Assembly (NCBI GenBank): GCA_039814735.1
Contig: JBCCAQ010000001.1
Span: 5,386 to 69,385 of the forward strand
Length of the DNA stretch: 64,000 bases
Reading direction: 5' to 3'
From: Cyanobacteria bacterium P01_A01_bin.15
GTDB lineage: Bacteria; Cyanobacteriota; Cyanobacteriia; Phormidesmidales; Phormidesmidaceae
Both the position numbers and the translations under genes were made by a program. The notes below the pieces were generated by a model. That model searched no databases, was not told where the DNA came from, and saw nothing but the letters and a program-made list of their open reading frames with translations. Of this stretch, positions 1 through 64,000 are shown one piece after another; position 1 is the stretch's first letter; every line of letters begins with the position of its first letter.

Positions 1-1
1 A

Positions 2-1192
2 CATCGCCTTATTGATATTCCTATTAGCAACTGTATTAACTCGGGCATTCTAAAAATCTATGTTCTAACCCAGTTTAATTCTGCTTCCCTAAACCAGCAT
101 GTGGCTCGCTCCTATCGTTTTTCTGGGGTTCAGCCGGGCTTTGTGGATGTGCTCGCGGCGCAGCAAACCCCCGACAACCATAGCTGGTTTCAAGGGACCG
201 CCGATGCTGTCCGTCAGTATATGCAAGCGTTTAGGGATGTGGATGCGGACTCGTACCTGATTTTGTCGGGCGATCATCTCTATCGCATGGACTACAGCAA
301 ATTTATTCGGCGACATCGGGAAACCAATGCCGATATTACCCTGTCAGTACTGCCGGTCGACAAACGGCGGGCCTCTAGCTTTGGCCTAATGAAAATTGCT
401 GACGGGTCTAGCAAGATCGTTGACTTTAGCGAAAAACCAACGGGGGATGCCCTGGGGCAAATGCAGGTGGATACCTCCATGCTGGGTCTCTCAAAGGAGG
501 AGGCAGCCGCCAAGCCCTATGTTGCATCCATGGGGATCTATGTGTTTAAGCGAGAGGTGTTATTTAAGCTTCTCAATCAGCAGGCAAGCCACACCGATTT
601 TGGTAAGGAGATAATTCCCTACTCCATCAAAAAGTATAATGTCCAAGCCTATTTATTTGACGACTATTGGGAAGATATCGGGACAATTCGTTCTTTCTTT
701 AATGCAAATTTGGCTTTAGCCAAGCAGCCTAACCCGCTGTTTAGCTTTTATAAAAGCGACGCGCCCATCTACACCCGCGCCCGCTATCTCCCCCCGACTA
801 AACAGCTTGAGTGTCACGTTTCCGAGTCGATGATCAGCGATGGCTGTATCCTTAAAAAATGTCGGATTATTAATTCTGTCATTGGTATTCGTGCTCGCAT
901 TGAATCGGGCTGTACCGTTCGCAGTAGCCTGATTATGGGCGCTGACTATTATGAGGACGACGTCGAGCAGCCAAGTGATTGCGATCGCGCCCCGATTCCG
1001 GTGGGTATTGGTGCCAATAGCGAAATTGAAAATGCAATTATCGACAAAAATGCCCGCATCGGCTGCAATGTGAAAATTCTCAATAAAGATCGGATAGAAG
1101 AGGCCGATAGGGAGGTGGAAGGCTTCTATATCCGCGATGGCATTATCATTGTTCCAAAGGATGCGGTTATTGCTGACGACACCGTTATCTAA
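2..1192 (+). CDS. glgC: Glucose-1-phosphate adenylyltransferase (ADP-glucose pyrophosphorylase), 5'-truncated by the window edge
   Basis: Frame open from base 2 ([26 protein letters not shown]); motifs [54 protein letters not shown] and a C-terminal hexapeptide beta-helix. Confidence 0.97.
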
Positions 1193-1268
1193 GCGTCTTA
1201 CAGCCTCGATAGTTCTTCGCCTCCTTGAGACCCCAAACCCTGAGACCCCAAGGAGGCAAATCCGATCC

Positions 1269-1829
1269 CTAGGGAGCCTCGGCTTCAATGTAGTTAATGA
1301 CATGGGGAACCAGCTTTTGAACAGAATGGATAATCATCGATCGATCAAACTGCATCCACGAACGGGGACGCTGAAAAACGCAGGCGCGCAGAATACCCCA
1401 AAGCTGATCTTTATTAAAAATGTGCCCTTGAACCAGGGCCTGCTCATTCCGGATAAACGGATCGGTAGCCCTGAGGTTAGCAGACTCAGCATCGATATTA
1501 TTGATAAATGCTGAATGCTCCATGGACAGCGCCGCTGAAAATAAATCGCTGTTTGCTAGTCTCTTGTCTTTGAGGTGCCAGCGCTCATCTATCAGGGTAG
1601 GATACTGACTGGACTTTGACCAGTAGTGGGTTATCTTGCTTTGGTGACGTTGCGGATGGCGGAGATAAAAAAAACAGCAGTCACATTGGAGTAAATCGCC
1701 CAGTACCGCCAGCAGCTGGGTAAGCAGCATATCCTCGCTTGCAGCGTGGTGAAAAACAGCCTCCAGCCTGCCTGGATAGGATGGGTTATAGACGAAATTC
1801 AGAGTCTCCTTTGAGTCGGGTGTAGTCAT
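1269..1829 (-). CDS. Stand-alone GAF-domain protein
   Basis: 186 aa; LGDLLQCDCCFFYLR..., QALVQGHIFNKDQLWGIL...PRSW is a GAF-type signature; no output domain. Confidence 0.75.
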   Translation of the reverse strand: MTTPDSKETLNFVYNPSYPGRLEAVFHHAASEDMLLTQLLAVLGDLLQCDCCFFYLRHPQRHQSKITHYWSKSSQYPTLIDERWHLKDKRLANSDLFSAALSMEHSAFINNIDAESANLRATDPFIRNEQALVQGHIFNKDQLWGILRACVFQRPRSWMQFDRSMIIHSVQKLVPHVINYIEAEAP

Positions 1830-2078
1830 ATTAAACAGAGTTTATTTATTCTAAAGGGAGAGTTTGGAGCGAGATTTTAATTCACGGCTTTATAAGGGAA
1901 TTTCACGCTGGTTGCCCTGTAGAACAACGATTTAGCGACCCGCTATGTACACTGGTGCCATTGCCGTCCCAGGTTGCTCCAAGCTTGTTAGCAGTTCCCG
2001 GCAGCTATTTCAAATCCATGTCCACAACCCAAGAAAGGGCAGCCATTCCCAGTCTAAAAATTCTGACAATGTTTACAC

Positions 2079-2094
2079 TCTGTCCCAGGGTAGA
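2079..2094 (-). promoter_or_regulatory. Palindromic box; leftward promoter towards the GAF gene
   Basis: TCTGTC-CCAG-GGTAGA (+ strand); 22 bp, then TAGACT on the - strand. Confidence 0.7.
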
Positions 2095-2125
2095 TGAATC
2101 TGACCTATCGTTCCATGCTTGCCGA

Positions 2126-3478
2126 TTAGACCGCAAGATCTTCCTCAGGCATTTTAATCAACTGACGAGAGCGATTGTAGAGCAGCGCCATACCAAAGGA
2201 CAGCGGGCCAATCCGACCAACGTACATCATTGTGATAACAATCAGTTTACCCAGTACTGTCAGATCGCCGGTAATACCCCGAGATAGACCAACGGTACCC
2301 AGAGCCGATGCTACCTCAAACACGACATCTTCAAAAACCTGATCCTGAACAAGGAGCAAACCGCCAGTGCCAATCAGAAAGACCAAAATATAAAATACAA
2401 TGGCCGCAGAGGCTGCGGTGACCCGTTCTTCAGGAATACGTCGTCCCATGTAGGCAATGGCCTGATTTCCCCGTAGGCTGCTCCACATACCGCCTAGGGC
2501 CGCAGAAATAGAGGTTGTCTTGATACCACCCCCTGTACCAGAAGGCGATGCCCCAACGATCATCAGTGCCAGGGTCAACAGCACTGAAAAGGCACTAAGG
2601 GAGGCAATTGGATGGGTGTTAAAACCAACCGTAGTAAGAGCCGTCATTGACTGAAACCAGGCTGCCAAAATCCGCTCACCAATCGGTAGCGCCTGGATAG
2701 ACGTGTCAAACAAAAGCAGCAAAACAAAGCCAGCGATGATAAAACAGCTGGTAAAGAGCAGAATAACCTTGGATGTTAGGGACATGGTGCGACGCCGTTT
2801 GACGTTGCTTTGCCAAACGTCTGAAGCCACCAAAAAGCCAATTGCGCCCAGGAGGCTCAAAATGCTAACCACCACATTGATCCAAAAATCCCCGCGAAAG
2901 TCTTCCAAGCTGTTGGGGAAAATACTAAACCCTGCTGTACAAAACGCTGATATCGTATGAAAAATGGCGGTCCATAGGGGATTGTCTACACCCTGTATGC
3001 TAAATAACGGAGTCAGGATAAAGATACCTGCAATCTCGGCAAGGGCCGTAAAAATCACCGTGTGTTGAATCAGTGTTTTCAGGTCAAACCCTTCTGGTAA
3101 CGAAAAGACGACTGAACCAACCTGCTTACGAAAAGACGATAGCGTGTCATTCCCCATGAGTACGAGAAAAGATCCTACGGTCATATAGCCCAGACCGCCT
3201 AGCTGAAAAGCGATTAAAATAACGAGCTGACCCCAAAAGTTATAGGCCACAGGGGTATTGACGGTGACCAGACCGGTCGTACTAACAGCAGAGGTAGCAA
3301 TAAACAGATTATCTAGAAATGAGACAGGTCCGTCTTTCCAGCAAATTGGCAGGCTGAGCAGACACACAGCAACGATAATATAGCTGGCATAGCCAAACAG
3401 AATTATCTTTAGCGGATTAGCGCTAATTTTGCGTAGATATGCCTGCAGCTTTGATGGCTTTGGTTGAAGTGGTTCCAT
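2126..3478 (-). CDS. TrkH/KtrB family K+ uptake membrane subunit
   Basis: Four pore-loop motifs: SAVSTTGL, SAFCTAGFS, TALTTVGFN, SALGTVGLS; GASPSGTGGGIKTT. Confidence 0.92.
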   Translation of the reverse strand: MEPLQPKPSKLQAYLRKISANPLKIILFGYASYIIVAVCLLSLPICWKDGPVSFLDNLFIATSAVSTTGLVTVNTPVAYNFWGQLVILIAFQLGGLGYMTVGSFLVLMGNDTLSSFRKQVGSVVFSLPEGFDLKTLIQHTVIFTALAEIAGIFILTPLFSIQGVDNPLWTAIFHTISAFCTAGFSIFPNSLEDFRGDFWINVVVSILSLLGAIGFLVASDVWQSNVKRRRTMSLTSKVILLFTSCFIIAGFVLLLLFDTSIQALPIGERILAAWFQSMTALTTVGFNTHPIASLSAFSVLLTLALMIVGASPSGTGGGIKTTSISAALGGMWSSLRGNQAIAYMGRRIPEERVTAASAAIVFYILVFLIGTGGLLLVQDQVFEDVVFEVASALGTVGLSRGITGDLTVLGKLIVITMMYVGRIGPLSFGMALLYNRSRQLIKMPEEDLAV

Positions 3479-3531
3479 ATTTTTGAAGAGATAAGGAGAT
3501 GCGCTGTGTGGGTTGACAGCCTGGGGCCTAT

Positions 3532-3786
3532 CTATAGATCGCTGGCCGTGTCCGGCGCTATTTCGAGCCCGCCGTCTTGGACTACCTGCTGCTGATCTGT
3601 TACCAGGTCGGCGATGCCGTCCACCTCAACACCCATGTCCGCGCATGCCTGCTGCAAAGCAGCCCTAAACGTTTCAATATCAGTACCGTAGCCGCAGTTT
3701 TTTGCAGCGGCTTCTACCCCAGCCGATGCGCTGGCCTTGGCACAGCTGATTAACTCAATGCCGTCTAACTTTTTTTTGCTAGTCAT
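3532..3786 (-). CDS. Small conserved hypothetical protein (CGYG motif), paralog of 60638-60898
   Basis: Start placed at ATG 3786, downstream of the box promoter; similar to the 60638 ORF (AKA.A.AG...AA..CGYG.....F..ALQ.ACAD.G.E...L). Confidence 0.75.
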   Translation of the reverse strand: MTSKKKLDGIELISCAKASASAGVEAAAKNCGYGTDIETFRAALQQACADMGVEVDGIADLVTDQQQVVQDGGLEIAPDTASDL

Positions 3787-3848
3787 AGATTTTGTTAAGC
3801 CTACTATTGTGAATAAGCTGACGATACCATGCTGTTTTTGCTTTCTCA

Positions 3849-3864
3849 TCTGACTATAGGTAGA
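3849..3864 (-). promoter_or_regulatory. Palindromic box promoter
   Basis: TCTGAC-TATA-GGTAGA; 22 bp, then TATCGT on the - strand. Confidence 0.7.
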
Positions 3865-4102
3865 CGTTCAGCAAGCTTCTTTAGGTATAGAAGAACGCTA
3901 TACCTATGGGGTGAAAACTCTAATACTGTCTGGCATTGAGCTGTGCTACTTATCTCTCTGGTGATTCCATTCCGATGTTTGGGCCTTTTCTTGGAGTCTG
4001 ATGCTGTGGTTTTTGGGAGGGGCTGCTTCGTGGGGTAAGGGAGAAAAGGGTAAGAGAGAAAATTACGGGGACTTTATTGGTATGTGAGATCCCTACAGCC
4101 AT

Positions 4103-4132
4103 AAAAAAAGACTCCAGAAGGAGCCTCTTTTT
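4103..4132 (-). terminator. Intrinsic terminator after the AvaK-like gene
   Basis: On the - strand GAGGCTCC-TTCT-GGAGTCTT followed by a T run; A/T runs on both sides. Confidence 0.65.
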
Positions 4133-4193
4133 ATCGATTGATGGCGTAGCTATCGTTGATTGCCTGTAAGCGGTTTGTTAACTACTGTCGATG

Positions 4194-5132
4194 TTATCGC
4201 TTGGCTACATTAGGATTACCCTCTGAGCTAATGTCTAGCTTCTCACGACGTAGCTTCTCTTGCTCAGTAACAACGTCTCGGTCGGTTTCCTTACGGACGC
4301 TGACTTCCTCACGGACAAACGCCTCTTTACGGATATTGGCCTCTTCGCCATAGGTTTCCATACGCACTACCTCACCTTCATTAAATTCGGGGGTACCTGC
4401 TACTGCAGCTCCGTTGGTGGGAGCCGAGCGTTCAATTACAATACGCTCGTTTTGAACTGGGACGGAGACTTCTTGGGTTTCGGTCTCAACCCGTTTGCCA
4501 ACGGATACTGCACCTGTCTTAAAGCGATCCTTATCAGCGATCAGTCGTTCCTGATATAGGCGAATCGGCTCGTGGGCATCCCTATCCATCGCATAGAGCC
4601 CAGGCTCGCGGTCATAGTTGCCTGCTACCTGACGAGAGTCGGCAGAGGATGGGGTACCACCGGGATGTTCGGTTACACCATAGAGAGACGCACTACCAGG
4701 ATAGGCGCGGTATTCGTCTACCTTGTATTCTTTGCCCATAAACTGACGGGTGCGATTGTCACCAAGGGAACGATAGCCACTGCGAACCCGTTCTTCATAG
4801 TCATTATCGATAGTCATGTCGTCACTATACTCAGGCATATTTTCTACCTGATCTTTGGTCAGACCGTCGGCATAGATTCGCTTTTGGGTCTCATCAAATC
4901 GTGCTAGACCGATAGGTAAAAGAATGTTTTTACCAAATACCCAGAAGCCGGTATCAACAATTAGATAGCGAATGGTGCCAGTGGTTGTCTCAAACAGTGC
5001 GTCTTTGATAGAACCAACTTTGTCTTCGCCCTGGCTGTATACGCTGTACTCATCGAAGTGAGCCGCATTGCTATTGTTGCCAAGCTTCTCGCGGTAATTA
5101 GGATAAGCCTCTTTGAATTTCATTAAAGCCAT
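4194..5132 (-). CDS. PRC-barrel + DUF2382 (YsnF/AvaK-like) stress protein
   Basis: N-terminal KVGSIKDALF..GTIRYLIVDTGFWVFGKNILLPIG (PRC barrel); C-terminal IRLYQERLIADK...EEANIRKEAFVREEVSVRKE (DUF2382). Confidence 0.9.
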   Translation of the reverse strand: MALMKFKEAYPNYREKLGNNSNAAHFDEYSVYSQGEDKVGSIKDALFETTTGTIRYLIVDTGFWVFGKNILLPIGLARFDETQKRIYADGLTKDQVENMPEYSDDMTIDNDYEERVRSGYRSLGDNRTRQFMGKEYKVDEYRAYPGSASLYGVTEHPGGTPSSADSRQVAGNYDREPGLYAMDRDAHEPIRLYQERLIADKDRFKTGAVSVGKRVETETQEVSVPVQNERIVIERSAPTNGAAVAGTPEFNEGEVVRMETYGEEANIRKEAFVREEVSVRKETDRDVVTEQEKLRREKLDISSEGNPNVAKR

Positions 5133-5195
5133 ATTGTTTGTTGTCCTTGTGTGAATAAGTCTCCTAAATCTTATCTAGAGTTTTGACGCTAGGTG

Positions 5196-5211
5196 TTCTC
5201 CCTTAGAAAGA
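5196..5211 (-). promoter_or_regulatory. Palindromic box promoter
   Basis: TTCTCC-CTTA-GAAAGA; 22 bp, then TAAGAT on the - strand. Confidence 0.6.
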
Positions 5212-5408
5212 GATAAAGGAAATATGATCTACACCGTCAGAGTGAGTCCATATCGGTGTCTTAATTTAATGTTCTAAAAACAAAGCAGGGACACAGTCTG
5301 TGCCCCTGCTTTATTAGCGGTTAAGAAAATACGGTCTCTCCGTAGCCGCCCGCCATCTAGGCCTGGTTTGACCCCTGTTGGGAGATAGAGAAACCCGAAT
5401 GATCCTCC

Positions 5409-6050
5409 TTAGATAGGGCGGCGAACCGGCTTGCGAGCGCCTACGGTTGAACCAATTAGGGATGCTACCCAGCCTAGCAAAGCACCAAACAGAAAAGACC
5501 AGCCTGCTTTTGCGGCGTTGGCTGCATACTGCTGGGCTTCTTGAGTTGTTACATCCGGTACGACTGTACCTGGATTGGGTAAAGACACACCGCTAGATTC
5601 TTGGATTTGGTCGATGACAGCGCCTGCGTTTGCAGCTGCTACTCCAAAGGTTCCAGAAACACCGCTAGCTAAGAGCCATGCGCTAACGGCTAGAGTTGTT
5701 GCCCACAAAATAGTTCCATTGAGCATAGCTGTTTTTTTGTTCATGGGGCCGCAGGTGCTACCCATAATCCAGCTGCCCAAAAAGAGTGAGATAAACAGAC
5801 TGGCAATAGACCAAATACTGACACCAGTCCCGACGGTGCCTGCGGCTGTACCGGTTGCACCAGCCGTTAGGCCAATCGATGCACCTAGGGCGCTTAGTAC
5901 TAGCTGGGCCGCGATGGATACAAAAATTCCAGCAAATATAGGACCCCATCGGACTCGGTCATGGTACTCGACAACAGGATTGAGGATTTGGGCTGTGGGG
6001 GCAGCAGGAATATTTTGATAGGTTGGATCTGGACGTTCTGCGTATGCCAT
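5409..6050 (-). CDS. Hypothetical 4-TM membrane protein; short homolog of the 39459-42539 protein
   Basis: RVRWGPIFAG..., three N-terminal TM helices plus one C-terminal TM; ATG 6050 with GGAG upstream. Confidence 0.8.
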   Translation of the reverse strand: MAYAERPDPTYQNIPAAPTAQILNPVVEYHDRVRWGPIFAGIFVSIAAQLVLSALGASIGLTAGATGTAAGTVGTGVSIWSIASLFISLFLGSWIMGSTCGPMNKKTAMLNGTILWATTLAVSAWLLASGVSGTFGVAAANAGAVIDQIQESSGVSLPNPGTVVPDVTTQEAQQYAANAAKAGWSFLFGALLGWVASLIGSTVGARKPVRRPI

Positions 6051-6140
6051 GGGAGATTTCTCCAAAAATAGATTGCTGCGGTTGAAATGGGTGCAGCATC
6101 GAAGTGTTCTCCATAGTAGAAGAGTTGTAAAATTTGATAC

Positions 6141-6156
6141 TCTATCTTCTGGTAGA
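6141..6156 (-). promoter_or_regulatory. Palindromic box promoter
   Basis: TCTATC-TTCT-GGTAGA; 22 bp, then TACTAT on the - strand. Confidence 0.8.
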
Positions 6157-6223
6157 GTCTTTTGGGTACTGTCCTAAACGCTATGAAATTACTAGTATTT
6201 TGAAAGTCTAGAGCAGACTTATA

Positions 6224-6239
6224 TCTCTCTATTGAGTGA
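6224..6239 (+). promoter_or_regulatory. Palindromic box promoter
   Basis: TCTCTC-TATT-GAGTGA; 22 bp, then CAAAAT. Confidence 0.6.
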
Positions 6240-6296
6240 CGATAATAGGACGGCGATCACCCAAAATAGCAGAAGTAACTATGAGATCAATCTGTT

Positions 6297-7178
6297 ATGG
6301 CCTTGTTTAAAATTGGCGACTGCTATCCCAACTATAGGGAACGGTTTTTTGATGGAAATGATATTAAAGGCACTAGCGTTTATTCATCTGGCAAAGACTC
6401 AGATAAAGTAGGCAGCGTTCACGATGTGCTGGTTGATGAGATCGGTCGTATTCGCTATCTGGTAGTCGATATAGGTTTTTGGATCTTTGGTAAGCGGATT
6501 CTCCTGCCCGTTGGCCAGTGTATTGATAAACCTGAACAAGAGCGGATCTATGCGACAAACCTGACTAAGGAAAGCGTAGAGCGCTTACCGGAATATAGTG
6601 ATGGTATGGTCCTGAACTTTGATTATGAAGAACAGGTCCGTTCTGTGTATCGCTTGCCGAGTGTCGAAGCGTCTACTCCTGTCGAAATGCTAACCCCAGT
6701 AAAGCAAACCGCTCGCCATGCCACGCCGAAAAAGCCCACCCAATATGTCCATGATCGCGAACCGACCCTTTATGGCATGAACGATAACAACCATCGACGT
6801 CTGCGGCTCTATGAAGAACGGCTGGTGGCTGATAAAGTCAGAAGAAAGACCGGTGATGTCAAAGTCAGTAAGCGGATAGAAACAGAGACTACAGACGCTG
6901 CGGTCACTATTCAAAAAGAAATTATTGTTATTGAGATTCAGTCAGTTCAGGGTGCCACCCGCGTTAATACGCCAGACGGTACGCTTCAGGATGGAGAGGT
7001 TGCCCACTTAGATATCTATGAAGAGCAGGCAAATATTCGTAAGGAACCGGTTGTCTATCAGGAGGTGAATATTCGTAAAGAGATCAAAACTGACGTTGTT
7101 ACCGGCCATGGGACGCTACGACGAGAAGAGCTAGATATTCACCAAGAAGGTGAGTCGCCATTGGCTGACAAGAGGTAA
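6297..7178 (+). CDS. PRC-barrel + DUF2382 (AvaK-like) protein, second paralog
   Basis: Same architecture as 4194-5132 (IRYLVVDIGFWIFGKRILLPVG; LRLYEERLVADK; EEQANIRKE). Confidence 0.9.
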   Translation: MALFKIGDCYPNYRERFFDGNDIKGTSVYSSGKDSDKVGSVHDVLVDEIGRIRYLVVDIGFWIFGKRILLPVGQCIDKPEQERIYATNLTKESVERLPEYSDGMVLNFDYEEQVRSVYRLPSVEASTPVEMLTPVKQTARHATPKKPTQYVHDREPTLYGMNDNNHRRLRLYEERLVADKVRRKTGDVKVSKRIETETTDAAVTIQKEIIVIEIQSVQGATRVNTPDGTLQDGEVAHLDIYEEQANIRKEPVVYQEVNIRKEIKTDVVTGHGTLRREELDIHQEGESPLADKR

Positions 7179-7295
7179 CAGCTGGACCTGTAGAGGATCT
7201 GATCAGAAATAAGATACCTGGCTAAGACTGGGAAAAGGAGAGAGGAAAAAAGATTAGAGCCGGTGCTTTGATTACCAGCGAGTCCCTACACTTTG

Positions 7296-8075
7296 CTAGG
7301 AAACCTGCCCACTGGAAACCATCTGACGAATGCTTTGAGCTAGCTGTTTAGGTGCTTCTAGTGGTATTAGGTGTCCCACATCCAAGAGCTGAGTTAGCTC
7401 GGCGTTGGGGAGCAATGCCATGACGTCACTTTTGATGATATCTAGAGGAATCACCGGATCATCTGAAGCCGCTATTACGCTGACAGGTACTTCAATTTGG
7501 CCTAGCCGATCGGCAATGGAGTGATTCATGCCGTCGAGTAACCACCAGCGCCAGGTGCGGTCTTCGGCCTCGGTGTGGGTACGAATAGCGAGTGCTTGCC
7601 GATCGTCTGATAATGGTTTTTGCGTGGCGCTATTGACGGTCGTTGTTGCTACATCCGGACTCTGGTGATTGCTCAATAAGCGATCGCGTTCATCCTTGGG
7701 CATTGGTTCTTGAGTGGGTGGGGATGGCGCTACTAAAATCACTCGTTCTAAACCATCGATTTCCAGGTCGGTGGCTATCTGTAGGGCAATCTTACCTCCC
7801 ATGGAATGCCCAACTAGTACCGGCTGCTCAACCTCTAGCTGAGTCAGCGTATCTCTTATAAAAGCACTATAGTTTTTTAACGACGGTTTAGCTAATGGAG
7901 GCGCATCGCCAAAACCGGGTAGGTCTAGGGCAATGCATTGAAAGTCGCTTTTGAGCTGATCTATGACCCACTGCCAGCTTGCGGCTGCCCCGCTGAAATA
8001 ATGCAGAAAAACGAGCGTGGGTTTGCCGCTACCTTGGCTCGTAGCTGAAAGGTCGCTAATAGAATGGTTCACCAT
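7296..8075 (-). CDS. Alpha/beta hydrolase
   Basis: LVFLHYF, ALDLPGFG, nucleophile elbow GHSMGG, C-terminal GHLIPLEAP. Confidence 0.9.
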   Translation of the reverse strand: MVNHSISDLSATSQGSGKPTLVFLHYFSGAAASWQWVIDQLKSDFQCIALDLPGFGDAPPLAKPSLKNYSAFIRDTLTQLEVEQPVLVGHSMGGKIALQIATDLEIDGLERVILVAPSPPTQEPMPKDERDRLLSNHQSPDVATTTVNSATQKPLSDDRQALAIRTHTEAEDRTWRWWLLDGMNHSIADRLGQIEVPVSVIAASDDPVIPLDIIKSDVMALLPNAELTQLLDVGHLIPLEAPKQLAQSIRQMVSSGQVS

Positions 8076-8143
8076 GGAATAAGATTCTGAGGGTCTGGGC
8101 TAAATCGCTATCTGGAGTGTAAGGGCTACCCATTCAAAATTTC

Positions 8144-8159
8144 TCTATCTTCTTAGGGA
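8144..8159 (-). promoter_or_regulatory. Palindromic box promoter
   Basis: TCTATC-TTCT-TAGGGA; 22 bp, then TACACT on the - strand. Confidence 0.65.
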
Positions 8160-8332
8160 TATGCGATTTAGAGCGATGTGGTGATCTTATTGGCCCGGGG
8201 AAAGCACGTACTGTCCGTAAGCGATGGAGCCTGACAAGTTCTGTTTTTTTAACGGTTTGAAAGGACCAACGTGTTATCTCTATCGCCTTGTCGATAAACA
8301 TGCCAAATGACATAGGCAGCAGACATTAGATG

Positions 8333-8348
8333 TCTGCTTTCCGGTAGA
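8333..8348 (+). promoter_or_regulatory. Palindromic box promoter
   Basis: TCTGCT-TTCC-GGTAGA; 22 bp, then TACGAT. Confidence 0.7.
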
Positions 8349-8419
8349 CCGTCGGTAGCAAGATTTTTTCTACGATGCCCTATGGACCAGTTGTAAGGGC
8401 ATAACAGTCGGGAGATCTT

Positions 8420-9220
8420 ATGGATTTAGGGATTAAGGGTAAGGTAGCTGTGATCACAGGTGGTGATATCGGTGGTATGGGGCATGCTACGGCCAAAATT
8501 TTGGCAGCTGAGGGCGCTAAGATTGCCATTATCGATCAAACCCAAGAGCCTTTGGATCAGGCTGTGGAGGAGGTGCGCAAGATCGGTGAGGCGATTGGGG
8601 TGACGGCTGACCTGACAAAGCTCGATCAGGTTGAAGCGGCCCAACAAAAGATTCTTGATCATTACGGTGAGGTTCATATTCTAGTCAATGCAGCCGGTAT
8701 CACGGGTGCAACCAAACCCTTTTTAGAGCTAAGTGATGATGACTGGTGGCAGACCATTGATGTGGACCTGATGATTGCTGTGCGCGTGTGCCGTGCGTTT
8801 ATTCCCTCCATGCAGCAGGCGGGCTGGGGGCGAGTTGTGCTGTTTACCTCCGAGGATGCGCTGCAGCCCTACACCGACGAGATGCCCTACTGTGCGGCCA
8901 AAGCAGGTGTGCTAAACCTTATGAAAAACCTTTCTAAAGAGTTTGCCAAGGACGGGATTTTGGTGAATTCGGTGTCTCCGGCTTATATTGCCACTCCCAT
9001 GACCGATGCCATGATGGAAAAGCGTGCTAACGAAAAAAACATGAGCTTTGATCAAGCCATTGAGACCTTTCTCGATGAAAAACGTCCGCATCTGGAGCTG
9101 CACCGGCGTGGTAAGGCCCAGGAAGTTGCGGCTGTTGTAGCGTTCCTGTGCTCTGAGCTGTCGACATTTATCGTCGGTTCTAACTATCGCGTTGATGGCG
9201 GTTCGGTTGCGACAGTCTAG
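8420..9220 (+). CDS. Short-chain dehydrogenase/reductase (SDR)
   Basis: GKVAVITGGDIGGMG, LVNAAG, YCAAK catalytic motif, VDGG. Confidence 0.92.
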   Translation: MDLGIKGKVAVITGGDIGGMGHATAKILAAEGAKIAIIDQTQEPLDQAVEEVRKIGEAIGVTADLTKLDQVEAAQQKILDHYGEVHILVNAAGITGATKPFLELSDDDWWQTIDVDLMIAVRVCRAFIPSMQQAGWGRVVLFTSEDALQPYTDEMPYCAAKAGVLNLMKNLSKEFAKDGILVNSVSPAYIATPMTDAMMEKRANEKNMSFDQAIETFLDEKRPHLELHRRGKAQEVAAVVAFLCSELSTFIVGSNYRVDGGSVATV

Positions 9221-9309
9221 GAAATTTTTAGCTAGCTGGGGACTGTTGTTTAGATCGGGGGTTCCTCAGCTAGCTAAAGCGAAACTGTTATTGGGCGGTT
9301 ACAAAAGCC

Positions 9310-10386
9310 TTACCGAGGTCCTTGAGTTAGCTCGCTCAGGGTCAGATGATGGTTTTGCAGCTTTTCCCTATCCCATTTGTTCATGATGTCTTTGACGAGC
9401 AGCTCCTGCAGCCAAACCTTACCGATAACGACAATGGGAAGGGCTAAAAATAATCCTAAAAATCCGAATAGAAGCCCGCATACTAGCTGTGATATCAGTG
9501 TGATGGCAGGTAGCAGCGACACCTGACGTTTCATAATCAAGGGTGTCAAAAAATTACTTTCTACCTGTTGAATGACAATATATAAAACAATAACGGCTAG
9601 CGCTTTCCAGGGGGCATCTAATAGGCCAAGGATGGCGGGTGGAATCACACTGAGTATTGGCCCGACGTTGGGAATAAAGGTCAGTATGCCGGCGATACAG
9701 GCATTGCCAATGGGTAAAGGCACATTGATAAGTCTCAGACCGACAAAACTGAGAGCAGTAATGACAACCATATTAAAAAGAATACCGATACCCCAGGCAA
9801 CTAGCGCCTGTTCGCCGGCATCGAGAATCTGTTGGATGCGGCCACGGTAAAACCTGGGGAATATCAGGGTGAATGCTCGGCGGTAGGCGCGGGGATTGGC
9901 CAGTAGCATAATGGTGATAACTAGCACTAACAGGCTGTTGACTAACAGAGCCAGCGTTGACCTAAACAGCAGAAAAGCGTTGCTAAAGATACTACCGAGT
10001 ACCCGAGGAATATCACGAATAAAGGTATCGAGCTGCTGTACTTGATCCGACAGCTCAATGGGTAGCCGACTGTCTATGGTTTCTAGCCAGACGCTAATCT
10101 TTGCAACCTGTAGGGGTGCCTGGTAAAGCCACTGGGCGACCTGATCGGTAAAGGGAGGCACAATCACTGTCAAGATCAAGGCGAGTGTGGTAAATATGGT
10201 GATCAAGGTGACAGCGATGGCTAAGCTTCTCTGGAGCCGCCACCGGACAAGCTGTCGGACCATCCGGTTGAGTACCGTTGCGATCGCAACCGCCGCAAAA
10301 ATCAGTAGGATAATAATGCGGATTCTCCAAAGCAGATAGAGCCCTATCAGTACCGCGATTAGTCCAAGCAGTTTTCCAAATCTCAC
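9310..10386 (-). CDS. AI-2E family (PerM-like) transporter
   Basis: Multi-TM; LTFIPNVGP, IQQVESNFLTPLIM, GFLGLFLALP. Confidence 0.9.
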   Translation of the reverse strand: MRFGKLLGLIAVLIGLYLLWRIRIIILLIFAAVAIATVLNRMVRQLVRWRLQRSLAIAVTLITIFTTLALILTVIVPPFTDQVAQWLYQAPLQVAKISVWLETIDSRLPIELSDQVQQLDTFIRDIPRVLGSIFSNAFLLFRSTLALLVNSLLVLVITIMLLANPRAYRRAFTLIFPRFYRGRIQQILDAGEQALVAWGIGILFNMVVITALSFVGLRLINVPLPIGNACIAGILTFIPNVGPILSVIPPAILGLLDAPWKALAVIVLYIVIQQVESNFLTPLIMKRQVSLLPAITLISQLVCGLLFGFLGLFLALPIVVIGKVWLQELLVKDIMNKWDREKLQNHHLTLSELTQGPR

Positions 10387-10507
10387 AATCCTAAATCTCG
10401 TTTGTGTATCGCTAAGTGAAGATTACTAGCTCACCCTTAGCCGGATATCAAACTATAGACAGGTCTTTTAAAATCTCTCGGTCAGAGTAAATGGTTTTAC
10501 CCAAAGG

Positions 10508-10523
10508 TCCACCTGTGGACAGA
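10508..10523 (+). promoter_or_regulatory. Palindromic box promoter
   Basis: TCCACC-TGTG-GACAGA; 22 bp, then TATCAT. Confidence 0.7.
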
Positions 10524-10583
10524 GGGTTTAGGAAAATAATCTTTGTATCATCTAGTACAAAATAACTGTTCTCCGGAGTACCC

Positions 10584-11954
10584 ATGGCATCACCCCAGTA
10601 CGATTATGATCTAGTAGTCATTGGAGCGGGCTCTGGTGGGCTGTCCGCTGCCCGGAAAGCAGCAGAGCTGGGTAAGCGGGTTGCGATCGCAGAAAAAGCC
10701 GACATTGGGGGTACCTGTGTTAATCGCGGCTGTATTCCAACAAAGCTAATGATCTATGCCGCTCAGTTTGCCAAACAGCAAAAGGTTGCCGGTAGCTATG
10801 GCTGGGTCAATCCAGAAGGACTGTTTGACTGGGATGACTTCAAGCAGTCCATGGATGACTATATCCAATCCCTTAGGAAAACCCAAACCGAGAATTTAGA
10901 CGGGATCGAGCTGGTCCGAGGCCAGGCCGAATTTGTCGATGCCCATACGCTAAAAGTCGGCGAAAAAACAGTCACCACCGACTTTGTGCTGATCTCGGTT
11001 GGAGCCCGTCCGCTAATGCCGGATATCCCCGGTATAGAGCACGCGCTTGATTCGCGCGATATCTTTAAGTTAGAAACGTTACCAGAAAAGATTGTAGTCG
11101 CTGGCGGTGGCTATATCGGCGTAGAGTTTAGCCAGATATTACGCAGTTTTGGCTGTCAGGTTGTTCTAGTAGACTCCCATCCCCGTGTGTTAAACACCTT
11201 TGATGCCGATATCCAAAAACGCATTCAACAGATTTTACTAGATGATAAGATTCAAGTCATTGACGATACCAGACTCAAAGAGATAACGATTTGCGATACT
11301 GAGGGTGACAACTCGGACGATCAGGGGACAGAGCAGATCCTCTGCGCGCACCTAGATGACGGTCAGACGATTGAAGCTGAGCAGATCCTGTGCGCCCTGG
11401 GTCGCAAAGCCAACATTGACACCCTTAACCTGGATGCTGTTGCCGTTATTAAAAAGAAAAACAAAATTGTTGTCAATCAGCATAGCCAGACAGAGACACC
11501 CAATATCTACGCTGTTGGGGACTGCACAGCCAAAATGCTGCTCACCCCCGTTGCTAGGGCAGAAGCTACTCTAGCGGTCGAGGCGATGTTTAGTGATAAA
11601 GAGCCCCATGTCGATTATCAGTGGGTGCCCTCGGCTGTGTTTATGCATCCAGAGGTGGCTACCGTTGGAGTTACTGAGCGCGATGCCCGAGACCGATATC
11701 CTCAAATAGAAGTCCACAGCAACGCATTTACCCCTCTTAAATATGCGATCGCACCCGACTCTCCCGAATCGTTTATTAAACTGGTTGTCAATGCAGAGAC
11801 CCAACAAATTCTAGGTGTTCATTTAATATCGCCCCGAGCGGCTGATATTATTCAATCACTGGTACCGGCCCTCAAAAAAGGGCTGACTAAAGCTGAACTA
11901 GATGCAACCATCGGTATTCATCCCTCCATTGGTGAAGAAGTTTTTGCCCTGTAG
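10584..11954 (+). CDS. gor: Glutathione reductase (pyridine nucleotide-disulfide oxidoreductase)
   Basis: GAGSGG, redox disulfide GGTCVNRGCIP, GGGYIGVE, C-terminal IHPSIGEE. Confidence 0.85.
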   Translation: MASPQYDYDLVVIGAGSGGLSAARKAAELGKRVAIAEKADIGGTCVNRGCIPTKLMIYAAQFAKQQKVAGSYGWVNPEGLFDWDDFKQSMDDYIQSLRKTQTENLDGIELVRGQAEFVDAHTLKVGEKTVTTDFVLISVGARPLMPDIPGIEHALDSRDIFKLETLPEKIVVAGGGYIGVEFSQILRSFGCQVVLVDSHPRVLNTFDADIQKRIQQILLDDKIQVIDDTRLKEITICDTEGDNSDDQGTEQILCAHLDDGQTIEAEQILCALGRKANIDTLNLDAVAVIKKKNKIVVNQHSQTETPNIYAVGDCTAKMLLTPVARAEATLAVEAMFSDKEPHVDYQWVPSAVFMHPEVATVGVTERDARDRYPQIEVHSNAFTPLKYAIAPDSPESFIKLVVNAETQQILGVHLISPRAADIIQSLVPALKKGLTKAELDATIGIHPSIGEEVFAL

Positions 11955-11994
11955 CGGCCTACAAACGGTAGCGTTGCGTAGCCTCGATACACCG

Positions 11995-12156
11995 TAAGAA
12001 AACACAATTAATGAGGCCCCTGCTGGATGTACAGACGTTCTACGCAACGCCTACTGGATGTACAGACGTTCCATGGAACGTCTACTGGATGTACAGACGT
12101 TCCATGGAACGTCTCTCCAGCACAACCCATGGATCTCATACAATCCTTATCCCTCA
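11995..12156 (+). repeat. Composite REP/MITE-like element, copy 1 (three tandem 31-bp cores)
   Basis: Units CTGGATGTACAGACGTTCCATGGAACGTCTA at 12023, 12054 and 12085 (the first degenerate); right arm ...CAATCCTTATCCCTCA. Confidence 0.8.
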
Positions 12157-12169
12157 GGTCCCGTAGCCC

Positions 12170-13657
12170 TTACTCAGGCGATGTGTTTGGTACCCAAACC
12201 GAAACCGAACCCGCTGCACAAGAAAATTCTGCCCAGCCCTCATCGTTTGTTGTCACTGATTCTTCTATATGTTTTGTAATGTCTGTATAGGTCTGATTAG
12301 GATTACCCGTTTCCATCCATTTGCGACCGTTGTCCCCGTTGGTAAGCACAACAGCCATGCCCCCCGGATGTGCTTCATCGCCCAGACGGGTCCAGCCAAC
12401 GGTGTTGGCATGGTCAAAGTAGTCATACTGTTCACCGTAGCCGTAGGTATGGCGGGCCTGTAAAAACCGATCGATGAGCCAACGGTGGCTGTCTAACCAA
12501 ATTTCGTATTCGTTGCCATCATCGGCGCTGTCGGTGTAGTGAGCGCCATAGTAGTCAGCATAGAAAATGCAGGGATAGCCGTCGCGGCGCAGCAGGATCA
12601 GAGCATAGGCGAGGGGCTTAAACCACGACTCAACTACCGACTCTAGGGACTGCAAAGGTTGAGAGTCGTGGTTGTCGACCAGGGTGACCGCCAGGGTAGG
12701 CTGATCTTTGACTAGGGTGTTGTCAAAAATTGTGCGCAGATCATAGTCGCTGCCGCCGTTGCTCGCCTCGCTAAAGTTGTAGTGTAGCGGTGCATCAAAT
12801 AGGGCAACGTTGCCGCCAGTTATACTGACAAAGTGATGCAGGGCTTCGACCTCGTAGGACCAGTATTCTCCCACCGCAAACAGCGATTTTCCAGAATGTT
12901 GACGGCAGTGGTTCAGCCAGTGGGGAAAGAAATTAGCTTTAACATGTTTGACAGCGTCGAAGCGAAAGCCGTCCACGTTGGTTGTGTCGACATACCATTC
13001 ACCCCAGTATTTGAGTTCTCCCCGCACCTCTGGATGTTCCATATCCAGATCGCAGCCCATGAGATAGTCAAATGCTCCCTTTTCAAGATCAACGTTGTCG
13101 TCAAACTTTTTATCTTGAAAGAGATAAACCGCGTCTAGGTCATCGTCGTAGGCGTTGTAGTCAACAGCGTCAAAGTGCCACCAGTGCCATTCTACCGTTG
13201 AGTATTTGCCCTGGCGACCGGGGAAGGTAAAGTTGGTCCAGACCTTGACCGTGCGGCTGTCGCCAATGGGTTCGTTGCGGTTTTGGGGATTAAACGGTGT
13301 AGCCTCCACTTCTTCAGAGGCGTCAGCCCCTAGCTTGTGGTTGAATACCACATCGGCATATACCTGCATTCCTGCGGCCTTGGCGGCTTGAATAGCGGCA
13401 ACATACTCATCTTTGGTCCCGTACTTGGTCGGAATAGTACCTTTTTGGTCAAATTCGCCCAGATCAAAGAGGTCGTAGACGCCATAGCCCACATCGTAGC
13501 CACCCCCAGTGCCTTTGTATGCGGGAGGCAACCATAGGGATGTAATGCCGGCTGCGGCTAGCTCGTCTGCTTTCTCTTTTAGCTCGTTCCACAGGTTTCC
13601 CTCGGGTGGGAGATACCAGTGAAAATACTGCATCATCACACCATTAAGCTTAGACAT
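12170..13657 (-). CDS. amyA: Cytoplasmic alpha-amylase, GH13
   Basis: MMQYFHWY, DVVFNH, GFRFDAVKH (nucleophile), GEYW, VDNHDSQ; AGGAGG before ATG 13657. Confidence 0.93.
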   Translation of the reverse strand: MSKLNGVMMQYFHWYLPPEGNLWNELKEKADELAAAGITSLWLPPAYKGTGGGYDVGYGVYDLFDLGEFDQKGTIPTKYGTKDEYVAAIQAAKAAGMQVYADVVFNHKLGADASEEVEATPFNPQNRNEPIGDSRTVKVWTNFTFPGRQGKYSTVEWHWWHFDAVDYNAYDDDLDAVYLFQDKKFDDNVDLEKGAFDYLMGCDLDMEHPEVRGELKYWGEWYVDTTNVDGFRFDAVKHVKANFFPHWLNHCRQHSGKSLFAVGEYWSYEVEALHHFVSITGGNVALFDAPLHYNFSEASNGGSDYDLRTIFDNTLVKDQPTLAVTLVDNHDSQPLQSLESVVESWFKPLAYALILLRRDGYPCIFYADYYGAHYTDSADDGNEYEIWLDSHRWLIDRFLQARHTYGYGEQYDYFDHANTVGWTRLGDEAHPGGMAVVLTNGDNGRKWMETGNPNQTYTDITKHIEESVTTNDEGWAEFSCAAGSVSVWVPNTSPE

Positions 13658-13729
13658 GCCAAACAAACCTCCTAAAAGCAGGGGACGACTTTGCTCGATT
13701 TAGTATGACAGCGAGCCAAAATTCTTTGA

Positions 13730-13745
13730 TCTGTCTGAGGATATA
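13730..13745 (-). promoter_or_regulatory. Palindromic box promoter for amyA
   Basis: TCTGTC-TGAG-GATATA; 22 bp, then CATACT on the - strand. Confidence 0.65.
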
Positions 13746-13779
13746 TCTATAGCCTGTCTCCATAGACGACCGACTATCG

Positions 13780-14619
13780 TCAAGAGACGGCGTCGAGATC
13801 GCGGTAGCGAGCCTGAACGGCCATATAGCCACCATAGGCGACCAACCCGGCGGCTGTGACCACAAGCATCAGCTGGCCACCTGTTGATGATGACTGTATG
13901 GCTTCCAACGCTCCCTCGGTCGAACGAGCCTGCTCGGGGTTTGCTGTGAGCGCCGCCTTGATCAAAAAACCACCGACGATAGAAAAGACCACACCGCGAG
14001 CAAAAATGCCAAACTGGCACAGGCGAATCAGATCTTTTCGCGCTGTCTGACTTAGAGAACGCAGCCGTAGCCGTTTGCGAAACTTAGCCTTAAAAGCTCT
14101 GTAAAAGTAGTAGAAGGCTACACCAATAACCACTGCCCCAGCCGTGCCTACTAACCATCGCCCCATGGGCTGCTGTAATAGTTTGGCTGCCCACTCCTCG
14201 GGAGTGCTGCTGCCCTCGTTGCCAGACTGCCCCCGGCCTAGGGCCAAACGCAAAGCGCTGAAGGCGAGGCTGCTATAGGCAATACCACTAAGCAGATAGC
14301 TCAGTCGGCGAATCACGTTTGACCAGCCGCCACCATTGTTTTCTGGATCTAAAAATGCCTGAACAAAGCGCCAGAGCACATAGCCTAGAAGACCAAAGCT
14401 CACTAAAAATAATAAGACTTGTCCAAACGGCTGGGAGGCGATAGCAGAGAGCGCTCCCTCTGAGCCGGTTGTTTCTCCACCCATATTTAACGCTGCTTTG
14501 ACAGCCAGTACTCCCAATACGATGTATACCGTGGCCTTAGCTCCATAGCCAAGCCTGGCCATCCATACAATCCAGGAGGCTACATTATTTTTAATCTGAT
14601 AATGATCCGATGGGGACAT
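13780..14619 (-). CDS. DUF1206 membrane protein
   Basis: Three repeats of the ARLGY.AK..VY / QPFGQVLL type; ends ARYR. Confidence 0.85.
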   Translation of the reverse strand: MSPSDHYQIKNNVASWIVWMARLGYGAKATVYIVLGVLAVKAALNMGGETTGSEGALSAIASQPFGQVLLFLVSFGLLGYVLWRFVQAFLDPENNGGGWSNVIRRLSYLLSGIAYSSLAFSALRLALGRGQSGNEGSSTPEEWAAKLLQQPMGRWLVGTAGAVVIGVAFYYFYRAFKAKFRKRLRLRSLSQTARKDLIRLCQFGIFARGVVFSIVGGFLIKAALTANPEQARSTEGALEAIQSSSTGGQLMLVVTAAGLVAYGGYMAVQARYRDLDAVS

Positions 14620-14673
14620 AGCTAAAGATTAAGAAACACAGATGACTGTAACTGGAATTGTCAAAATGACGCC

Positions 14674-14775
14674 TCTAGCCGAGGGACTAGAGGGGCAGGT
14701 GACCGTATCCATCTGTGGGCAGAAGCGAGCCGTTTTCTATCGTTGGAAAGAGAACAGCCTCATCCTTAGGCCATA
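14674..14775. promoter_or_regulatory. Cluster of palindromic boxes in a divergent intergenic region
   Basis: TCTAGC-CGAG-GGACTA 14674 (23 bp to TACAGT, -); TCCATC-TGTG-GGCAGA 14708; TCTATC-GTTG-GAAAGA 14736; TCATCC-TTAG-GCCATA 14760 (22 bp to TACAAT, +). Confidence 0.65.
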
Positions 14776-14839
14776 TATGGGCCGGTAGGTTTCTCTTTAC
14801 AATTTCCGATGAAGCATTACATGACCCCGAACCCCGACT

Positions 14840-15709
14840 ATGGATAGTACAGAACGTCGCCCCACCCCAGATGAGATTTCCGGTCAACAGCTGGACTATC
14901 CGGCGAGCCAGTCGGATATGAAGATTCAGCCCGACTCAGATCTGTCTAACTACAGTCCGGCTAACAAGCTGATGGGTAAGGTGGCAATCATCACCGGGGG
15001 GGACTCTGGCATTGGTTGAGCCGTTGCGATCGCATACGCCATGGAGGGTGCAGATGTGGCCATTGTCTATTTGCACAGCGACGGCGATGCTGATAAAACC
15101 CGTGAACTCGTAGAAGCCGAGGGCCGCCAGTGCCTGACTATTAAAGCTGACGTGCGCGACCCGGAGGCCTGCCGCACCGTTGTTGAAAAAACTATCGCTA
15201 CCCTGGGTCATCTCAGTATTTTGGTCAATAATGCCGCCTACCAGATGGTACAGGAGACTTTTGAAGATATCACTGAAGAACAGTTTCGCCGTACCCTAGA
15301 AACCAATGTCTTTGGCTACTTTTATATGATCAAGGCGGCCGTACCCCACCTAAATGAAAACGATACTATCATCAACACTGGCAGTATCGTGGGAAAAATC
15401 GGCAAACCGTTTTTGATTGACTACGCGGCTAGCAAGGGGGCAATTCATTCCATGACTAAAGCCCTGGCCCTCAATTTGGCAGAGCGTAAGATCCGGGTTA
15501 ATGCCGTTGTGCCTGGCCCGGTCTGGACGCCGAATATTCCAGCGACAATGCCTGCAAAAATGGTGGACGGATTTGATACGGATGGTGCTCTCAACCGGGC
15601 GGCTCAGCCAGAAGAGCTGGCCCCAACCTATGTTTATTTTGCCTCCCAGGACAGCAGCTTTGTCACAGGTGCCCTGTTGGATGTAACCGGTGGCCAACTG
15701 TCGAGCTAG
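14840..15709 (+). pseudogene. General-stress SDR oxidoreductase (YhdF/YghA-like) interrupted by an in-frame TGA
   Basis: ATG 14840 reads ...KLMGKVAIITGGDSGIG*AVAIAYAMEGADV; TGA at 15017-15019 where GIGRAVA has Arg (CGA); YAASK downstream in the same frame. Confidence 0.85.
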
Positions 15710-15771
15710 GGGCCAAGCTTTTTTCTATGGGGGCATCCTGACCAAGGATGGGGCTGGTTCGACTGCTGATT

Positions 15772-15787
15772 TATGTCTTTAGGTGGG
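15772..15787 (+). promoter_or_regulatory. Palindromic box promoter
   Basis: TATGTC-TTTA-GGTGGG; 22 bp, then TAGGTT. Confidence 0.55.
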
Positions 15788-15852
15788 CAGTTTAAATGTC
15801 TGCTTTTGATAGGTTGTTGAATAGTAAAAAACAACTTAAAGGAGACATTTTT

Positions 15853-16335
15853 ATGTCATCTGCTCTGAACAATATTGATCAATCTCCCCTAGAAGCGGTT
15901 AAAGACGCTGTTAAGTCCTTTGAGGCGCTCACCGCAGATGAAAAATTAGGGCTGCTGTGGGTACTTTATGACAACATGGGTGGCTCCATTACCCCTGCTG
16001 CTCCTGGGGCCGCCAACCCCCAGTTTACCCAAACTCTGCTAAGCGGCGTCAAAGCTATGGAACAGCAAGAACAGCTAGAGTTTATGAGAAACCTGGTTGA
16101 GAAAAAAGATACCGAATACACCCGTCAGTACAGCGCCTTTACTAAGGATAACAAGCTTGTCTTCTGGTACGAGCTGGCCCTATTGATGACCGAGGGCGAA
16201 GTGATTCCCATGCCTCGAAACTATTCACTTCCCAGCGCTGCCTCTGAGCTGTTTAATACGATTTCCCAGATGGAATTTAACGACCAAATTACCGTTCTGC
16301 GTGACGCCGTTATAGACATGGGACCTGCGGCTTAG
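15853..16335 (+). CDS. Helical carotenoid protein (OCP N-terminal domain homolog)
   Basis: LGLLWVLY..MGGSITPAAPGAA, NKLVFWYELA..M..G.VIPMP..Y.L, QITVLRDAVIDMG; AAGGAG before ATG 15853. Confidence 0.9.
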   Translation: MSSALNNIDQSPLEAVKDAVKSFEALTADEKLGLLWVLYDNMGGSITPAAPGAANPQFTQTLLSGVKAMEQQEQLEFMRNLVEKKDTEYTRQYSAFTKDNKLVFWYELALLMTEGEVIPMPRNYSLPSAASELFNTISQMEFNDQITVLRDAVIDMGPAA

Positions 16336-16343
16336 GCAGTGCC

Positions 16344-16721
16344 ATGGAAGACTACCAAACAGCCCATCTGTGCGCGATCAGGCGCTATTTTGAAACATTC
16401 AATCTCCATGACTTTGGTGCAGCGGCTGCTCTATTCAGCGTTCAGGGGGAGCTGCACCCTCCCTTTGAGGACGCTATTGTTGGTCGAGCAGCCATTGCGG
16501 CCTACTTGAGCCAAGAGGCCAGTCAAATGAAGCTTTTTCCGGGTGAACCAACCGTTGATGGATCCGATGCCAGTCGGTTAGTGGTATTGGGTCATGTGAA
16601 TGCGATCGCATTTAAGGTTGGCATAAAGTGGACATTTCTACTGACAAAAGAGTCAGAAATTGAATCGCTATCCATACGCCTGAGAGCCTCTATGCAAGAG
16701 CTACTGACTTTACAAAAATAG
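16344..16721 (+). CDS. NTF2-like OCP C-terminal domain homolog (CTDH)
   Basis: YFETFN..DF.AAAALF...G.L.PPFE..IVGR.AIAAYL..EA..MKL.P; ends L.AS.QELL; directly after the HCP gene. Confidence 0.85.
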   Translation: MEDYQTAHLCAIRRYFETFNLHDFGAAAALFSVQGELHPPFEDAIVGRAAIAAYLSQEASQMKLFPGEPTVDGSDASRLVVLGHVNAIAFKVGIKWTFLLTKESEIESLSIRLRASMQELLTLQK

Positions 16722-16730
16722 CAGCCCAGC

Positions 16731-16770
16731 TAAAAGGGCCTACCGATTTGTTTCCGGTAGGCCCTTTTAA
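16731..16770. terminator. Bidirectional intrinsic terminator
   Basis: TAAAAGGGCCTACCG...CGGTAGGCCCTTTTA between convergent genes. Confidence 0.8.
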
Positions 16771-16815
16771 CGGGCGTTATACTGTTCTGGATAACCGCAG
16801 CTAGAACCAACCTGT

Positions 16816-17271
16816 CTACCCTGGAGAGTTGGGCATGTCTGCCTGATTGTCGATATATCTCAGCATGCTTTGTGTATTAGCATAGGCGTCATTATTCTCA
16901 TTGCTCAAATAGAGCGCGGCGGCCAGCTTAAGATCGGTAAAGGCCATTTGCTCATTACCCAGCTGATAGTGAACCCAGCCGCGCTGCTCCAGTATGTTGG
17001 GTTCATTGGCAGTGGTTAGGTCAGTCGCCTTATTTAAGGCCGCTAGGGCATTGGGATAATCATTAGCAATAACAGCGTTGATCCCAACCTGTTGCCAGTA
17101 GTCAACCGGCTGTGCCTGGGTTGCCAGCGGCTGATACTCAAAGGTAGGTGGTGTAAACGACCGTGTGGTGGACCGGAGCGCCTGAGTATTCTCCGCTTCG
17201 TTGGCCCTTACAGAACCCGGTGCCAAAACTAATGCAGCAATAGCGGCTAAAGCGACGTGTCTCAATCTCAT
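16816..17271 (-). CDS. Exported TPR-like protein
   Basis: Signal peptide MRLRHVALAAIAALVLAPGSVRA; TPR-like YPNALAALNKA...QRGWVHYQLGNEQMAFTDL. Confidence 0.75.
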   Translation of the reverse strand: MRLRHVALAAIAALVLAPGSVRANEAENTQALRSTTRSFTPPTFEYQPLATQAQPVDYWQQVGINAVIANDYPNALAALNKATDLTTANEPNILEQRGWVHYQLGNEQMAFTDLKLAAALYLSNENNDAYANTQSMLRYIDNQADMPNSPG

Positions 17272-17324
17272 TAATACTTCTTTTTTCAACAGTTTTAATA
17301 TAGAAGAATTCTTGCCTTGATTCA

Positions 17325-17364
17325 TCTACCAGCGTGGGTAACGCCTCGTATATCAACAGGTAGA
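17325..17364 (-). promoter_or_regulatory. Tandem palindromic boxes (starts 24 bp apart)
   Basis: TCTACC-AGCG-TGGGTA 17325 (22 bp to TATATT, -) and TATATC-AACA-GGTAGA 17349. Confidence 0.65.
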
Positions 17365-17382
17365 ACCTTTAAACAGATATTT

Positions 17383-17504
17383 TAGGGGATGGGGATTTTA
17401 TAAGGTCAAAAATTAAGGCTGGAGAGACGTTGCATGCGATGTACAGACGTTGCATGCAACGTCTCTTCAGCCAATAGTGGAGCCCAATTGGTTTTATTTC
17501 CTGA
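17383..17504 (-). repeat. Composite REP/MITE-like element, copy 2 (reverse orientation)
   Basis: GGGGATGGGGATTTTATAAG...GAGACGTTGCATGC..GTACAGACGTTGCATGCAACGTCTC...CCAATAGTGGAGCCCAATTGGTTTTATTTCCTGA matches both arms of the 55374 copy. Confidence 0.75.
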
Positions 17505-17563
17505 GCAGATAGAGACCTCCTGAACGTATCCAGAGGGTCTCTATCTGTCTGTCTTTGCTGGAA

Positions 17564-17728
17564 TTAGCGGGTAGACATCCAGGTAATGCCTAGCTGTTGT
17601 ACAAGTCCTTGACCCGTTAGTAGCTCTACTAAAATAGCTGATATAAAACCCAGCATGGCCAGACGGCCATTTAGCAGTTCGGCAAATCTGGTAAATCCTA
17701 CCCTGGCTTCTGGTTTTTGGATATTCAT
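17564..17728 (-). CDS. hli: High-light-inducible protein (Hlip/SCP)
   Basis: GFTRFAELLNGRLAMLGF...ELLTGQG chlorophyll-binding motif. Confidence 0.93.
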   Translation of the reverse strand: MNIQKPEARVGFTRFAELLNGRLAMLGFISAILVELLTGQGLVQQLGITWMSTR

Positions 17729-17797
17729 AAAAACTCTTTTGTTTGTTGGCAATGTCTCTGATGTCTTTAAGAATACAGAGATATGGCTAACCCGTCG

Positions 17798-17813
17798 TCT
17801 GTCTGGAGATGGA
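17798..17813 (-). promoter_or_regulatory. Palindromic box promoter for hli
   Basis: TCTGTC-TGGA-GATGGA; 22 bp, then TATTCT on the - strand. Confidence 0.75.
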
Positions 17814-17898
17814 GCTATGGAAAGAGAGCCTGTCGCATAAAAAAGCCCCTATAAAAATAGAGGCCCTCTGCACATTATCCTTATAACTCAACAGGTCG

Positions 17899-18066
17899 CT
17901 AAACAGGTTTGCGAAAGATACCTAAAAGCAGTGAAACTACAAAAATAGCCAGGAAGACATAGAACAGGATTTTAGCAATTCCTGCTGCTGCTCCTGCAAT
18001 GCCACCAAAGCCTAGAAAAGCCGCTATTAGCGCGATTACTAAAAATGTTAGAGCCCATCTCAGCAT
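17899..18066 (-). CDS. DUF1328 (YtjA-like) small membrane protein, absent from the ORF track
   Basis: Translated by hand: [55 protein letters not shown] (55 aa); GGGAG RBS. Confidence 0.9.
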
Positions 18067-18192
18067 CGTCATTCTCCCTTAACAATCAGAACTTGATACT
18101 ACCTATTCAATCGTAGATATCTAAATTCACTCTCACCCCTAGGAGATATATTATGTGCTGGCGTAAAGCAGCAAGAGATAACTTCCCAGGTT

Positions 18193-18678
18193 TTAACCGT
18201 GGCGATCTATCGCTCTGAGCCTACGTTTGCGGGCCTGCTTGTAGGCAGATGTTTTAGGGACTAGCTCCGGATTACGAACGGTGGGGGTCTCTGCCAGCAA
18301 AGCAATAATGCCGGTGCGCTCCAATTCAATAGATGTATCGATCAAGATGCCCTGGACGCCGATCTGCAAAATAGACTCAATCAGCCTGGTAATGTCTTGC
18401 TTGAGTCGCTGATTAACAGCTCTACTCACCTCTGATGATAGCCCTGATGCTCCTTGGCAGGATAGCAGCTGTTCAATCTGGGTGGTGCTACTTTCAATAA
18501 TGATCGCTAGCTCTTGACCAAACAGATGGCAGGTAACCCTGGTGGGTCTCTGACCCAAATGCTGTTTATAAAGCGTTTGAATTTTTTGTGATAGCTGTCT
18601 TTCTAGCTCACCACAGCTGGGTGTGAGCAGGTCCGACCGATGGTCAATGGGTAATATATCAATGTGCATTTTATCCAC
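18193..18678 (-). CDS. DUF2294 (MpsC-like) protein; start uncertain
   Basis: GELERQLSQKIQTLYKQHLGQRPTRVTC.LF...LAIIIE...TQIEQLL; ERTGIIALL. Confidence 0.85.
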   Translation of the reverse strand: MDKMHIDILPIDHRSDLLTPSCGELERQLSQKIQTLYKQHLGQRPTRVTCHLFGQELAIIIESSTTQIEQLLSCQGASGLSSEVSRAVNQRLKQDITRLIESILQIGVQGILIDTSIELERTGIIALLAETPTVRNPELVPKTSAYKQARKRRLRAIDRHG

Positions 18679-19121
18679 CGCCTGAGCAGATGAGCCTAAC
18701 TTGTCAAATTGAGATTGCGATGAATCTCTATTAAGAAATGTAACACCTTAGTTTTTAGCTGAATAGCTGGTTAAGCGTCTTTTTTCGACGGTTTTCCGAA
18801 CAAAGGCTCAACTATCTTGAATTTTGCAGGTTCGCCATGGGAACCTATTTTAATTTCTAGAGATTATTTGTTAATCTCTGGTCGTTGGCGAGTTAGGGAA
18901 GTTTCGGAATGCAGGTTTGGTAGCATAGCTCAGAGAAAATTGGGCTGCATGTATCCTGCTTCTTTATACTAAATAGGTATTCTCTGGGAAGCCGTCCCTT
19001 CCATGCTATGGCATGCAAGCTACGCTGACCATTTTCTACAAAAGAGCCGGTTAACTGGGGTCATTGCGTGTCAATGGTTGGACCGCTTCTTGATGAGCAG
19101 AAATGGTCCAGGGAAATTTTT

Positions 19122-19538
19122 ATGAATCACCCCAGTCTTCCACGACCGCTTGTTTTAGCCGTAGATGACAATCTAGATAATCTTTGGCTGTTGTCAATGG
19201 CTCTGGAGATGTTTGGCTTTTCACACATCTGTATCAATCAGAGTCAATATGTGATGGAAGCGGCAAAACGATACCAGCCCGATCTGATTCTTTTGGATTT
19301 GGTGATGGCGGACATTAACGGTATTGAGGTTGCCAACTACCTTAAGGTTGAGCCAACAACGGTGAATATTCCCATCGTCGGTGTGACGGCAATGGTTACC
19401 TATGATTATCCTAAATGCTTGCCCATAGAAATATTTGACAGCTTTTTAACTAAGCCGTACCTGCTGGATGATTTGCAAGATCTAGTCAAGGCCTCTCTTA
19501 AAAAGCAGGCACCCTACTGTCTAACCCCTAGGGTGTAG
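19122..19538 (+). CDS. Single-domain CheY/DivK-like response regulator
   Basis: LAVDDN, PDLILLDLVM, VTAM, FLTKPY; no output domain. Confidence 0.9.
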   Translation: MNHPSLPRPLVLAVDDNLDNLWLLSMALEMFGFSHICINQSQYVMEAAKRYQPDLILLDLVMADINGIEVANYLKVEPTTVNIPIVGVTAMVTYDYPKCLPIEIFDSFLTKPYLLDDLQDLVKASLKKQAPYCLTPRV

Positions 19539-19547
19539 CGGCTTGCT

Positions 19548-20018
19548 CTACTGGATAACAAACGGGAATCCAGCAAATATTATATAAATAAGCGTGCCTG
19601 TGATTATTCCATAGCAGCAGGAGAGAAAGGCGTCAGTCACACGACTGTTGAAACGCCATGAGGCGGCGACTAGGGTAATGGAAAATAGCAGCTCTCCCAG
19701 GGGAAAGGCAAAACCGTACAGCGACTGGGCAAAGCCAAACAGGAAGATAGTCCAAACGGTAAAAACAAAATAAAGGTTGAAAACCGGCACCATCATTTGG
19801 CGGCGAGGGCGCAAAAATTTGGTGAACAACCTCAGGTAGGTCAGGGTGGCGAAGGGTAGAATAGCCGCCGCCAGGCTGCGGAAACCGGCACTGGCGCTAA
19901 TGCCAAAGGAAAATACGATAAATGTTGCCATATAGGCCAGCAATATGAAAAGCGCGATCGCAATCACCGCCGCGTGTACCCACATGCGAGAATCTTTGAA
20001 ACGGCGTTTAATGTTCAT
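19548..20018 (-). CDS. Hypothetical membrane protein
   Basis: 156 aa with about 5 hydrophobic segments. Confidence 0.65.
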   Translation of the reverse strand: MNIKRRFKDSRMWVHAAVIAIALFILLAYMATFIVFSFGISASAGFRSLAAAILPFATLTYLRLFTKFLRPRRQMMVPVFNLYFVFTVWTIFLFGFAQSLYGFAFPLGELLFSITLVAASWRFNSRVTDAFLSCCYGIITGTLIYIIFAGFPFVIQ

Positions 20019-20201
20019 ATATCTACCCAGTATTGCTAGCCATTAGACCATTGGTCTAGACTAGGCGATACCTGCAGAGAGAGCCTATATCCAGGGTTAG
20101 ATCTATGGGTCAGCAGGCTAGGAATATATCGGTAGATATAGGTTTATTCAGTCAGTTTCGCTTCAAATGTGATCATCCCATTATAGATAGCCGCGATCGC
20201 A

Positions 20202-20393
20202 ATGAACGCTAACCGCCCCGTACCCGCTTCTCATGTCTGCCCCTGTTGCTCAAGGGCGTTGGTCCAGCAGATCCATAGCAGCCGTCTAGGCTGGTACTGT
20301 CTGGCCTGTCGCCAGAACATGCCCAGCCTAGGAACGGTTACTCCCCAGGCCGTTATTCCGCAGGAGACAGCCACACCCCCGCTGCGAGACTAG
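20202..20393 (+). CDS. Small Zn-ribbon-like protein
   Basis: CPCCS...WYCLACRQNMP, two CxxC pairs as in a small cyanobacterial protein family. Confidence 0.6.
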   Translation: MNANRPVPASHVCPCCSRALVQQIHSSRLGWYCLACRQNMPSLGTVTPQAVIPQETATPPLRD

Positions 20394-20405
20394 ATATCCC
20401 AGCTC

Positions 20406-20590
20406 TCTATCCCTAGATAGATAGAACAAATGAACATGCCTAAAAAGAGAAATTATGTCTCTATCTTTAGACATAGACTGATGTAAAGAATATGAGCGGT
20501 TTGTTGTTATTTGGCAAATAGGCGTTACAAATATCATTCTCTCGCTAGATAACATTGCCCCCCTAATTCTATTACTCTACATAAGAGTGA
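20406..20590. promoter_or_regulatory. Cluster of four palindromic boxes
   Basis: TCTATC-CCTA-GATAGA 20406 (perfect arms); TCTATC-TTTA-GACATA 20460; TCTCTC-GCTA-GATAAC 20538; CTCTAC-ATAA-GAGTGA 20575 (21 bp to TAAGCT). Confidence 0.6.
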
Positions 20591-20706
20591 CAGGTATATC
20601 AGCAAAGCTCATAAGCTTGTTGCTCATTTGGACCCTGCTGAGACCGGCTCTAGCAACGCTGAACCTGTCCCACTAGGGTCTTTGTTGTATCTATCATCCG
20701 ATCCAC

Positions 20707-21066
20707 ATGTCCGAGCCGATGACGCCAGCTGTGCCTACGTTGGCCCAAATGACTGTCAAGGTGCTGGTGCCTTGTTTGCCTCACATTTTTGCAGCGGATA
20801 CTAATCCTGTATTCCACGATCCGACCCTCAACTCGCAGATGCTACCCGATATCTCCCAAACACAGCTGCAGGCGGGACAGCTACTTTGGCAGGAACTATG
20901 GCCGGATATATCCCGAGACTATGAAACGGTGACGGCGGTTCAAAAGGTTGCCCGTACCCCCAATAGCCCAGTGTGGAAATCGGTTTTTGAGCAGGGTCTG
21001 ATTACTATCCTTTCTAGAAATGAGACCCTGGCCCAGGACCTGGCGGAGAAGCTTCGTGCCCTGTGA
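20707..21066 (+). CDS. Hypothetical protein
   Basis: 119-aa ATG ORF followed by a terminator; helical LWQELWP pattern. Confidence 0.6.
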   Translation: MSEPMTPAVPTLAQMTVKVLVPCLPHIFAADTNPVFHDPTLNSQMLPDISQTQLQAGQLLWQELWPDISRDYETVTAVQKVARTPNSPVWKSVFEQGLITILSRNETLAQDLAEKLRAL

Positions 21067-21087
21067 ATTAATGGTTTTTTTAAAGAG

Positions 21088-21118
21088 AAAAGGGTTTAGC
21101 GGCTAGCTAAACCCTTTT
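21088..21118. terminator. Bidirectional intrinsic terminator
   Basis: AAAAGGGTTTAGC-GGCTA-GCTAAACCCTTTT. Confidence 0.8.
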
Positions 21119-21172
21119 AAGGTGTTGAGTTAATGAAACGCCGAATGAAACGTCGGTGGATGTCCTGGGACG

Positions 21173-21571
21173 CTAGTTAAACAGATCCTTAATGGAGTCA
21201 ACCAGGCCTTCGCCAGCATCCTCAGCGGTATCGCCCAGGTCTTCAGCGGCCTCTTGGGTGCGGCCGATGTCACTCTTTACTTTGCCAGTGACCTGATCAG
21301 CGGCACCTTCAACCTGGCCGGTTACTTTACCAATGCTGCGCTCAGCCTTACCCAAATCCTGCTGAACCTTACCTTCGATCTGGTTGCTGGTGCCTTCACC
21401 AATAACGTTGTCCACTTCGGTAGCGGCGCGAGACATGGCAATGTTAGCCGAGTCAGTGGGCATTGCGATCGCAGATGACACAGCCACCACGTTTAGCAAA
21501 GCAACAGCGGCTAGGCTCAGACACAGCGCCTTGGCAGTTTGTCTAAGCATTTGAGACAGTTTAGTAAACAT
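21173..21571 (-). CDS. CsbD-like protein with signal peptide
   Basis: Hydrophobic N-terminus, then NQIEGKVQQDLGKAE..IGKVTG..QVEGAADQVTGKVK; upstream box TCAGTC-CTAT-GGCAGA at 21626. Confidence 0.85.
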   Translation of the reverse strand: MFTKLSQMLRQTAKALCLSLAAVALLNVVAVSSAIAMPTDSANIAMSRAATEVDNVIGEGTSNQIEGKVQQDLGKAERSIGKVTGQVEGAADQVTGKVKSDIGRTQEAAEDLGDTAEDAGEGLVDSIKDLFN

Positions 21572-21692
21572 GGGTCTTTAGTTAAACGGACCCTACCAAT
21601 AAAGCCTGTAGCGACCGCTAATACATCAGTCCTATGGCAGATCTGGCCTATGGAGCAGGTATTAGCTAATTAATAGGCCCAAGCCACAAATA

Positions 21693-21708
21693 TCTATCTA
21701 AAGTATGT
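21693..21708 (+). promoter_or_regulatory. Palindromic box promoter
   Basis: TCTATC-TAAA-GTATGT; 22 bp, then TATATT. Confidence 0.6.
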
Positions 21709-21883
21709 ATTGCTCGCTCTTTATTAAGTTTATATTTGTATTAATTAAAACTTGCTTAAATAAAAGTCGGACTGCAATCTGATTCATTGCAATCTGACTT
21801 TTAAGAGAGTACGTTCATCGAACATGGCAACTCAGTCTGCTGGCTCGCCATATTCGGTTTTTCGTAATTTAGGAAACAACATT

Positions 21884-22279
21884 ATGAGTTCTACTGCACA
21901 ACAAACCGTCGGCCAACTTGAGCGAGAGCTATCTCAGCGGTTGCAGGCGCTGTACCGCGAGCAGCTAGGACAGCGGCCAAGTAAGGCGACCTGTCAGATG
22001 TTTGACTCAAAAATTGCTATTGTGTTGGAGGGGTCTGTCACGCAGCCTGAGCAGCTTCTGGCTGAAGAAGGCCAAAGGGATCTAGCGGAGAGGGTGCGTG
22101 CCGATCTGGGTCAGGCCATGCGTCCGCAGATTAGACAGCTAATTGAAGAAGTTATGCAGGTCGAAGTCCTGGATCTGCTGAGCGATGCGGTGCTAGACAC
22201 GGGGCGGACCGGAATTATCGCGATTTTATCTAATACGCCAACGGTGCGTAACCCTGAGGCTATTCCAAAAGTTAAGTAG
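21884..22279 (+). CDS. DUF2294 (MpsC-like) protein
   Basis: GQLERELSQRLQALYREQLGQRPSKATC..., DLLSD..LDTGRTGIIAIL; AGGA before ATG 21884. Confidence 0.88.
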   Translation: MSSTAQQTVGQLERELSQRLQALYREQLGQRPSKATCQMFDSKIAIVLEGSVTQPEQLLAEEGQRDLAERVRADLGQAMRPQIRQLIEEVMQVEVLDLLSDAVLDTGRTGIIAILSNTPTVRNPEAIPKVK

Positions 22280-22569
22280 TAAAGCCAGCCGTGGAAGAAA
22301 TTGGGGTCATTGGGCCTGGGACCAACGTTTTTGTTTTGGCAATAAAAGATCCTGACCCTAGGGCTGATGGCCAAAGATGCAGGAGTCAGTACCTTAATTG
22401 TATGAAGGCTTCTTCCATCTGTCACCGAATCCTGGCACAGTAGTAGCGTTTTGCTTTGTAGGCGTTAGCCGTACTTTAGAAAGAAAATAAAACTGTTGGT
22501 GGTAACCGGTTTCTCATCGGCTGGCGGTATTTAAAAGTCTTCTGTTTAAAATGTGGTTTAAAAGCACAA

Positions 22570-22941
22570 ATGAAAGAAAAAGCTCGGAACGGCTCAGCTG
22601 CTATCCAAGGAAATTCTCCTTTCACGGTCTCTTCCCTGGAAGAAGACCTTGAGCAGTTGGTCTATCAGGCCATTGGTCAGTATCCTACGGATGTTACCTG
22701 TACGTTTATTGGTAAATCCGATCTGGCAGTACTGATTGAGAATATAGAGACCCCGCTGGAAAAGTTTTTACTGCAGCAGGGCCGCGTGGAAACTGCACGA
22801 GACTATCGTCGGGGCCTGCATCGTGCTATCGGCCAGCGGGTACGACAGCTAGTGGAAGAAAAGATAGACCGCTCGGTAGGCGAAGTATTGACCGATCGTC
22901 AGACCAAAACAAGCTGGATGGGTATGTTTTTCCTGCTCTAA
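22570..22941 (+). CDS. DUF2294 (MpsC-like) protein, divergent
   Basis: IGQYPTDVTCTF...LAVLIE.IETPLEKFLL..G....RDYR. Confidence 0.75.
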   Translation: MKEKARNGSAAIQGNSPFTVSSLEEDLEQLVYQAIGQYPTDVTCTFIGKSDLAVLIENIETPLEKFLLQQGRVETARDYRRGLHRAIGQRVRQLVEEKIDRSVGEVLTDRQTKTSWMGMFFLL

Positions 22942-22963
22942 CCGAAGGAAGCTGAGACGCGGT

Positions 22964-23443
22964 TTACGTGTCTCTACAGCTGTTTCTATAGTCAGCATCG
23001 TTCTTTATGGGGTGTTTCAGAGCCGGGGCTAAGTATCGTTCTACCGCCGCACCTAGCTCGTCGAGCATATATGGCTTTGACAGATATTCCGTAAAGCCAG
23101 CTGCCAATATTTTTGCCTGGTCCACGGGTCTTGCCAGTGCCGTCACAGCAATAATGGGAGTGTGCCGCATCTTCAACCGCTTCCTAATGTGACGGATTAC
23201 GACCGTGCCATTCATGTCTGGAAGCAGCACATCTAGCAGTATTAGGTTCGGAGCGTGCCTTGTGGCCAGATCAATAGCCTCTTGCCCAGAACGACCCTGA
23301 ACGGTGAAATATCCTAAATCCTCTAAGGCATAGCTGAGGAGAAGCAAATTATCATCATCGTCATCAACGATCAGAATGATAGGCTGCCTCAAAGACGAAG
23401 AGCCATTTAGCCGACCAATCCCATTCGAAGACGTTGAACCCAT
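22964..23443 (-). CDS. Single-domain CheY/DivK-like response regulator
   Basis: ILIVDDDDDN, PNLILLDVLLPDMNG, AVTALA, YLSKPY. Confidence 0.92.
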   Translation of the reverse strand: MGSTSSNGIGRLNGSSSLRQPIILIVDDDDDNLLLLSYALEDLGYFTVQGRSGQEAIDLATRHAPNLILLDVLLPDMNGTVVIRHIRKRLKMRHTPIIAVTALARPVDQAKILAAGFTEYLSKPYMLDELGAAVERYLAPALKHPIKNDADYRNSCRDT

Positions 23444-23742
23444 AGCGATCGCAAATTTGTGGTTGCAAGAATGCTATGAGGCTGCCATCAAACGGTTAAA
23501 GGCTTGACTCAACTGGCTCAAAGACTAGTTTGGAGAGCAATACCGTAGTCCCACTGAGGAGTACGGCCATCCATGGGACAGTTGACCAATGAAATTGCTG
23601 TATCCTCAGCATAGACGGTAGAACCATAAAATGATCCGTAATTAATAAATTGCTTTGTAAAGAAAAGTAATCCGCTAGGCTGATTTGGCGCTGGTCTTTT
23701 CCCCAGACTCCGATATTAAGACAGCCAGCCAGGGTATATTCT

Positions 23743-23758
23743 TCTCTCTTTTGAGTGA
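23743..23758 (+). promoter_or_regulatory. Palindromic box promoter
   Basis: TCTCTC-TTTT-GAGTGA; 22 bp, then TATATT. Confidence 0.7.
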
Positions 23759-23910
23759 TGTGTTTAAGTTAACAAGTCTTTATATTAGAGATAAGTGATA
23801 CAACAGACCTGGCTTGAACTTAGCTAACTTTCGAGGTCTGCCCTATCCCACGGAGCAAGCTGATTACAGCCCAAGCCCCGTGTATGTTTAACAGAATTTT
23901 GGAGAATTGA

Positions 23911-24699
23911 ATGACTATTCAGCTGAAAGAGGATGTTGCCTATATTTTACTTGAGAAGATTAGTAAACAGGCCGCCTCTGCCAATGGGCCGACGCAGCTT
24001 ACAGTAGCTGATTTTGCTGGTCGCGGTACCGACGAGACCGAGATCCTCGCCCATATCGACTATCTCAACCAAAAAGGGTACCTGGAGGCCAGCTTTTCTG
24101 GCGATGCCTATGCGGGCAAGGGACCCAATCCGCTGCCCGCTGCCATTGAGCTAGCCGCTGTTCAGCTTACCGATAGCGGTCGCCAGCTGCTGCAGCGAAT
24201 GCAGGAAAATCCGCCAGCATCCCTGCGCACAGGACCGAGCACCCTTGTTGCCACTAAAGACATGGCCTTTCTAAAAAAGGTAATGCTCAGGGGTAACTTA
24301 GAAGATATCTACGACGCTCGTGACCTAACGGAGCTGGTCTTTCGCACCATGCGAGATCTGATGACAACGGAAGCCTCCCACAACGTGGCCGAAGACCTAA
24401 CTGGTGCAGTACTTCCTAGCACGAGCAAAGAAGCCCTACAGGAGGATATCTCGGAGCTATGGAAAGATACCAACCCCTTGGTGCATTTCCTCAGTGAGCT
24501 GCGTCCACCCCTAAGCTTTAATGCCGACACGTTCTTGTTTCGCATTGAGCAGGAAGGAAGTATTCCCAAGACATCCGGCCCCAAAACAGTTGTTAAGGCC
24601 GTATTTGCCGCCACAAAAGATGAGCTTCCCAAGGAGCGAATCCAAGAGATCGCCAAATTTTTGCCCGGTGAGATTTTAGAACTGTGGCAGGAGGCCTAG
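23911..24699 (+). CDS. DUF2267-domain protein with an extra N-terminal winged-helix-like domain
   Basis: C-terminal FLKKVM...DARDLTELVFRTMRDLM...VVKAVFAATKDEL...IAKFLPGEILELW; N-terminal HIDYLNQKGYL...LTDSG. Confidence 0.75.
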   Translation: MTIQLKEDVAYILLEKISKQAASANGPTQLTVADFAGRGTDETEILAHIDYLNQKGYLEASFSGDAYAGKGPNPLPAAIELAAVQLTDSGRQLLQRMQENPPASLRTGPSTLVATKDMAFLKKVMLRGNLEDIYDARDLTELVFRTMRDLMTTEASHNVAEDLTGAVLPSTSKEALQEDISELWKDTNPLVHFLSELRPPLSFNADTFLFRIEQEGSIPKTSGPKTVVKAVFAATKDELPKERIQEIAKFLPGEILELWQEA

Positions 24700-24781
24700 G
24701 AGCCTACCTGAGAATGATCGGTGTTGGGCTAGGCACATGCCAGCCCATGGCCCAGCCATAACATGGATAAAGGAGACAAAA

Positions 24782-25036
24782 ATGAGTAAGAGCGTTGATG
24801 CTGTTAATCCTGGTGACCGGATCGATCCGTCTGCTTCCTTGGAAGAAAAGCGGGAACAGGTTGCGGTCGAATATGACGATGTGACGCTGCACACCAATAC
24901 GGTGCCTACCTACTTTATGGTAGAGGGCGAAGAGGGTAATGAGAAAGCCCTGCACCATATTGAAGATGCTGAGGAAATCTCAGACGTAGTTCGCCAGGCG
25001 CGTATGAGTAAAGATGGCGATCGCACCTGGAAATAG
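24782..25036 (+). CDS. Small acidic hypothetical protein
   Basis: AAGGAG RBS before ATG 24782; 84 aa; hairpin downstream at about 25071-25104. Confidence 0.7.
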   Translation: MSKSVDAVNPGDRIDPSASLEEKREQVAVEYDDVTLHTNTVPTYFMVEGEEGNEKALHHIEDAEEISDVVRQARMSKDGDRTWK

Positions 25037-25212
25037 ATTCAGGCTCTCTGCCAAACTGTATCCTAACCAAAAGAGTCTGCCTTGCAAGCGCGAGGCAGAC
25101 TCTTGTTTGAATCTGGCAGGGTTAGAGCTACACACAGATGACTAAACAAAAAAAGTCCGCAGCTCGAAAGCTGCGGACCGGTAAGTCCATAAATTAAATG
25201 TTGATTGCTTGA

Positions 25213-25614
25213 CTAGGTGTTGCGGCCCTCGGTTTGGCCACCAGCCTCTCTCCATGCTGGTAGACCGCCCTTGATGACTGCAATGCGCTCAAAGCCTGCG
25301 GTGTGAAGCTGCGTGGCGGCTCTCGCTGTGGCTTCATCGGTGTCGCCATATACGTATATATCTCGCTCCGCTTCAAGGGTTTGACCAGCCTGGGCCGCTA
25401 GCTTTTCGATGGGAAGTGAGATAGCCCCCATGATGCGCTCATTATTGAAACTATCGCGATCGCGAACGTCAATAATGGTAAGGGCAGGTTCACCCCAGTC
25501 TAAGCGGGCTTTGAGATCGGTTGCCGATGCGATGTTGTCAAATGTTGCTGGAGCAGGGCTAACCTCAGCTGCAATCTCTTGTACGGATTCGACGGCGTCA
25601 ACAATGCCTGACAT
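25213..25614 (-). CDS. Rhodanese-like domain protein lacking the catalytic Cys
   Basis: LDWGEPALTIIDVRDR..FN..RI.GA, IYVYGD (G where C is usual), KGGLPAW. Confidence 0.88.
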   Translation of the reverse strand: MSGIVDAVESVQEIAAEVSPAPATFDNIASATDLKARLDWGEPALTIIDVRDRDSFNNERIMGAISLPIEKLAAQAGQTLEAERDIYVYGDTDEATARAATQLHTAGFERIAVIKGGLPAWREAGGQTEGRNT

Positions 25615-25652
25615 AAAAAACTCCTTGGACGGTTACTACTTTAGTTAACAAG

Positions 25653-25704
25653 GCCCATCGGATCAAAACATCTTTCCTTTGGAGGAGGTTTTGATCCGAT
25701 GGGC
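25653..25704. repeat. 17-bp perfect inverted repeat with a palindromic box centred in its loop
   Basis: GCCCATCGGATCAAAAC [A TCTTTC-CTTT-GGAGGA G] GTTTTGATCCGATGGGC. Confidence 0.8.
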
Positions 25705-25725
25705 TAAGCTCAGTGGTTTTAGACG

Positions 25726-25944
25726 TTAGCTCTGGGTAGAGTCTGGATTTAGCTCCCAGCGATTTTCATCGCGCTCATCCAGAACTCGCTTGATTCCTGC
25801 TGCTGTTTCGGGCTTCAGCTCTACACCCGCTTGAGCTGCCATGGCATCTACCGTATCCTGCTCAGGGTTGGGTTCCACATTGCCTGCAAATGCGCCCTGA
25901 CCGTCGGTAGACTGCTGTTTGGGTAGGCTATTGGTATTTTCCAT
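25726..25944 (-). CDS. Small acidic hypothetical protein
   Basis: 72 aa, PEQDTVDAMAAQAGVE...LDERDENRWELNPDS; box TCTGTA-GAAA-GAAAGA at 26006, 23 bp to TAGATT. Confidence 0.75.
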   Translation of the reverse strand: MENTNSLPKQQSTDGQGAFAGNVEPNPEQDTVDAMAAQAGVELKPETAAGIKRVLDERDENRWELNPDSTQS

Positions 25945-26134
25945 TGCGTCTTTAACTTTTGTCTTTTGCTACCCATAATCTAGTCAACTGCCCAGTTGCA
26001 AAACCTCTGTAGAAAGAAAGACTTTTGCCTGGTAGCGGGTCTGATTTATATCTTTAGTAAGACCTGGGGATAGGTGGGTCTTCGCTATTGTGTAGGTGCT
26101 ATGGCGTTAGCCTACTAAACCACGAAGGGATTAC

Positions 26135-26935
26135 ATGAAAGGACTCAAGGGTAAACATGTACTAGTTACAGGGGCTAGTTCGGGCATTGGTAGGGCAATT
26201 GCCATCCGCTTTGCTCAAGAGGGGGCTGACGTTGCGATTAACTACTATTCAGATAAAGAAGACGCTATTGAAACCAAGGAGAATATCACCGCAGCCTGTC
26301 AATCCATTGAAGGCTGCGGTGCGCGCTCTTTAGTGGTGCAGGCGGATGTTTCCAAAGATGGGGACGTAGACCGCATGTTTGAAACCACCCTCGACAAGTT
26401 TGGCGGTCTAGATATTTTGATCAACAATGCGGGCATGCAGATATCTGGTCCCTCCCATGAGATCGCCATTGAAAAAGTTGACCGGATGATTGCCATCAAC
26501 TTGAGGGGAGCCTACCTTTGTGCCCGTAAGGCTATTCAACATTTCCTAGCAGAGCAAAAGCCAGGGATTGTATTGAATACATCCAGCGTCCATGAGATTA
26601 TTCCTCGTCCCCAGTATGTGGGTTACAGCATTAGCAAAGGGGGAATGGAAAATATGACCCGTACCCTAGCGCTTGAATATGCCAAATGCGGTATTCGCGT
26701 AAATGCCATTGGCCCCGGCGCAACGGCAACACCCATTAACGACTGGGCCACCGATCCTGAAGCCAAAGCCGAAGTGGAAAAACATATTCCCATGAGACGG
26801 GCGGGAACCCCGGAGGAAATGGCTGCGGTAACAGCTTTTCTAGCGTCTGACGATGCCTCTTATATCACCGGGCAAACGCTGTTTGTAGACGGTGGTTTGA
26901 CACTTTATCCGTCATTCCAAGAGCAGTGGACTTAG
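26135..26935 (+). CDS. Glucose 1-dehydrogenase-like SDR
   Basis: TGASSGIG, INNAG, SSVHE.IP.P, YSISK, PGATATPIN; box TATATC-TTTA-GTAAGA at 26047, 23 bp to TATTGT. Confidence 0.88.
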   Translation: MKGLKGKHVLVTGASSGIGRAIAIRFAQEGADVAINYYSDKEDAIETKENITAACQSIEGCGARSLVVQADVSKDGDVDRMFETTLDKFGGLDILINNAGMQISGPSHEIAIEKVDRMIAINLRGAYLCARKAIQHFLAEQKPGIVLNTSSVHEIIPRPQYVGYSISKGGMENMTRTLALEYAKCGIRVNAIGPGATATPINDWATDPEAKAEVEKHIPMRRAGTPEEMAAVTAFLASDDASYITGQTLFVDGGLTLYPSFQEQWT

Positions 26936-27073
26936 GTTGGCAATGTGAGATATCGAGGTCCCCTTTTTCCTGACTCTAGGGGCCTGAGGGCAGATTCTGA
27001 GATGTTTAATGGTTTGTTCATTGCTTATAAAAGATTGAACTGACCTACTTATTACTTAAAAGGAGCACCCGTC

Positions 27074-27331
27074 GTGGCCCGCATAAAGGATACGTTTTTG
27101 AGGAGGCTGTTGCATAGCTATAGCCGCTATATTTTACTCATAGTAGTTGGCAGCTCTACGCTACTGCTTTCCTTTGACTGGAGCGCTGAGACATCATTGT
27201 TGTCAGCGGCTGGGCTGGGCGTGCTGATAGAGCTGCTTCTGAGCAGAATGAAGCCTACTCAAAAGCTTGATGTTGGTGACGAAATGCCTGCAGAAACCCC
27301 TGTAGGTGCGGTAACGCCCTGGGCAGAGTAA
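27074..27331 (+). CDS. Hypothetical small membrane protein
   Basis: AAGGAG RBS, GTG start, two hydrophobic segments; stop overlaps the next ATG (TAATG). Confidence 0.55.
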   Translation: MARIKDTFLRRLLHSYSRYILLIVVGSSTLLLSFDWSAETSLLSAAGLGVLIELLLSRMKPTQKLDVGDEMPAETPVGAVTPWAE

Positions 27332-27801
27332 TGATTCGATCCTGGATGGTGATTGGTGGGCTGACGTTTGCGATCGCGCTGCTAGCCAATGCTATACGCC
27401 CCGCAGATGTCAGGTGGTTTCGACGACTGAAGCGACCCCGGTGGCTGACCTTTGAAGCCATCATACCGCTGGTTTGGACAGTTGTTTTTATCTGCGGTGG
27501 CTGGTCCGCCTATATTATTTGGGAGCGGAGTCAGTCGTGGGCAACTATGGTTGGCTACATCGTTTTGGAGCTGCTTATTGTCGCCTATACCCCAGCTACC
27601 CTATGGTCCCATAGCCTAAAGCTGGGTGCCTATCTAGGAGCCGCTGGGACTATATTGGGTCTGGCACTTGCCATCGGAGTGTCACAACTTTCAGGATGGG
27701 CCGCTGTTTTATTAATCCCCTATCTGCTGTGGAGTCCTACCGGCACCTGGATTACATGGCGGATGCACCGTATAAATTTAAATAAAAACGAATCTACCTA
27801 G
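27331..27801 (+). CDS. tspO: TspO/MBR family tryptophan-rich sensory protein
   Basis: WFRRLKRPRWL...IPLVWT..., LLIPYLLW; Trp-rich, 5 TM. Confidence 0.85.
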   Translation: MIRSWMVIGGLTFAIALLANAIRPADVRWFRRLKRPRWLTFEAIIPLVWTVVFICGGWSAYIIWERSQSWATMVGYIVLELLIVAYTPATLWSHSLKLGAYLGAAGTILGLALAIGVSQLSGWAAVLLIPYLLWSPTGTWITWRMHRINLNKNEST

Positions 27802-28978
27802 CTTCAAGTCTTGTGGGACCCACATTGTCTTCACGAATCTCTTTAGAACTTCCCGGAGCTATTTCGTAAAATTCTACTGGAATAATTCTAATATCTAAAC
27901 CAATGGGCCGCTGCAGCTGCGCTTCTAAAAAAGCATGCACCAGCTGGGTTTGGTTGTCGGAAATCGAAGCAGTGGGCGCAGCTACCTCTAAGGAGACGCG
28001 CAGTGCCTCTCCTTCGGCATCCACCTGCAGCCGTCGAATATCGGTCTGGCTAAAGGTAACGGTGCGTCGTCGAATCAGGTTGCTGACCAAGCTACGGGTT
28101 TTGGCCTCTACTACCAGTTCTTTTAATGAAAAACCAAGGGGAATCGCCAGCCCTGTCAGGGTAAATGCGGCTACCACCAGGCCCCCTTTAGCACGGGTGA
28201 GAGATCCGTATTCTTGCCAAACAAAAAGCAACACTCCGCTAAAGATAATTCCCACTAAGTTTGTTGCAAACAAAATGGTTGAACCAAACGTTACCGTGTT
28301 GGACGGTAGGGCAAGACCGATGCCAATAACGCTCAAGGGAGGGACCAGGGCCACTGCGATCGCTACCCCCGGTAGAGCATCGGCAACGCCCCGTCGAGTT
28401 TTAGCAAAAGCCCCAGCAGCCCCAGCGGCCAAAGCAATAACAAGATCAATCAGCGTGGGTTGAATCCGAGATGTGATCTCTGGATTTAAGTTGTTTAAGT
28501 CAAAAATAGAAGCAAAAACATAGGCTGTTACCACCGTTAGCAGACAGCCAAGCGATAGTGATACGCCTGAGCGCTTAAGTAAGCGCCGGTTTCCCACCGA
28601 TAGGGCAAAGGCGATACCCGTAATCGGTCCCATCAGGGGAGCCACAATCATCGCGCCGATAATGGTGGCCGTGCTACCGGCTAGGAGTCCCATCGTGGAA
28701 ATAACCCCCGATAGGAAAAGCAGCGTCAGATACTCACCCGAAGGCTCAGCGCTACGCCACAGGCTACGATTGAGAGCCTTTAGCGATAGAGGTTTTCCCT
28801 CTAGCCAGTGCCAGTCACCGCTGTTTATACTCCAAATCGCCGACAGCCGTCGATAGGTTCGTATGATCGGTACATGAATAGCCTTTGGCGAATAGTGTCG
28901 TAATAAAGCAAAAGGCGAACGCCGCTTAAAGGTCGTTTTTTTAGCTACTTTACTGGGCGGTGGCTTTTTATTTGTCAT
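27794..28978 (-). CDS. DUF389 (TIGR00341-like) membrane protein
   Basis: IIGAMIVAPLMGPI, DLVIALAAGAAGA, LPGVAIAVALVPPL. Confidence 0.9.
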   Translation of the reverse strand: MTNKKPPPSKVAKKTTFKRRSPFALLRHYSPKAIHVPIIRTYRRLSAIWSINSGDWHWLEGKPLSLKALNRSLWRSAEPSGEYLTLLFLSGVISTMGLLAGSTATIIGAMIVAPLMGPITGIAFALSVGNRRLLKRSGVSLSLGCLLTVVTAYVFASIFDLNNLNPEITSRIQPTLIDLVIALAAGAAGAFAKTRRGVADALPGVAIAVALVPPLSVIGIGLALPSNTVTFGSTILFATNLVGIIFSGVLLFVWQEYGSLTRAKGGLVVAAFTLTGLAIPLGFSLKELVVEAKTRSLVSNLIRRRTVTFSQTDIRRLQVDAEGEALRVSLEVAAPTASISDNQTQLVHAFLEAQLQRPIGLDIRIIPVEFYEIAPGSSKEIREDNVGPTRLEAR

Positions 28979-29127
28979 GTTTCCTAACCATAAAGCTGTC
29001 TATACAGACGGGAAAAACAAGAACGTATCAAGGTTGTCTCGATTCAGTATGCCTAGGATAGTTTAGAATGTGAACTTTCGTATTTTTTGTGAGTATCTCA
29101 GGATAGTAATTCTATAGTGTCCGGCTA

Positions 29128-29143
29128 TCTGTCTGTAGATAGA
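29128..29143 (-). promoter_or_regulatory. Palindromic box promoter for the DUF389 gene
   Basis: TCTGTC-TGTA-GATAGA; 22 bp, then TATCCT on the - strand. Confidence 0.75.
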
Positions 29144-29176
29144 GATAATGCTATCGAAAAAATGTTTTGTTGAGTC

Positions 29177-29192
29177 TCTTTCCAACGGTAGA
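29177..29192 (+). promoter_or_regulatory. Palindromic box promoter for csbD
   Basis: TCTTTC-CAAC-GGTAGA; 22 bp, then TAAATT. Confidence 0.75.
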
Positions 29193-29254
29193 TGAGGTGC
29201 TTAATTTGGTTTGCTAAATTAAATGTGTTCAGTTAGATAAAGGATATTTAACCC

Positions 29255-29437
29255 ATGGGTATTGAAGATAGAGCAAAAGCCACTGCCAAAAACGTCGAAG
29301 GTAAGGTCAAAGAAACCGTAGGCGACATTACCGGCGACAAATCCACTGAAATGGAAGGTAAGGCAGACCAGGTTGAGTCTTCTGCACAACACGCCAAAGA
29401 AGATCTCAAGGATGACGTTAAAAAAGCGATTGACTAG
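29255..29437 (+). CDS. csbD: CsbD family general stress protein
   Basis: EGKVKETVGDITGD...EGKADQV. Confidence 0.93.
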   Translation: MGIEDRAKATAKNVEGKVKETVGDITGDKSTEMEGKADQVESSAQHAKEDLKDDVKKAID

Positions 29438-29470
29438 TCAGGTCCTGTTCCTACTAACTCACTTTCCTTT

Positions 29471-29497
29471 AGGGGCTGCATCTGCGGCCCTTTTTTA
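29471..29497 (+). terminator. Intrinsic terminator after csbD
   Basis: GGGCTGCA-TC-TGCGGCCC followed by T7. Confidence 0.7.
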
Positions 29498-29512
29498 GTT
29501 GAATCCAGTCAC

Positions 29513-29551
29513 AGGATTGTGAGTTTCTTGGCCCAAGAAACTCACAATCCT
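29513..29551. repeat. Perfect 19-bp inverted repeat
   Basis: AGGATTGTGAGTTTCTTGG-C-CCAAGAAACTCACAATCCT. Confidence 0.85.
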
Positions 29552-29650
29552 TAAAGTATCCCCCCTTTTCCCCTTTCCCAACCAAGACCAATATTTTACC
29601 TACACACATTTCCAAACGCCCTTGTCTAAATCCCTAGGCACAGACACGCT

Positions 29651-29666
29651 TCTACCCACGGAGAGA
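29651..29666 (+). promoter_or_regulatory. Palindromic box promoter
   Basis: TCTACC-CACG-GAGAGA; 22 bp, then GACTAT. Confidence 0.65.
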
Positions 29667-29753
29667 TGAACCGATCAAAAATATGTGTGACTATTAACTT
29701 GCTGGTTAGCAGTGTATGTCTGGCTAGCATTGTTATATAGGAAGGACTTTACC

Positions 29754-30011
29754 ATGGATCCCCAGAACGCCGCCTCTGATACTTTTGATCGGGCTATTGT
29801 TCCTGCTGAAACTGCAGCTCGTAAAGAGCGTGAAGGCGATGCCTACAAGGAAACTCCTGATGATACTACAGACGCCGAAAGCATCGATACCACCGGAGGC
29901 TATACGGTAAGTAATGAAGGCTTAATTAACAACTATCCCGTTGAGCCTGAAATGTACGTTGAGACTCCAGGCGACCTGCGTCAGTCAGAAGGCGACCCAG
30001 CGGCTCAATAG
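29754..30011 (+). CDS. Small acidic hypothetical protein
   Basis: AAGGA RBS; DRAIVPAETAARKEREG...GYTVSNEGLINNYPVEPEMYVETPGDL; terminator at 30051-30089. Confidence 0.8.
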   Translation: MDPQNAASDTFDRAIVPAETAARKEREGDAYKETPDDTTDAESIDTTGGYTVSNEGLINNYPVEPEMYVETPGDLRQSEGDPAAQ

Positions 30012-30122
30012 CGCGCATGGGAGTTTTTCCCATCAGAAAAATCATCTTTTTAACAAACGGGGAACCTGAGCCAGGTTCCCCGTTTGTTATTTGACTTCAA
30101 TTTCTGTAATTTGTTGGATAAC

Positions 30123-30161
30123 TCTACCCGTGGGTCAATTTGATGTCATGCCTAGGAGAGA
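30123..30161 (+). promoter_or_regulatory. Tandem palindromic boxes (starts 23 bp apart)
   Basis: TCTACC-CGTG-GGTCAA 30123; TCATGC-CTAG-GAGAGA 30146, then 22 bp to TACACT. Confidence 0.7.
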
Positions 30162-30251
30162 AGCGATAGCGGAGGCATATTTTTACACTAGTTATCAGAC
30201 ATTATGACTCCCAAAATGATGTTGATTACGTTTGTTATGAGGAATTCTCCC

Positions 30252-30443
30252 ATGGCTAGTCAAAATAAAACTGAAACAACACCAGGACCTTCTGACGGTA
30301 AACAGACGCCTTTAGAAGAGACTTCTCGCCGGACCGGTGAGCAAGATACACCGTCAGATTCCTCTTCTGGTGCTGAGCCTGAAACTCCAACAGGTAACGA
30401 CAGTGTGCCGGGCGATCCCAACCAGGGAACTGAACCACGCTAG
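30252..30443 (+). CDS. Small hydrophilic, probably disordered protein
   Basis: GAGG RBS; 63 aa rich in S/T/P/G/D/E. Confidence 0.7.
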   Translation: MASQNKTETTPGPSDGKQTPLEETSRRTGEQDTPSDSSSGAEPETPTGNDSVPGDPNQGTEPR

Positions 30444-30545
30444 AAAAGACAGGGGAATCTTTTCCCCTCTGTCCAGTTAAAAAAAGGCTGTAGGTTGTTC
30501 TTCTAAACCTACAGCCTTCAATTGTATATATCCGTTTGGCGGGCG

Positions 30546-30725
30546 CTACTTCTTGACGTCAGGCACCACGTCCGGACGCTCTTTGCCTTCCCAGCCTGGC
30601 GGACGCTTTGAATTGTACCAGGCGATTGAGCCAATGGTAACGGCAGCGGCAAAGCCGACAGCAACTACCAGTCCTAGGGAGATGGAGTAGGGGGCAGCCT
30701 CGCTGACCTGAAGCAGAAGATTCAT
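30546..30725 (-). CDS. psb35: Psb35-like single-TM photosystem II assembly protein, absent from the ORF track
   Basis: Translated by hand: MNLLLQVSEAAPYSISLGLVVAVGFAAAVTIGSIAWYNSKRPPGWEGKERPDVVPDVKK (59 aa); GAGG RBS. Confidence 0.8.
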   Translation of the reverse strand: MNLLLQVSEAAPYSISLGLVVAVGFAAAVTIGSIAWYNSKRPPGWEGKERPDVVPDVKK

Positions 30726-30779
30726 ATTAACCTCGCTTTTTTACTATGGTTAGTGTACGAGGGGCGTTGTTGGTTGGCA

Positions 30780-30795
30780 TCTATCAGGGGATAGA
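30780..30795 (-). promoter_or_regulatory. Palindromic box promoter (perfect arms)
   Basis: TCTATC-AGGG-GATAGA; 22 bp, then TACACT on the - strand. Confidence 0.85.
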
Positions 30796-30802
30796 GGTGT
30801 TT

Positions 30803-30841
30803 GGGGAAAGGGAGAAAGGGAAAGGGAGAAAGGGAAAGGGG
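30803..30841 (+). repeat. Purine-rich short tandem repeat (STRR-like)
   Basis: GGGGAAAGGGAGAAAGGGAAAGGGAGAAAGGGAAAGGGG; similar tracts near 4032 and 7230. Confidence 0.6.
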
Positions 30842-30960
30842 CGAGGGGGCTTTGTTCAACTGCGAGCGGGTGGGTGGCGGCTTGTGGCTAAGTCTTTTGA
30901 CAGAGTGATTTTGGTTAGTCTTGCCGATAGATTGAAAGATGAACGTTTTTTTGCGATCGC

Positions 30961-32022
30961 ATGCCCCCATGCTCCACTGTCCTTTATCAAGATGCGGCGA
31001 ATTCAGCACAGATCGCTGGCTTGCGCTACGTCAGTGACAGCCAGCCCGGTATTCAACGCCGCCGCTGGGGACGAGGCTTTACCTACCTTGACCCGGACGG
31101 TAATCGCATTCAGGCCGGTGAGCAGCGTCGTTGGCTGACGTCGTTGGCTATTCCCCCCAACTGGGAAGATGTTTGGATCTGTCCTAACCCTAACGGTCAT
31201 CTGCAAGCAACCGGACGAGATGCCAGGGGACGAAAACAGTATCGCTACCATCCAGACTGGATTCAGCTACGTAATCAGCTCAAATTTGATCGTCTGATTC
31301 CCTTTGCTAAACAGCTGCCCGTTCTTAGACAGCGTGTCCGTCAGCAGCTGGGTGAAAAGCCCGCCCTTAATAGAACCACTGTGGTCGCGGCTATTGTGCA
31401 GCTGTTGGATAATACCCTGGCGCGCATTGGCAACGTGCACTACAGTCAGGTGAATGGTTCCTATGGTTTGACCACCCTACGCAAACGCCACGTCGACATT
31501 AGCAAAGACTGTTTAACCTTTCAGTTTCGCGGCAAGAGCGGTGTGGATCAAGAAATTGATCTGCAAAATCGCCGTCTAGCCAAGATTGTCAAACGGTGTC
31601 AGGATATTCCAGGCTATACGCTTTTTCAATATTTAGACCAGGATGGAGAACGTCAGACGGTGGATTCCGAAGATGTCAATCGCTATCTCCAGACAACGAT
31701 GGGAGACTCATTTACAGCCAAAGACTTTCGCACCTGGGGTGGAACGGTTGTTGCCTGCCGTTCGCTAGCACAGCCCGCTGAAGATAGTGGCAATCATATT
31801 ACTCGAGCGATTAAAGCGGCCGCGCAGCAGTTGGGGAATCGCCCCGCTACCTGCCGAAAATACTATATCCATCCTGCTGTTATTGAAGCCTATGAAAAAG
31901 GATGGCTGACGGATTGTTTTACAGATTCTTCCTCGGCGTTGCTGCCTGAGCTGACCGAGGATGAACAGTATGCCCTCAATGTGTTGAAGCATAAGCGGGC
32001 TGCTCTTTTAACGGCGGCCTAG
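30961..32022 (+). CDS. Bacterial DNA topoisomerase IB
   Basis: LAIPPNWEDVWIC, GHLQATGRDARGRKQYRYH, R.GN..Y, F.GKSG, AKDFRTW, catalytic Tyr region CRKYYIHP; box TAAGTC-TTTT-GACAGA at 30889, 23 bp to TAGATT. Confidence 0.93.
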   Translation: MPPCSTVLYQDAANSAQIAGLRYVSDSQPGIQRRRWGRGFTYLDPDGNRIQAGEQRRWLTSLAIPPNWEDVWICPNPNGHLQATGRDARGRKQYRYHPDWIQLRNQLKFDRLIPFAKQLPVLRQRVRQQLGEKPALNRTTVVAAIVQLLDNTLARIGNVHYSQVNGSYGLTTLRKRHVDISKDCLTFQFRGKSGVDQEIDLQNRRLAKIVKRCQDIPGYTLFQYLDQDGERQTVDSEDVNRYLQTTMGDSFTAKDFRTWGGTVVACRSLAQPAEDSGNHITRAIKAAAQQLGNRPATCRKYYIHPAVIEAYEKGWLTDCFTDSSSALLPELTEDEQYALNVLKHKRAALLTAA

Positions 32023-32029
32023 GCGCAAT

Positions 32030-32060
32030 AAAAAAGCCCCCTACGGGTAGGAGGCTTTTT
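32030..32060. terminator. Bidirectional intrinsic terminator
   Basis: AAAAAAGCCCCCTAC-GG-GTAGGAGGCTTTTT. Confidence 0.75.
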
Positions 32061-32079
32061 GGCCGAAAGCAGAAGGTGG

Positions 32080-32265
32080 TTAATACGCCTCACTACCCGC
32101 TTTCTCGTAGTGCTTAGCGATGGCCCAAACGGCGTGGATACTTCCAGGAATAAGACCCAGTAGAGTCAAGAGAATATTAATAATGAGGGTGGTGCTGATA
32201 CCATAGCTCAAAAATACTCCAACGGGAGGCAAGAACAGACCTAGCAGAAATCGTAGGATTTTCAT
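32080..32265 (-). CDS. Pmp3/YqaE proteolipid (UPF0057)
   Basis: LFLPPVGVFL..G....LIINILLTLLGLIPGSIHAVW; box TCCCCC-TATG-GAAATA at 32333, 22 bp to GATGAT. Confidence 0.92.
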   Translation of the reverse strand: MKILRFLLGLFLPPVGVFLSYGISTTLIINILLTLLGLIPGSIHAVWAIAKHYEKAGSEAY

Positions 32266-32507
32266 CGTTTGTTATCTCGTAATACTGTCAACGTGTTGAT
32301 TAAAATCATCTCGGCTACAGCTAAAAATCGCATCCCCCTATGGAAATATATGGCAGTCGTTTCCTCGCTGTGGCAAATAACTGCGGTAAAAAACATTGTA
32401 AATCTATGTAAACTGCGTTATGAAATCTATCTCAGTGCGGAGTTGGTATCTTCGTAAATTTGCAACTATGGCGTTGTAGATAAACTATTGAGGAAAAGAA
32501 AGTTAAA

Positions 32508-32879
32508 ATGCTTACGTCTTTATTATCCGGTTTAATCACGGCCTTGAGCCTTCTGGTAGTGGATTTGGCTATACCTGGCGTTGATATTGCCACATTTCCA
32601 GCTGCCTTGATTGCAGCGCTGTCCATTGCTGTTGTCAATACGCTTGTGCGGCCTGTTATTAGTCTGTTATCGCTGCCCCTAACCTTTATTACGTTTGGTT
32701 TATTCTCGTTTGTTGTTAACGGCATTTGTTTTTGGTTGGCGGCGGCATTTGTACCTGGTTTTAATGTTCAGGGTCTTTTAGGTACTATTCTTGGACCAGT
32801 TGCCCTTTCGTTTGTCAGCACTTTTCTTGGCAACTACTTTGCTCAGCGTTTCCCCTCAGTTCAGCAAGACCAGGCATAG
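32508..32879 (+). CDS. YvlD-like 4-TM membrane protein (phage holin superfamily IV)
   Basis: PGV....AALIAAL...VNTLVRPV..LLSLPL..ITFGLF..VVNG; box TCTATC-TCAG-TGCGGA at 32426, 22 bp to AACTAT. Confidence 0.88.
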   Translation: MLTSLLSGLITALSLLVVDLAIPGVDIATFPAALIAALSIAVVNTLVRPVISLLSLPLTFITFGLFSFVVNGICFWLAAAFVPGFNVQGLLGTILGPVALSFVSTFLGNYFAQRFPSVQQDQA

Positions 32880-33209
32880 AAAAATTGCTTCTACACGTTA
32901 TCAGTCCTCCGGTCCCTGTTGGTCCGGAGGACATTTTTTCTTTTATGGGTATAGATTAGGGCTTGTTAAAAATTAAACCCATGGGTTGATCCTGATGATT
33001 GTGCCTAACAGGGAACGGGATGACCTCGCCGCGATCCATTAGCTGCTCGTATGGTTAGTTGTATCGGGACAGAGATTTGATCTAAGCGTACTCTAGGGCG
33101 TGCGATCGCAACCGCCGCCGTCATCCTGCCAGCGGTTGAATTACGCCAAAGGCAGCCTTTTCCATGCTCTGGTGTCCGACCATTGTTTTCCGACTATTGG
33201 CTGTGGAGA

Positions 33210-33225
33210 TCAGCCTTTAGATAGA
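33210..33225 (+). promoter_or_regulatory. Palindromic box promoter
   Basis: TCAGCC-TTTA-GATAGA; 22 bp, then TATCTT. Confidence 0.7.
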
Positions 33226-33288
33226 CCCCTCCACCAACCCCAGCTGATATCTTACGCTTATCTGTTCTATTAATTTTTGTAAACAAAG

Positions 33289-33552
33289 GTGACGGCAACG
33301 GTGAAGTATCAGGTGGTGAATTGGGGACAGCTGTGCAAACGCCTCTTTTTTTGGCTGTCGGCTGAATTAATTTTGACCATTATGGGTGTGGATGATTTGA
33401 TTGACTACATTGAGTATCTGCGCACCCGTCAGCAGCTGGTGATTCTGGCCCAGCCGGTGTATGTAGACAGCCCGGAACGTGCAAAACAGGGTCTAAAACC
33501 GATGGTGGCACCATATCTTGAGGCGAGTGCCGTCGTGTCCCCGGCAGGATAG
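33289..33552 (+). CDS. Small hypothetical protein
   Basis: W..L......WLSAELILTIMGVDDLIDYIEYL pattern; directly downstream of a box promoter. Confidence 0.65.
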   Translation: MTATVKYQVVNWGQLCKRLFFWLSAELILTIMGVDDLIDYIEYLRTRQQLVILAQPVYVDSPERAKQGLKPMVAPYLEASAVVSPAG

Positions 33553-33651
33553 TCGTGGGGCTTTAGGGAGAAGATTTGGGTCTGGTATATTTTGTAGATA
33601 GCCTAGCTGAAAAATACCGGCTTAAAAGTATCGAGTTTGTAGAGCCAGTCT

Positions 33652-34547
33652 GTGATGAGTGATCCATTGGATACCCTATCTGCTCAAAATGCTATCTCTG
33701 AACGCTCTCTGCGGTTGGAGCAGGGGCTTACTCTCCACTACAGACACGACCGACCTGGTGCGTTAGCAGCCCCTGCAGGTCTCAGCCATCACCTATTGAC
33801 TTTTTTCCTAACTAGCAACAGTCGGCAGGTTACCCGCATCGATACCTGTGGAGAACATGATGGACAGATGGCCAGGGGCGAGTTTTATCTGTTTCCCGCT
33901 GAGATGTCTGGGCAAACCAGCTGGCACTCAGAAGATGAGACTTTTCATATTATGATCGCACCGGGGCTCCTGCGAAAAACGGCATTGGCAACCGACTGCG
34001 CCAACCCAGACAGGCTTGAGTTACTGCCCACTTTGAAGGGACGCGATCGCAAAATTGAAAACCTGGTGCAGCTAATGCTCTCAGAGTTGAATAATGGTGG
34101 CTTTGCCCAGGGGCTATATCTAGAGTCTTTGGGCTCCATACTGTGCATTCACCTACTGCGCCAATACTCCACGGTAAAGCCGATCATACGACAGAGCACA
34201 GGGGGACTAGCCCCGACAAAGCTGACCCATATTCTTGACTATATCCATGGGCACCTAGACCGCGATTTAAAGCTGGCAACCATAGCGCAACAGGTTGACC
34301 TTAGCCAATATTACTTTGCTAGCCAGTTTAAGCAGTCAATGGGCATGACGCCTCACCAGTACGTTAATCAGCAGCGCATAGAAAAGGCGAAGCGGCTCCT
34401 CAAGACAAAAAACTATCGATTAGTGAAATTGCCTTAGATTGCGGATTTTCGAGCCAGAGCCATTTGACTAAAGTGTTTCGCCACTACATAGGAACAACAC
34501 CCAAGGCCTACCGACTAGAAGTATGGGTACATAGCGGTGCTGGTTGA
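33652..34547 (+). pseudogene. AraC family regulator, frameshifted before the second HTH
   Basis: Frame 0 ends KRLLKTKNYRLVKLP*; after the A6 run at 34407-34412 the -1 frame continues LSISEIALDCGFSSQSHLTKVFRHYIGTTPKAYR to TGA 34547. Confidence 0.85.
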
Positions 34548-34671
34548 GCCCAATAGAAAATCGCAAGAATCGATCAAAAACAGCTTTTTTATAAAAGATA
34601 AAAATTTTCGCGACTGATAGCGTAGTGGTGCTGATTTTTTACGCCTTGAGAGAGGCGAGCAACGCTACCCT

Positions 34672-35070
34672 ATGCAATTTATAAATCCATCTACCCTTAA
34701 TGATCCCAGTTCCTATGGGTTTACCCAGATAGTTGCCATACCGGTTGGTACCTCCCTGGCCTATATCGCCGGTCAGGGGGGCGGTACTACTGATGGCCGT
34801 GGCTACTCAGATAGTTTCTCTGATCAGGTGGACCAGGCGTTTGCAAACCTGAGGACAGCGCTGGCGGCGGTGGGTGCTGCTCCGGAAGACGTCGTCAAAA
34901 TCACAGTTCTATCGGTAGATCACACTGACGAAAAACTGCGTTTAATTTCCGCTGCCCGCAACTCTTTTTGGCCCAATCAAAAGCCCGCGAGTACTCTTAT
35001 CCCGGTCCCAAGACTAGCCTCGGCTGGAATGCTGTTTGAGATTGATGCAATGACTGTTATTCCTCAGTAG
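34672..35070 (+). CDS. RidA/YjgF/UK114 family protein
   Basis: YIAGQGG, QVDQAFANLRTAL.A.GA..EDVVKI, PASTLIPV.RLA...LFEIDA. Confidence 0.88.
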   Translation: MQFINPSTLNDPSSYGFTQIVAIPVGTSLAYIAGQGGGTTDGRGYSDSFSDQVDQAFANLRTALAAVGAAPEDVVKITVLSVDHTDEKLRLISAARNSFWPNQKPASTLIPVPRLASAGMLFEIDAMTVIPQ

Positions 35071-35073
35071 GCC

Positions 35074-35934
35074 ATGAAAATAGCTTCGACTCGATTGACT
35101 AATGTTCTACTGACGGCTCTAGCGCCAATCTCTTGGGGAACAACCTACGCAGTGGCAACCGAATTTTTGCCGTCTGGGCATCCGCTGCTGGTGGCTTCAT
35201 TGAGATCGCTACCCATCGGTATTTTGCTAACGATTGGTTTGCGAAAACTTCCCAAGGGCATTTGGTGGTGGCGGATCTTGGTGTTGGGCGCTTTGAATAT
35301 CGGTATTTTCCAGGCGCTGCTTTTTGTGGCGGCCTATCGTCTGCCGGGGGGAGTGGCTGCGACAGCGGGGGCTATTCAGCCCTTACTGGTTGTCTTTTTT
35401 TCATGGCTGATCCTTGCCCAAAGCCCATCTAGACGCTCTGTTGTGGCGGCTGTTGCTGGTTTTATTGGGGTGGGACTGCTGGTACTGGGGCCTGGCGCAC
35501 AGTTAGATAATCTTGGGATTATGGCTGCGATCGCAGGGGCTGCCACCATGGGGTTAGGCACCGTGTTGGTCAAACGCTGGCCGCCTCCGGTATCGCTAAT
35601 TGTCTTTACCGCCTGGCAGCTTACGGTGGGTGGGCTTCTACTGCTACCCCTGGCGCTAGTCACCGAAGGCCCCTTTACCGAACTATCTAGAACCAACCTG
35701 TGGAGTTTTGTCTACCTCGGTCTGATTGGTACTGGTTTAGCCTACGCGCTTTGGTTTCGCGGTATCGGTCAACTCAAGGCTACGGCGGTTGCATCCCTGG
35801 GTTTGCTAAGTCCTGTTGTTGCCACCCTGATTGGATATGTTTTCTTACAGCAAACCTTTAGCTCGGTTCAGCTGGTGGGCACCGCCGTTATCCTAGGCAG
35901 TGTCCTAATTGGACAGCAGAGTAGCTCGTCGTAA
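35074..35934 (+). CDS. EamA/DMT transporter (PecM-like)
   Basis: LTALAPISWGTTY, AAYRLPGGVAAT, 10 TM. Confidence 0.9.
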   Translation: MKIASTRLTNVLLTALAPISWGTTYAVATEFLPSGHPLLVASLRSLPIGILLTIGLRKLPKGIWWWRILVLGALNIGIFQALLFVAAYRLPGGVAATAGAIQPLLVVFFSWLILAQSPSRRSVVAAVAGFIGVGLLVLGPGAQLDNLGIMAAIAGAATMGLGTVLVKRWPPPVSLIVFTAWQLTVGGLLLLPLALVTEGPFTELSRTNLWSFVYLGLIGTGLAYALWFRGIGQLKATAVASLGLLSPVVATLIGYVFLQQTFSSVQLVGTAVILGSVLIGQQSSSS

Positions 35935-35997
35935 GCTAACAGACTTTTGTCGAACGGGTAAACGTTCTTAAAATGTTGTTCTTTATGGCACAAAATT

Positions 35998-36037
35998 TCT
36001 GTCTTTTGATGGAGCTAATGTTCATAGCTTAGATAGA
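35998..36037 (+). promoter_or_regulatory. Tandem palindromic boxes (starts 24 bp apart)
   Basis: TCTGTC-TTTT-GATGGA 35998; TCATAG-CTTA-GATAGA 36022, then 22 bp to TAACCT. Confidence 0.75.
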
Positions 36038-36109
36038 TATTTGGAGCCGGGTAGATGACTAACCTGATCTTAAGAAAAAACCTCATATTTAAGATAAGGA
36101 AATTGTCTC

Positions 36110-36907
36110 ATGGCAGTTCAATTTAGTCACAGACCCCAATCCTTTAAAAGCCTTTTGGCGGGCGGTTTGGGTATTGCTTCGCTGATCGGTATTACCGCCT
36201 GCGCCCCCGAGCAAATTGATGCGGATACCCAGGAGGTCGATATCAATGTTGAAGAGGTCGCTGAGGAAACAGAAGCTTTAGAGGGGCAAGCCGTTGCCCT
36301 TCGCGGCGAGTTTCTGGCAGATATGGGTGAAACCGCATTTAAATTAAAAGAAGATACTCTTTTCCCAGATGACGATATTTTAGTCGTCAATGTCACCGGC
36401 AACGACTATGCCGTCCCTTCAGGAGAGGCAACGCCAATGTGGGTAACGGGCACCGTGGAAAAATTTGAGCGTGAAACAATGTCAGACAAATATGAGCTGA
36501 CCCTGGACCCCAATCTATACGAAGAGTTTGAAGGGCAGCCGGTCGTCGTTGCAAACTATATTGCCCTAGCGCCGGATCCCGAGGAGGTTTCAGAAAACCC
36601 AGAGGCGTTTTACGGTCAGCGAGTGGTGGTGGATGGTGAGGTAGAAACTATCTTTGCCCCCGATGCTTTTTCCCTAGAAAATGAACAGCTGTTTGATGGC
36701 ACTGGCCTCCTGGTTGTAGGTGCCGTTCCCGATCCGATCAAAGCAGGCCCTGCTTCTGTCTCTGGCGTTCTACAGACATTCTCACTGGCGGCCCTAGAGG
36801 CTGAATATGACATACTATGGGAACCCGAGCTGCGCGATACCCTGGTGGAAGCATATACCGGGCAGCCGTTTATCCTGGTTCAAGAGATATACCCATTTAC
36901 TGAATAG
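36110..36907 (+). CDS. Acidic lipoprotein with an internal two-domain duplication
   Basis: Lipobox ITAC; repeat G(Q.V...GE)...F.L....LF....ILVV...G.....F......Y...(L/W).P.L.....GQP. Confidence 0.8.
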   Translation: MAVQFSHRPQSFKSLLAGGLGIASLIGITACAPEQIDADTQEVDINVEEVAEETEALEGQAVALRGEFLADMGETAFKLKEDTLFPDDDILVVNVTGNDYAVPSGEATPMWVTGTVEKFERETMSDKYELTLDPNLYEEFEGQPVVVANYIALAPDPEEVSENPEAFYGQRVVVDGEVETIFAPDAFSLENEQLFDGTGLLVVGAVPDPIKAGPASVSGVLQTFSLAALEAEYDILWEPELRDTLVEAYTGQPFILVQEIYPFTE

Positions 36908-37075
36908 GTTGGCTGGGGGCATAGGGCTGCTCAGGGCTTGTTGAATATTAAGCTTATGGTTTAACCAGGAAGTTACGGTAGGGTCAAAGCGTAAATTAAA
37001 GTACCGATGTGTTAGGCGATAGCCGTAACGCATCGGTACTTTAATTTTTTGGCAGCTCCCCAAGTGTATACAAAC

Positions 37076-37112
37076 AAAAAAAGCCTAAGCTCGCCTGAGC
37101 TTAGGCTTTTTT
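37076..37112. terminator. Bidirectional intrinsic terminator
   Basis: AAAAAAAGCCTAAGCTC-GCCT-GAGCTTAGGCTTTTTT. Confidence 0.85.
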
Positions 37113-37180
37113 GCTTTTCACCATCAATAGCAGCACTAGCACGCCATAACAGCTATCCTGCGCCAGTTGACCACCACTGG

Positions 37181-37948
37181 TTAGGCGGTCACTTTCTCCT
37201 TCGACCAGACACCGTTTTCATCTTCGTCGTATCGCTGATGAATCTCGACCCAGGCAGCCTGTTCTGCCTTCGTTTCGTCGTCCGTATCGTCTAGCACGGC
37301 GTTGTAGTGCTCAATAAAGGTATTCTGAGCATCCTCAGAAAGGTGGGAGCGAATTTCAGGAGATAGATCGGTAACACCACCACAGCGTCCTGGGCAAGGA
37401 CGGGGCAGTGTGGTCTCGCTTAAATGAATCTCCTCTCCACCAGCGCTTTCGAGCAGAAGCTGATATGTACCAGATTTGTTGGCCGGTACTTCCGCCATCA
37501 GCAGAAATTCCCCAGCCTGTAGCCGTGTCTGGTAGATGGCTGCTTTTTCCTCAGGCATGCCTAGGGTGGACAGCGCAGATACGATACCAGCGCCAGCACT
37601 ACCGGCAATAGCACCGCTGGCGGCCCCTAGCAGGACTGCCCCGATAGGACCCCCAGCAACGACAGAACCAACAAAGGGAACAAACAATACCCCAACGCCG
37701 GTTAGCAGACTGAGAAAAGACCCAAACAGGGATCCAAAGGCCGCACCCGAGCGGAGTCCCCCCAAAATAACGTCCTTTTTAGTTATAAAGCCGGTAATGC
37801 GGGTCTCACTTTGGAAGTTACGTCCCATCACCGAAATGTGGTCTCTAGAAACATCGCGGTCAATCAAGCGACGGACAGCTTGGTCAACTTGGCTTTGCTC
37901 TTTGAAAACAGCCGTAAGGGTGCGTTCAGCAATATATGTGTCAGGCAT
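37181..37948 (-). CDS. General-stress membrane protein fused to a C-terminal ChaB domain
   Basis: Gly-rich hairpin ([18 protein letters not shown]; [22 protein letters not shown]), then [17 protein letters not shown]...YN...AEQAAW..I...Y. Confidence 0.85.
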
Positions 37949-38080
37949 AAAACCTCCTTTAGATTAACTCAGTAAAAATCCAGCCCGAAGAGGCTGGATT
38001 TTTATCTCAAACTTGTGTTTGTAGCCCTTGGATACTCCCGCTGCCGGGAAAATTCAGGGCTACCGGCTTAGGGGGCTACC

Positions 38081-38617
38081 CTAGACGCCAACGGGCACCT
38101 TCAGATCGCTCTCATTGTCGCCGCTGCTCTTAAGGGTTTCACCCTCAATAAACGAGCGCAGCATCCATACTATTTCTTCGTGCTGCTCCATCAGACCGGT
38201 TAGAAAGTCAGCAGTGCCCTCATCGCCGTACTCTTCGGAGCACTTACTTACATGGCTGCGCAGGTTGCGAATGACCTGTTCGTGGTCGACAACCAATCGA
38301 GATACCATGTCGTTGGCGCTAGGTAAATCGCCCGGATGCTCACGTAGCGTAGCGTGCTTCAAAAAGCCTTCTGCTGTTCCCACCGGATAGCCGCCCAGCA
38401 TACGAACGCGCTCTGCGTAGGCGTCGATGGCTTCTGAAATGATTTCGTAGTGCTCATCCCAGAGCTGGTGCAATGTGCGAAACTGAGGACCAACCACATC
38501 CCAGTGATACTTCTTTGTCTTAATTACAAGCAAGTAGGCATCTGAGAGATCTTGATTAAGCAAGTCTACAACGCCTTGTCGTTGCTCTTCTGATAGGCCA
38601 ATGTTGATCGGTCGCAT
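38081..38617 (-). CDS. dps: Dps DNA-protecting ferritin-like protein
   Basis: KYHWDVVGPQFRTLHQLWDEHY...DAYAERVRMLGG; DEGTADFL...HE...WML. Confidence 0.95.
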   Translation of the reverse strand: MRPINIGLSEEQRQGVVDLLNQDLSDAYLLVIKTKKYHWDVVGPQFRTLHQLWDEHYEIISEAIDAYAERVRMLGGYPVGTAEGFLKHATLREHPGDLPSANDMVSRLVVDHEQVIRNLRSHVSKCSEEYGDEGTADFLTGLMEQHEEIVWMLRSFIEGETLKSSGDNESDLKVPVGV

Positions 38618-38741
38618 AGGTTCTTTCTTGTTTGTTTTCTACCCTTCTATTTCACCGTAAATCTGTTGATGATTCATCTTCCGGAGGTTGAGTCTTATCG
38701 TTAGCTAAGATCTAACGTAAGGTAGAGGGCAGTCTGAATGC

Positions 38742-39170
38742 TCAAACCTTGTCCAGCGCGTCGGGCTTATGGGCGGCTTTGGCACCGGTTTTTTCGCTTT
38801 TAACCAGATACTTAGGATCTTCCTCGGAGGCGCTGACGTCGTAGTTTTTGATTTGAGTGGGCTGTGTCAGCTTCTTTTCTACGGTGCCAGATGTTGTTCC
38901 CTGGGCCGTATTCCACTCAACGGTATCTCCCGGCTGTAGCTTGTCCTGCGGGCTATTTGCCGGGGATAGGGTCTCTGGTCGGTGGCTGGTGACTTTATTA
39001 GTATTGTCGTTTTTGATGAAATAGCGAGGCTCATCCTTTGAGGCATCAACTGACTGCCCGTTGAGCTGGGTAGATTCGGTGATTATGTCTTGAATCGTTC
39101 CGGTGGTATGGCCTGTGCCCACGGGCCAGCTGACGCGATCGCCCATTTTAAATTGAAACTCTTTTGCCAT
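38742..39170 (-). CDS. Tandem DUF2945 (HVA1/Tudor-like) protein
   Basis: Two copies of GD.V.W...G.T.G......T...Q......AS.(D/E)(E/D)P.Y..K...T.....H.P..L. Confidence 0.85.
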   Translation of the reverse strand: MAKEFQFKMGDRVSWPVGTGHTTGTIQDIITESTQLNGQSVDASKDEPRYFIKNDNTNKVTSHRPETLSPANSPQDKLQPGDTVEWNTAQGTTSGTVEKKLTQPTQIKNYDVSASEEDPKYLVKSEKTGAKAAHKPDALDKV

Positions 39171-39234
39171 GGCTCGATTGTCTCTATTTTTTTGTATGCC
39201 CCTTAAAACATAGGCGACATCTAGAAATAAACTC

Positions 39235-39250
39235 TCATCCCTACTATGGA
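39235..39250 (-). promoter_or_regulatory. Palindromic box promoter
   Basis: TCATCC-CTAC-TATGGA; 22 bp, then TATGTT on the - strand. Confidence 0.6.
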
Positions 39251-39458
39251 TGTTGGTGATGAATTTTGGAGCCCGCAGGCCCTCTCGCTAGGCCCTCTTA
39301 TGGAGTAGTGAAAAAGCTGGTCAAGTATAACTTTAGCTAGATATAAAATCCCGACTAAAGAGGTCTAATGGCAGAACGATAATGTAGCTATTGAATGATC
39401 GACGGCTGAATAAGCTCAATGGCTGCTGTACGGCTTTTGCTTTGTTAGGAGAGAAATT

Positions 39459-42400
39459 GTGATTGGACACTGGATTGACTTGAACCTATTCCATGGGGGC
39501 GGTGCATTGTTGGCGCAGCTGTCTACCCCAGGGATAAATACCCCTGAGGAGGCTGCTCTTGTCTTCTCAGGGCCTCAATTTTTTATTGCGCTACTGTCTG
39601 GTCTGATCTTGGCGTTTGGTTTCCAGCTGTTGCTGACCAACCTGTCAGTGGCCGCCGGTATTTCCTATGTGGGTCACAGTTCTTCTTCTAAGGACAGTTC
39701 AGGCGGTATCGGTCCCCGTAAAATAGGGATTGCCTTTGGTCTTTGGACTCTGGTGACGGTTAGTCTGGCGCTGTTTTTTGCCTGTCTTTTGGCGGTTAAG
39801 CTAAGCCTCTATGACAGTGCGCTGCTGGGGGCTATCACCGGACTTGTTATTTGGGGAACCTACTTCTGTCTTTTGTTTTGGGTGAGTTCGACCACTGTGG
39901 GGTCATTGATTGGCTCCGTGGTGCGAACGGCTACTGCTAGCTTTCAGGCGCTGGTGGGTACCGCAACGGCCGCCATGGGTGCCAAAGTCGCTAGCAACCA
40001 AACTATTCAAACGGCAGAAGCAGCGGCGAACGCGATTCGTCAGGAACTGACGGCCGCCTGGAACGGTGAGGACCTGGCGGAATCACTGTCGGACTATCTG
40101 AATGCGCTTCGCTCCCCTGAGTTGGATGTTGCCAAGCTGGAGTCTGAGTTTGAGAATCTGCTGCAGACATCTGATGTCATATCTGGCTCGAACCGGGATG
40201 TCCTGCGTCAGATTGACCGGCAGGCATTTGTTGAACTGTTGCAAAACCGTACCGATTTGTCGCGTCAGGAAGTCAATCGGGTTGCCAATCGTCTGTACAG
40301 CCGGTGGCAAGCGGTATCGGCCCACACCGGTGTTGAATCGCTGGTGGACTATCTGCGCTCGGCCAAGCCTGAGCAGCTGATGTCAGAACAGCTGGGTCAG
40401 CGTCTAGATCAGTTTTTGGCAGAGTACCGTCGCCAAAATACGGATCACAAGGGTAAGTCGCCACTGTCCCAGGGAATGAGTCAGGCGTTTAACATGCTGT
40501 CGGGGGTGTTGATGGGTCGGGTAGATCTATCCGATGCGGATGTGGGCCAGCTGCGTAAACAGCTGCAATCGGCTCAGTCACAGCTAGGGTCCCAGGCGGA
40601 TACGTTGGTTGCCCAGGTGACCGATGGTGGTGAGTCCGACGGTACCATCAGGGCCGACGTTGAGAACTATTTGCTAGGCTCCTATGCCTGGCAGCTGTCT
40701 CCCCGCCGGTTAGAAGCGGAGTTCGCCCAGGTTCTCTATGACCGCGATGCGGACGGTCGTTTGCTGGCGGCAGCCCTCCAGCGTCTTGATCTGGCCTATT
40801 TTAGACAGGTGTTAGAGTCTTCTGGGCTGCTGACCCAGGCTGAGATTGAGGATACGGCCCTACGTTTAGAAACCATTCGTCAGCAGGTCCTAGCGGAGGT
40901 GACCGAGCAGTATCGTGTGGCAGCGCGCAAAGGTCTTTTATCTAAGGTGGATACGTTTTTGCAGTATACGCCTCGCGGCGAGCTGTTCTCGGAGATGGGC
41001 ATGGATGCCTTTAGGGCGCTGTTGGAAGACGATGGCGTTGATGCATCTGAGCTAGAGGAGCGCTTTATCCAGTTTGGCTATGAGTATTTCTTTAAGCATC
41101 TGCGCCAGCGCGACGACCTCAATGAGCAGGAAGCGGGCACGGTTGCCAGTCGCTTAGAGCAGGTTATGCAAAAGGTTCTGGCGGATTCTAAGGGACTAGA
41201 TGCCTCCGTTGAGGTGAGGGCCGATCAAAAGTGGCAGGAGCTACAGACCTATCTGCGTGATACGGGCAAACCTGAGCTAAATCCTGAGGGTATCAAGGCC
41301 GATATTCATAAGCTTTTGGATGACCCGGAGGTGGGTAGCCGACGGCTGCAGCAGCGGCTGTCCCAGTTTGATCGCAATACGTTGATTCAGCTCCTGAGCC
41401 AGCGACAGGAATTCTCTGAAGCTGAAATCAAACGGGTCATGCAGGATGTTGAGGCGTCTTGGTACTCGATTTTGAGAACGCCAGCCAGACTGACTGAGCA
41501 GGCTAAGGCCAACTATGAGCAGGCCAACCAGGCGATCGCAAACTATCTGCGTAGCACGGGTAAACCCGAGCTTAACCCCACGGGTATTAAGCGGGATCTA
41601 GAGCTGCTGGTCAACGACCCCCAAGCTGGAATGGATGCTGTGCGATCGCGGCTGGCTAGCATGGATCGCGACACCCTAGTCCAGCTACTCAGCCAGCGGG
41701 ACGATCTGTCAGAAGCGGAGATCAACCGCATCATTGACGACCTGCTGGAGAGTATCCAGAGCGTGCTGCGACTGCCCCGTCGCCTGGCTCGGCGCACCCA
41801 GCAGCAGGCCCTGTCTTTTAAAGATGCGCTGGAGGACTATTTGCGCAGTACCGATAAGGCGGCCCTCAACCCCGAGGGTATTAAGCGCGACCTGCAGCTG
41901 TTGCTAAACGACCCCAGACTGGGTGGTGAGCGACTTCAAGAACGGTTGGCCCAGGTGGACCGTGACACGGTGGTGACGCTAATTGCCCAGCGTGATGATA
42001 TGTCCCGTGAGGATGTAGAGGCCGCTGTGGATCAGGTGCTGTCGGTGCGCGATCGGTTGATAGCCCAGATCCGTCAGCTACAGGCTCGGCTGGAGATGGC
42101 CCTCAATCGCATCCTCGATCAGGTGCGTCAGTATCTCGATTCCCTCGATCGGCCCGAGCTAAACTACTACGGTATCAAGCGCGATCTGACCAAACTGTTT
42201 GATGACCCCCAGGCGGGTTTTGATGCCCTCCAACAGCGGCTGTCCCAGTTTGACCGCAATACCCTAGTGGCGCTGATGAGCTCCCATGAGTCCGTATCCC
42301 AGGCCGATGCTAACCGGGTGATTAGCCAGGTTGAAGCGGCCCGCGACAGCGCCTTGCGTAAGGCAGAGCGTCTAGAGCAGCAGGTTCAAAGTCGCATCAG

Positions 42401-42539
42401 CGAACTCAAGCAGCAGGCACAGCAGCAGGTGGATGATACCCGTAAAACGGCTGAAGCGGCTTCCTGGTGGCTGTTTGGCACGGCTACGGTCTCAGCCATT
42501 ACCGCTGCGATCGCAGGCACTATTGCCGTCGGTGGTTAA
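39459..42539 (+). CDS. Large membrane-anchored helical-repeat protein
   Basis: 1026 aa; 3 N-terminal TM plus 1 C-terminal TM; four clear ~98-aa repeats YLR.T.KPELNP.GIKRDL..L..DP..G...L...DR.TL..L..QR plus degenerate copies. Confidence 0.9.
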   Translation: MIGHWIDLNLFHGGGALLAQLSTPGINTPEEAALVFSGPQFFIALLSGLILAFGFQLLLTNLSVAAGISYVGHSSSSKDSSGGIGPRKIGIAFGLWTLVTVSLALFFACLLAVKLSLYDSALLGAITGLVIWGTYFCLLFWVSSTTVGSLIGSVVRTATASFQALVGTATAAMGAKVASNQTIQTAEAAANAIRQELTAAWNGEDLAESLSDYLNALRSPELDVAKLESEFENLLQTSDVISGSNRDVLRQIDRQAFVELLQNRTDLSRQEVNRVANRLYSRWQAVSAHTGVESLVDYLRSAKPEQLMSEQLGQRLDQFLAEYRRQNTDHKGKSPLSQGMSQAFNMLSGVLMGRVDLSDADVGQLRKQLQSAQSQLGSQADTLVAQVTDGGESDGTIRADVENYLLGSYAWQLSPRRLEAEFAQVLYDRDADGRLLAAALQRLDLAYFRQVLESSGLLTQAEIEDTALRLETIRQQVLAEVTEQYRVAARKGLLSKVDTFLQYTPRGELFSEMGMDAFRALLEDDGVDASELEERFIQFGYEYFFKHLRQRDDLNEQEAGTVASRLEQVMQKVLADSKGLDASVEVRADQKWQELQTYLRDTGKPELNPEGIKADIHKLLDDPEVGSRRLQQRLSQFDRNTLIQLLSQRQEFSEAEIKRVMQDVEASWYSILRTPARLTEQAKANYEQANQAIANYLRSTGKPELNPTGIKRDLELLVNDPQAGMDAVRSRLASMDRDTLVQLLSQRDDLSEAEINRIIDDLLESIQSVLRLPRRLARRTQQQALSFKDALEDYLRSTDKAALNPEGIKRDLQLLLNDPRLGGERLQERLAQVDRDTVVTLIAQRDDMSREDVEAAVDQVLSVRDRLIAQIRQLQARLEMALNRILDQVRQYLDSLDRPELNYYGIKRDLTKLFDDPQAGFDALQQRLSQFDRNTLVALMSSHESVSQADANRVISQVEAARDSALRKAERLEQQVQSRISELKQQAQQQVDDTRKTAEAASWWLFGTATVSAITAAIAGTIAVGG

Positions 42540-42557
42540 TGTCTAACCCTGAGGGTT

Positions 42558-42595
42558 AAAACGGCTGCGGAAAATCTCTTCCGCAGCCGTTTTTT
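42558..42595 (+). terminator. Intrinsic terminator
   Basis: AAAACGGCTGCGGAA-AATCTC-TTCCGCAGCCGTTTTTT. Confidence 0.8.
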
Positions 42596-42626
42596 ATATC
42601 CTCCAAAGATCCAACAAAGGCTATAT

Positions 42627-43853
42627 ATGAGTCTCTATATCTTTTCTTTGCTGATTGTTGGCCTGGTGCTACTGGCTGTGACCCTGGGGTCTGGCTGGAT
42701 TGCCCGGTTGCCCATTTCCTACGCGCTCATTTACCTGGTGGTGGGTGTTTTTTTAGGTCCCTACGGCATTGAGTTTTTAACCAACCGGCCCAGCAGTGAG
42801 TTTATTGAACGGCTGACGGAGTTTGTGGTGATCATTTCCGTCTTTGGCTGCGGTCTTAAGATGAACCGACCCATGACCCTGGCCGCCTGGCAGATACCGG
42901 CCCGGCTGATTGGCATTCTAATGCCGTTTTCAATTGTTGCGATCGCAGCTGCCGCCCATTTTCTCCTACAGTTTGATTGGGGAGATGCCATTTTACTCGG
43001 TGCGATTTTGGCCCCCACCGACCCGGTACTAGCGTCCGAGGTACAGCTAGACCACAGCAACGATCGAGACAGCTTTCGCTTTGGCATTACTTCCGAAGGG
43101 GGGCTCAACGACTCCCTAGCCTTTCCCTTTGTCTATTTTGGGCTCAAAGCAATTGAGAACTCGTCCTGGGACAGCTGGCTGCGTCAGTGGCTATTGATCG
43201 ATGTGGTGTGGGCGCTCGCAGCCGGAATTGTTATGGGATACGCCGTTGCTAGGGCGATTCTTTGGATTGACCACCATGTGCAATGCTCCCAACCCTCCGA
43301 GGATCTGATGGAGGATCTAGTCGCCCTCAGCACCATTTTGTTGGCCTACTCCCTAACGGAACTGATCAACGGCTACGGATTTTTAGCCGTATTTGTTGCC
43401 GGGCTGACCATCCGTAAACAAGGTAAAAAGCGTCACCACAGGGCCCAGCTACACTTTATTGAACAACTTGAAAAGCTGTTGGAAATCATTGCTATTTTAT
43501 TGTTGGGCTCGCTGTTGCGTCTCCAGCAGCTCGGCTGGCATCTTCCTGCCGCTCTGCTGATATCTGGGCTGGTGCTGCTGGTAATTCGTCCGGTGGGCGC
43601 TCAAATCAGTCTTGTGGGCAGCCCCCTATCCATGACAACTCGCTGGCTGACGGGCTGGTTTGGCGTTCGTGGTTTGGGTTCGCTTTACTATCTAACCTAT
43701 GCCATGGGTCAAGGGCTAAACGGTGGCTCAGCCGAGCGCATAGCCTGGATTGTCTATACCACAGTGGTACTGTCGATCTGTCTCCATGGCGTTACCGCCT
43801 CACCGCTGATGCGCTGGTATCAGACCCGGATAAAATCATCGCCTGAGCATTGA
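42627..43853 (+). CDS. CPA1 family cation/H+ antiporter
   Basis: LGAILAPTDPVLAS, SEGGLND, WFGVRGLGSLYY. Confidence 0.92.
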   Translation: MSLYIFSLLIVGLVLLAVTLGSGWIARLPISYALIYLVVGVFLGPYGIEFLTNRPSSEFIERLTEFVVIISVFGCGLKMNRPMTLAAWQIPARLIGILMPFSIVAIAAAAHFLLQFDWGDAILLGAILAPTDPVLASEVQLDHSNDRDSFRFGITSEGGLNDSLAFPFVYFGLKAIENSSWDSWLRQWLLIDVVWALAAGIVMGYAVARAILWIDHHVQCSQPSEDLMEDLVALSTILLAYSLTELINGYGFLAVFVAGLTIRKQGKKRHHRAQLHFIEQLEKLLEIIAILLLGSLLRLQQLGWHLPAALLISGLVLLVIRPVGAQISLVGSPLSMTTRWLTGWFGVRGLGSLYYLTYAMGQGLNGGSAERIAWIVYTTVVLSICLHGVTASPLMRWYQTRIKSSPEH

Positions 43854-43898
43854 CAATGGCCTGCTCCGAGTCCATTCCAAGGCCAATAGAATGTCTCG

Positions 43899-43987
43899 CT
43901 CAGGAATAAGGATTTTATAAGCAACAAAAATTGGATGTACGGACGTTCCAGGCAACGTCCGTACATCCAATTTTTGTTTTGCCTAAG
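43899..43987. repeat. Composite REP/MITE-like element, copy 3 (long hairpin)
   Basis: CAGGAATAAGGATTTTATAAG, then AACAAAAATTGGATGTACGGACGTT-CCAGGC-AACGTCCGTACATCCAATTTTTGTT. Confidence 0.75.
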
Positions 43988-44072
43988 CATCTGTTAAAAA
44001 AAGATCGGTACGTTACGGCTATTGCCTGACACGTTTTACACAAAGCAAATATATGATTTAAATGCCCATTCC

Positions 44073-44657
44073 CTAACTCAGGTTTTCAGACTGTTCGAGA
44101 TTTTCTTGCAAGATATTTAATACAGCCTGGGGATCGGTGGCCTGCTGCATTAGCTCTGCCTCCCAGTCGGTACGATTTTCAAATTCGGGTAAGCCTGCTC
44201 GAAGTTCTTCTACTAGACCGATGAGCTTGGCTGTTTTTTGTTCAGTTAAAAGATTAATTTGTAGAATCAGATGAGATCGCTGTTCAGCCAGCTTTTCCTG
44301 ACGGGTTTGGTGTACCAAAACGCCTGTAGCAATCAGCAACGCCGCCGTATCCAACATCTGATTTTTGAGCTCATATTTCGGTAGACCAAACGGCAGCGTT
44401 GGGTCGCGGGTCCAGTAGCTCCAGCCAATCCAAATGCCAAAAAACAGCAGCTCGGCGTATAAAAAACTGGCGGTCCCAAACATTGACGCTATCTTTTGCA
44501 AAAACCGCACGTGGGTAGGAGCCGCCTGGGACTGCTGCGCCTGCATGCCGATAATAGTCTCAACGTTTTTAATCACCTGCTCGGGCAGAGGATATTTTTC
44601 ACCATTGATATATACGGAACTATCAGAAGATACAGAACTGTCAGACATTTGAAACAT
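44073..44657 (-). CDS. DUF1003 membrane protein
   Basis: NVETI...FG...F......F..WI.W; ALLIATGVL..Q.R..KLAEQRSHL.LQINLLTEQK. Confidence 0.85.
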   Translation of the reverse strand: MFQMSDSSVSSDSSVYINGEKYPLPEQVIKNVETIIGMQAQQSQAAPTHVRFLQKIASMFGTASFLYAELLFFGIWIGWSYWTRDPTLPFGLPKYELKNQMLDTAALLIATGVLVHQTRQEKLAEQRSHLILQINLLTEQKTAKLIGLVEELRAGLPEFENRTDWEAELMQQATDPQAVLNILQENLEQSENLS

Positions 44658-44842
44658 GGGTTAACTATGGCTAACTTATATCTCGCCCTCGGGCTGACTT
44701 CTTGGGGATTTCGAACCCAGCACCCCTCAAAATTGAGGGCAGGGGGCTAGTTTAGAGTTCGTTGCGTAGGTTCCATCGATAACGATATTAGCAGCTTGCC
44801 ACAATAATCTGATATGACCTACAGGTACCTTTTTTCGGATCT

Positions 44843-45955
44843 ATGAAGCGTTTACCTATCCAAAGCAGCGGTCGCTTAGATTACTTTTATGATTTACCTG
44901 GTACTGTACCCGGCACCCTGAGTGTCTCTAATATTCACGCTAGCCCACAGCTGAGCCTTATAGATTATAACGAAACCCAGGCTATCCAAACGGTGCTGGT
45001 CTCTCCCCGAGAGTGTTTGGAGTATCTTGATACTGAATCAGTATCTTGGCTAAATGTTCAAGGTCTGGGGGATATTAATATGCTGCAGCAAATGGGGGAT
45101 GTCTTTCAGCTACATCCTCTGGTGCTTGAGGATATTGTCAATGTTCCCCAGCGACCTAAGGTGGAGCGCTATGGTAATCAGCTGGTGATCATCACCCATG
45201 TGGTGACGTTTTTGCCATCTGGCCAAGGGTTTGCCAGTGAGCAAGTGAGCTTTGTTTTGGGAGACAACTACCTGCTTACCGTGCAACAAAATTCTGTCCA
45301 TGACCACTTTGCCCCTATTCGTACGCGGATTCAACAGGCCAAGGGAACCATTCGGCGCATGGGGGCTGACTATCTGGCCTATACCCTGCTAGATGCTATT
45401 GTGGACGGCTTTTTCCCAGTTCTAGAAGCCTATGGAGAGCAGTTAGAAATTCTTGAAGACGAGGTGATGCTGCATCCTAGTCAAAAGACGCTGCAAAATA
45501 TTTATCATCTTAAACGAGATCTGTCTAATCTTCGACATTTGATCTGGCTGCAGCGAGATACCCTGGCTAGCCTGCTGCGAGATAAGGATACCTTTATCAG
45601 CCGAGACCTAGAAATTTATGTGAGAGACTGTTATGACCATGCCATACAGCTGTTAGACATTGTTCAAAGCTACCGAGAAGCCTGTGCGGGGCTGATGGAA
45701 ATCTACCTTTCAGTCATGAGTAACCGCATGAATGAGGTGATGAAGACACTGACGGTTATCTCCACTATTTTTATTCCTCTCACATTTATTGCTGGCATCT
45801 ACGGTATGAACTTCAACACGGCTGCGTCACCTTTGAACATGCCAGAGTTGAACTGGTACTGGGGCTACCCGTCTGCGTGGCTGGTAATGGTTTTGATTGC
45901 AGGGGGGCTGGTTTACTTTTTCTGGAAACGGGGCTGGTTTGAAAAGTCTCTGTAG
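44843..45955 (+). CDS. corA: Mg2+/Co2+ transporter
   Basis: LHPLVLEDIVNVPQRPKVE, MNEVMKTLT, YGMNF, MPEL. Confidence 0.95.
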   Translation: MKRLPIQSSGRLDYFYDLPGTVPGTLSVSNIHASPQLSLIDYNETQAIQTVLVSPRECLEYLDTESVSWLNVQGLGDINMLQQMGDVFQLHPLVLEDIVNVPQRPKVERYGNQLVIITHVVTFLPSGQGFASEQVSFVLGDNYLLTVQQNSVHDHFAPIRTRIQQAKGTIRRMGADYLAYTLLDAIVDGFFPVLEAYGEQLEILEDEVMLHPSQKTLQNIYHLKRDLSNLRHLIWLQRDTLASLLRDKDTFISRDLEIYVRDCYDHAIQLLDIVQSYREACAGLMEIYLSVMSNRMNEVMKTLTVISTIFIPLTFIAGIYGMNFNTAASPLNMPELNWYWGYPSAWLVMVLIAGGLVYFFWKRGWFEKSL

Positions 45956-45973
45956 GGTCTGGGGCAGGCGTTG

Positions 45974-46243
45974 TTATTGGCTGTCGGCTGTTTGCGGGGT
46001 GGTAATCACATTGCTCAGTATTGTCGTTACTGACTGATAGTCGTAAACTTCTAGCCGAATTTGAGGCGGAGCTTCGAACTCAACCACCTGGTGGGGTAGC
46101 ACCGTTCTTTCTATGCAAAAAGCATGGGTATTGCTAGCTCGAATAATTTGAAATTGACCGGTTGGATTGTGATAGCGATAGCGTTGTAAATTTTCCTTGG
46201 AGTCGATTAATTTAAAGCTTTTAGGATTTAGCGTGTAGGACAT
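45974..46243 (-). CDS. DUF1830-like small protein
   Basis: Y.N.T..FQIIR.SN.....ERTV.P.Q...FEAPP...LEV; box TCTTTC-CCCC-GATAGA at 46417. Confidence 0.75.
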   Translation of the reverse strand: MSYTLNPKSFKLIDSKENLQRYRYHNPTGQFQIIRASNTHAFCIERTVLPHQVVEFEAPPQIRLEVYDYQSVTTILSNVITTPQTADSQ

Positions 46244-46485
46244 TTCTAAGACAAAATTAGGGATTAATGATTGATTTATTGACCTGCTCAGAGCTATATG
46301 TAAGCGCCAGGTAAAAAAGATTAGATTAGGTTTTGAGTAGTCAATCTTTACCAGTAGAACAGCGCTTTTTTATTAAACCCATCTATTATTAATAATTTAT
46401 TAAACAAGCTTTTACATCTTTCCCCCGATAGAGGCCAAAACTCTGTGGAGCTGCTTTTCCATCCGTCTGGGGAACTGTGGCAGGG

Positions 46486-47211
46486 CTATAGGGCTAATAA
46501 AATTGCCGTGTAGCTGCTGACGCCTAGGGCGAAGACCCAGTAGCGGCTTTGTCGTTCATCGGGAAGCTCTTCTTTAAGAACGTTAAGGATAATGCTGCCA
46601 GCCAACAGGGCAAATACAACGGCCAGGGCCGCTTCGCTAATGGCATAGCGACTGCTGATGACCCAGCCAGTGATCACAGCGGCTGCCAAAACCCACCGTC
46701 CGACCTTTTGATAGAGTCTCCTGTGGTGGTTACGCAGACCGTAGTCGTTGACCAGCATATGGGTGCCCATGGCAACGGCATACATAATCAGATTACTAAA
46801 ATCCTGCTCTTCTCGATACAGCAGATAGCCGATTACCAGGTTGTATAGGGTAAAGGAGGCCATGTGTAACCAGAAGACCCCAGGTTCGGTGACATCGCCG
46901 TCCCCTTCCGCCGCATTTTTTTCACGGGATTCTTTGGCAATGCGTTCTAGCCCGTAGAAAACAACCATACCGACCAGCGCCGCCACGTACACATGGTGCT
47001 CAAAAAAATCAAGCACCATCAGCGACGAACTTAGGTCTTGCTGGGCTTCGTTTAGGTCTGGCAGCACATGGACAAACACATAGGCCACTGAAATACCGCT
47101 GCTAAACGAAAGCCACCAGCTGCGGGGGGTGCTGTCGAGAAACTTAAGCCGGTAGCTGTATAGATGGATCAGGGCAAATGCGATCGCAACTCCCCCGGTC
47201 AAAAAGACCAT
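46486..47211 (-). CDS. ZIP-like membrane protein
   Basis: WLSFSSGISVAYVFVHVLPDL, FWLH...F..YN, H..VND, LNVLKEELP. Confidence 0.75.
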   Translation of the reverse strand: MVFLTGGVAIAFALIHLYSYRLKFLDSTPRSWWLSFSSGISVAYVFVHVLPDLNEAQQDLSSSLMVLDFFEHHVYVAALVGMVVFYGLERIAKESREKNAAEGDGDVTEPGVFWLHMASFTLYNLVIGYLLYREEQDFSNLIMYAVAMGTHMLVNDYGLRNHHRRLYQKVGRWVLAAAVITGWVISSRYAISEAALAVVFALLAGSIILNVLKEELPDERQSRYWVFALGVSSYTAILLAL

Positions 47212-47399
47212 AGCCGACTGCTCCCGTATGCTAGGGGCGTTATGGTCGGGCTAAAGAGAGCCGACCGACCGATCAGAAGCCACCGGGGCGTTAGCCTACC
47301 CATAATTTTGCAGCTTTCGGTGGGTTGATACCCCATAGTCATAAAAACCTATCGCCTAAAATATTGATCAAACAATATCAGCATAAGGAAGGGCTGTTA

Positions 47400-47415
47400 T
47401 CCAACCAGCGGTAGA
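47400..47415 (-). promoter_or_regulatory. Palindromic box promoter
   Basis: TCCAAC-CAGC-GGTAGA; 22 bp, then TATTGT on the - strand. Confidence 0.7.
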
Positions 47416-47496
47416 TGAACGATATAACGGTATGTTGTAAAAACACGCAAACGCTCCAGATGACATCAAGCTGGTTTAGGCCCTTATATTAGACAG

Positions 47497-49023
47497 TTAG
47501 ACAGGATCAGCAGCTTTCTTTTCCAAGCATTTGACCGCCGGTCCCTGAAGAATACGACCGTCATAATCAAAGCGAGAACCGTGGCAGGGACAGTCCCAGC
47601 TTTTCTCAGCTTCATTCCAATCTACGATGCAGCCTAGGTGTGGACAAACAGCTGAAACCTGATGTAGAGAGCCTGTATCATCGCGGTATGCCGCCACTTT
47701 CTCACCCTCTACAGTGATCAAGCCTCCATCCCCCGGCTGTAGGTCAGTGCTAGACGAAAACAGCCCCTTAAACCGATCGCCAATCCATCGGCTCCCCACA
47801 TCAAGATTCTCTTTAAGCGAGGTTTGGGTGACAAACGGCGTTGGTCGGATGGCATCATACAGATCTGACCAAGGGTTGGACCTACCCAAAATTAGATCCG
47901 ATAGGATCATCGCCGACATCACCGATTTGCTCATGCCCCAAAGGCTAAAACCGCTGGCTACATACGTGTGATTACTCACAGGAGTCAGTCGGCCAATGTA
48001 GGGTAGTTTGTCAAACGACACCATATCCTGGCTAGACCATCGATAGTCAATAGTATCAATGCCAAAGTCAGCCTTCAGATCGTTAGCCAGGTTTTGATAG
48101 CGCTCGGGTGTATCATTGGCACCACCTACCTTGTGGCCCTCACCCCCCATCATTAGCAACAGTCTGCCACTATCCGTGGGTGTCGTCCGCATTGAACGAT
48201 ACTTTTGGCCAACGCCAATATACATACCATCGGGCGCTTTATCAGGCTCAATGTAGGCTCCAATTAAGTAGGACCGCTGAGGATAGCTTTTAGCAAAAAA
48301 CAGTCCCTGGTCAAGAATAGGAAGATTTGTTGTGATGATTACATCTTGGGCTGTGACCGTTGCACCATGCTCGGTCATTACCTGACACGGGCTCTCTCCT
48401 TCAACGGTGGTCACACGGGTTTGCTCAAAAACATAGCTGCCCTGTCCCACAAGAGTTCCAGCCACGTGGAGCATGTACTTGCGCGGATGAAACTGTGCCT
48501 GGTTGGATAGCTTAATAGCTCCGGCGATCTGAAATGGCAACGTGACTGTGTCGACATATTCAGTCGACATGCCGATTGCGTGTGTGGCCTTGATCTCTTC
48601 TGTTATTTTGTCTAAGTTATCCGACGTCCGGGCAAACGTGTAAACGTCCTGTCGAGAAAAATCACAGTCAATGTTGTCGTCCTGTATCAGTGATGCAAGC
48701 TTTTCGACAGCGGCCAGGTTAGACTCGGCATAGAGACCTGCTTTTTCCTTGCCCATCTGTTCAATCAGATCGGCATAGATCAGCTGATGTAGAGCGGAGA
48801 TTTTGGCAGTTGTATGCCCAGAGACACCGCTGCCAACTCGATCTGCTTCGAGCACAGCTACGGTCTTGCCCGCCTGTTTGAGCAATTTGGCTGCGGTTAT
48901 ACCAGCTAAGCCACCCCCGACAATAGCAACATCAACAGATATGTTCTCTGTTAGCGCAGGATAGGTAGAAGGCAGGGTTGATGCAACCCAAAAAGAACGA
49001 TGTTCGCCAGATAGTGGTTGCAT
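47497..49023 (-). CDS. FAD-dependent oxidoreductase with a C-terminal Rieske domain (YhfW-like)
   Basis: IVGGGLAG, SGHTTAKI, QFHPRKY; Rieske CPHLGC...CPCHGSRF. Confidence 0.93.
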   Translation of the reverse strand: MQPLSGEHRSFWVASTLPSTYPALTENISVDVAIVGGGLAGITAAKLLKQAGKTVAVLEADRVGSGVSGHTTAKISALHQLIYADLIEQMGKEKAGLYAESNLAAVEKLASLIQDDNIDCDFSRQDVYTFARTSDNLDKITEEIKATHAIGMSTEYVDTVTLPFQIAGAIKLSNQAQFHPRKYMLHVAGTLVGQGSYVFEQTRVTTVEGESPCQVMTEHGATVTAQDVIITTNLPILDQGLFFAKSYPQRSYLIGAYIEPDKAPDGMYIGVGQKYRSMRTTPTDSGRLLLMMGGEGHKVGGANDTPERYQNLANDLKADFGIDTIDYRWSSQDMVSFDKLPYIGRLTPVSNHTYVASGFSLWGMSKSVMSAMILSDLILGRSNPWSDLYDAIRPTPFVTQTSLKENLDVGSRWIGDRFKGLFSSSTDLQPGDGGLITVEGEKVAAYRDDTGSLHQVSAVCPHLGCIVDWNEAEKSWDCPCHGSRFDYDGRILQGPAVKCLEKKAADPV

Positions 49024-49093
49024 GGTTGATCTCCTGATGGGAGAGAAAATAGATGATGTAGCTTCAGCCTATGTGTTGAGATTGAGAATTGGC

Positions 49094-49109
49094 TCTATCT
49101 TTGGTAAAG
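49094..49109 (-). promoter_or_regulatory. Palindromic box promoter
   Basis: TCTATC-TTTG-GTAAAG; 22 bp, then TAGGCT on the - strand. Confidence 0.65.
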
Positions 49110-49208
49110 CATTTTGTATGGCTGCGACCCAGGCACAGCCAAAGAACCACAGGCCCGCATGGCTCCATGGGTAAAAATGCGCCCTATGGATGGCCATTAG
49201 TTGTAAAT

Positions 49209-49224
49209 CAATACCTTTGATAGA
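49209..49224 (+). promoter_or_regulatory. Palindromic box promoter
   Basis: CAATAC-CTTT-GATAGA; 22 bp, then CATAGT. Confidence 0.55.
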
Positions 49225-49277
49225 TTCTACCAACGAAAGCAGCTGCCATAGTGCGGAAAACATAACGGTGAAAAGCT

Positions 49278-49979
49278 ATGGGCGCGAAAAAGATATTAAT
49301 GGTTCTGACTAGCCATAAAGCGTTGGGCAACACTGGTAAAACGACGGGATTCTACGTCAGCGAAGCCAGCCACCCCTACGATGTGTTTGTTCGTCAGGCG
49401 GGCTACTCGGTTGATCTTGTCAGCCCCCAGGGCGGTGAGCCCCCCAGGGATGGAGAAGATAGTGAAGATACACTCAACCAAACATTTCTAGATGAAATGG
49501 CGGCTAAGCTGGCCAACACGATGACCCCTAACCAGGTTAATCCTGCTGACTATGATGCTATCTTCTATGCCGGTGGTCACGGTACCATGTGGGACTTTCC
49601 TAAGAATGAAACGTTGGCCGGTATCGCTGCGAGCATCTATGAGGCGGGTGGTATCGTGGGTGCGGTCTGTCATGGCCCCGCTGCGCTGGTTAATATCAAG
49701 CTAAGTGACGGTAGCTACCTGGTGGATGGCAAGGTCGTCAACTCGTTTACCAATGAGGAAGAAAAGGAAGCTGGCCTAGCGGATGAAGTGCCCTTTTTGC
49801 TTGAGTCCAAGCTGGTGGAGCGTGGGGCTGAGTTTCGCAAGTCACCTAAGTTTGAGTCCCATGTGGAAACAAGCGAACGGCTGGTAACCGGACAAAACCC
49901 TGCATCGGCTAAGGCCGTTGCCACACAGATGTGGGCTCTGTTGGAAAATGCAAACCGCGATATGGCAGTAGTGCCTTAG
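49278..49979 (+). CDS. DJ-1/PfpI family protein (Hsp31/glyoxalase III-like)
   Basis: TGFYVSEASHPY, GGHGTMWD, catalytic AVCHGP, TGQNPAS. Confidence 0.92.
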   Translation: MGAKKILMVLTSHKALGNTGKTTGFYVSEASHPYDVFVRQAGYSVDLVSPQGGEPPRDGEDSEDTLNQTFLDEMAAKLANTMTPNQVNPADYDAIFYAGGHGTMWDFPKNETLAGIAASIYEAGGIVGAVCHGPAALVNIKLSDGSYLVDGKVVNSFTNEEEKEAGLADEVPFLLESKLVERGAEFRKSPKFESHVETSERLVTGQNPASAKAVATQMWALLENANRDMAVVP

Positions 49980-50289
49980 CTCGGCATGCGAGAGCCCCAT
50001 GGCCGGTTGCACACTCAGGTAACAACATTGGCCATGGGGCTCAGTTCCAGCATTTCTTGGAATAAAAAAAGCCGCTTTTAGTCGCAGCGCTGGATCAGTT
50101 TTAGCGTTTGAGAATAATCCAAATAGCGTGGATGATACCGGGGATATACCCGAAGAGCGTCAGCAAAAGATTAATCCAGAACTGGGTACCGATGCCGACT
50201 TGTAAAAACACGCCTAGGGGGGGTAATACGATTGCAACCAAAATTCTCAGAATATCCATAACAATCTCCTACTATCTATGGTGTTAAAT

Positions 50290-50502
50290 TTATTTCTTCT
50301 GCTGGTAGTCTGGATCTATCCAGCACTGGGGTAGCGGCTCCCCTGATGGAAAAATGAGCTTTGTTTTATTGAAGGCGCTAGGTGGCTGTGCCGATTGCCC
50401 AGACTGCTGTCGTCCCTGAATTTCTGTCTCAAAGGGATTGAATAAGGCGTCGATATCGAGCACTTCGACTAATGTTTTGTCGTTGCTGAGCTTAACGAAC
50501 AT
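50290..50502 (-). CDS. Small conserved hypothetical protein
   Basis: 70 aa, LVEVLD...LFNPF...GR.Q.G.......F.K..L.FPSGE.LP.CW.DP.Y. Confidence 0.8.
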   Translation of the reverse strand: MFVKLSNDKTLVEVLDIDALFNPFETEIQGRQQSGQSAQPPSAFNKTKLIFPSGEPLPQCWIDPDYQQKK

Positions 50503-50599
50503 AATAAAATCTTCTAAGTAGACCCGTTGAATCAGAATTGCAACAAACCATTGCGGTCTGCCAACCCTTGTACGGTATCGGACGCTCTGGTTGGAAACG

Positions 50600-50615
50600 T
50601 CTGTCTAGGGGTATA
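50600..50615 (-). promoter_or_regulatory. Palindromic box promoter
   Basis: TCTGTC-TAGG-GGTATA; 22 bp, then TACCGT on the - strand. Confidence 0.7.
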
Positions 50616-50633
50616 AATTTGTCTGGCCGTTGC

Positions 50634-52379
50634 TTAGCTGTTTTTAGGGCGTGATTGGGAGCTATCTTTTGGCCAGGTAAATGAGAATGTGCTGCCCTTG
50701 CCTAGCTCTGATGTAAGGGAGAGTTCGCAGCCCTGGCTTTCGACTAGCTTTTTGACAATGCTAAGGCCGATACCGGTACTTTCAATGGTGTCACGGCTGG
50801 CGAGGGTCTGAAAGATAACAAAGATACGCTCGTGATAATCAGGAGCGATGCCGGGGCCATCATCGGTGACAGTAAACTCTACCATGGTGTCCATTTCTTT
50901 GAGGGAGATGGTAATGTTGCCATCCGGACGATGGTGATATTTGATGGCATTGCTAATCAGGTTTGTTAGTACCTGCTGCAGCAGTATCTTTTCTGTGACG
51001 AGGGTGGGGGCGGCGGTGGGCAGGGTGACCCGCATGGCGCTGGGGACTTCTAAGGAGCCTACAATTTCATGTAGCAGCTGGAGGGGGTCTAGGGCCAGGG
51101 CATCTAGGCTTTGGCGACCCGCCCGTGAGTAGCGCAGCAACCCGTCAATAAAATCTTCGAGCCGTTTGACCCGCGATCGCATCAGCTCAAGCTGTTCTTG
51201 GTTCTCCGCCGGAATCTGATCCGCCAAATCCTCCTGGAGCCAGATGGCCAGGTTTGCAATCGCCCGCAGGGGGGCCTTGAGGTCGTGGGAAGCCACATAG
51301 GCAAACTGGTCCAATTCTTGATTGCGCGCCGCTAGCATCTTGCTGGCTTTTCTCAGGTTACGGTTGACCTTATCCATGGCGAGCGCCCGTTCCTGGAGCT
51401 TTAAGACAAACCGGCTTTGCTGGATGGCGATGGCCAGCTGCACAGATAGATCATCTAGCAGGTTTAGCTCGTTGCTTTGCCAGGTACGTGTCTGGCGACA
51501 GTGGTGGGCGATCAGCAACCCCCAAAGCGTAGTTTGGGGGGAGGCTTCGGAGGGCTGCAGCAGGATGGGCACAACCAGGTTGGCCCTGACTTGAAACTGC
51601 TCTAGCATCTTGATATGGCAAGGGGTCAGCCCGGCGGTATGAATATTATCAATAACCGTTTTGTGGCCCCGGTGATAGCGTTTGGCCCCCTGGTTTGCAA
51701 AGCAGGTGTCTTTGATTTCAGCGCCCAAACCAACGCTCCAGCTCCCAAGGACCGACTCGGCCACGATGGTGCCATTCATGTCAGGTTGGAACTGATAGAT
51801 GAGGGCGCGATCGCAGTCCAAAAAATTCCGCGCCCCCTCCACAGCTATCTTTAAGCTGGTTTCCACATCCAGGGACTGGCTAATCCGTAGGGAAATACTC
51901 GCCATTAGCTGCTGCTGCTGCTGCTGTTTGGCAATGGTCTGTAGCAGCTGCTGTTCGGTCAGGGCGCGACGTACGGTCTGGGATAGCTTTTCAGCATTGA
52001 GGTCGCCCTTGATCAAATAGTCCTTGGCCCCCATTTTCATAGCCTCAACGGCCACTTGTTCACTACCCTGGCCGGTGAGCATAATCACCGCCGGTACGGA
52101 CTGCGAGGTTTCATAGAGGGTTTGCAAAAACTCCAACCCATCCATATCGGGCAGGCGATAGTCCAATAGGATCACATCCGGACAGTACTGTTGGCACATG
52201 GTCAGTCCGGTCTCACCGCAGTCGCTGAGCAAAAGGGAGCAGCCCACCACATTGGTCTGGGTCAAATATCGCTCGTAGGTAACGCGATCCGTTTCGGAAT
52301 CATCCACAACGAGTACGGTGCAACCCAGCTGATTGGGACTCTCACAAGTAATATTTTTGCTGTTAACTGCATCAGTCAT
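50634..52379 (-). CDS. Hybrid sensor kinase: REC - cyanobacteriochrome GAF (DXCF type) - HisKA - HATPase
   Basis: REC (VVDDS, LLDYRLP, LTGQG); GAF with IKDTCF and TPCHIKML..FQVRANLVVPI; H-box ASHDLKAPLR; N, G1 and G2 boxes. Confidence 0.9.
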   Translation of the reverse strand: MTDAVNSKNITCESPNQLGCTVLVVDDSETDRVTYERYLTQTNVVGCSLLLSDCGETGLTMCQQYCPDVILLDYRLPDMDGLEFLQTLYETSQSVPAVIMLTGQGSEQVAVEAMKMGAKDYLIKGDLNAEKLSQTVRRALTEQQLLQTIAKQQQQQQLMASISLRISQSLDVETSLKIAVEGARNFLDCDRALIYQFQPDMNGTIVAESVLGSWSVGLGAEIKDTCFANQGAKRYHRGHKTVIDNIHTAGLTPCHIKMLEQFQVRANLVVPILLQPSEASPQTTLWGLLIAHHCRQTRTWQSNELNLLDDLSVQLAIAIQQSRFVLKLQERALAMDKVNRNLRKASKMLAARNQELDQFAYVASHDLKAPLRAIANLAIWLQEDLADQIPAENQEQLELMRSRVKRLEDFIDGLLRYSRAGRQSLDALALDPLQLLHEIVGSLEVPSAMRVTLPTAAPTLVTEKILLQQVLTNLISNAIKYHHRPDGNITISLKEMDTMVEFTVTDDGPGIAPDYHERIFVIFQTLASRDTIESTGIGLSIVKKLVESQGCELSLTSELGKGSTFSFTWPKDSSQSRPKNS

Positions 52380-52468
52380 AGGAACAACCCCACCACTGGG
52401 ACAACTCAATGGGCTAGCCGTATTTTCAAGAGAAAATATGTCTTAATATAGATCCTTTTCAATCAAAG

Positions 52469-52921
52469 TCATAGGCTTTTGGGTGGAACAGACACCGTAA
52501 ACCAGTACCTTACGAATAGCTGGATAGACTCTTTGAGCTGCTCAATATTTGTCGGCTTCAGGATATAGCTATTGGCCCCGGCCCGGTAGCATTCGTCGAC
52601 ATCTTTGGGGTTAGACGATGTGGTCATTACCACCACGGGTATGGTCTTTAGCTTTTCATCCTGCTTGATCTGGGTGAGTATGTCCCTGCCGTCGGTACCG
52701 GGGAGGTTTAAGTCTAAAAGAACTGCGCCTGGCGGGGCCGCTGGTTTACGATCGGTGTAGGCTCCTTCCCCATAGAGAAAGTCCAGGGCGTCGTCTCCGT
52801 CGCAGCAGCGGACAATGGGGATATCTATGTCACAGCTTCTCTCCATGATGCGACTCAGCGCTTCAAAGTCCTCGTCGCTGTCTTCGACGACCAGCAGCGT
52901 TGGGTAGGGATGGTCACTCAT
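52469..52921 (-). CDS. Rcp1/RcpB-like phytochrome response regulator
   Basis: VVEDSDED, LLDLNLPGTDGR, VMTTS, GANSYILKP, C-terminal YWF; start overlaps the phytochrome stop (ATGA). Confidence 0.92.
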   Translation of the reverse strand: MSDHPYPTLLVVEDSDEDFEALSRIMERSCDIDIPIVRCCDGDDALDFLYGEGAYTDRKPAAPPGAVLLDLNLPGTDGRDILTQIKQDEKLKTIPVVVMTTSSNPKDVDECYRAGANSYILKPTNIEQLKESIQLFVRYWFTVSVPPKSL

Positions 52922-55227
52922 GGGCTGGTGAGGGTAAAGAAAAACGTGGTGCCTTCTCCATAGGTAGAATCAAGCCAGATCTGACCGCCGTGGCGCTCTA
53001 CAATTTTTTTGGTAATGGTTAAGCCAGCCCCGGTCCCACCGCCGTATTTACCGGGGGCGTGCAGCCGCTTAAAGATTTTGAAAACGGTTTCTAAATGTCT
53101 GGGGCGGATGCCAATACCGTTATCACGCACATAAAAAACGGTGGCATCTGCTTTGAGGGCGATGGGGGCAGCGGTCTGGCAGTCTAGGGGTTTAAGCCAG
53201 CCAATCTCAATCCACTTTTCTGGTTTGTTGTTGTACTTGATGGCATTGCTCACCAGGTTGGTAAATAGCTCGGTAACCTGGCTGCGATCGCACACTAGCG
53301 TAGGCAGCGGCTGCGGTCTGCGGAAGCTGACCTGTTCAGGTTTGCTCATTTTGATTACATCAAGCACCCCATCCACCAGCTGATTGATATCCGTGGGCTT
53401 CATCAAAAACTCCGCCCGTCCCAGCCGAGAATAGTGCAGCAGCGAGTTGATCAAATCCTCCATGCGCTGGGTGAGGCTCATCAGCGTCTGCAGCTTGCGG
53501 GTCCCGTCTGCTCCTAGCTGGGTGCCGTAGTCCTCAATCAAAAAGCTGGAATAGTTGTGAATGCCGCGCAGGGGTTCTTTCAGGTCGTGGGAGGCCACAT
53601 AGGCAAAGGCGTCCAGCTCTACATTGCTACGCTGCAGTTCGAAGTTGAGCGCGGCCAGCTCGTCTGCTTTTTTTAGCACCAGATCCACAATGGCGCTGCG
53701 CAGTTCGATCGCCATTTCCACCTCGCAGGGTTTCCAGGGCAGGGCCTGGTGTCGCACCTGTTCTTTCCACTGTTCAAAGGACCGGCGAGGGGAGATGCGA
53801 ATGCTACCGTCATCCTCTAGTTCGACGGCTTTGTTAGGGTCACCCGCCCAGCTCACCGTTTGGGGTACCTCGGGACGAAACCACAGCAGATAGATGGGCT
53901 GTACCTGGGAAATTGCCAGGGCCAGCAGCCCGCTGGTGCCGCTCGCAAACTTTGCCGCCGGGGGATAAACCTGGGCCAGTGCGGATGTGTGGTACACCAT
54001 ATCGCCATCAAACCGGTCGCCTAGCCATGGGAGCAGCCGCTCAATGTCTTCACTGGCAGGGCAAAAGCCCACCAGCGTTATTTCTCCCTGTTCGCAGTAG
54101 GCGACGCCCGCCGCATCGGTCAGTGCCAGTAGCGATTTGGGGTTCTGGGTCAGTCCCTGGCGCAGGGTTTGGCTATGGATCAGCGTTTTGACAAAGCTGG
54201 TTTGGATGGCCTTTAGATTAATCTTGTAGTCATTGTCTTTGTTGGTTTCCCGTGGGGGTAGCTCCAGGGCAATCACCTGGCCCAAAAATTCGCAAACGGT
54301 GCGGATCTCCTAGGACAGCCTGTAAGGGCTATTGTGGTGGCAGGCAATTAACCCCCAGAGTTTGCGATCGCAAATTAGCGAAATGGACATCGATGCGCGC
54401 ACCCCCATGTGGGTCAGGTACTCCGTGTGCAATGGCGACACGCTACGCAGGGTGGCCAGGCTCATGTCTAGCGGCGCGGCGCTGGCCGCCACCAGCGGTA
54501 CGGGGGTGTAGGCCACATCGGGAATGAGCCGCAGCAGATTGAGCAGATACAGATGCTTAGCCTGTTTGGGAATGTCCGTGGAGGGATAGTGCAGCCCTAA
54601 AAAAGGCGACATCTCGGGCTGTCTGGCCTCGGCCACGACGCTGCCCGCTCCGTCTTGGTCAAAGCGATACACCATTACCCGGTCAAACCCGGTAATCTGC
54701 TTGATTTCTGATACCGCTGCTTGAAACAGCTCATCTAGGGTTTGGGTTTGCTGCAGACGGCTAACGGGACGTTTAACCAGACTGTAAAAGTCAAAAAAGT
54801 TCACCGATGTGGGAGCGGTAGGCGGTTCTAGCTCTAGCACGATGCTATTGTCGCTACGGTGGACGACACCTGAAAAGACCCGCACCGAGTCGCCGACCTC
54901 AATCTCAAACGAGATCGGATTAACTACCTCAAACTCCGTTGCTAAACAGTCAGCAATTTTTTGCAGCTGCGGTTCCCCAAGCACAGTCGATAGGGGATGC
55001 CCCAGCAGTTCCGCCGGGGAACGTCCCAAATAATCATCTGTATTTTGACTGACCTGCTCAATTATCCAGTCCTGGCTGACGGCTAGAAGGATCCCGTGGG
55101 GCTGGATTGCAGCTGGAATGTGGATCGGTTCGCGATCGCAGTTGGTAAGGTCGGCCCCGGTTTGCTGAGGGTCAGTAAGAGCGGCGATCTCAGCCTTGGT
55201 GTAAGCGGTAAAGTCCAATGCGGTCAT
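52918..55227 (-). pseudogene. Bacteriophytochrome (PAS-GAF-PHY-HisKA-HATPase, AphB/CphB-like) interrupted by an in-frame TAG
   Basis: DLTNCDREPIHIP, TDIP, SVSPLH (no GAF Cys), PRRSF, ASHDLKEPLR; the two ORFs are one frame: ..SPYRLS-TAG(54310-54312)-EIRTVCEFLGQVIA.. Confidence 0.9.
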
Positions 55228-55373
55228 TCTGGATATCAAGCCATCGAAGCCTGCTGATCTCTTCTTGATATTAAAACAGTTTTTTAGACTGAGTAAACAT
55301 CGGCCCAGTCAAACTCTCTTTTGCCAGCTCGATAGATATCTAATGAAAAATCCCTTGGGTTAACCCCTGGGGC

Positions 55374-55476
55374 CCAGGAAACAAAATTAATTAGGCTCCA
55401 CTATTGGACGTACGGACGATCCATGAAACGTCTTTTCAGCATTGATTTTTGGACCTGATAAAATCCTTATCCCTTA
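55374..55476 (+). repeat. Composite REP/MITE-like element, copy 4
   Basis: CAGGAAACAAAATTAATTAGGCTCCACTATTGGACGTACGGACGATCCATGAAACGTC...ATAAAATCCTTATCCCTTA. Confidence 0.75.
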
Positions 55477-55495
55477 GACTGTTGTTTAAGGCCGC

Positions 55496-55534
55496 TCATA
55501 CTTTTGGATGAATGAGGACTGGCCTTTTGTTAGA
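55496..55534 (+). promoter_or_regulatory. Tandem palindromic boxes (starts 23 bp apart)
   Basis: TCATAC-TTTT-GGATGA 55496; CTGGCC-TTTT-GTTAGA 55519, then 22 bp to TATTAT. Confidence 0.55.
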
Positions 55535-55650
55535 GGCGTGGTGTCGTTTCTTTCTTTATTATCTTGCTATCGACTGTACGAAATAAATATTGCGGCTCCT
55601 TTGAGTATCAAGCTAAAAGCGCCTGCACTGTTGTTATTGGATAATGAAGA

Positions 55651-55956
55651 ATGGACTTATCACTTTCCCATATTAAATGGAAAAAATGGAAACAGCTTTT
55701 GGTTGTTCCTGCGGTTGTGGTGATTGCCCTCTCGGCAGGCTGTCGTGTCGAGCAGGAGCGCAGCGGTGAGATGCCCGATGTCGATGTGAACGTAGAGCCG
55801 GGTCAGCTCCCTGAATATGAGGTCGAAGGCCCCGAGGTTGAAGTAGGCACAGAGACCGAAACAATCACCGTACCTGATGTCGATATCAGCACTGAAGAAA
55901 AAGAAGTGACAACACCCGATATCGATATTGAACTGCCCAGCGATGATGCTGAATAA
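55651..55956 (+). CDS. Small acidic lipoprotein
   Basis: Lipobox SAGC; V/E/D/P-rich PDVDVNV, GQLPEYEVEGPEVEVGT. Confidence 0.8.
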   Translation: MDLSLSHIKWKKWKQLLVVPAVVVIALSAGCRVEQERSGEMPDVDVNVEPGQLPEYEVEGPEVEVGTETETITVPDVDISTEEKEVTTPDIDIELPSDDAE

Positions 55957-56067
55957 TTTGTAGCAGACTTTTTTATAGGTTAATACAGTCAAAGAGGCGC
56001 ATGTGCTGAAGTCTAACATGGGCCTCTTTGAACTGTTATTTCTACAAATATTACTACAAAAATCTAT

Positions 56068-56964
56068 ATGGGACAATCTCGCGTCCAGGTTGGGGCGATC
56101 GCTGCCCTATTGTTGTTGGCGGTCATTTGGAGCTACAACTGGACCCTAATGAAAATCGCGGTACGCTATGCGTCTCCGTTTGATTTTGCGGCCATGCGGG
56201 CTTTTTATGGCTCGCTCGGTTTGTTTTTGGTTTTGATTGTCCAGCGACGCTCCCTGAGGCCCAGGGCGCTTAGGAAAAATTTTCTCTACGGTATTTTACA
56301 AAGCGGTGCTACCGTTGGTCTTTCGACCTGGGCGTTGGTGAGTGGTGGGGCAGGTAAAACCGCCATCTTGACCTATACCATGTCGTTTTGGACCTTGCTA
56401 TTTGCCTGGGTGTTTTTAAGTGAAACCCTTAAGGTGCGTCACTGGTATAGCCTTTCCATGGCGGCGGTGGGGCTGTTGCTGATCATGCTGCCCTTTACCC
56501 TGACGGACGGTTTTTTGAGTAAGGGGCTGGCCGTATTAGCTGGAATAGCCTGGGCGCTGGCGTCGATTATCCTCAAAAAGGCAGATAAAACAGAACCCAT
56601 CGATCCGCTTGTTTTTACAGCCTGGCAGCTGTTGTTTGGCAGCCTGCCCCTGATGGCGGTTAGCTGGCTGTTGCCGTCTGCCTCGGTGCAGTGGACCCCA
56701 GAATTTATTGGCGTTTTGATCTATAACGTTGTTCCCGGTGGTGCGATCGCATGGCTGCTGTGGTTTTATGCTCTGCGGTATCTTTCCACCGATGTGGTCA
56801 GTCTGGGGGCACTGCTGATTCCCATACTCAGTATTCCAATGGCGGCTCTACAGCTGGGTGAGGTGCCCACCTCAACGGAGCTGGTGGGAATTTTGCTGAT
56901 TTTGATGGCTCTGGCCGTTAACTCGGTTTCGCCAGCGCTCTTGCGTAAAGGTCTAAACCGGTAG
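56068..56964 (+). CDS. EamA/DMT transporter
   Basis: IWSYNW, GGAGKTAILTYTM.FW, 10 TM. Confidence 0.9.
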   Translation: MGQSRVQVGAIAALLLLAVIWSYNWTLMKIAVRYASPFDFAAMRAFYGSLGLFLVLIVQRRSLRPRALRKNFLYGILQSGATVGLSTWALVSGGAGKTAILTYTMSFWTLLFAWVFLSETLKVRHWYSLSMAAVGLLLIMLPFTLTDGFLSKGLAVLAGIAWALASIILKKADKTEPIDPLVFTAWQLLFGSLPLMAVSWLLPSASVQWTPEFIGVLIYNVVPGGAIAWLLWFYALRYLSTDVVSLGALLIPILSIPMAALQLGEVPTSTELVGILLILMALAVNSVSPALLRKGLNR

Positions 56965-57003
56965 CAGTTTTGGGCGCTGTCCTGTTTGATTTCTAGACCG
57001 CAA

Positions 57004-58404
57004 TCAGGTTTTTTCTAGTTCCGCCTGGTGTCCTCCGTCGGTGTCGCTGTCAAGGGTGATTGTTTTTTGGTTTGATTTTAACGGTGCGGGGACATCTTTT
57101 ATCAAGAGCGTATAAATTTCGGTTGGCATCTCAATGTGGTGCTGCTGCAGCGCCTCTTTGACAGTTTGGGCGACAATGGAAGTTGTTTCTAAAAAACCAG
57201 CTCGCCGGGAGTCAACCCAAAACCGTACCTCCAGGTTGACCGTGCTGGCGGCCAGTTCGCGCACCAGGATTTCAGGAAGCGGGTCGGGTTGAACATTTTC
57301 GAGGGTTGCGATCGCATCGCCAATCACCCGCCGTGTCTGGGCAATGTTGGCGTCATAATCGATCCCCACCATGACCGAGCTGCGCAAATAGCTCGCCGCC
57401 GTATTGTTGGTGATATGGGCCTGAAACACCTCCTGATTTGGTAGATAAATCATGCGGCCATCATAGGTTTTTAGCGTGGTTGAGCGCAGCTGCACCTGGA
57501 TAATGGTTCCTTCATAGCCTTCAATCACCACCTGGTCACCAATGTGAAACGGTCTGGCCGCCAGTAAAATCACCCCAGAAATATAGTTGCTGAGAACATC
57601 TTTGAGGCTAAAACCAATGGCCACGCTGGTCAGCCCTAGCGCCCCTAGCAATGTTGCAAAATCTATACCCCAAACCCCCAGCGCGACCACCGAACCCGCT
57701 ATCCACACACCGCCGTAGCCAAGACGGCCAATGAGAACCTCAGTGCTGTGATCCCCTTCAGTTTGTTGAGCCCATCGAAAGGCGCTGTAACGCACCCCTT
57801 TGGCCAACAGCCAGGTAATCAGGATCACCACAATCACCCCAATGAGTGCTGGAATACTGTTGACAGCATCTTTCCCCAGCTGGCGTAGGGTACCGTCTAA
57901 TCGCTGGATCACATCAACGGCGACCGGCGGTTTTTCAAAACTTTGCTCCAGACGAGCGGCCCAGTCGTCTGTTAAAACCGGCAGCGGCAGACCAAAATCC
58001 TGGGCGTCCTGTTCTGTTACGGTCATTAGCACCCGGTCATTCGCCTGGATGTTGATCAAACGCTGGTCAGGCACCGAGGCTGTCGTTACCGTTACCTCGC
58101 CCTCCGTACTCTCTAGCAAGCTGGCAATTCGTCGGCTGATGATGGCCGCCCGCTCACTGGCAGGCAGATTGTTTAAGCTGCCCACTTGAAAAACAGACTG
58201 TCCCCTCACCATGACATCGGCAAAGTACAAACCGTCTTCGGGGGCCGTTGGCGGGCTAGCTGTATTGTTTATAATGGCTCCCTCGACGGCACTTTCCTCA
58301 GGAACACTTTCCTCAGGGGCAGCCCCTTGACCCAGGGCTGCAGTCGTGGATAAAACCAAAAAAAATGTCGTTGTAAAAACAATCTTTAGCCAGCGTTTGC
58401 CCAT
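57004..58404 (-). CDS. MscS family mechanosensitive channel with an N-terminal periplasmic extension
   Basis: LGALGLTSVAIGFSLKDVLSNYISG, PFHIGD, RSTTLKTYDGRMIYLPN. Confidence 0.93.
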   Translation of the reverse strand: MGKRWLKIVFTTTFFLVLSTTAALGQGAAPEESVPEESAVEGAIINNTASPPTAPEDGLYFADVMVRGQSVFQVGSLNNLPASERAAIISRRIASLLESTEGEVTVTTASVPDQRLINIQANDRVLMTVTEQDAQDFGLPLPVLTDDWAARLEQSFEKPPVAVDVIQRLDGTLRQLGKDAVNSIPALIGVIVVILITWLLAKGVRYSAFRWAQQTEGDHSTEVLIGRLGYGGVWIAGSVVALGVWGIDFATLLGALGLTSVAIGFSLKDVLSNYISGVILLAARPFHIGDQVVIEGYEGTIIQVQLRSTTLKTYDGRMIYLPNQEVFQAHITNNTAASYLRSSVMVGIDYDANIAQTRRVIGDAIATLENVQPDPLPEILVRELAASTVNLEVRFWVDSRRAGFLETTSIVAQTVKEALQQHHIEMPTEIYTLLIKDVPAPLKSNQKTITLDSDTDGGHQAELEKT

Positions 58405-58421
58405 TCCAGCCTATGCCTATA

Positions 58422-58494
58422 TTAGACGTACAGACGTTCCATGGAACGTCTCTCCAGCATTAACATTTGGATCTTATAAAGTCCTTATCCCTAG
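58422..58494 (+). repeat. Composite REP/MITE-like element, copy 5 (core plus right arm)
   Basis: GACGTACAGACGTTCCATGGAACGTCTCTCCAGCATTAACATTTGGATCTTATAAAGTCCTTATCCCTAG; its end coincides with the desaturase stop codon. Confidence 0.8.
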
Positions 58495-59258
58495 GATAGG
58501 CGCTGCTGGCGATTGGTTTCGTAGCGCACATCCTCAGTTCCCAACAGCCGATCCCACAGGGTAAAGTAAAGTCCGTAGTGTCGATCGTATCGTCGATGGT
58601 GAATCAGGTGGTGGGTTGAGCCGATAAACCACCGGCCCCACCAGGAGCTAGTTTGGGAAAAAGGAACCACCTGGAAGCCGAGATGGTTTCCCACGGTCCA
58701 AACCGCCATTGTGACCAGGACGGCCACCAACACCCCCAGGTGAAGCGGCACCACCAAAGTAATACCCAGCAAAAAAGACATTTGTACAGTGGCTTCGGTG
58801 GGCTCTAGGGCAAAAAAAGTCCAGGGTGTGGGGGGGCGTGACTGGTGATGCCCCCGGTGTGCCCAGTTAAACAGCAGCGGCAGATGAAACAGCCGGTGGG
58901 TAAAGTAAAAATAGGTGTCCTGCAGCAGTAGAACTAACCCATAGCTGAAAATGACGTAGCCAATATCTCTCAGGTGCAAATGGGTGTAAACCTTGGTCAA
59001 ACCGGCCCTGTAGCACAGCATAAAACAGGACGCGGCAAATGCAAAAAAGACCACCGAGAGGACAGAGAGCTTAATGTCGTCAACAATGGTCTGATGGTTT
59101 TTGGGCCGGCTGCCGACCTGGTTTGCCAGCGGTTGACCCGATGTAGAATATAGCAGCCAATACATACCAGCGGCGGTCATAAAGTAGCCGCTCATAATAA
59201 TGCCGCAGAAGACAAACCAGTAAAACCAAAAATTGTGTTGAACAGTGATGGCAGCCAT
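58491..59258 (-). CDS. Sterol desaturase / fatty acid hydroxylase superfamily protein
   Basis: His boxes YFTHRLFH, HRGHH, NHLG, HHLIHH; YGLYFTLWDRLLGT. Confidence 0.9.
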   Translation of the reverse strand: MAAITVQHNFWFYWFVFCGIIMSGYFMTAAGMYWLLYSTSGQPLANQVGSRPKNHQTIVDDIKLSVLSVVFFAFAASCFMLCYRAGLTKVYTHLHLRDIGYVIFSYGLVLLLQDTYFYFTHRLFHLPLLFNWAHRGHHQSRPPTPWTFFALEPTEATVQMSFLLGITLVVPLHLGVLVAVLVTMAVWTVGNHLGFQVVPFSQTSSWWGRWFIGSTHHLIHHRRYDRHYGLYFTLWDRLLGTEDVRYETNRQQRLS

Positions 59259-59323
59259 GGTTTCTCCGGTTTTACTGGGGGATATTGATTCTAGGCGACA
59301 CTATTTCTGTCTGTTGGGTCCGT

Positions 59324-60277
59324 TTAGCTAGCGGCTAGATAGGCTCCCACGTCAGTCTGATGGCGGCGCATGCGCTTGAGGGCTTCCCGTTCAATCTGGC
59401 GGACCCGCTGACGGCTGATGCCCATCTGCTTACCTACTTTTGAAAAACTCAGGTGGACGCCGCTGTTAAGACCGTATCGCAGGGTAATCACCTGCTGTTG
59501 TACCTGGGAAAGGTGGGTCATCAGCTGTCTTAGATCTTCTTTTAAGGAGGACTGGGCAGCGTACTCTTGGGGGGTGACGCCATCATCCTCAAGCATGTCG
59601 CCCAGGCTGGTGTCTTGCTTCTCACCTATCCGTAGGTCGAGCGATAGGGGGTCGCGGCTTTGCAACAGCAAATCTCGCACCTTCTCGGCGGGTAGCTCTA
59701 GGGCCTGTGCCAGTTCAGCAATGGTTGCAGGGCGCTTTAGGGACTTGGCTAGCTGGCGCTGCACCTTACGGAGCTTGGTTAGCTTTTCGTTAATGTTGAT
59801 TGGTAGACGGATTGTACGGCTTTTTTCTGCGATCGCACGGGTCATGGCCTGACGAATCCACCAGTAGGCATAGGTTGAAAACCGGTATCCCTTACTGGGG
59901 TCAAACTTTTCCACCCCGCGCTGCAGGCCGATGGCTCCCTCTTGCACCAAATCCATAAATTCCAGCTGGTGCTTTTGATACTTTTTGGCGATGGAAACCA
60001 CCAGCCGCAGATTGGCCTTGATCATTTTTCGTTTGGCCCGCTGCCCGGCTTGGCGGATCTGTCTGAGTTCCTCTATTGAAACGTCAGCGGCATCAGCCCA
60101 CTGCCCTTGACTGGGGGTATGGCCCAGCGACGCTGCCAACGATTCTCGCAGGGTCTCAATCTGAATGCACTTTTGAACAGCCCTACCTAAAATCAGCTCT
60201 TCTTCGCGACTAAGGAGCGGGGTGCGGCCAATTTCCTTGAGATAAGCTCCAATGGAATCCGTAGACGTGTATGCCAT
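59324..60277 (-). CDS. Group 2 (RpoD-like) RNA polymerase sigma factor
   Basis: YLKEIGRTPLL, ANLRLVVSIAKKY, DLVQEG, FSTYAYWWIRQAMTRAI, RVRQIE; no region 1.1. Confidence 0.93.
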   Translation of the reverse strand: MAYTSTDSIGAYLKEIGRTPLLSREEELILGRAVQKCIQIETLRESLAASLGHTPSQGQWADAADVSIEELRQIRQAGQRAKRKMIKANLRLVVSIAKKYQKHQLEFMDLVQEGAIGLQRGVEKFDPSKGYRFSTYAYWWIRQAMTRAIAEKSRTIRLPININEKLTKLRKVQRQLAKSLKRPATIAELAQALELPAEKVRDLLLQSRDPLSLDLRIGEKQDTSLGDMLEDDGVTPQEYAAQSSLKEDLRQLMTHLSQVQQQVITLRYGLNSGVHLSFSKVGKQMGISRQRVRQIEREALKRMRRHQTDVGAYLAAS

Positions 60278-60454
60278 GAGACTAGACTGCTGTAGGGGGC
60301 AAATTATTGTTCAAAAACAGATGCTTAGATGAACTTGGTCTGGCCGATGACAAACGCTTGGCATCTATATGGATCTATATGGAAAGTGAGCCGGGCTCAA
60401 AGCCAAAGCCATTTAACTTGACGTTAGTATTGCAGTATCTAAAGGTGGGTTAAA

Positions 60455-60560
60455 TCTATCTAGGGACTTAGGTTCTAGCGCCAAAAGTGGAAGAAAAAAT
60501 TAAGAACGCTTTGCCCGTTGCGAAATGTGAGCTGATGATCTATTTCTAACCACAGATAGA
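60455..60560. promoter_or_regulatory. Palindromic boxes in a divergent intergenic region
   Basis: TCTATC-TAGG-GACTTA 60455 (sigma side, -10 unclear); TCTAAC-CACA-GATAGA 60545, then 22 bp to TAGGCT (+). Confidence 0.7.
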
Positions 60561-60637
60561 CGACGTTAGCGGCGATCTTGTTTAGGCTTACATCCAAGCT
60601 GATTCAGGCGCATCTGTAACAGAGTTTAAGAGTGTTT

Positions 60638-60898
60638 ATGGTTATTGGAAATTCAACACCCCTCAAGGGCATAGTCCTAGCCGGACGTGCCAAGGCAAAT
60701 GCCGACGCTGGCATTATGATTGCCGCTAGAAAGTGCGGCTACGGTAGTAATACAAATCGGTTTAGCAAAGCGCTGCAGTCGGCCTGTGCCGATACCGGTA
60801 TTGAGACGCAGGCGTTGTCAAACCTGATCGCCGAGCAGCAGAGGCTGGCGGAGCAAAAGGAAACTAATCCCGTTGCCGTGGTGGGTTGGCGACGCTAG
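60638..60898 (+). CDS. Small conserved hypothetical protein (CGYG motif), paralog of 3532-3786
   Basis: LKGIVL...AKANADAG...AARKCGYGSN...F..ALQSACADTGIE...L..L. Confidence 0.75.
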   Translation: MVIGNSTPLKGIVLAGRAKANADAGIMIAARKCGYGSNTNRFSKALQSACADTGIETQALSNLIAEQQRLAEQKETNPVAVVGWRR

Positions 60899-61100
60899 GG
60901 GCGTATATTTCTCCCTGTACGCCCAGAGACTGGGCCAAGGAATATTGCGTTAGCCCAAATCAGCGAGTTCATAATCTTGCCTATGTCGACTACTGTGGGG
61001 GTTCTCAAATGATGTAATCATTAACTCTCACCGTAGAAATTCTGTATAAGCAAATTCAGCTACAAATGCTTAACCTGAATTCATGGCCAGTACTCAAATA

Positions 61101-61116
61101 TCTATCTTAAGGATGA
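61101..61116 (+). promoter_or_regulatory. Palindromic box promoter for the cupin operon
   Basis: TCTATC-TTAA-GGATGA; 23 bp, then TAGAAT. Confidence 0.65.
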
Positions 61117-61209
61117 GACCGAGCTCATTGGCGTCTTCATAGAATAATTAAGAAATTCTTAAAACAAGCGCCGCTTTGGGTGGGCAATTGCCAATGAGGA
61201 AACATTGTC

Positions 61210-61671
61210 ATGACTAATCTCGAGAGCAATGCTCCCATACTCGCCTACTGGCATGTCTGGACCGATGACTATGGCATTAGTCATCAGACCCGCTGCAAGC
61301 TAGCTGATTTTTCCCAAGAGAGCATGGGGGGTGATGCCGCCCCCCAGTGGAACAACCATCTGTTTCAAGGTGAAACGACTGTTATGTTTGCAGAGCTACC
61401 TGTTGGCTGGGTAGGGGAATGGCACGAGAATCCTAAGCCGCAATGGATTATTCCCCTGGCCGGTCAGTGGTTTGTGGAAACCATGGATGGCACCCGAGTT
61501 GAAATGGGACCCGGCGAGGCTTCATTTGGAGCCGATCAGCGCACAAAGCCAGGGGCAAACGGGCACCAGGGTCACCTGTCGGGTACGGTTGGTAAACAGC
61601 CTGCCAAACTGATGCTTGTGCAGCTAGAGGGCGAACGCTGGATTGGCCTCAAGCCGGGGGACTGGACATAA
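61210..61671 (+). CDS. Cupin-fold protein
   Basis: LPVGWVGEWHENPKPQWIIPL.G.W.VE..DG.RVEMGPGE..FG.DQ...GH. Confidence 0.85.
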   Translation: MTNLESNAPILAYWHVWTDDYGISHQTRCKLADFSQESMGGDAAPQWNNHLFQGETTVMFAELPVGWVGEWHENPKPQWIIPLAGQWFVETMDGTRVEMGPGEASFGADQRTKPGANGHQGHLSGTVGKQPAKLMLVQLEGERWIGLKPGDWT

Positions 61672-61672
61672 A

Positions 61673-62617
61673 ATGATCAGTCCCCGAACGGTGAGTACAA
61701 TTACCCTGACGGTTTCAGACGCCGTCCAGGCCACCGCCTTTTACACCCAGGCCCTGGGGGCGATGGTGGTGGACGACCGCACCCTGGCAGCCTTTGGCTA
61801 CGGTCAGCTGGGGGTCACAGCACCGAGTCCGGTGCGGATGGTTACCCTGCGTCTTGGCAATGAGTATATTGAGCTGATTCAACACCTGGGTGTGCAGTCT
61901 GCTCCTATGCCCCCCGACTCTCGCAGCCACGATCTTTGGTTTCAGCACATGGCAATTGTTGTCAGTGATATGGAGCTGGCCCATAGCCATCTCAGCTCTT
62001 TTGACATAGAGCCTATTTCTGAGGCTCCCCAAACAATCCCTGCCGATAACCCGGCTGCAGGGGGCGTGCGGGCCTTTAAGTTTAGGGATATGGACCGCCA
62101 CAGCCTGGAGCTGATTTGGTTTCCAGCGGATAAAATCGCTCCCAAGTGGGAGCATCCTGGAGAACGGCTGTTTTTAGGGATTGACCACAGCGCGATCGCA
62201 GTTTCTAATACCGCCAAAAGCATACGCTTTTACCAGGATATCTTGGGTATGGAGGTGGTAGAGCGCAGTCAAAATTCAGGCACAACCCAGGCGAGGCTGG
62301 ATGGTCTACCGGTGGCTGAGGTCAACATCACCTCCCTACGCCCCCAGAACGGCGGCATGGGCATCGAGCTGTTGGACTATATCCAACCTGAGGGGGGGCG
62401 TTCTCGGCCTCAATCCTGGCAGATAGACGATCTTTCCCACAGGCACCTGATCTTAGAGGTAAATGACATACACGCCAGCCTGGAGATCCTTGACTACCAA
62501 AATGGTGTAATTGTCTCACCCCATGTGGTCAAGTTTCCTGACCATTACCGCTATGGCGAAGGGGTGTTACTCAAAGACCCCGACGATCATGTGTTGCTGT
62601 TGATACCTTCGCCGTAG
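61673..62617 (+). CDS. VOC/glyoxalase superfamily protein (two domains)
   Basis: TVSDA..A..FY...LG, FQHMAIVVSDM, IDHSAIAVSN...S..FY..ILG, KDPDDH. Confidence 0.88.
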   Translation: MISPRTVSTITLTVSDAVQATAFYTQALGAMVVDDRTLAAFGYGQLGVTAPSPVRMVTLRLGNEYIELIQHLGVQSAPMPPDSRSHDLWFQHMAIVVSDMELAHSHLSSFDIEPISEAPQTIPADNPAAGGVRAFKFRDMDRHSLELIWFPADKIAPKWEHPGERLFLGIDHSAIAVSNTAKSIRFYQDILGMEVVERSQNSGTTQARLDGLPVAEVNITSLRPQNGGMGIELLDYIQPEGGRSRPQSWQIDDLSHRHLILEVNDIHASLEILDYQNGVIVSPHVVKFPDHYRYGEGVLLKDPDDHVLLLIPSP

Positions 62618-62644
62618 TGTTTTCTCAAAACCTGTTATCGAGCC

Positions 62645-62685
62645 GTGTCCCCAGCCATGTCCCCAGCCATGTCCCCAGCCATGTC
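62645..62685 (+). repeat. 12-bp tandem repeat over the start codon
   Basis: (G/A)TGTCCCCAGCC x3, followed by ATGTC. Confidence 0.85.
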
Positions 62686-63568
62686 TAAGACGGTTGTGGT
62701 CTATGACCAGCGGATGTCTTTCCTGATTTCAGCGGGTGCCGCTCTCCAAAAGCTGGCCGAGGGCATTGACCATAGCGAAGGACCCGTTTACAGACCCGAG
62801 GACGACAGCGTGATTTGGAGCGATGTGAGCGGTAACCGGTTGTTTCGTTGGAGTCCTCAAGACGGCGTATCTACCGTGCGCTCCCCGTCGGACTATCAAA
62901 ACGGCAACTGTCGAGACCTGGAGGGACGTATTGTTAGCTGCTCCCACGGGCAGCGGGCGATCCTCAGGCTTGAGCACGGCGGCGATTGGCGGGTCCTAGT
63001 CAGTCGCTACCGGGGCAATCGCTTAAATAGCCCCAACGACCTTACCGTTACCCGCGACGGCAGCATCTGGTTTACCGATCCTCCCTTTGGGCTCACCCAG
63101 CCCCGTGAGGGCTACAGCGGTCCCCAGGAACAGCCGGGTAGCTTTGTGTATCGGTTTGACCCAGCCACCGACAGTATTGAAGCTGTTGTAAAAGAAATGG
63201 AGCGCCCCAACGGTATAGCCTTTAGCCCCGATGAAAAGACGCTATACGTGTCGGATTCGTCCCAGGTGAACTATCCCCAGGGGCATCACTATGTCCGCGC
63301 CTACGATATTACCAGCCACGGACAGGCCGCCAACGGTCGAGTGTTTGTCACCATCGAGCCGGGACAGCCCGACGGTCTTAAAACAGATGGGGCGGGCAAT
63401 CTGTTTGTTACTTCCGCCGACAGTGTTCAAGTCTTTGATCCGGTCGGTATTCGGCTTGGCAAGATTTTGGTTCCTGAAATCTGCTCTAATCTAACCTTTG
63501 GCGGCAAAGACGGTAAGCGGTTGTTTATTACCGCTGGTAAATCACTGTATGCGATCGATTTGGCCTAA
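62681..63568 (+). CDS. SMP-30/gluconolactonase family protein
   Basis: SEGPVY, NG...D.EGR, LNSPND, FTDPPFG, PNGIAFSPDE, PDGL..D..GNL; start could also be 62657 or 62669. Confidence 0.92.
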   Translation: MSKTVVVYDQRMSFLISAGAALQKLAEGIDHSEGPVYRPEDDSVIWSDVSGNRLFRWSPQDGVSTVRSPSDYQNGNCRDLEGRIVSCSHGQRAILRLEHGGDWRVLVSRYRGNRLNSPNDLTVTRDGSIWFTDPPFGLTQPREGYSGPQEQPGSFVYRFDPATDSIEAVVKEMERPNGIAFSPDEKTLYVSDSSQVNYPQGHHYVRAYDITSHGQAANGRVFVTIEPGQPDGLKTDGAGNLFVTSADSVQVFDPVGIRLGKILVPEICSNLTFGGKDGKRLFITAGKSLYAIDLA

Positions 63569-63579
63569 CTCATTTATCC

Positions 63580-63708
63580 CTAAGGAAACAAATATTGGAC
63601 GTACAGACGTTCCATGGAACGTCTCTCCAGAAATATTGGACGTACAGACGTTCCATGGAACGTCTTTCCAGCATTAACGTTTGGCTCTGATAAAATCCTT
63701 ATCCCTAA
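63580..63708 (+). repeat. Composite REP/MITE-like element, copy 6 (two tandem cores)
   Basis: AAATATTGGACGTACAGACGTTCCATGGAACGTCT x2, then CAGCATTAACGTTTGGCTCTGATAAAATCCTTATCCCTAA. Confidence 0.8.
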
Positions 63709-63710
63709 CC

Positions 63711-64000
63711 ATGACCCACAGCAACGAGCGCTACGACGTTATTATCATCGGCACCGGGGCTGGCGGCGGCACCGTAGCCCATGAGCTGGCCAATACGGGC
63801 AAACGCATTCTTGTGTTAGAGCGCGGCGAGTTTTTACCAAGGGAAAAAGAAAACTGGGATCCCGAGAGCGTTTATCAGGACCAGCGCTACTACACCGATG
63901 AGGAGTGGTGCGATCGCAACGGTGAAACCCTAAATCCCCAAACCTGTTACTGGGTAGGGGGCAATACCAAGGTCTACGGCGCGGCGCTGCTGCCGCTACG
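63711..64000 (+). CDS. GMC family oxidoreductase, 3'-truncated by the window edge
   Basis: Translated by hand: MTHSNERYDVIIIGTGAGGGTVAHELA..GKRILVLERG...VGGNTKVYGAAL. Confidence 0.88.
   Translation, partial: MTHSNERYDVIIIGTGAGGGTVAHELANTGKRILVLERGEFLPREKENWDPESVYQDQRYYTDEEWCDRNGETLNPQTCYWVGGNTKVYGAALLPL

Follow-up and report, generated by a model that had tools for sequence, protein, structure and literature searches.

Related regulators and operators

OrrA, the master switch of dehydration tolerance in cyanobacteria, has been described in Anabaena sp. PCC 7120 (Alr3768) and Nostoc flagelliforme. It governs about 400 genes that dehydration induces and is required to survive drying (PMC9804601). 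The OrrA papers covered here report promoter binding only; we found no operator sequence in them, though our coverage of the literature is incomplete and a motif could already be in print. Among operators whose sequence is known, those of LiaR, CesR and VraR in Firmicutes (T-N4-C-N4-G-N4-A; TCAGHCTnnAGDCTGA) are, in the accessible parts of their descriptions, 16-bp inverted repeats of the 7-2-7 type, and the LiaR consensus T(X)4C(X)4G(X)4A is read there by Lys177 (PMC4482077). In the class II promoters of cyanobacterial NtcA, an activator dyad (GTA-N8-TAC, near -41.5) keeps a constant distance to a solitary TAnnnT (PMC3898017, as far as its available text goes). NfSrr1 of N. flagelliforme is a LuxR-type response regulator of desiccation genes, whose motif ATMAGTAARCYYAAT comes, in the available text, from promoter alignment only.

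In the 64,000 nucleotides of cyanobacterial DNA analysed here ("the window"), most genes of a drying/salt-stress island have a 16-base palindrome at a fixed distance of 22-23 bases before their promoter core. We consider it very probable that this candidate operator, TCTAYCT-NN-AGRTAGA followed after 22-23 bases by TAnnnT at most island genes, is bound by a NarL/LiaR-type OrrA acting as a class II activator near -42.5. Read in this way, it adds a new operator, of a type already familiar, to a regulator already described. The box and the LiaR-type operators, as accessibly described, have T1, C2, C6, T7, A10, G11, G15 and A16 in common, as well as tandem secondary sites, and the four strongest columns of our box matrix (T1, C6, G11, A16) are those of the LiaR consensus. 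They differ at positions 3-4 (TA in the box, AG in LiaR-type operators); in addition, LiaR Lys174 is Gly in OrrA, and the signal and targets of OrrA are osmotic or dehydration-related, while those of LiaR concern cell-envelope stress. Relative to NtcA sites, the box has the core CTA-N8-TAG, is centred farther upstream by one base (-42.5 or -43.5 if the -10 is in its standard position) and probably has a reader from outside the CRP family. The earlier statement that it is not an NtcA site stands: the GTA-N8-TAC core is absent, and matrix position 2 is C at 0.73 and G at 0.02. The NfSrr1 motif is non-palindromic and has another sequence. The OrrA regulon of Anabaena overlaps with the genes found here (avaK, dps-chaB, All0164-like, Alr5330-like and HLIP genes), but here, in a distant lineage, a single island of 70 kb or more holds most of the regulon.

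Sequence and spacing of the box

A preliminary description of this DNA listed 36 boxes as TCTAyC-N4-GrTAGA, feared that its counts were circular, and suggested a palindrome-mode motif search with shuffled controls. All 36 sites have the reported hexamer at the reported spacing (TAnnnT at N22, 25/25; nAnnnT at N22, 6/6; N23, 5/5), and 27 score at least 8 bits with a matrix built without the -10, while five are weak (17325, 49094, 49209, 14674 and 55519; -2.2 to 5.7 bits). The 7-2-7 repeat describes the box better. In the 16,071 intergenic bases of the window there are 3, 12 and 31 matches at 0, 1 and up to 2 mismatches, against means of 0.01, 0.14 and 1.9 (maxima 1, 2 and 7) in 200 dinucleotide shuffles. 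A de novo palindromic EM, run without any consensus and without -10 input, ranked TCTnTC-N4-GAnAGA first (log-likelihood 147.9; runner-up 100.6), which removes the worry about circularity. After its top 70 sites TAnnnT occurs 22 times at N22, 9 times at N23 and 1-5 times at each other spacer; the N22/N23 peak recurs in three other genomes (G008, G230 and G657). When 26 N22 promoters are aligned, their column counts reveal no conserved block, and so no conserved -35 hexamer, in the 22-bp spacer. The class II position proposed earlier is supported by the fixed spacing, with the amendments that N23 is a regular alternative and that a canonical -10 is missing at several of the conserved boxes. Tandem boxes have no general spacing; 33 bp is favoured only at orrA promoters (10 pairs). 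Public RNA reads at the avaKa promoter have a depth of 0-4 near the predicted start, too shallow to place it.

Boxes and genes of the island

Boxes are given below with strand, score in bits, spacer and hexamer. At the left end they precede a 186-aa ORF at 1269-1829 (2079..2094, -, 14.7, N22 TAGACT), a small ORF at 3532-3849 (3849..3864, -, 15.6, N22 TATCGT), an avaK-like gene at 4194-5132 with PRC barrel and DUF2382 (5196..5211, -, 7.9, N22 TAAGAT), a membrane protein at 5409-6065 (6141..6156, -, 14.4, N22 TACTAT) and a second avaK-like gene at 6297-7178 (6224..6239, +, 13.2, N22 CAAAAT). Next come an alpha/beta hydrolase (8144..8159, -, 8.6, N22 TACACT), an SDR at 8420-9220 (8333..8348, +, 9.6, N22 TACGAT), an AI-2E transporter (10448..10463, -, 10.2, N22 TAATCT), a pyridine nucleotide-disulphide oxidoreductase (10508..10523, +, 13.9, N22 TATCAT) and an alpha-amylase (13730..13745, -, 14.4, N22 CATACT). 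Tandem boxes lie before a DUF1206 gene (14674..14723, -; 14708, 13.9, and 14674, 3.3, N23 TACAGT) and an SDR gene (14736..14775, +; 14736, 15.7, and 14760, 7.9, N22 TACAAT); this SDR gene has an in-frame stop at 15017-15019. They are followed by boxes before a helical carotenoid protein and SnoaL-like ORF (15772..15787, +, 8.5, N22 TAGGTT), a TPR protein (tandem, 17325..17364, -; 17349, 13.1, and 17325, 3.6, N22 TATATT), an HLIP gene at 17564-17728 (17798..17813, -, 13.9, N22 TATTCT) and a membrane protein at 19548-20018 (20086..20101, -, 12.3, N22 TAGTCT), and by three boxes before the ORF at 20707-21066 (20406..20549, +; 20406, 17.6; 20460, 16.3; 20534, 10.8, N23 TACTCT).

Further right, boxes precede genes for a DUF2294/MpsC protein (21693..21708, +, 8.5, N22 TATATT) and a DUF2267 protein (23743..23758, +, 12.5, N22 TATATT). 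Back-to-back boxes serve a divergent small ORF and SDR (26006..26062; 26006, -, 12.4, N23 TAGATT; 26047, +, 12.8, N23 TATTGT) and a DUF389 gene and CsbD-like gene at 29255-29437 (29128..29192; 29128, -, 17.8, N22 TATCCT; 29177, +, 14.7, N22 TAAATT, respectively). Single boxes stand before a 99-aa ORF (29651..29666, +, 15.3, N22 GACTAT), a small acidic ORF at 30204-30443 (30146..30161, +, 9.8, N22 TACACT), the island copy of psb35 at 30546-30725 (a perfect box, 30780..30795, -, 14.0, N22 TACACT), a bacterial topoisomerase IB (30889..30904, +, 11.4, N23 TAGATT), a 4-TM holin-like protein 66% identical to the OrrA-dependent All0164 (32426..32441, +, 9.6, N22 AACTAT) and a small ORF at 33289 with an AraC gene (33210..33225, +, 15.6, N22 TATCTT). 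A tandem pair (35998..36037, +; 35998, 13.5, and 36022, 7.5, N22 TAACCT) precedes the lipoprotein at 36110-36907 (35% to Alr5330). The dps-chaB box (38711..38726, -, 13.4) has no canonical -10 at N22/23; these two proteins are 68% and 75% identical to the OrrA-dependent All0458 and All0457. The remainder serve Hva1 and a 1026-aa membrane protein (39235..39341; 39235, -, 6.5, N22 TATGTT, and 39326, +, 11.5, respectively), a ZIP-family transporter (47400..47415, -, 10.3, N22 TATTGT), small ORFs at 50290-50502 and 50101-50259 (50600..50615, -, 14.0, N22 TACCGT), a group 2 sigma factor (gene 59324..60277, -; box 60455, 13.0, N23 AATACT), a small ORF at 60632-60898 (60545..60560, +, 15.3, N22 TAGGCT) and cupin-glyoxalase-SGL genes (61101..61116, +, 14.0, N23 TAGAAT). 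The original site list was real yet incomplete: it lacked 10448, 20086, 20406, 20460, 20534, 14736, 38711 and 60455. Also overlooked were small ORFs downstream of boxes, hliP and psb35 among them.

Apart from the locus of the regulator itself, the box is confined to the island. Intergenic boxes of at least 13 bits occur at 12.8 per 10 kb on this contig and 0.26 elsewhere in the genome (about 48-fold). A relative (G008) has a syntenic island: its first 92 kb hold 65 boxes and the remainder 3, with hexamers following at N22 (19), N23 (8) and other spacers (0-5). Across 19 orthologous promoter pairs between the two islands the box arms are 77% identical and the spacers 36%. All four island copies of psb35 have a box, against 0/19 core copies. 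Neither this contig nor the G008 island contig (C8) carries a tRNA, and G+C here is only mildly low (48-52% vs 52%), so these features do not establish a horizontal origin of the island. A scan of terrestrial cyanobacteria was proposed earlier, but the closest named relatives of this genome are Leptolyngbya ectocarpi-like, a marine group. Genome-wide pattern counts in relatives and the genus were too noisy, judged by reversed-pattern controls, for any co-occurrence with orrA to be read from them.

The probable regulator and OrrA-dependent expression

The genome encodes 17 LuxR/GerE-type proteins, and only the gene at 2834-3538 on contig C229 has upstream boxes above 11 bits. These are in tandem, and orthologous loci keep an upstream box in 21/30 cases (2.7% of shuffles). 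A scan of genome contigs for exact orrA primer sequence gave no match, and the first family searched was found in none of 90 genomes; the gene that the orrA primer marks in G657 has the C229 protein as its best match in this genome (64.6%; next 34.6%), and both genes have the same kinase-receiver neighbours. The C229 protein, the genome's single OrrA-family member, has the K177/T178 recognition helix as TVKTHV, as do all 24 family rows and its best PDB matches, LiaR and VraR. It is likely the OrrA orthologue by best match and neighbourhood, although Nostocaceae have 2-3 paralogues with the same helix that the tree leaves unseparated from OrrA. This favours the earlier proposal of one dimeric activator, with OrrA as a candidate encoded outside the window.

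Published Anabaena expression data, all from an organism other than the source of this DNA, were mapped by synteny onto a Nostocaceae stand-in genome. There the box is statistically linked to OrrA-dependent induction, in keeping with the activator first proposed: box and -10 precede 11/16 OrrA-dependent gene heads and 1/29 others (p=4.5e-6), a contrast that weakens at a 7.5-bit cut-off (11/16 vs 4/29, p=5.5e-4). The five heads without box and TAnnnT include avaKb and all0459. Conversely, 8 of 16 motif-first predictions are OrrA-dependent, against a background of about 7.5% (p=7e-6); six precede non-dependent genes (all0002, all0432, all3263, sigD, all4467 and alr4468), two are salt-only, and several further pattern matches are intragenic or face no gene. 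A 19-fold induction is seen for alr5324, which has a box, and a value of 0.9 for its paralogue alr5326, which has none. Induction of orrA itself is 32-fold, and 4-fold in the orrA mutant. Only an 8.1-bit box precedes sigB2 and an 8.4-bit box mth, both lacking a canonical -10. As sigB2 also depends in part on OrrA, indirect effects may account for some of the induction. De novo EM on the 16 OrrA-dependent promoters gave the near-tied TnTnTCT-nn-AGAnAnA and TCTnTCT-nn-AGAnAGA, which are compatible with the box and AT-biased.

Proposed mechanism and alternatives

Drying, salt or osmotic stress would activate a histidine kinase, which may be the divergent one adjoining the regulator on C229, and phosphorylated OrrA would dimerise. 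By analogy with LiaR, the lysine of its TVKTHV helix would read the G opposite C6 and G11, and the dimer, lying over the -35 region, would recruit RNA polymerase to promoters whose sole core element is the -10. The boxes before orrA would form a positive feedback loop, and the island's group 2 sigma factor may contribute as well.

The main reader might instead be a paralogue of OrrA, for example NfSrr1, or some other regulator under OrrA control, with OrrA dependence indirect. Paralogues in G657 and G488 have the same helix (GTVKTHVR), the OrrA-like NfSrr1 binds the treZ and susB promoters according to the accessible part of its description (PMC11962455), and alr0072, all3766 and sigB2 are OrrA-dependent. 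We think this unlikely: the source genome has one family member, the next match (34.6%) having a different helix, loss of orrA alone abolishes induction in Anabaena, and ATMAGTAARCYYAAT is unlike the box. Still less probable is a protein that represses, or both activates and represses, its spacing reflecting mere overlap with the -35 region. Some box genes (all0002, all0432) do drop under stress, and LiaR represses hrcA in S. mutans in the available part of one report (PMC4447274), but the usual effect of the orrA mutation on box genes is lost induction and not a rise, and no conserved -35 hexamer occurs in the 22-bp spacer. That the boxes are non-regulatory remnants of a short REP-like repeat is hardly credible: the genome does have such a palindromic repeat (core GTTCCATGGAAC, 80 copies), but its five window copies lie apart from the boxes, which have no shared flanks, do not sit after gene ends, and keep arms and -10 between orthologues while spacers diverge.

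Returning to OrrA as the reader, we think it likely, with somewhat less assurance than for the operator itself, that the box is OrrA's missing LiaR-type operator, conserved from Nostocaceae to this lineage, that the direct desiccation regulon would be readable in any genome, and that the window represents a 'dehydration island' under a single regulator, at least 70 kb long, with stress-controlled duplicates of photosynthesis genes (psb35, HLIP, carotenoid protein, sigma factor), found within the genus only alongside orrA. A defined box would separate direct from indirect OrrA targets and make OrrA activation testable by single-base changes. It would also offer a compact promoter design inducible by salt or drying, predict regulons in unculturable desert and marine cyanobacteria, and link dozens of the island's unknown small proteins to a role in stress.

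Box structure, spacing and distribution

The preliminary description listed 36 copies of a palindromic box in the window, each 22 or 23 bp (N22 or N23) upstream of a -10 hexamer, and proposed one dimeric activator, with OrrA, the NarL/LuxR-type regulator of dehydration genes in Anabaena sp. PCC 7120, as candidate. Hexamer and spacing are as it gave them at all 36 sites, 27 of which score at least 8 bits against a matrix built without the -10. The 51 intergenic regions of the window (16,071 bases) hold 31 TCTAYC-N4-GRTAGA sites with at most two mismatches, against 1.9 ± 1.5 (maximum 7) in 200 shuffles, and an unseeded palindromic EM puts the box motif in first place. TAnnnT follows the top 70 EM sites at N22 in 22 cases and at N23 in nine, and at other spacers one to five times each. 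The columns of highest information in the EM matrix are T1, C6, G11 and A16 (about 1.2 bits each); there is also a weak preference for T7 and A10, so the box is a 7-2-7 repeat, TCTAYCT-NN-AGRTAGA. With the -10 hexamers in the standard position, its centre would lie at -42.5 (N22) or -43.5 (N23). The genome also has 80 copies of a REP-like palindromic repeat (core GTTCCATGGAAC) that is distinct from the boxes; those in the window are at 12065, 12096, 58433, 63606 and 63647.

On C259, the contig that contains the window (at 5386-69385), intergenic DNA holds 12.8 boxes of at least 13 bits per 10 kb, versus 0.26 elsewhere in the genome. The boxed stretch extends from the left contig end to near position 70,000. 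Outside C259 the N22 peak is absent (among 83 sites, two are N22 and seven N23, with zero to eight at other spacers). An Hsp20 gene on C341 and a further group 2 sigma gene on C169, both outside this island, are also preceded by boxes.

Genes of the island

The gene content of the window is a general-stress and dehydration set. It includes two AvaK-like proteins, Dps, ChaB, two CsbD-like proteins, an HLIP, Psb35, a helical carotenoid protein, TspO, DJ-1, MscS, SDRs and transporters, together with a phytochrome module and a sigma factor of group 2; a bacterial topoisomerase IB gene (30961-32022) is a member of the boxed regulon. A cluster at 18193-23443 brings together three DUF2294/MpsC proteins with two lone receivers and is syntenic in G008, a relative in the same genus. 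The 1026-aa membrane protein encoded at 39459-42539 contains internal repeats, has only weak family matches and is 78% conserved in G008; a related gene on another contig, C305, is boxed. In-frame stops break an SDR gene (about 14840-15709, stop at 15017-15019) and split a Cph1-like phytochrome gene (stop at 54310-54312); both genes are intact in G008, and the stops could be decay or assembly error.

The candidate regulator

GerE matches in the genome number 19 and fall in 17 proteins. Only one of these proteins, the product of the orrA-family gene at C229:2834-3538, has strong boxes upstream of its gene, which makes it the single candidate regulator with boxes of its own. These score 16.5 and 12.3 bits and are 33 bp apart, the proximal one being N22 before CATGCT. 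The closest named relatives of the regulator are Leptolyngbya ectocarpi-like (92%), and 159 of the 251 genomes sampled from the class contain a homologue; at 21 of the best 30 homologue loci (this one included) there is a box of at least 11 bits within 400 bases, versus 2.7% of shuffles.

The published orrA primer maps within the best match of the C229 protein in two other genomes (G201 and G192). In G657, the Nostocaceae genome that stands in for Anabaena, exact matches to seven of the eight published primers lie within the stretches first covered, which lacked the avaKd primer's locus. The orrA-marked G657 protein has the C229 protein as its best match (64.6% over 240 aa; the next is 34.6%), and both genes are divergent from a kinase gene, followed by receiver genes. 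A 27-row tree groups the family and does not separate OrrA from Nostocaceae paralogues. Within the signalling cluster of the regulator itself, strong boxes also precede receiver and hybrid-kinase genes (C229:879, 17.7 bits; C107:1065, 15.4 bits), which matches the OrrA-dependent all3766. At another orrA homologue (L134, G673:C32), boxes of 16.5-18.4 bits lie beside two RNA-binding protein genes and the adjoining sigma gene, which may be linked to OrrA's cold role.

LiaR and VraR are the best solved relatives of the DNA-binding domain, and TVKTHV is common to all. LiaR recognises the consensus T(X)4C(X)4G(X)4A, whose two guanines are contacted by Lys177, and also uses adjoining secondary sites (PMC4482077); the lactococcal CesR box is TCAGHCTnnAGDCTGA (PMC4447274). 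Both agree with the four strongest columns of the present box. LiaR's Lys177 and Thr178 are retained in OrrA; residue 174 is Gly.

Association with OrrA-dependent induction

The box is associated with OrrA-dependent induction in Anabaena. Fold-changes came from selected rows of Table S1 of PMC9804601, with G657 ORF numbers assigned through primer anchors, gene order and product names; genes were called dependent at a dehydration induction of at least 3 and a wild-type/mutant ratio of at least 2.5. The comparison covered 45 genes that have an upstream region to themselves and a retrieved row. A box of at least 8 bits with TAnnnT at N22/23 lies before 11 of the 16 dependent genes and 1 of the 29 others (p = 4.5e-6), at a cut-off picked after the scores were known; at 7.5 bits the counts are 11/16 and 4/29 (p = 5.5e-4). 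Without primer- or family-anchored genes they are 5/9 and 1/29 (p = 0.0014), and with five dropped probable operon members put back, 11/21 and 1/29. Within an otherwise uninduced cluster, all3766 stands out with a box of its own and 34-fold induction, its neighbours all3767 and all3765 being uninduced and without a box. The avaKb-avaKd region of G657 (L098 and L171) is a smaller OrrA-dependent cluster; it carries homologues of window genes (DUF389, AI-2E, NhaP and Alr5330-like) and an OrrA-dependent second psaB.

Starting instead from gene-facing intergenic sites in regions fetched by pattern or homology, with expression looked up afterwards (except for all0002, whose row was known beforehand), 8 of 16 genes are dependent under dehydration (p = 7e-6 against about 400 of 5,340 genes): all3198, all3191, alr0248, alr2562 (either of two ORFs), alr5324, all5334, asr0431 and alr0428. 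Another two, alr2331 and the borderline asl0514, respond only to salt, and six are negative (all0002, all0432, all3263, sigD, all4467 and alr4468). At least six further intergenic sites have no clear facing gene and several pattern matches are intragenic, so the motif alone is only moderately precise genome-wide.

Conservation in relatives

The box and its spacing are conserved. The island is present in G008, where it differs by a single inversion. Of the 125 ORFs on the G008 contig, 60 have window homologues, and its intergenic boxes number 65 in the first 92 kb versus 3 in the last 50 kb, with 19 at N22 and 8 at N23. In 19 orthologous promoter pairs, paired by hand, the box arms are 77% identical versus 36% for the spacers, and some pairs switch between 22 and 23 bp. 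G230, from another family, has a smaller cluster with N22 in 6 of 9 boxes.

Psb35 has a second, island copy (window 30546-30725) beside the core copy in 4 of 22 genus genomes. All four island copies have a 14-17-bit box upstream, which is absent from 19 of 19 core copies (one with short upstream DNA); this suggests that the boxed copy is a stress-specific photosystem II assembly factor. Of the 22 genomes, several of which are incomplete and the kin among them not independent, seven have orrA-family matches (one partial), and within this same sample avaK (3), chaB (3) and island psb35 (4) are confined to those seven.

Proposed mechanism

We envisage that a kinase would phosphorylate OrrA, whose dimer would bind the box and recruit polymerase from -42.5; the boxes upstream of the regulator gene would give positive feedback. 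In N. flagelliforme the Dsp1 kinase acts upstream of OrrA (PMC13131328), and OrrA controls sigB2 (PMC12282138), so some of the regulon may be controlled indirectly. The box was not found stated in the available portions of the literature on OrrA or cyanobacterial stress motifs, a set that excludes Ehira 2014, Schwartz 1998, Shang 2018 and Cumino 2010; one review mentions an unspecified salt-activated motif for the Synechococcus 7002 sucrose cluster. The box is likely a new predicted operator, and its proposed regulator, OrrA, an already known master regulator.
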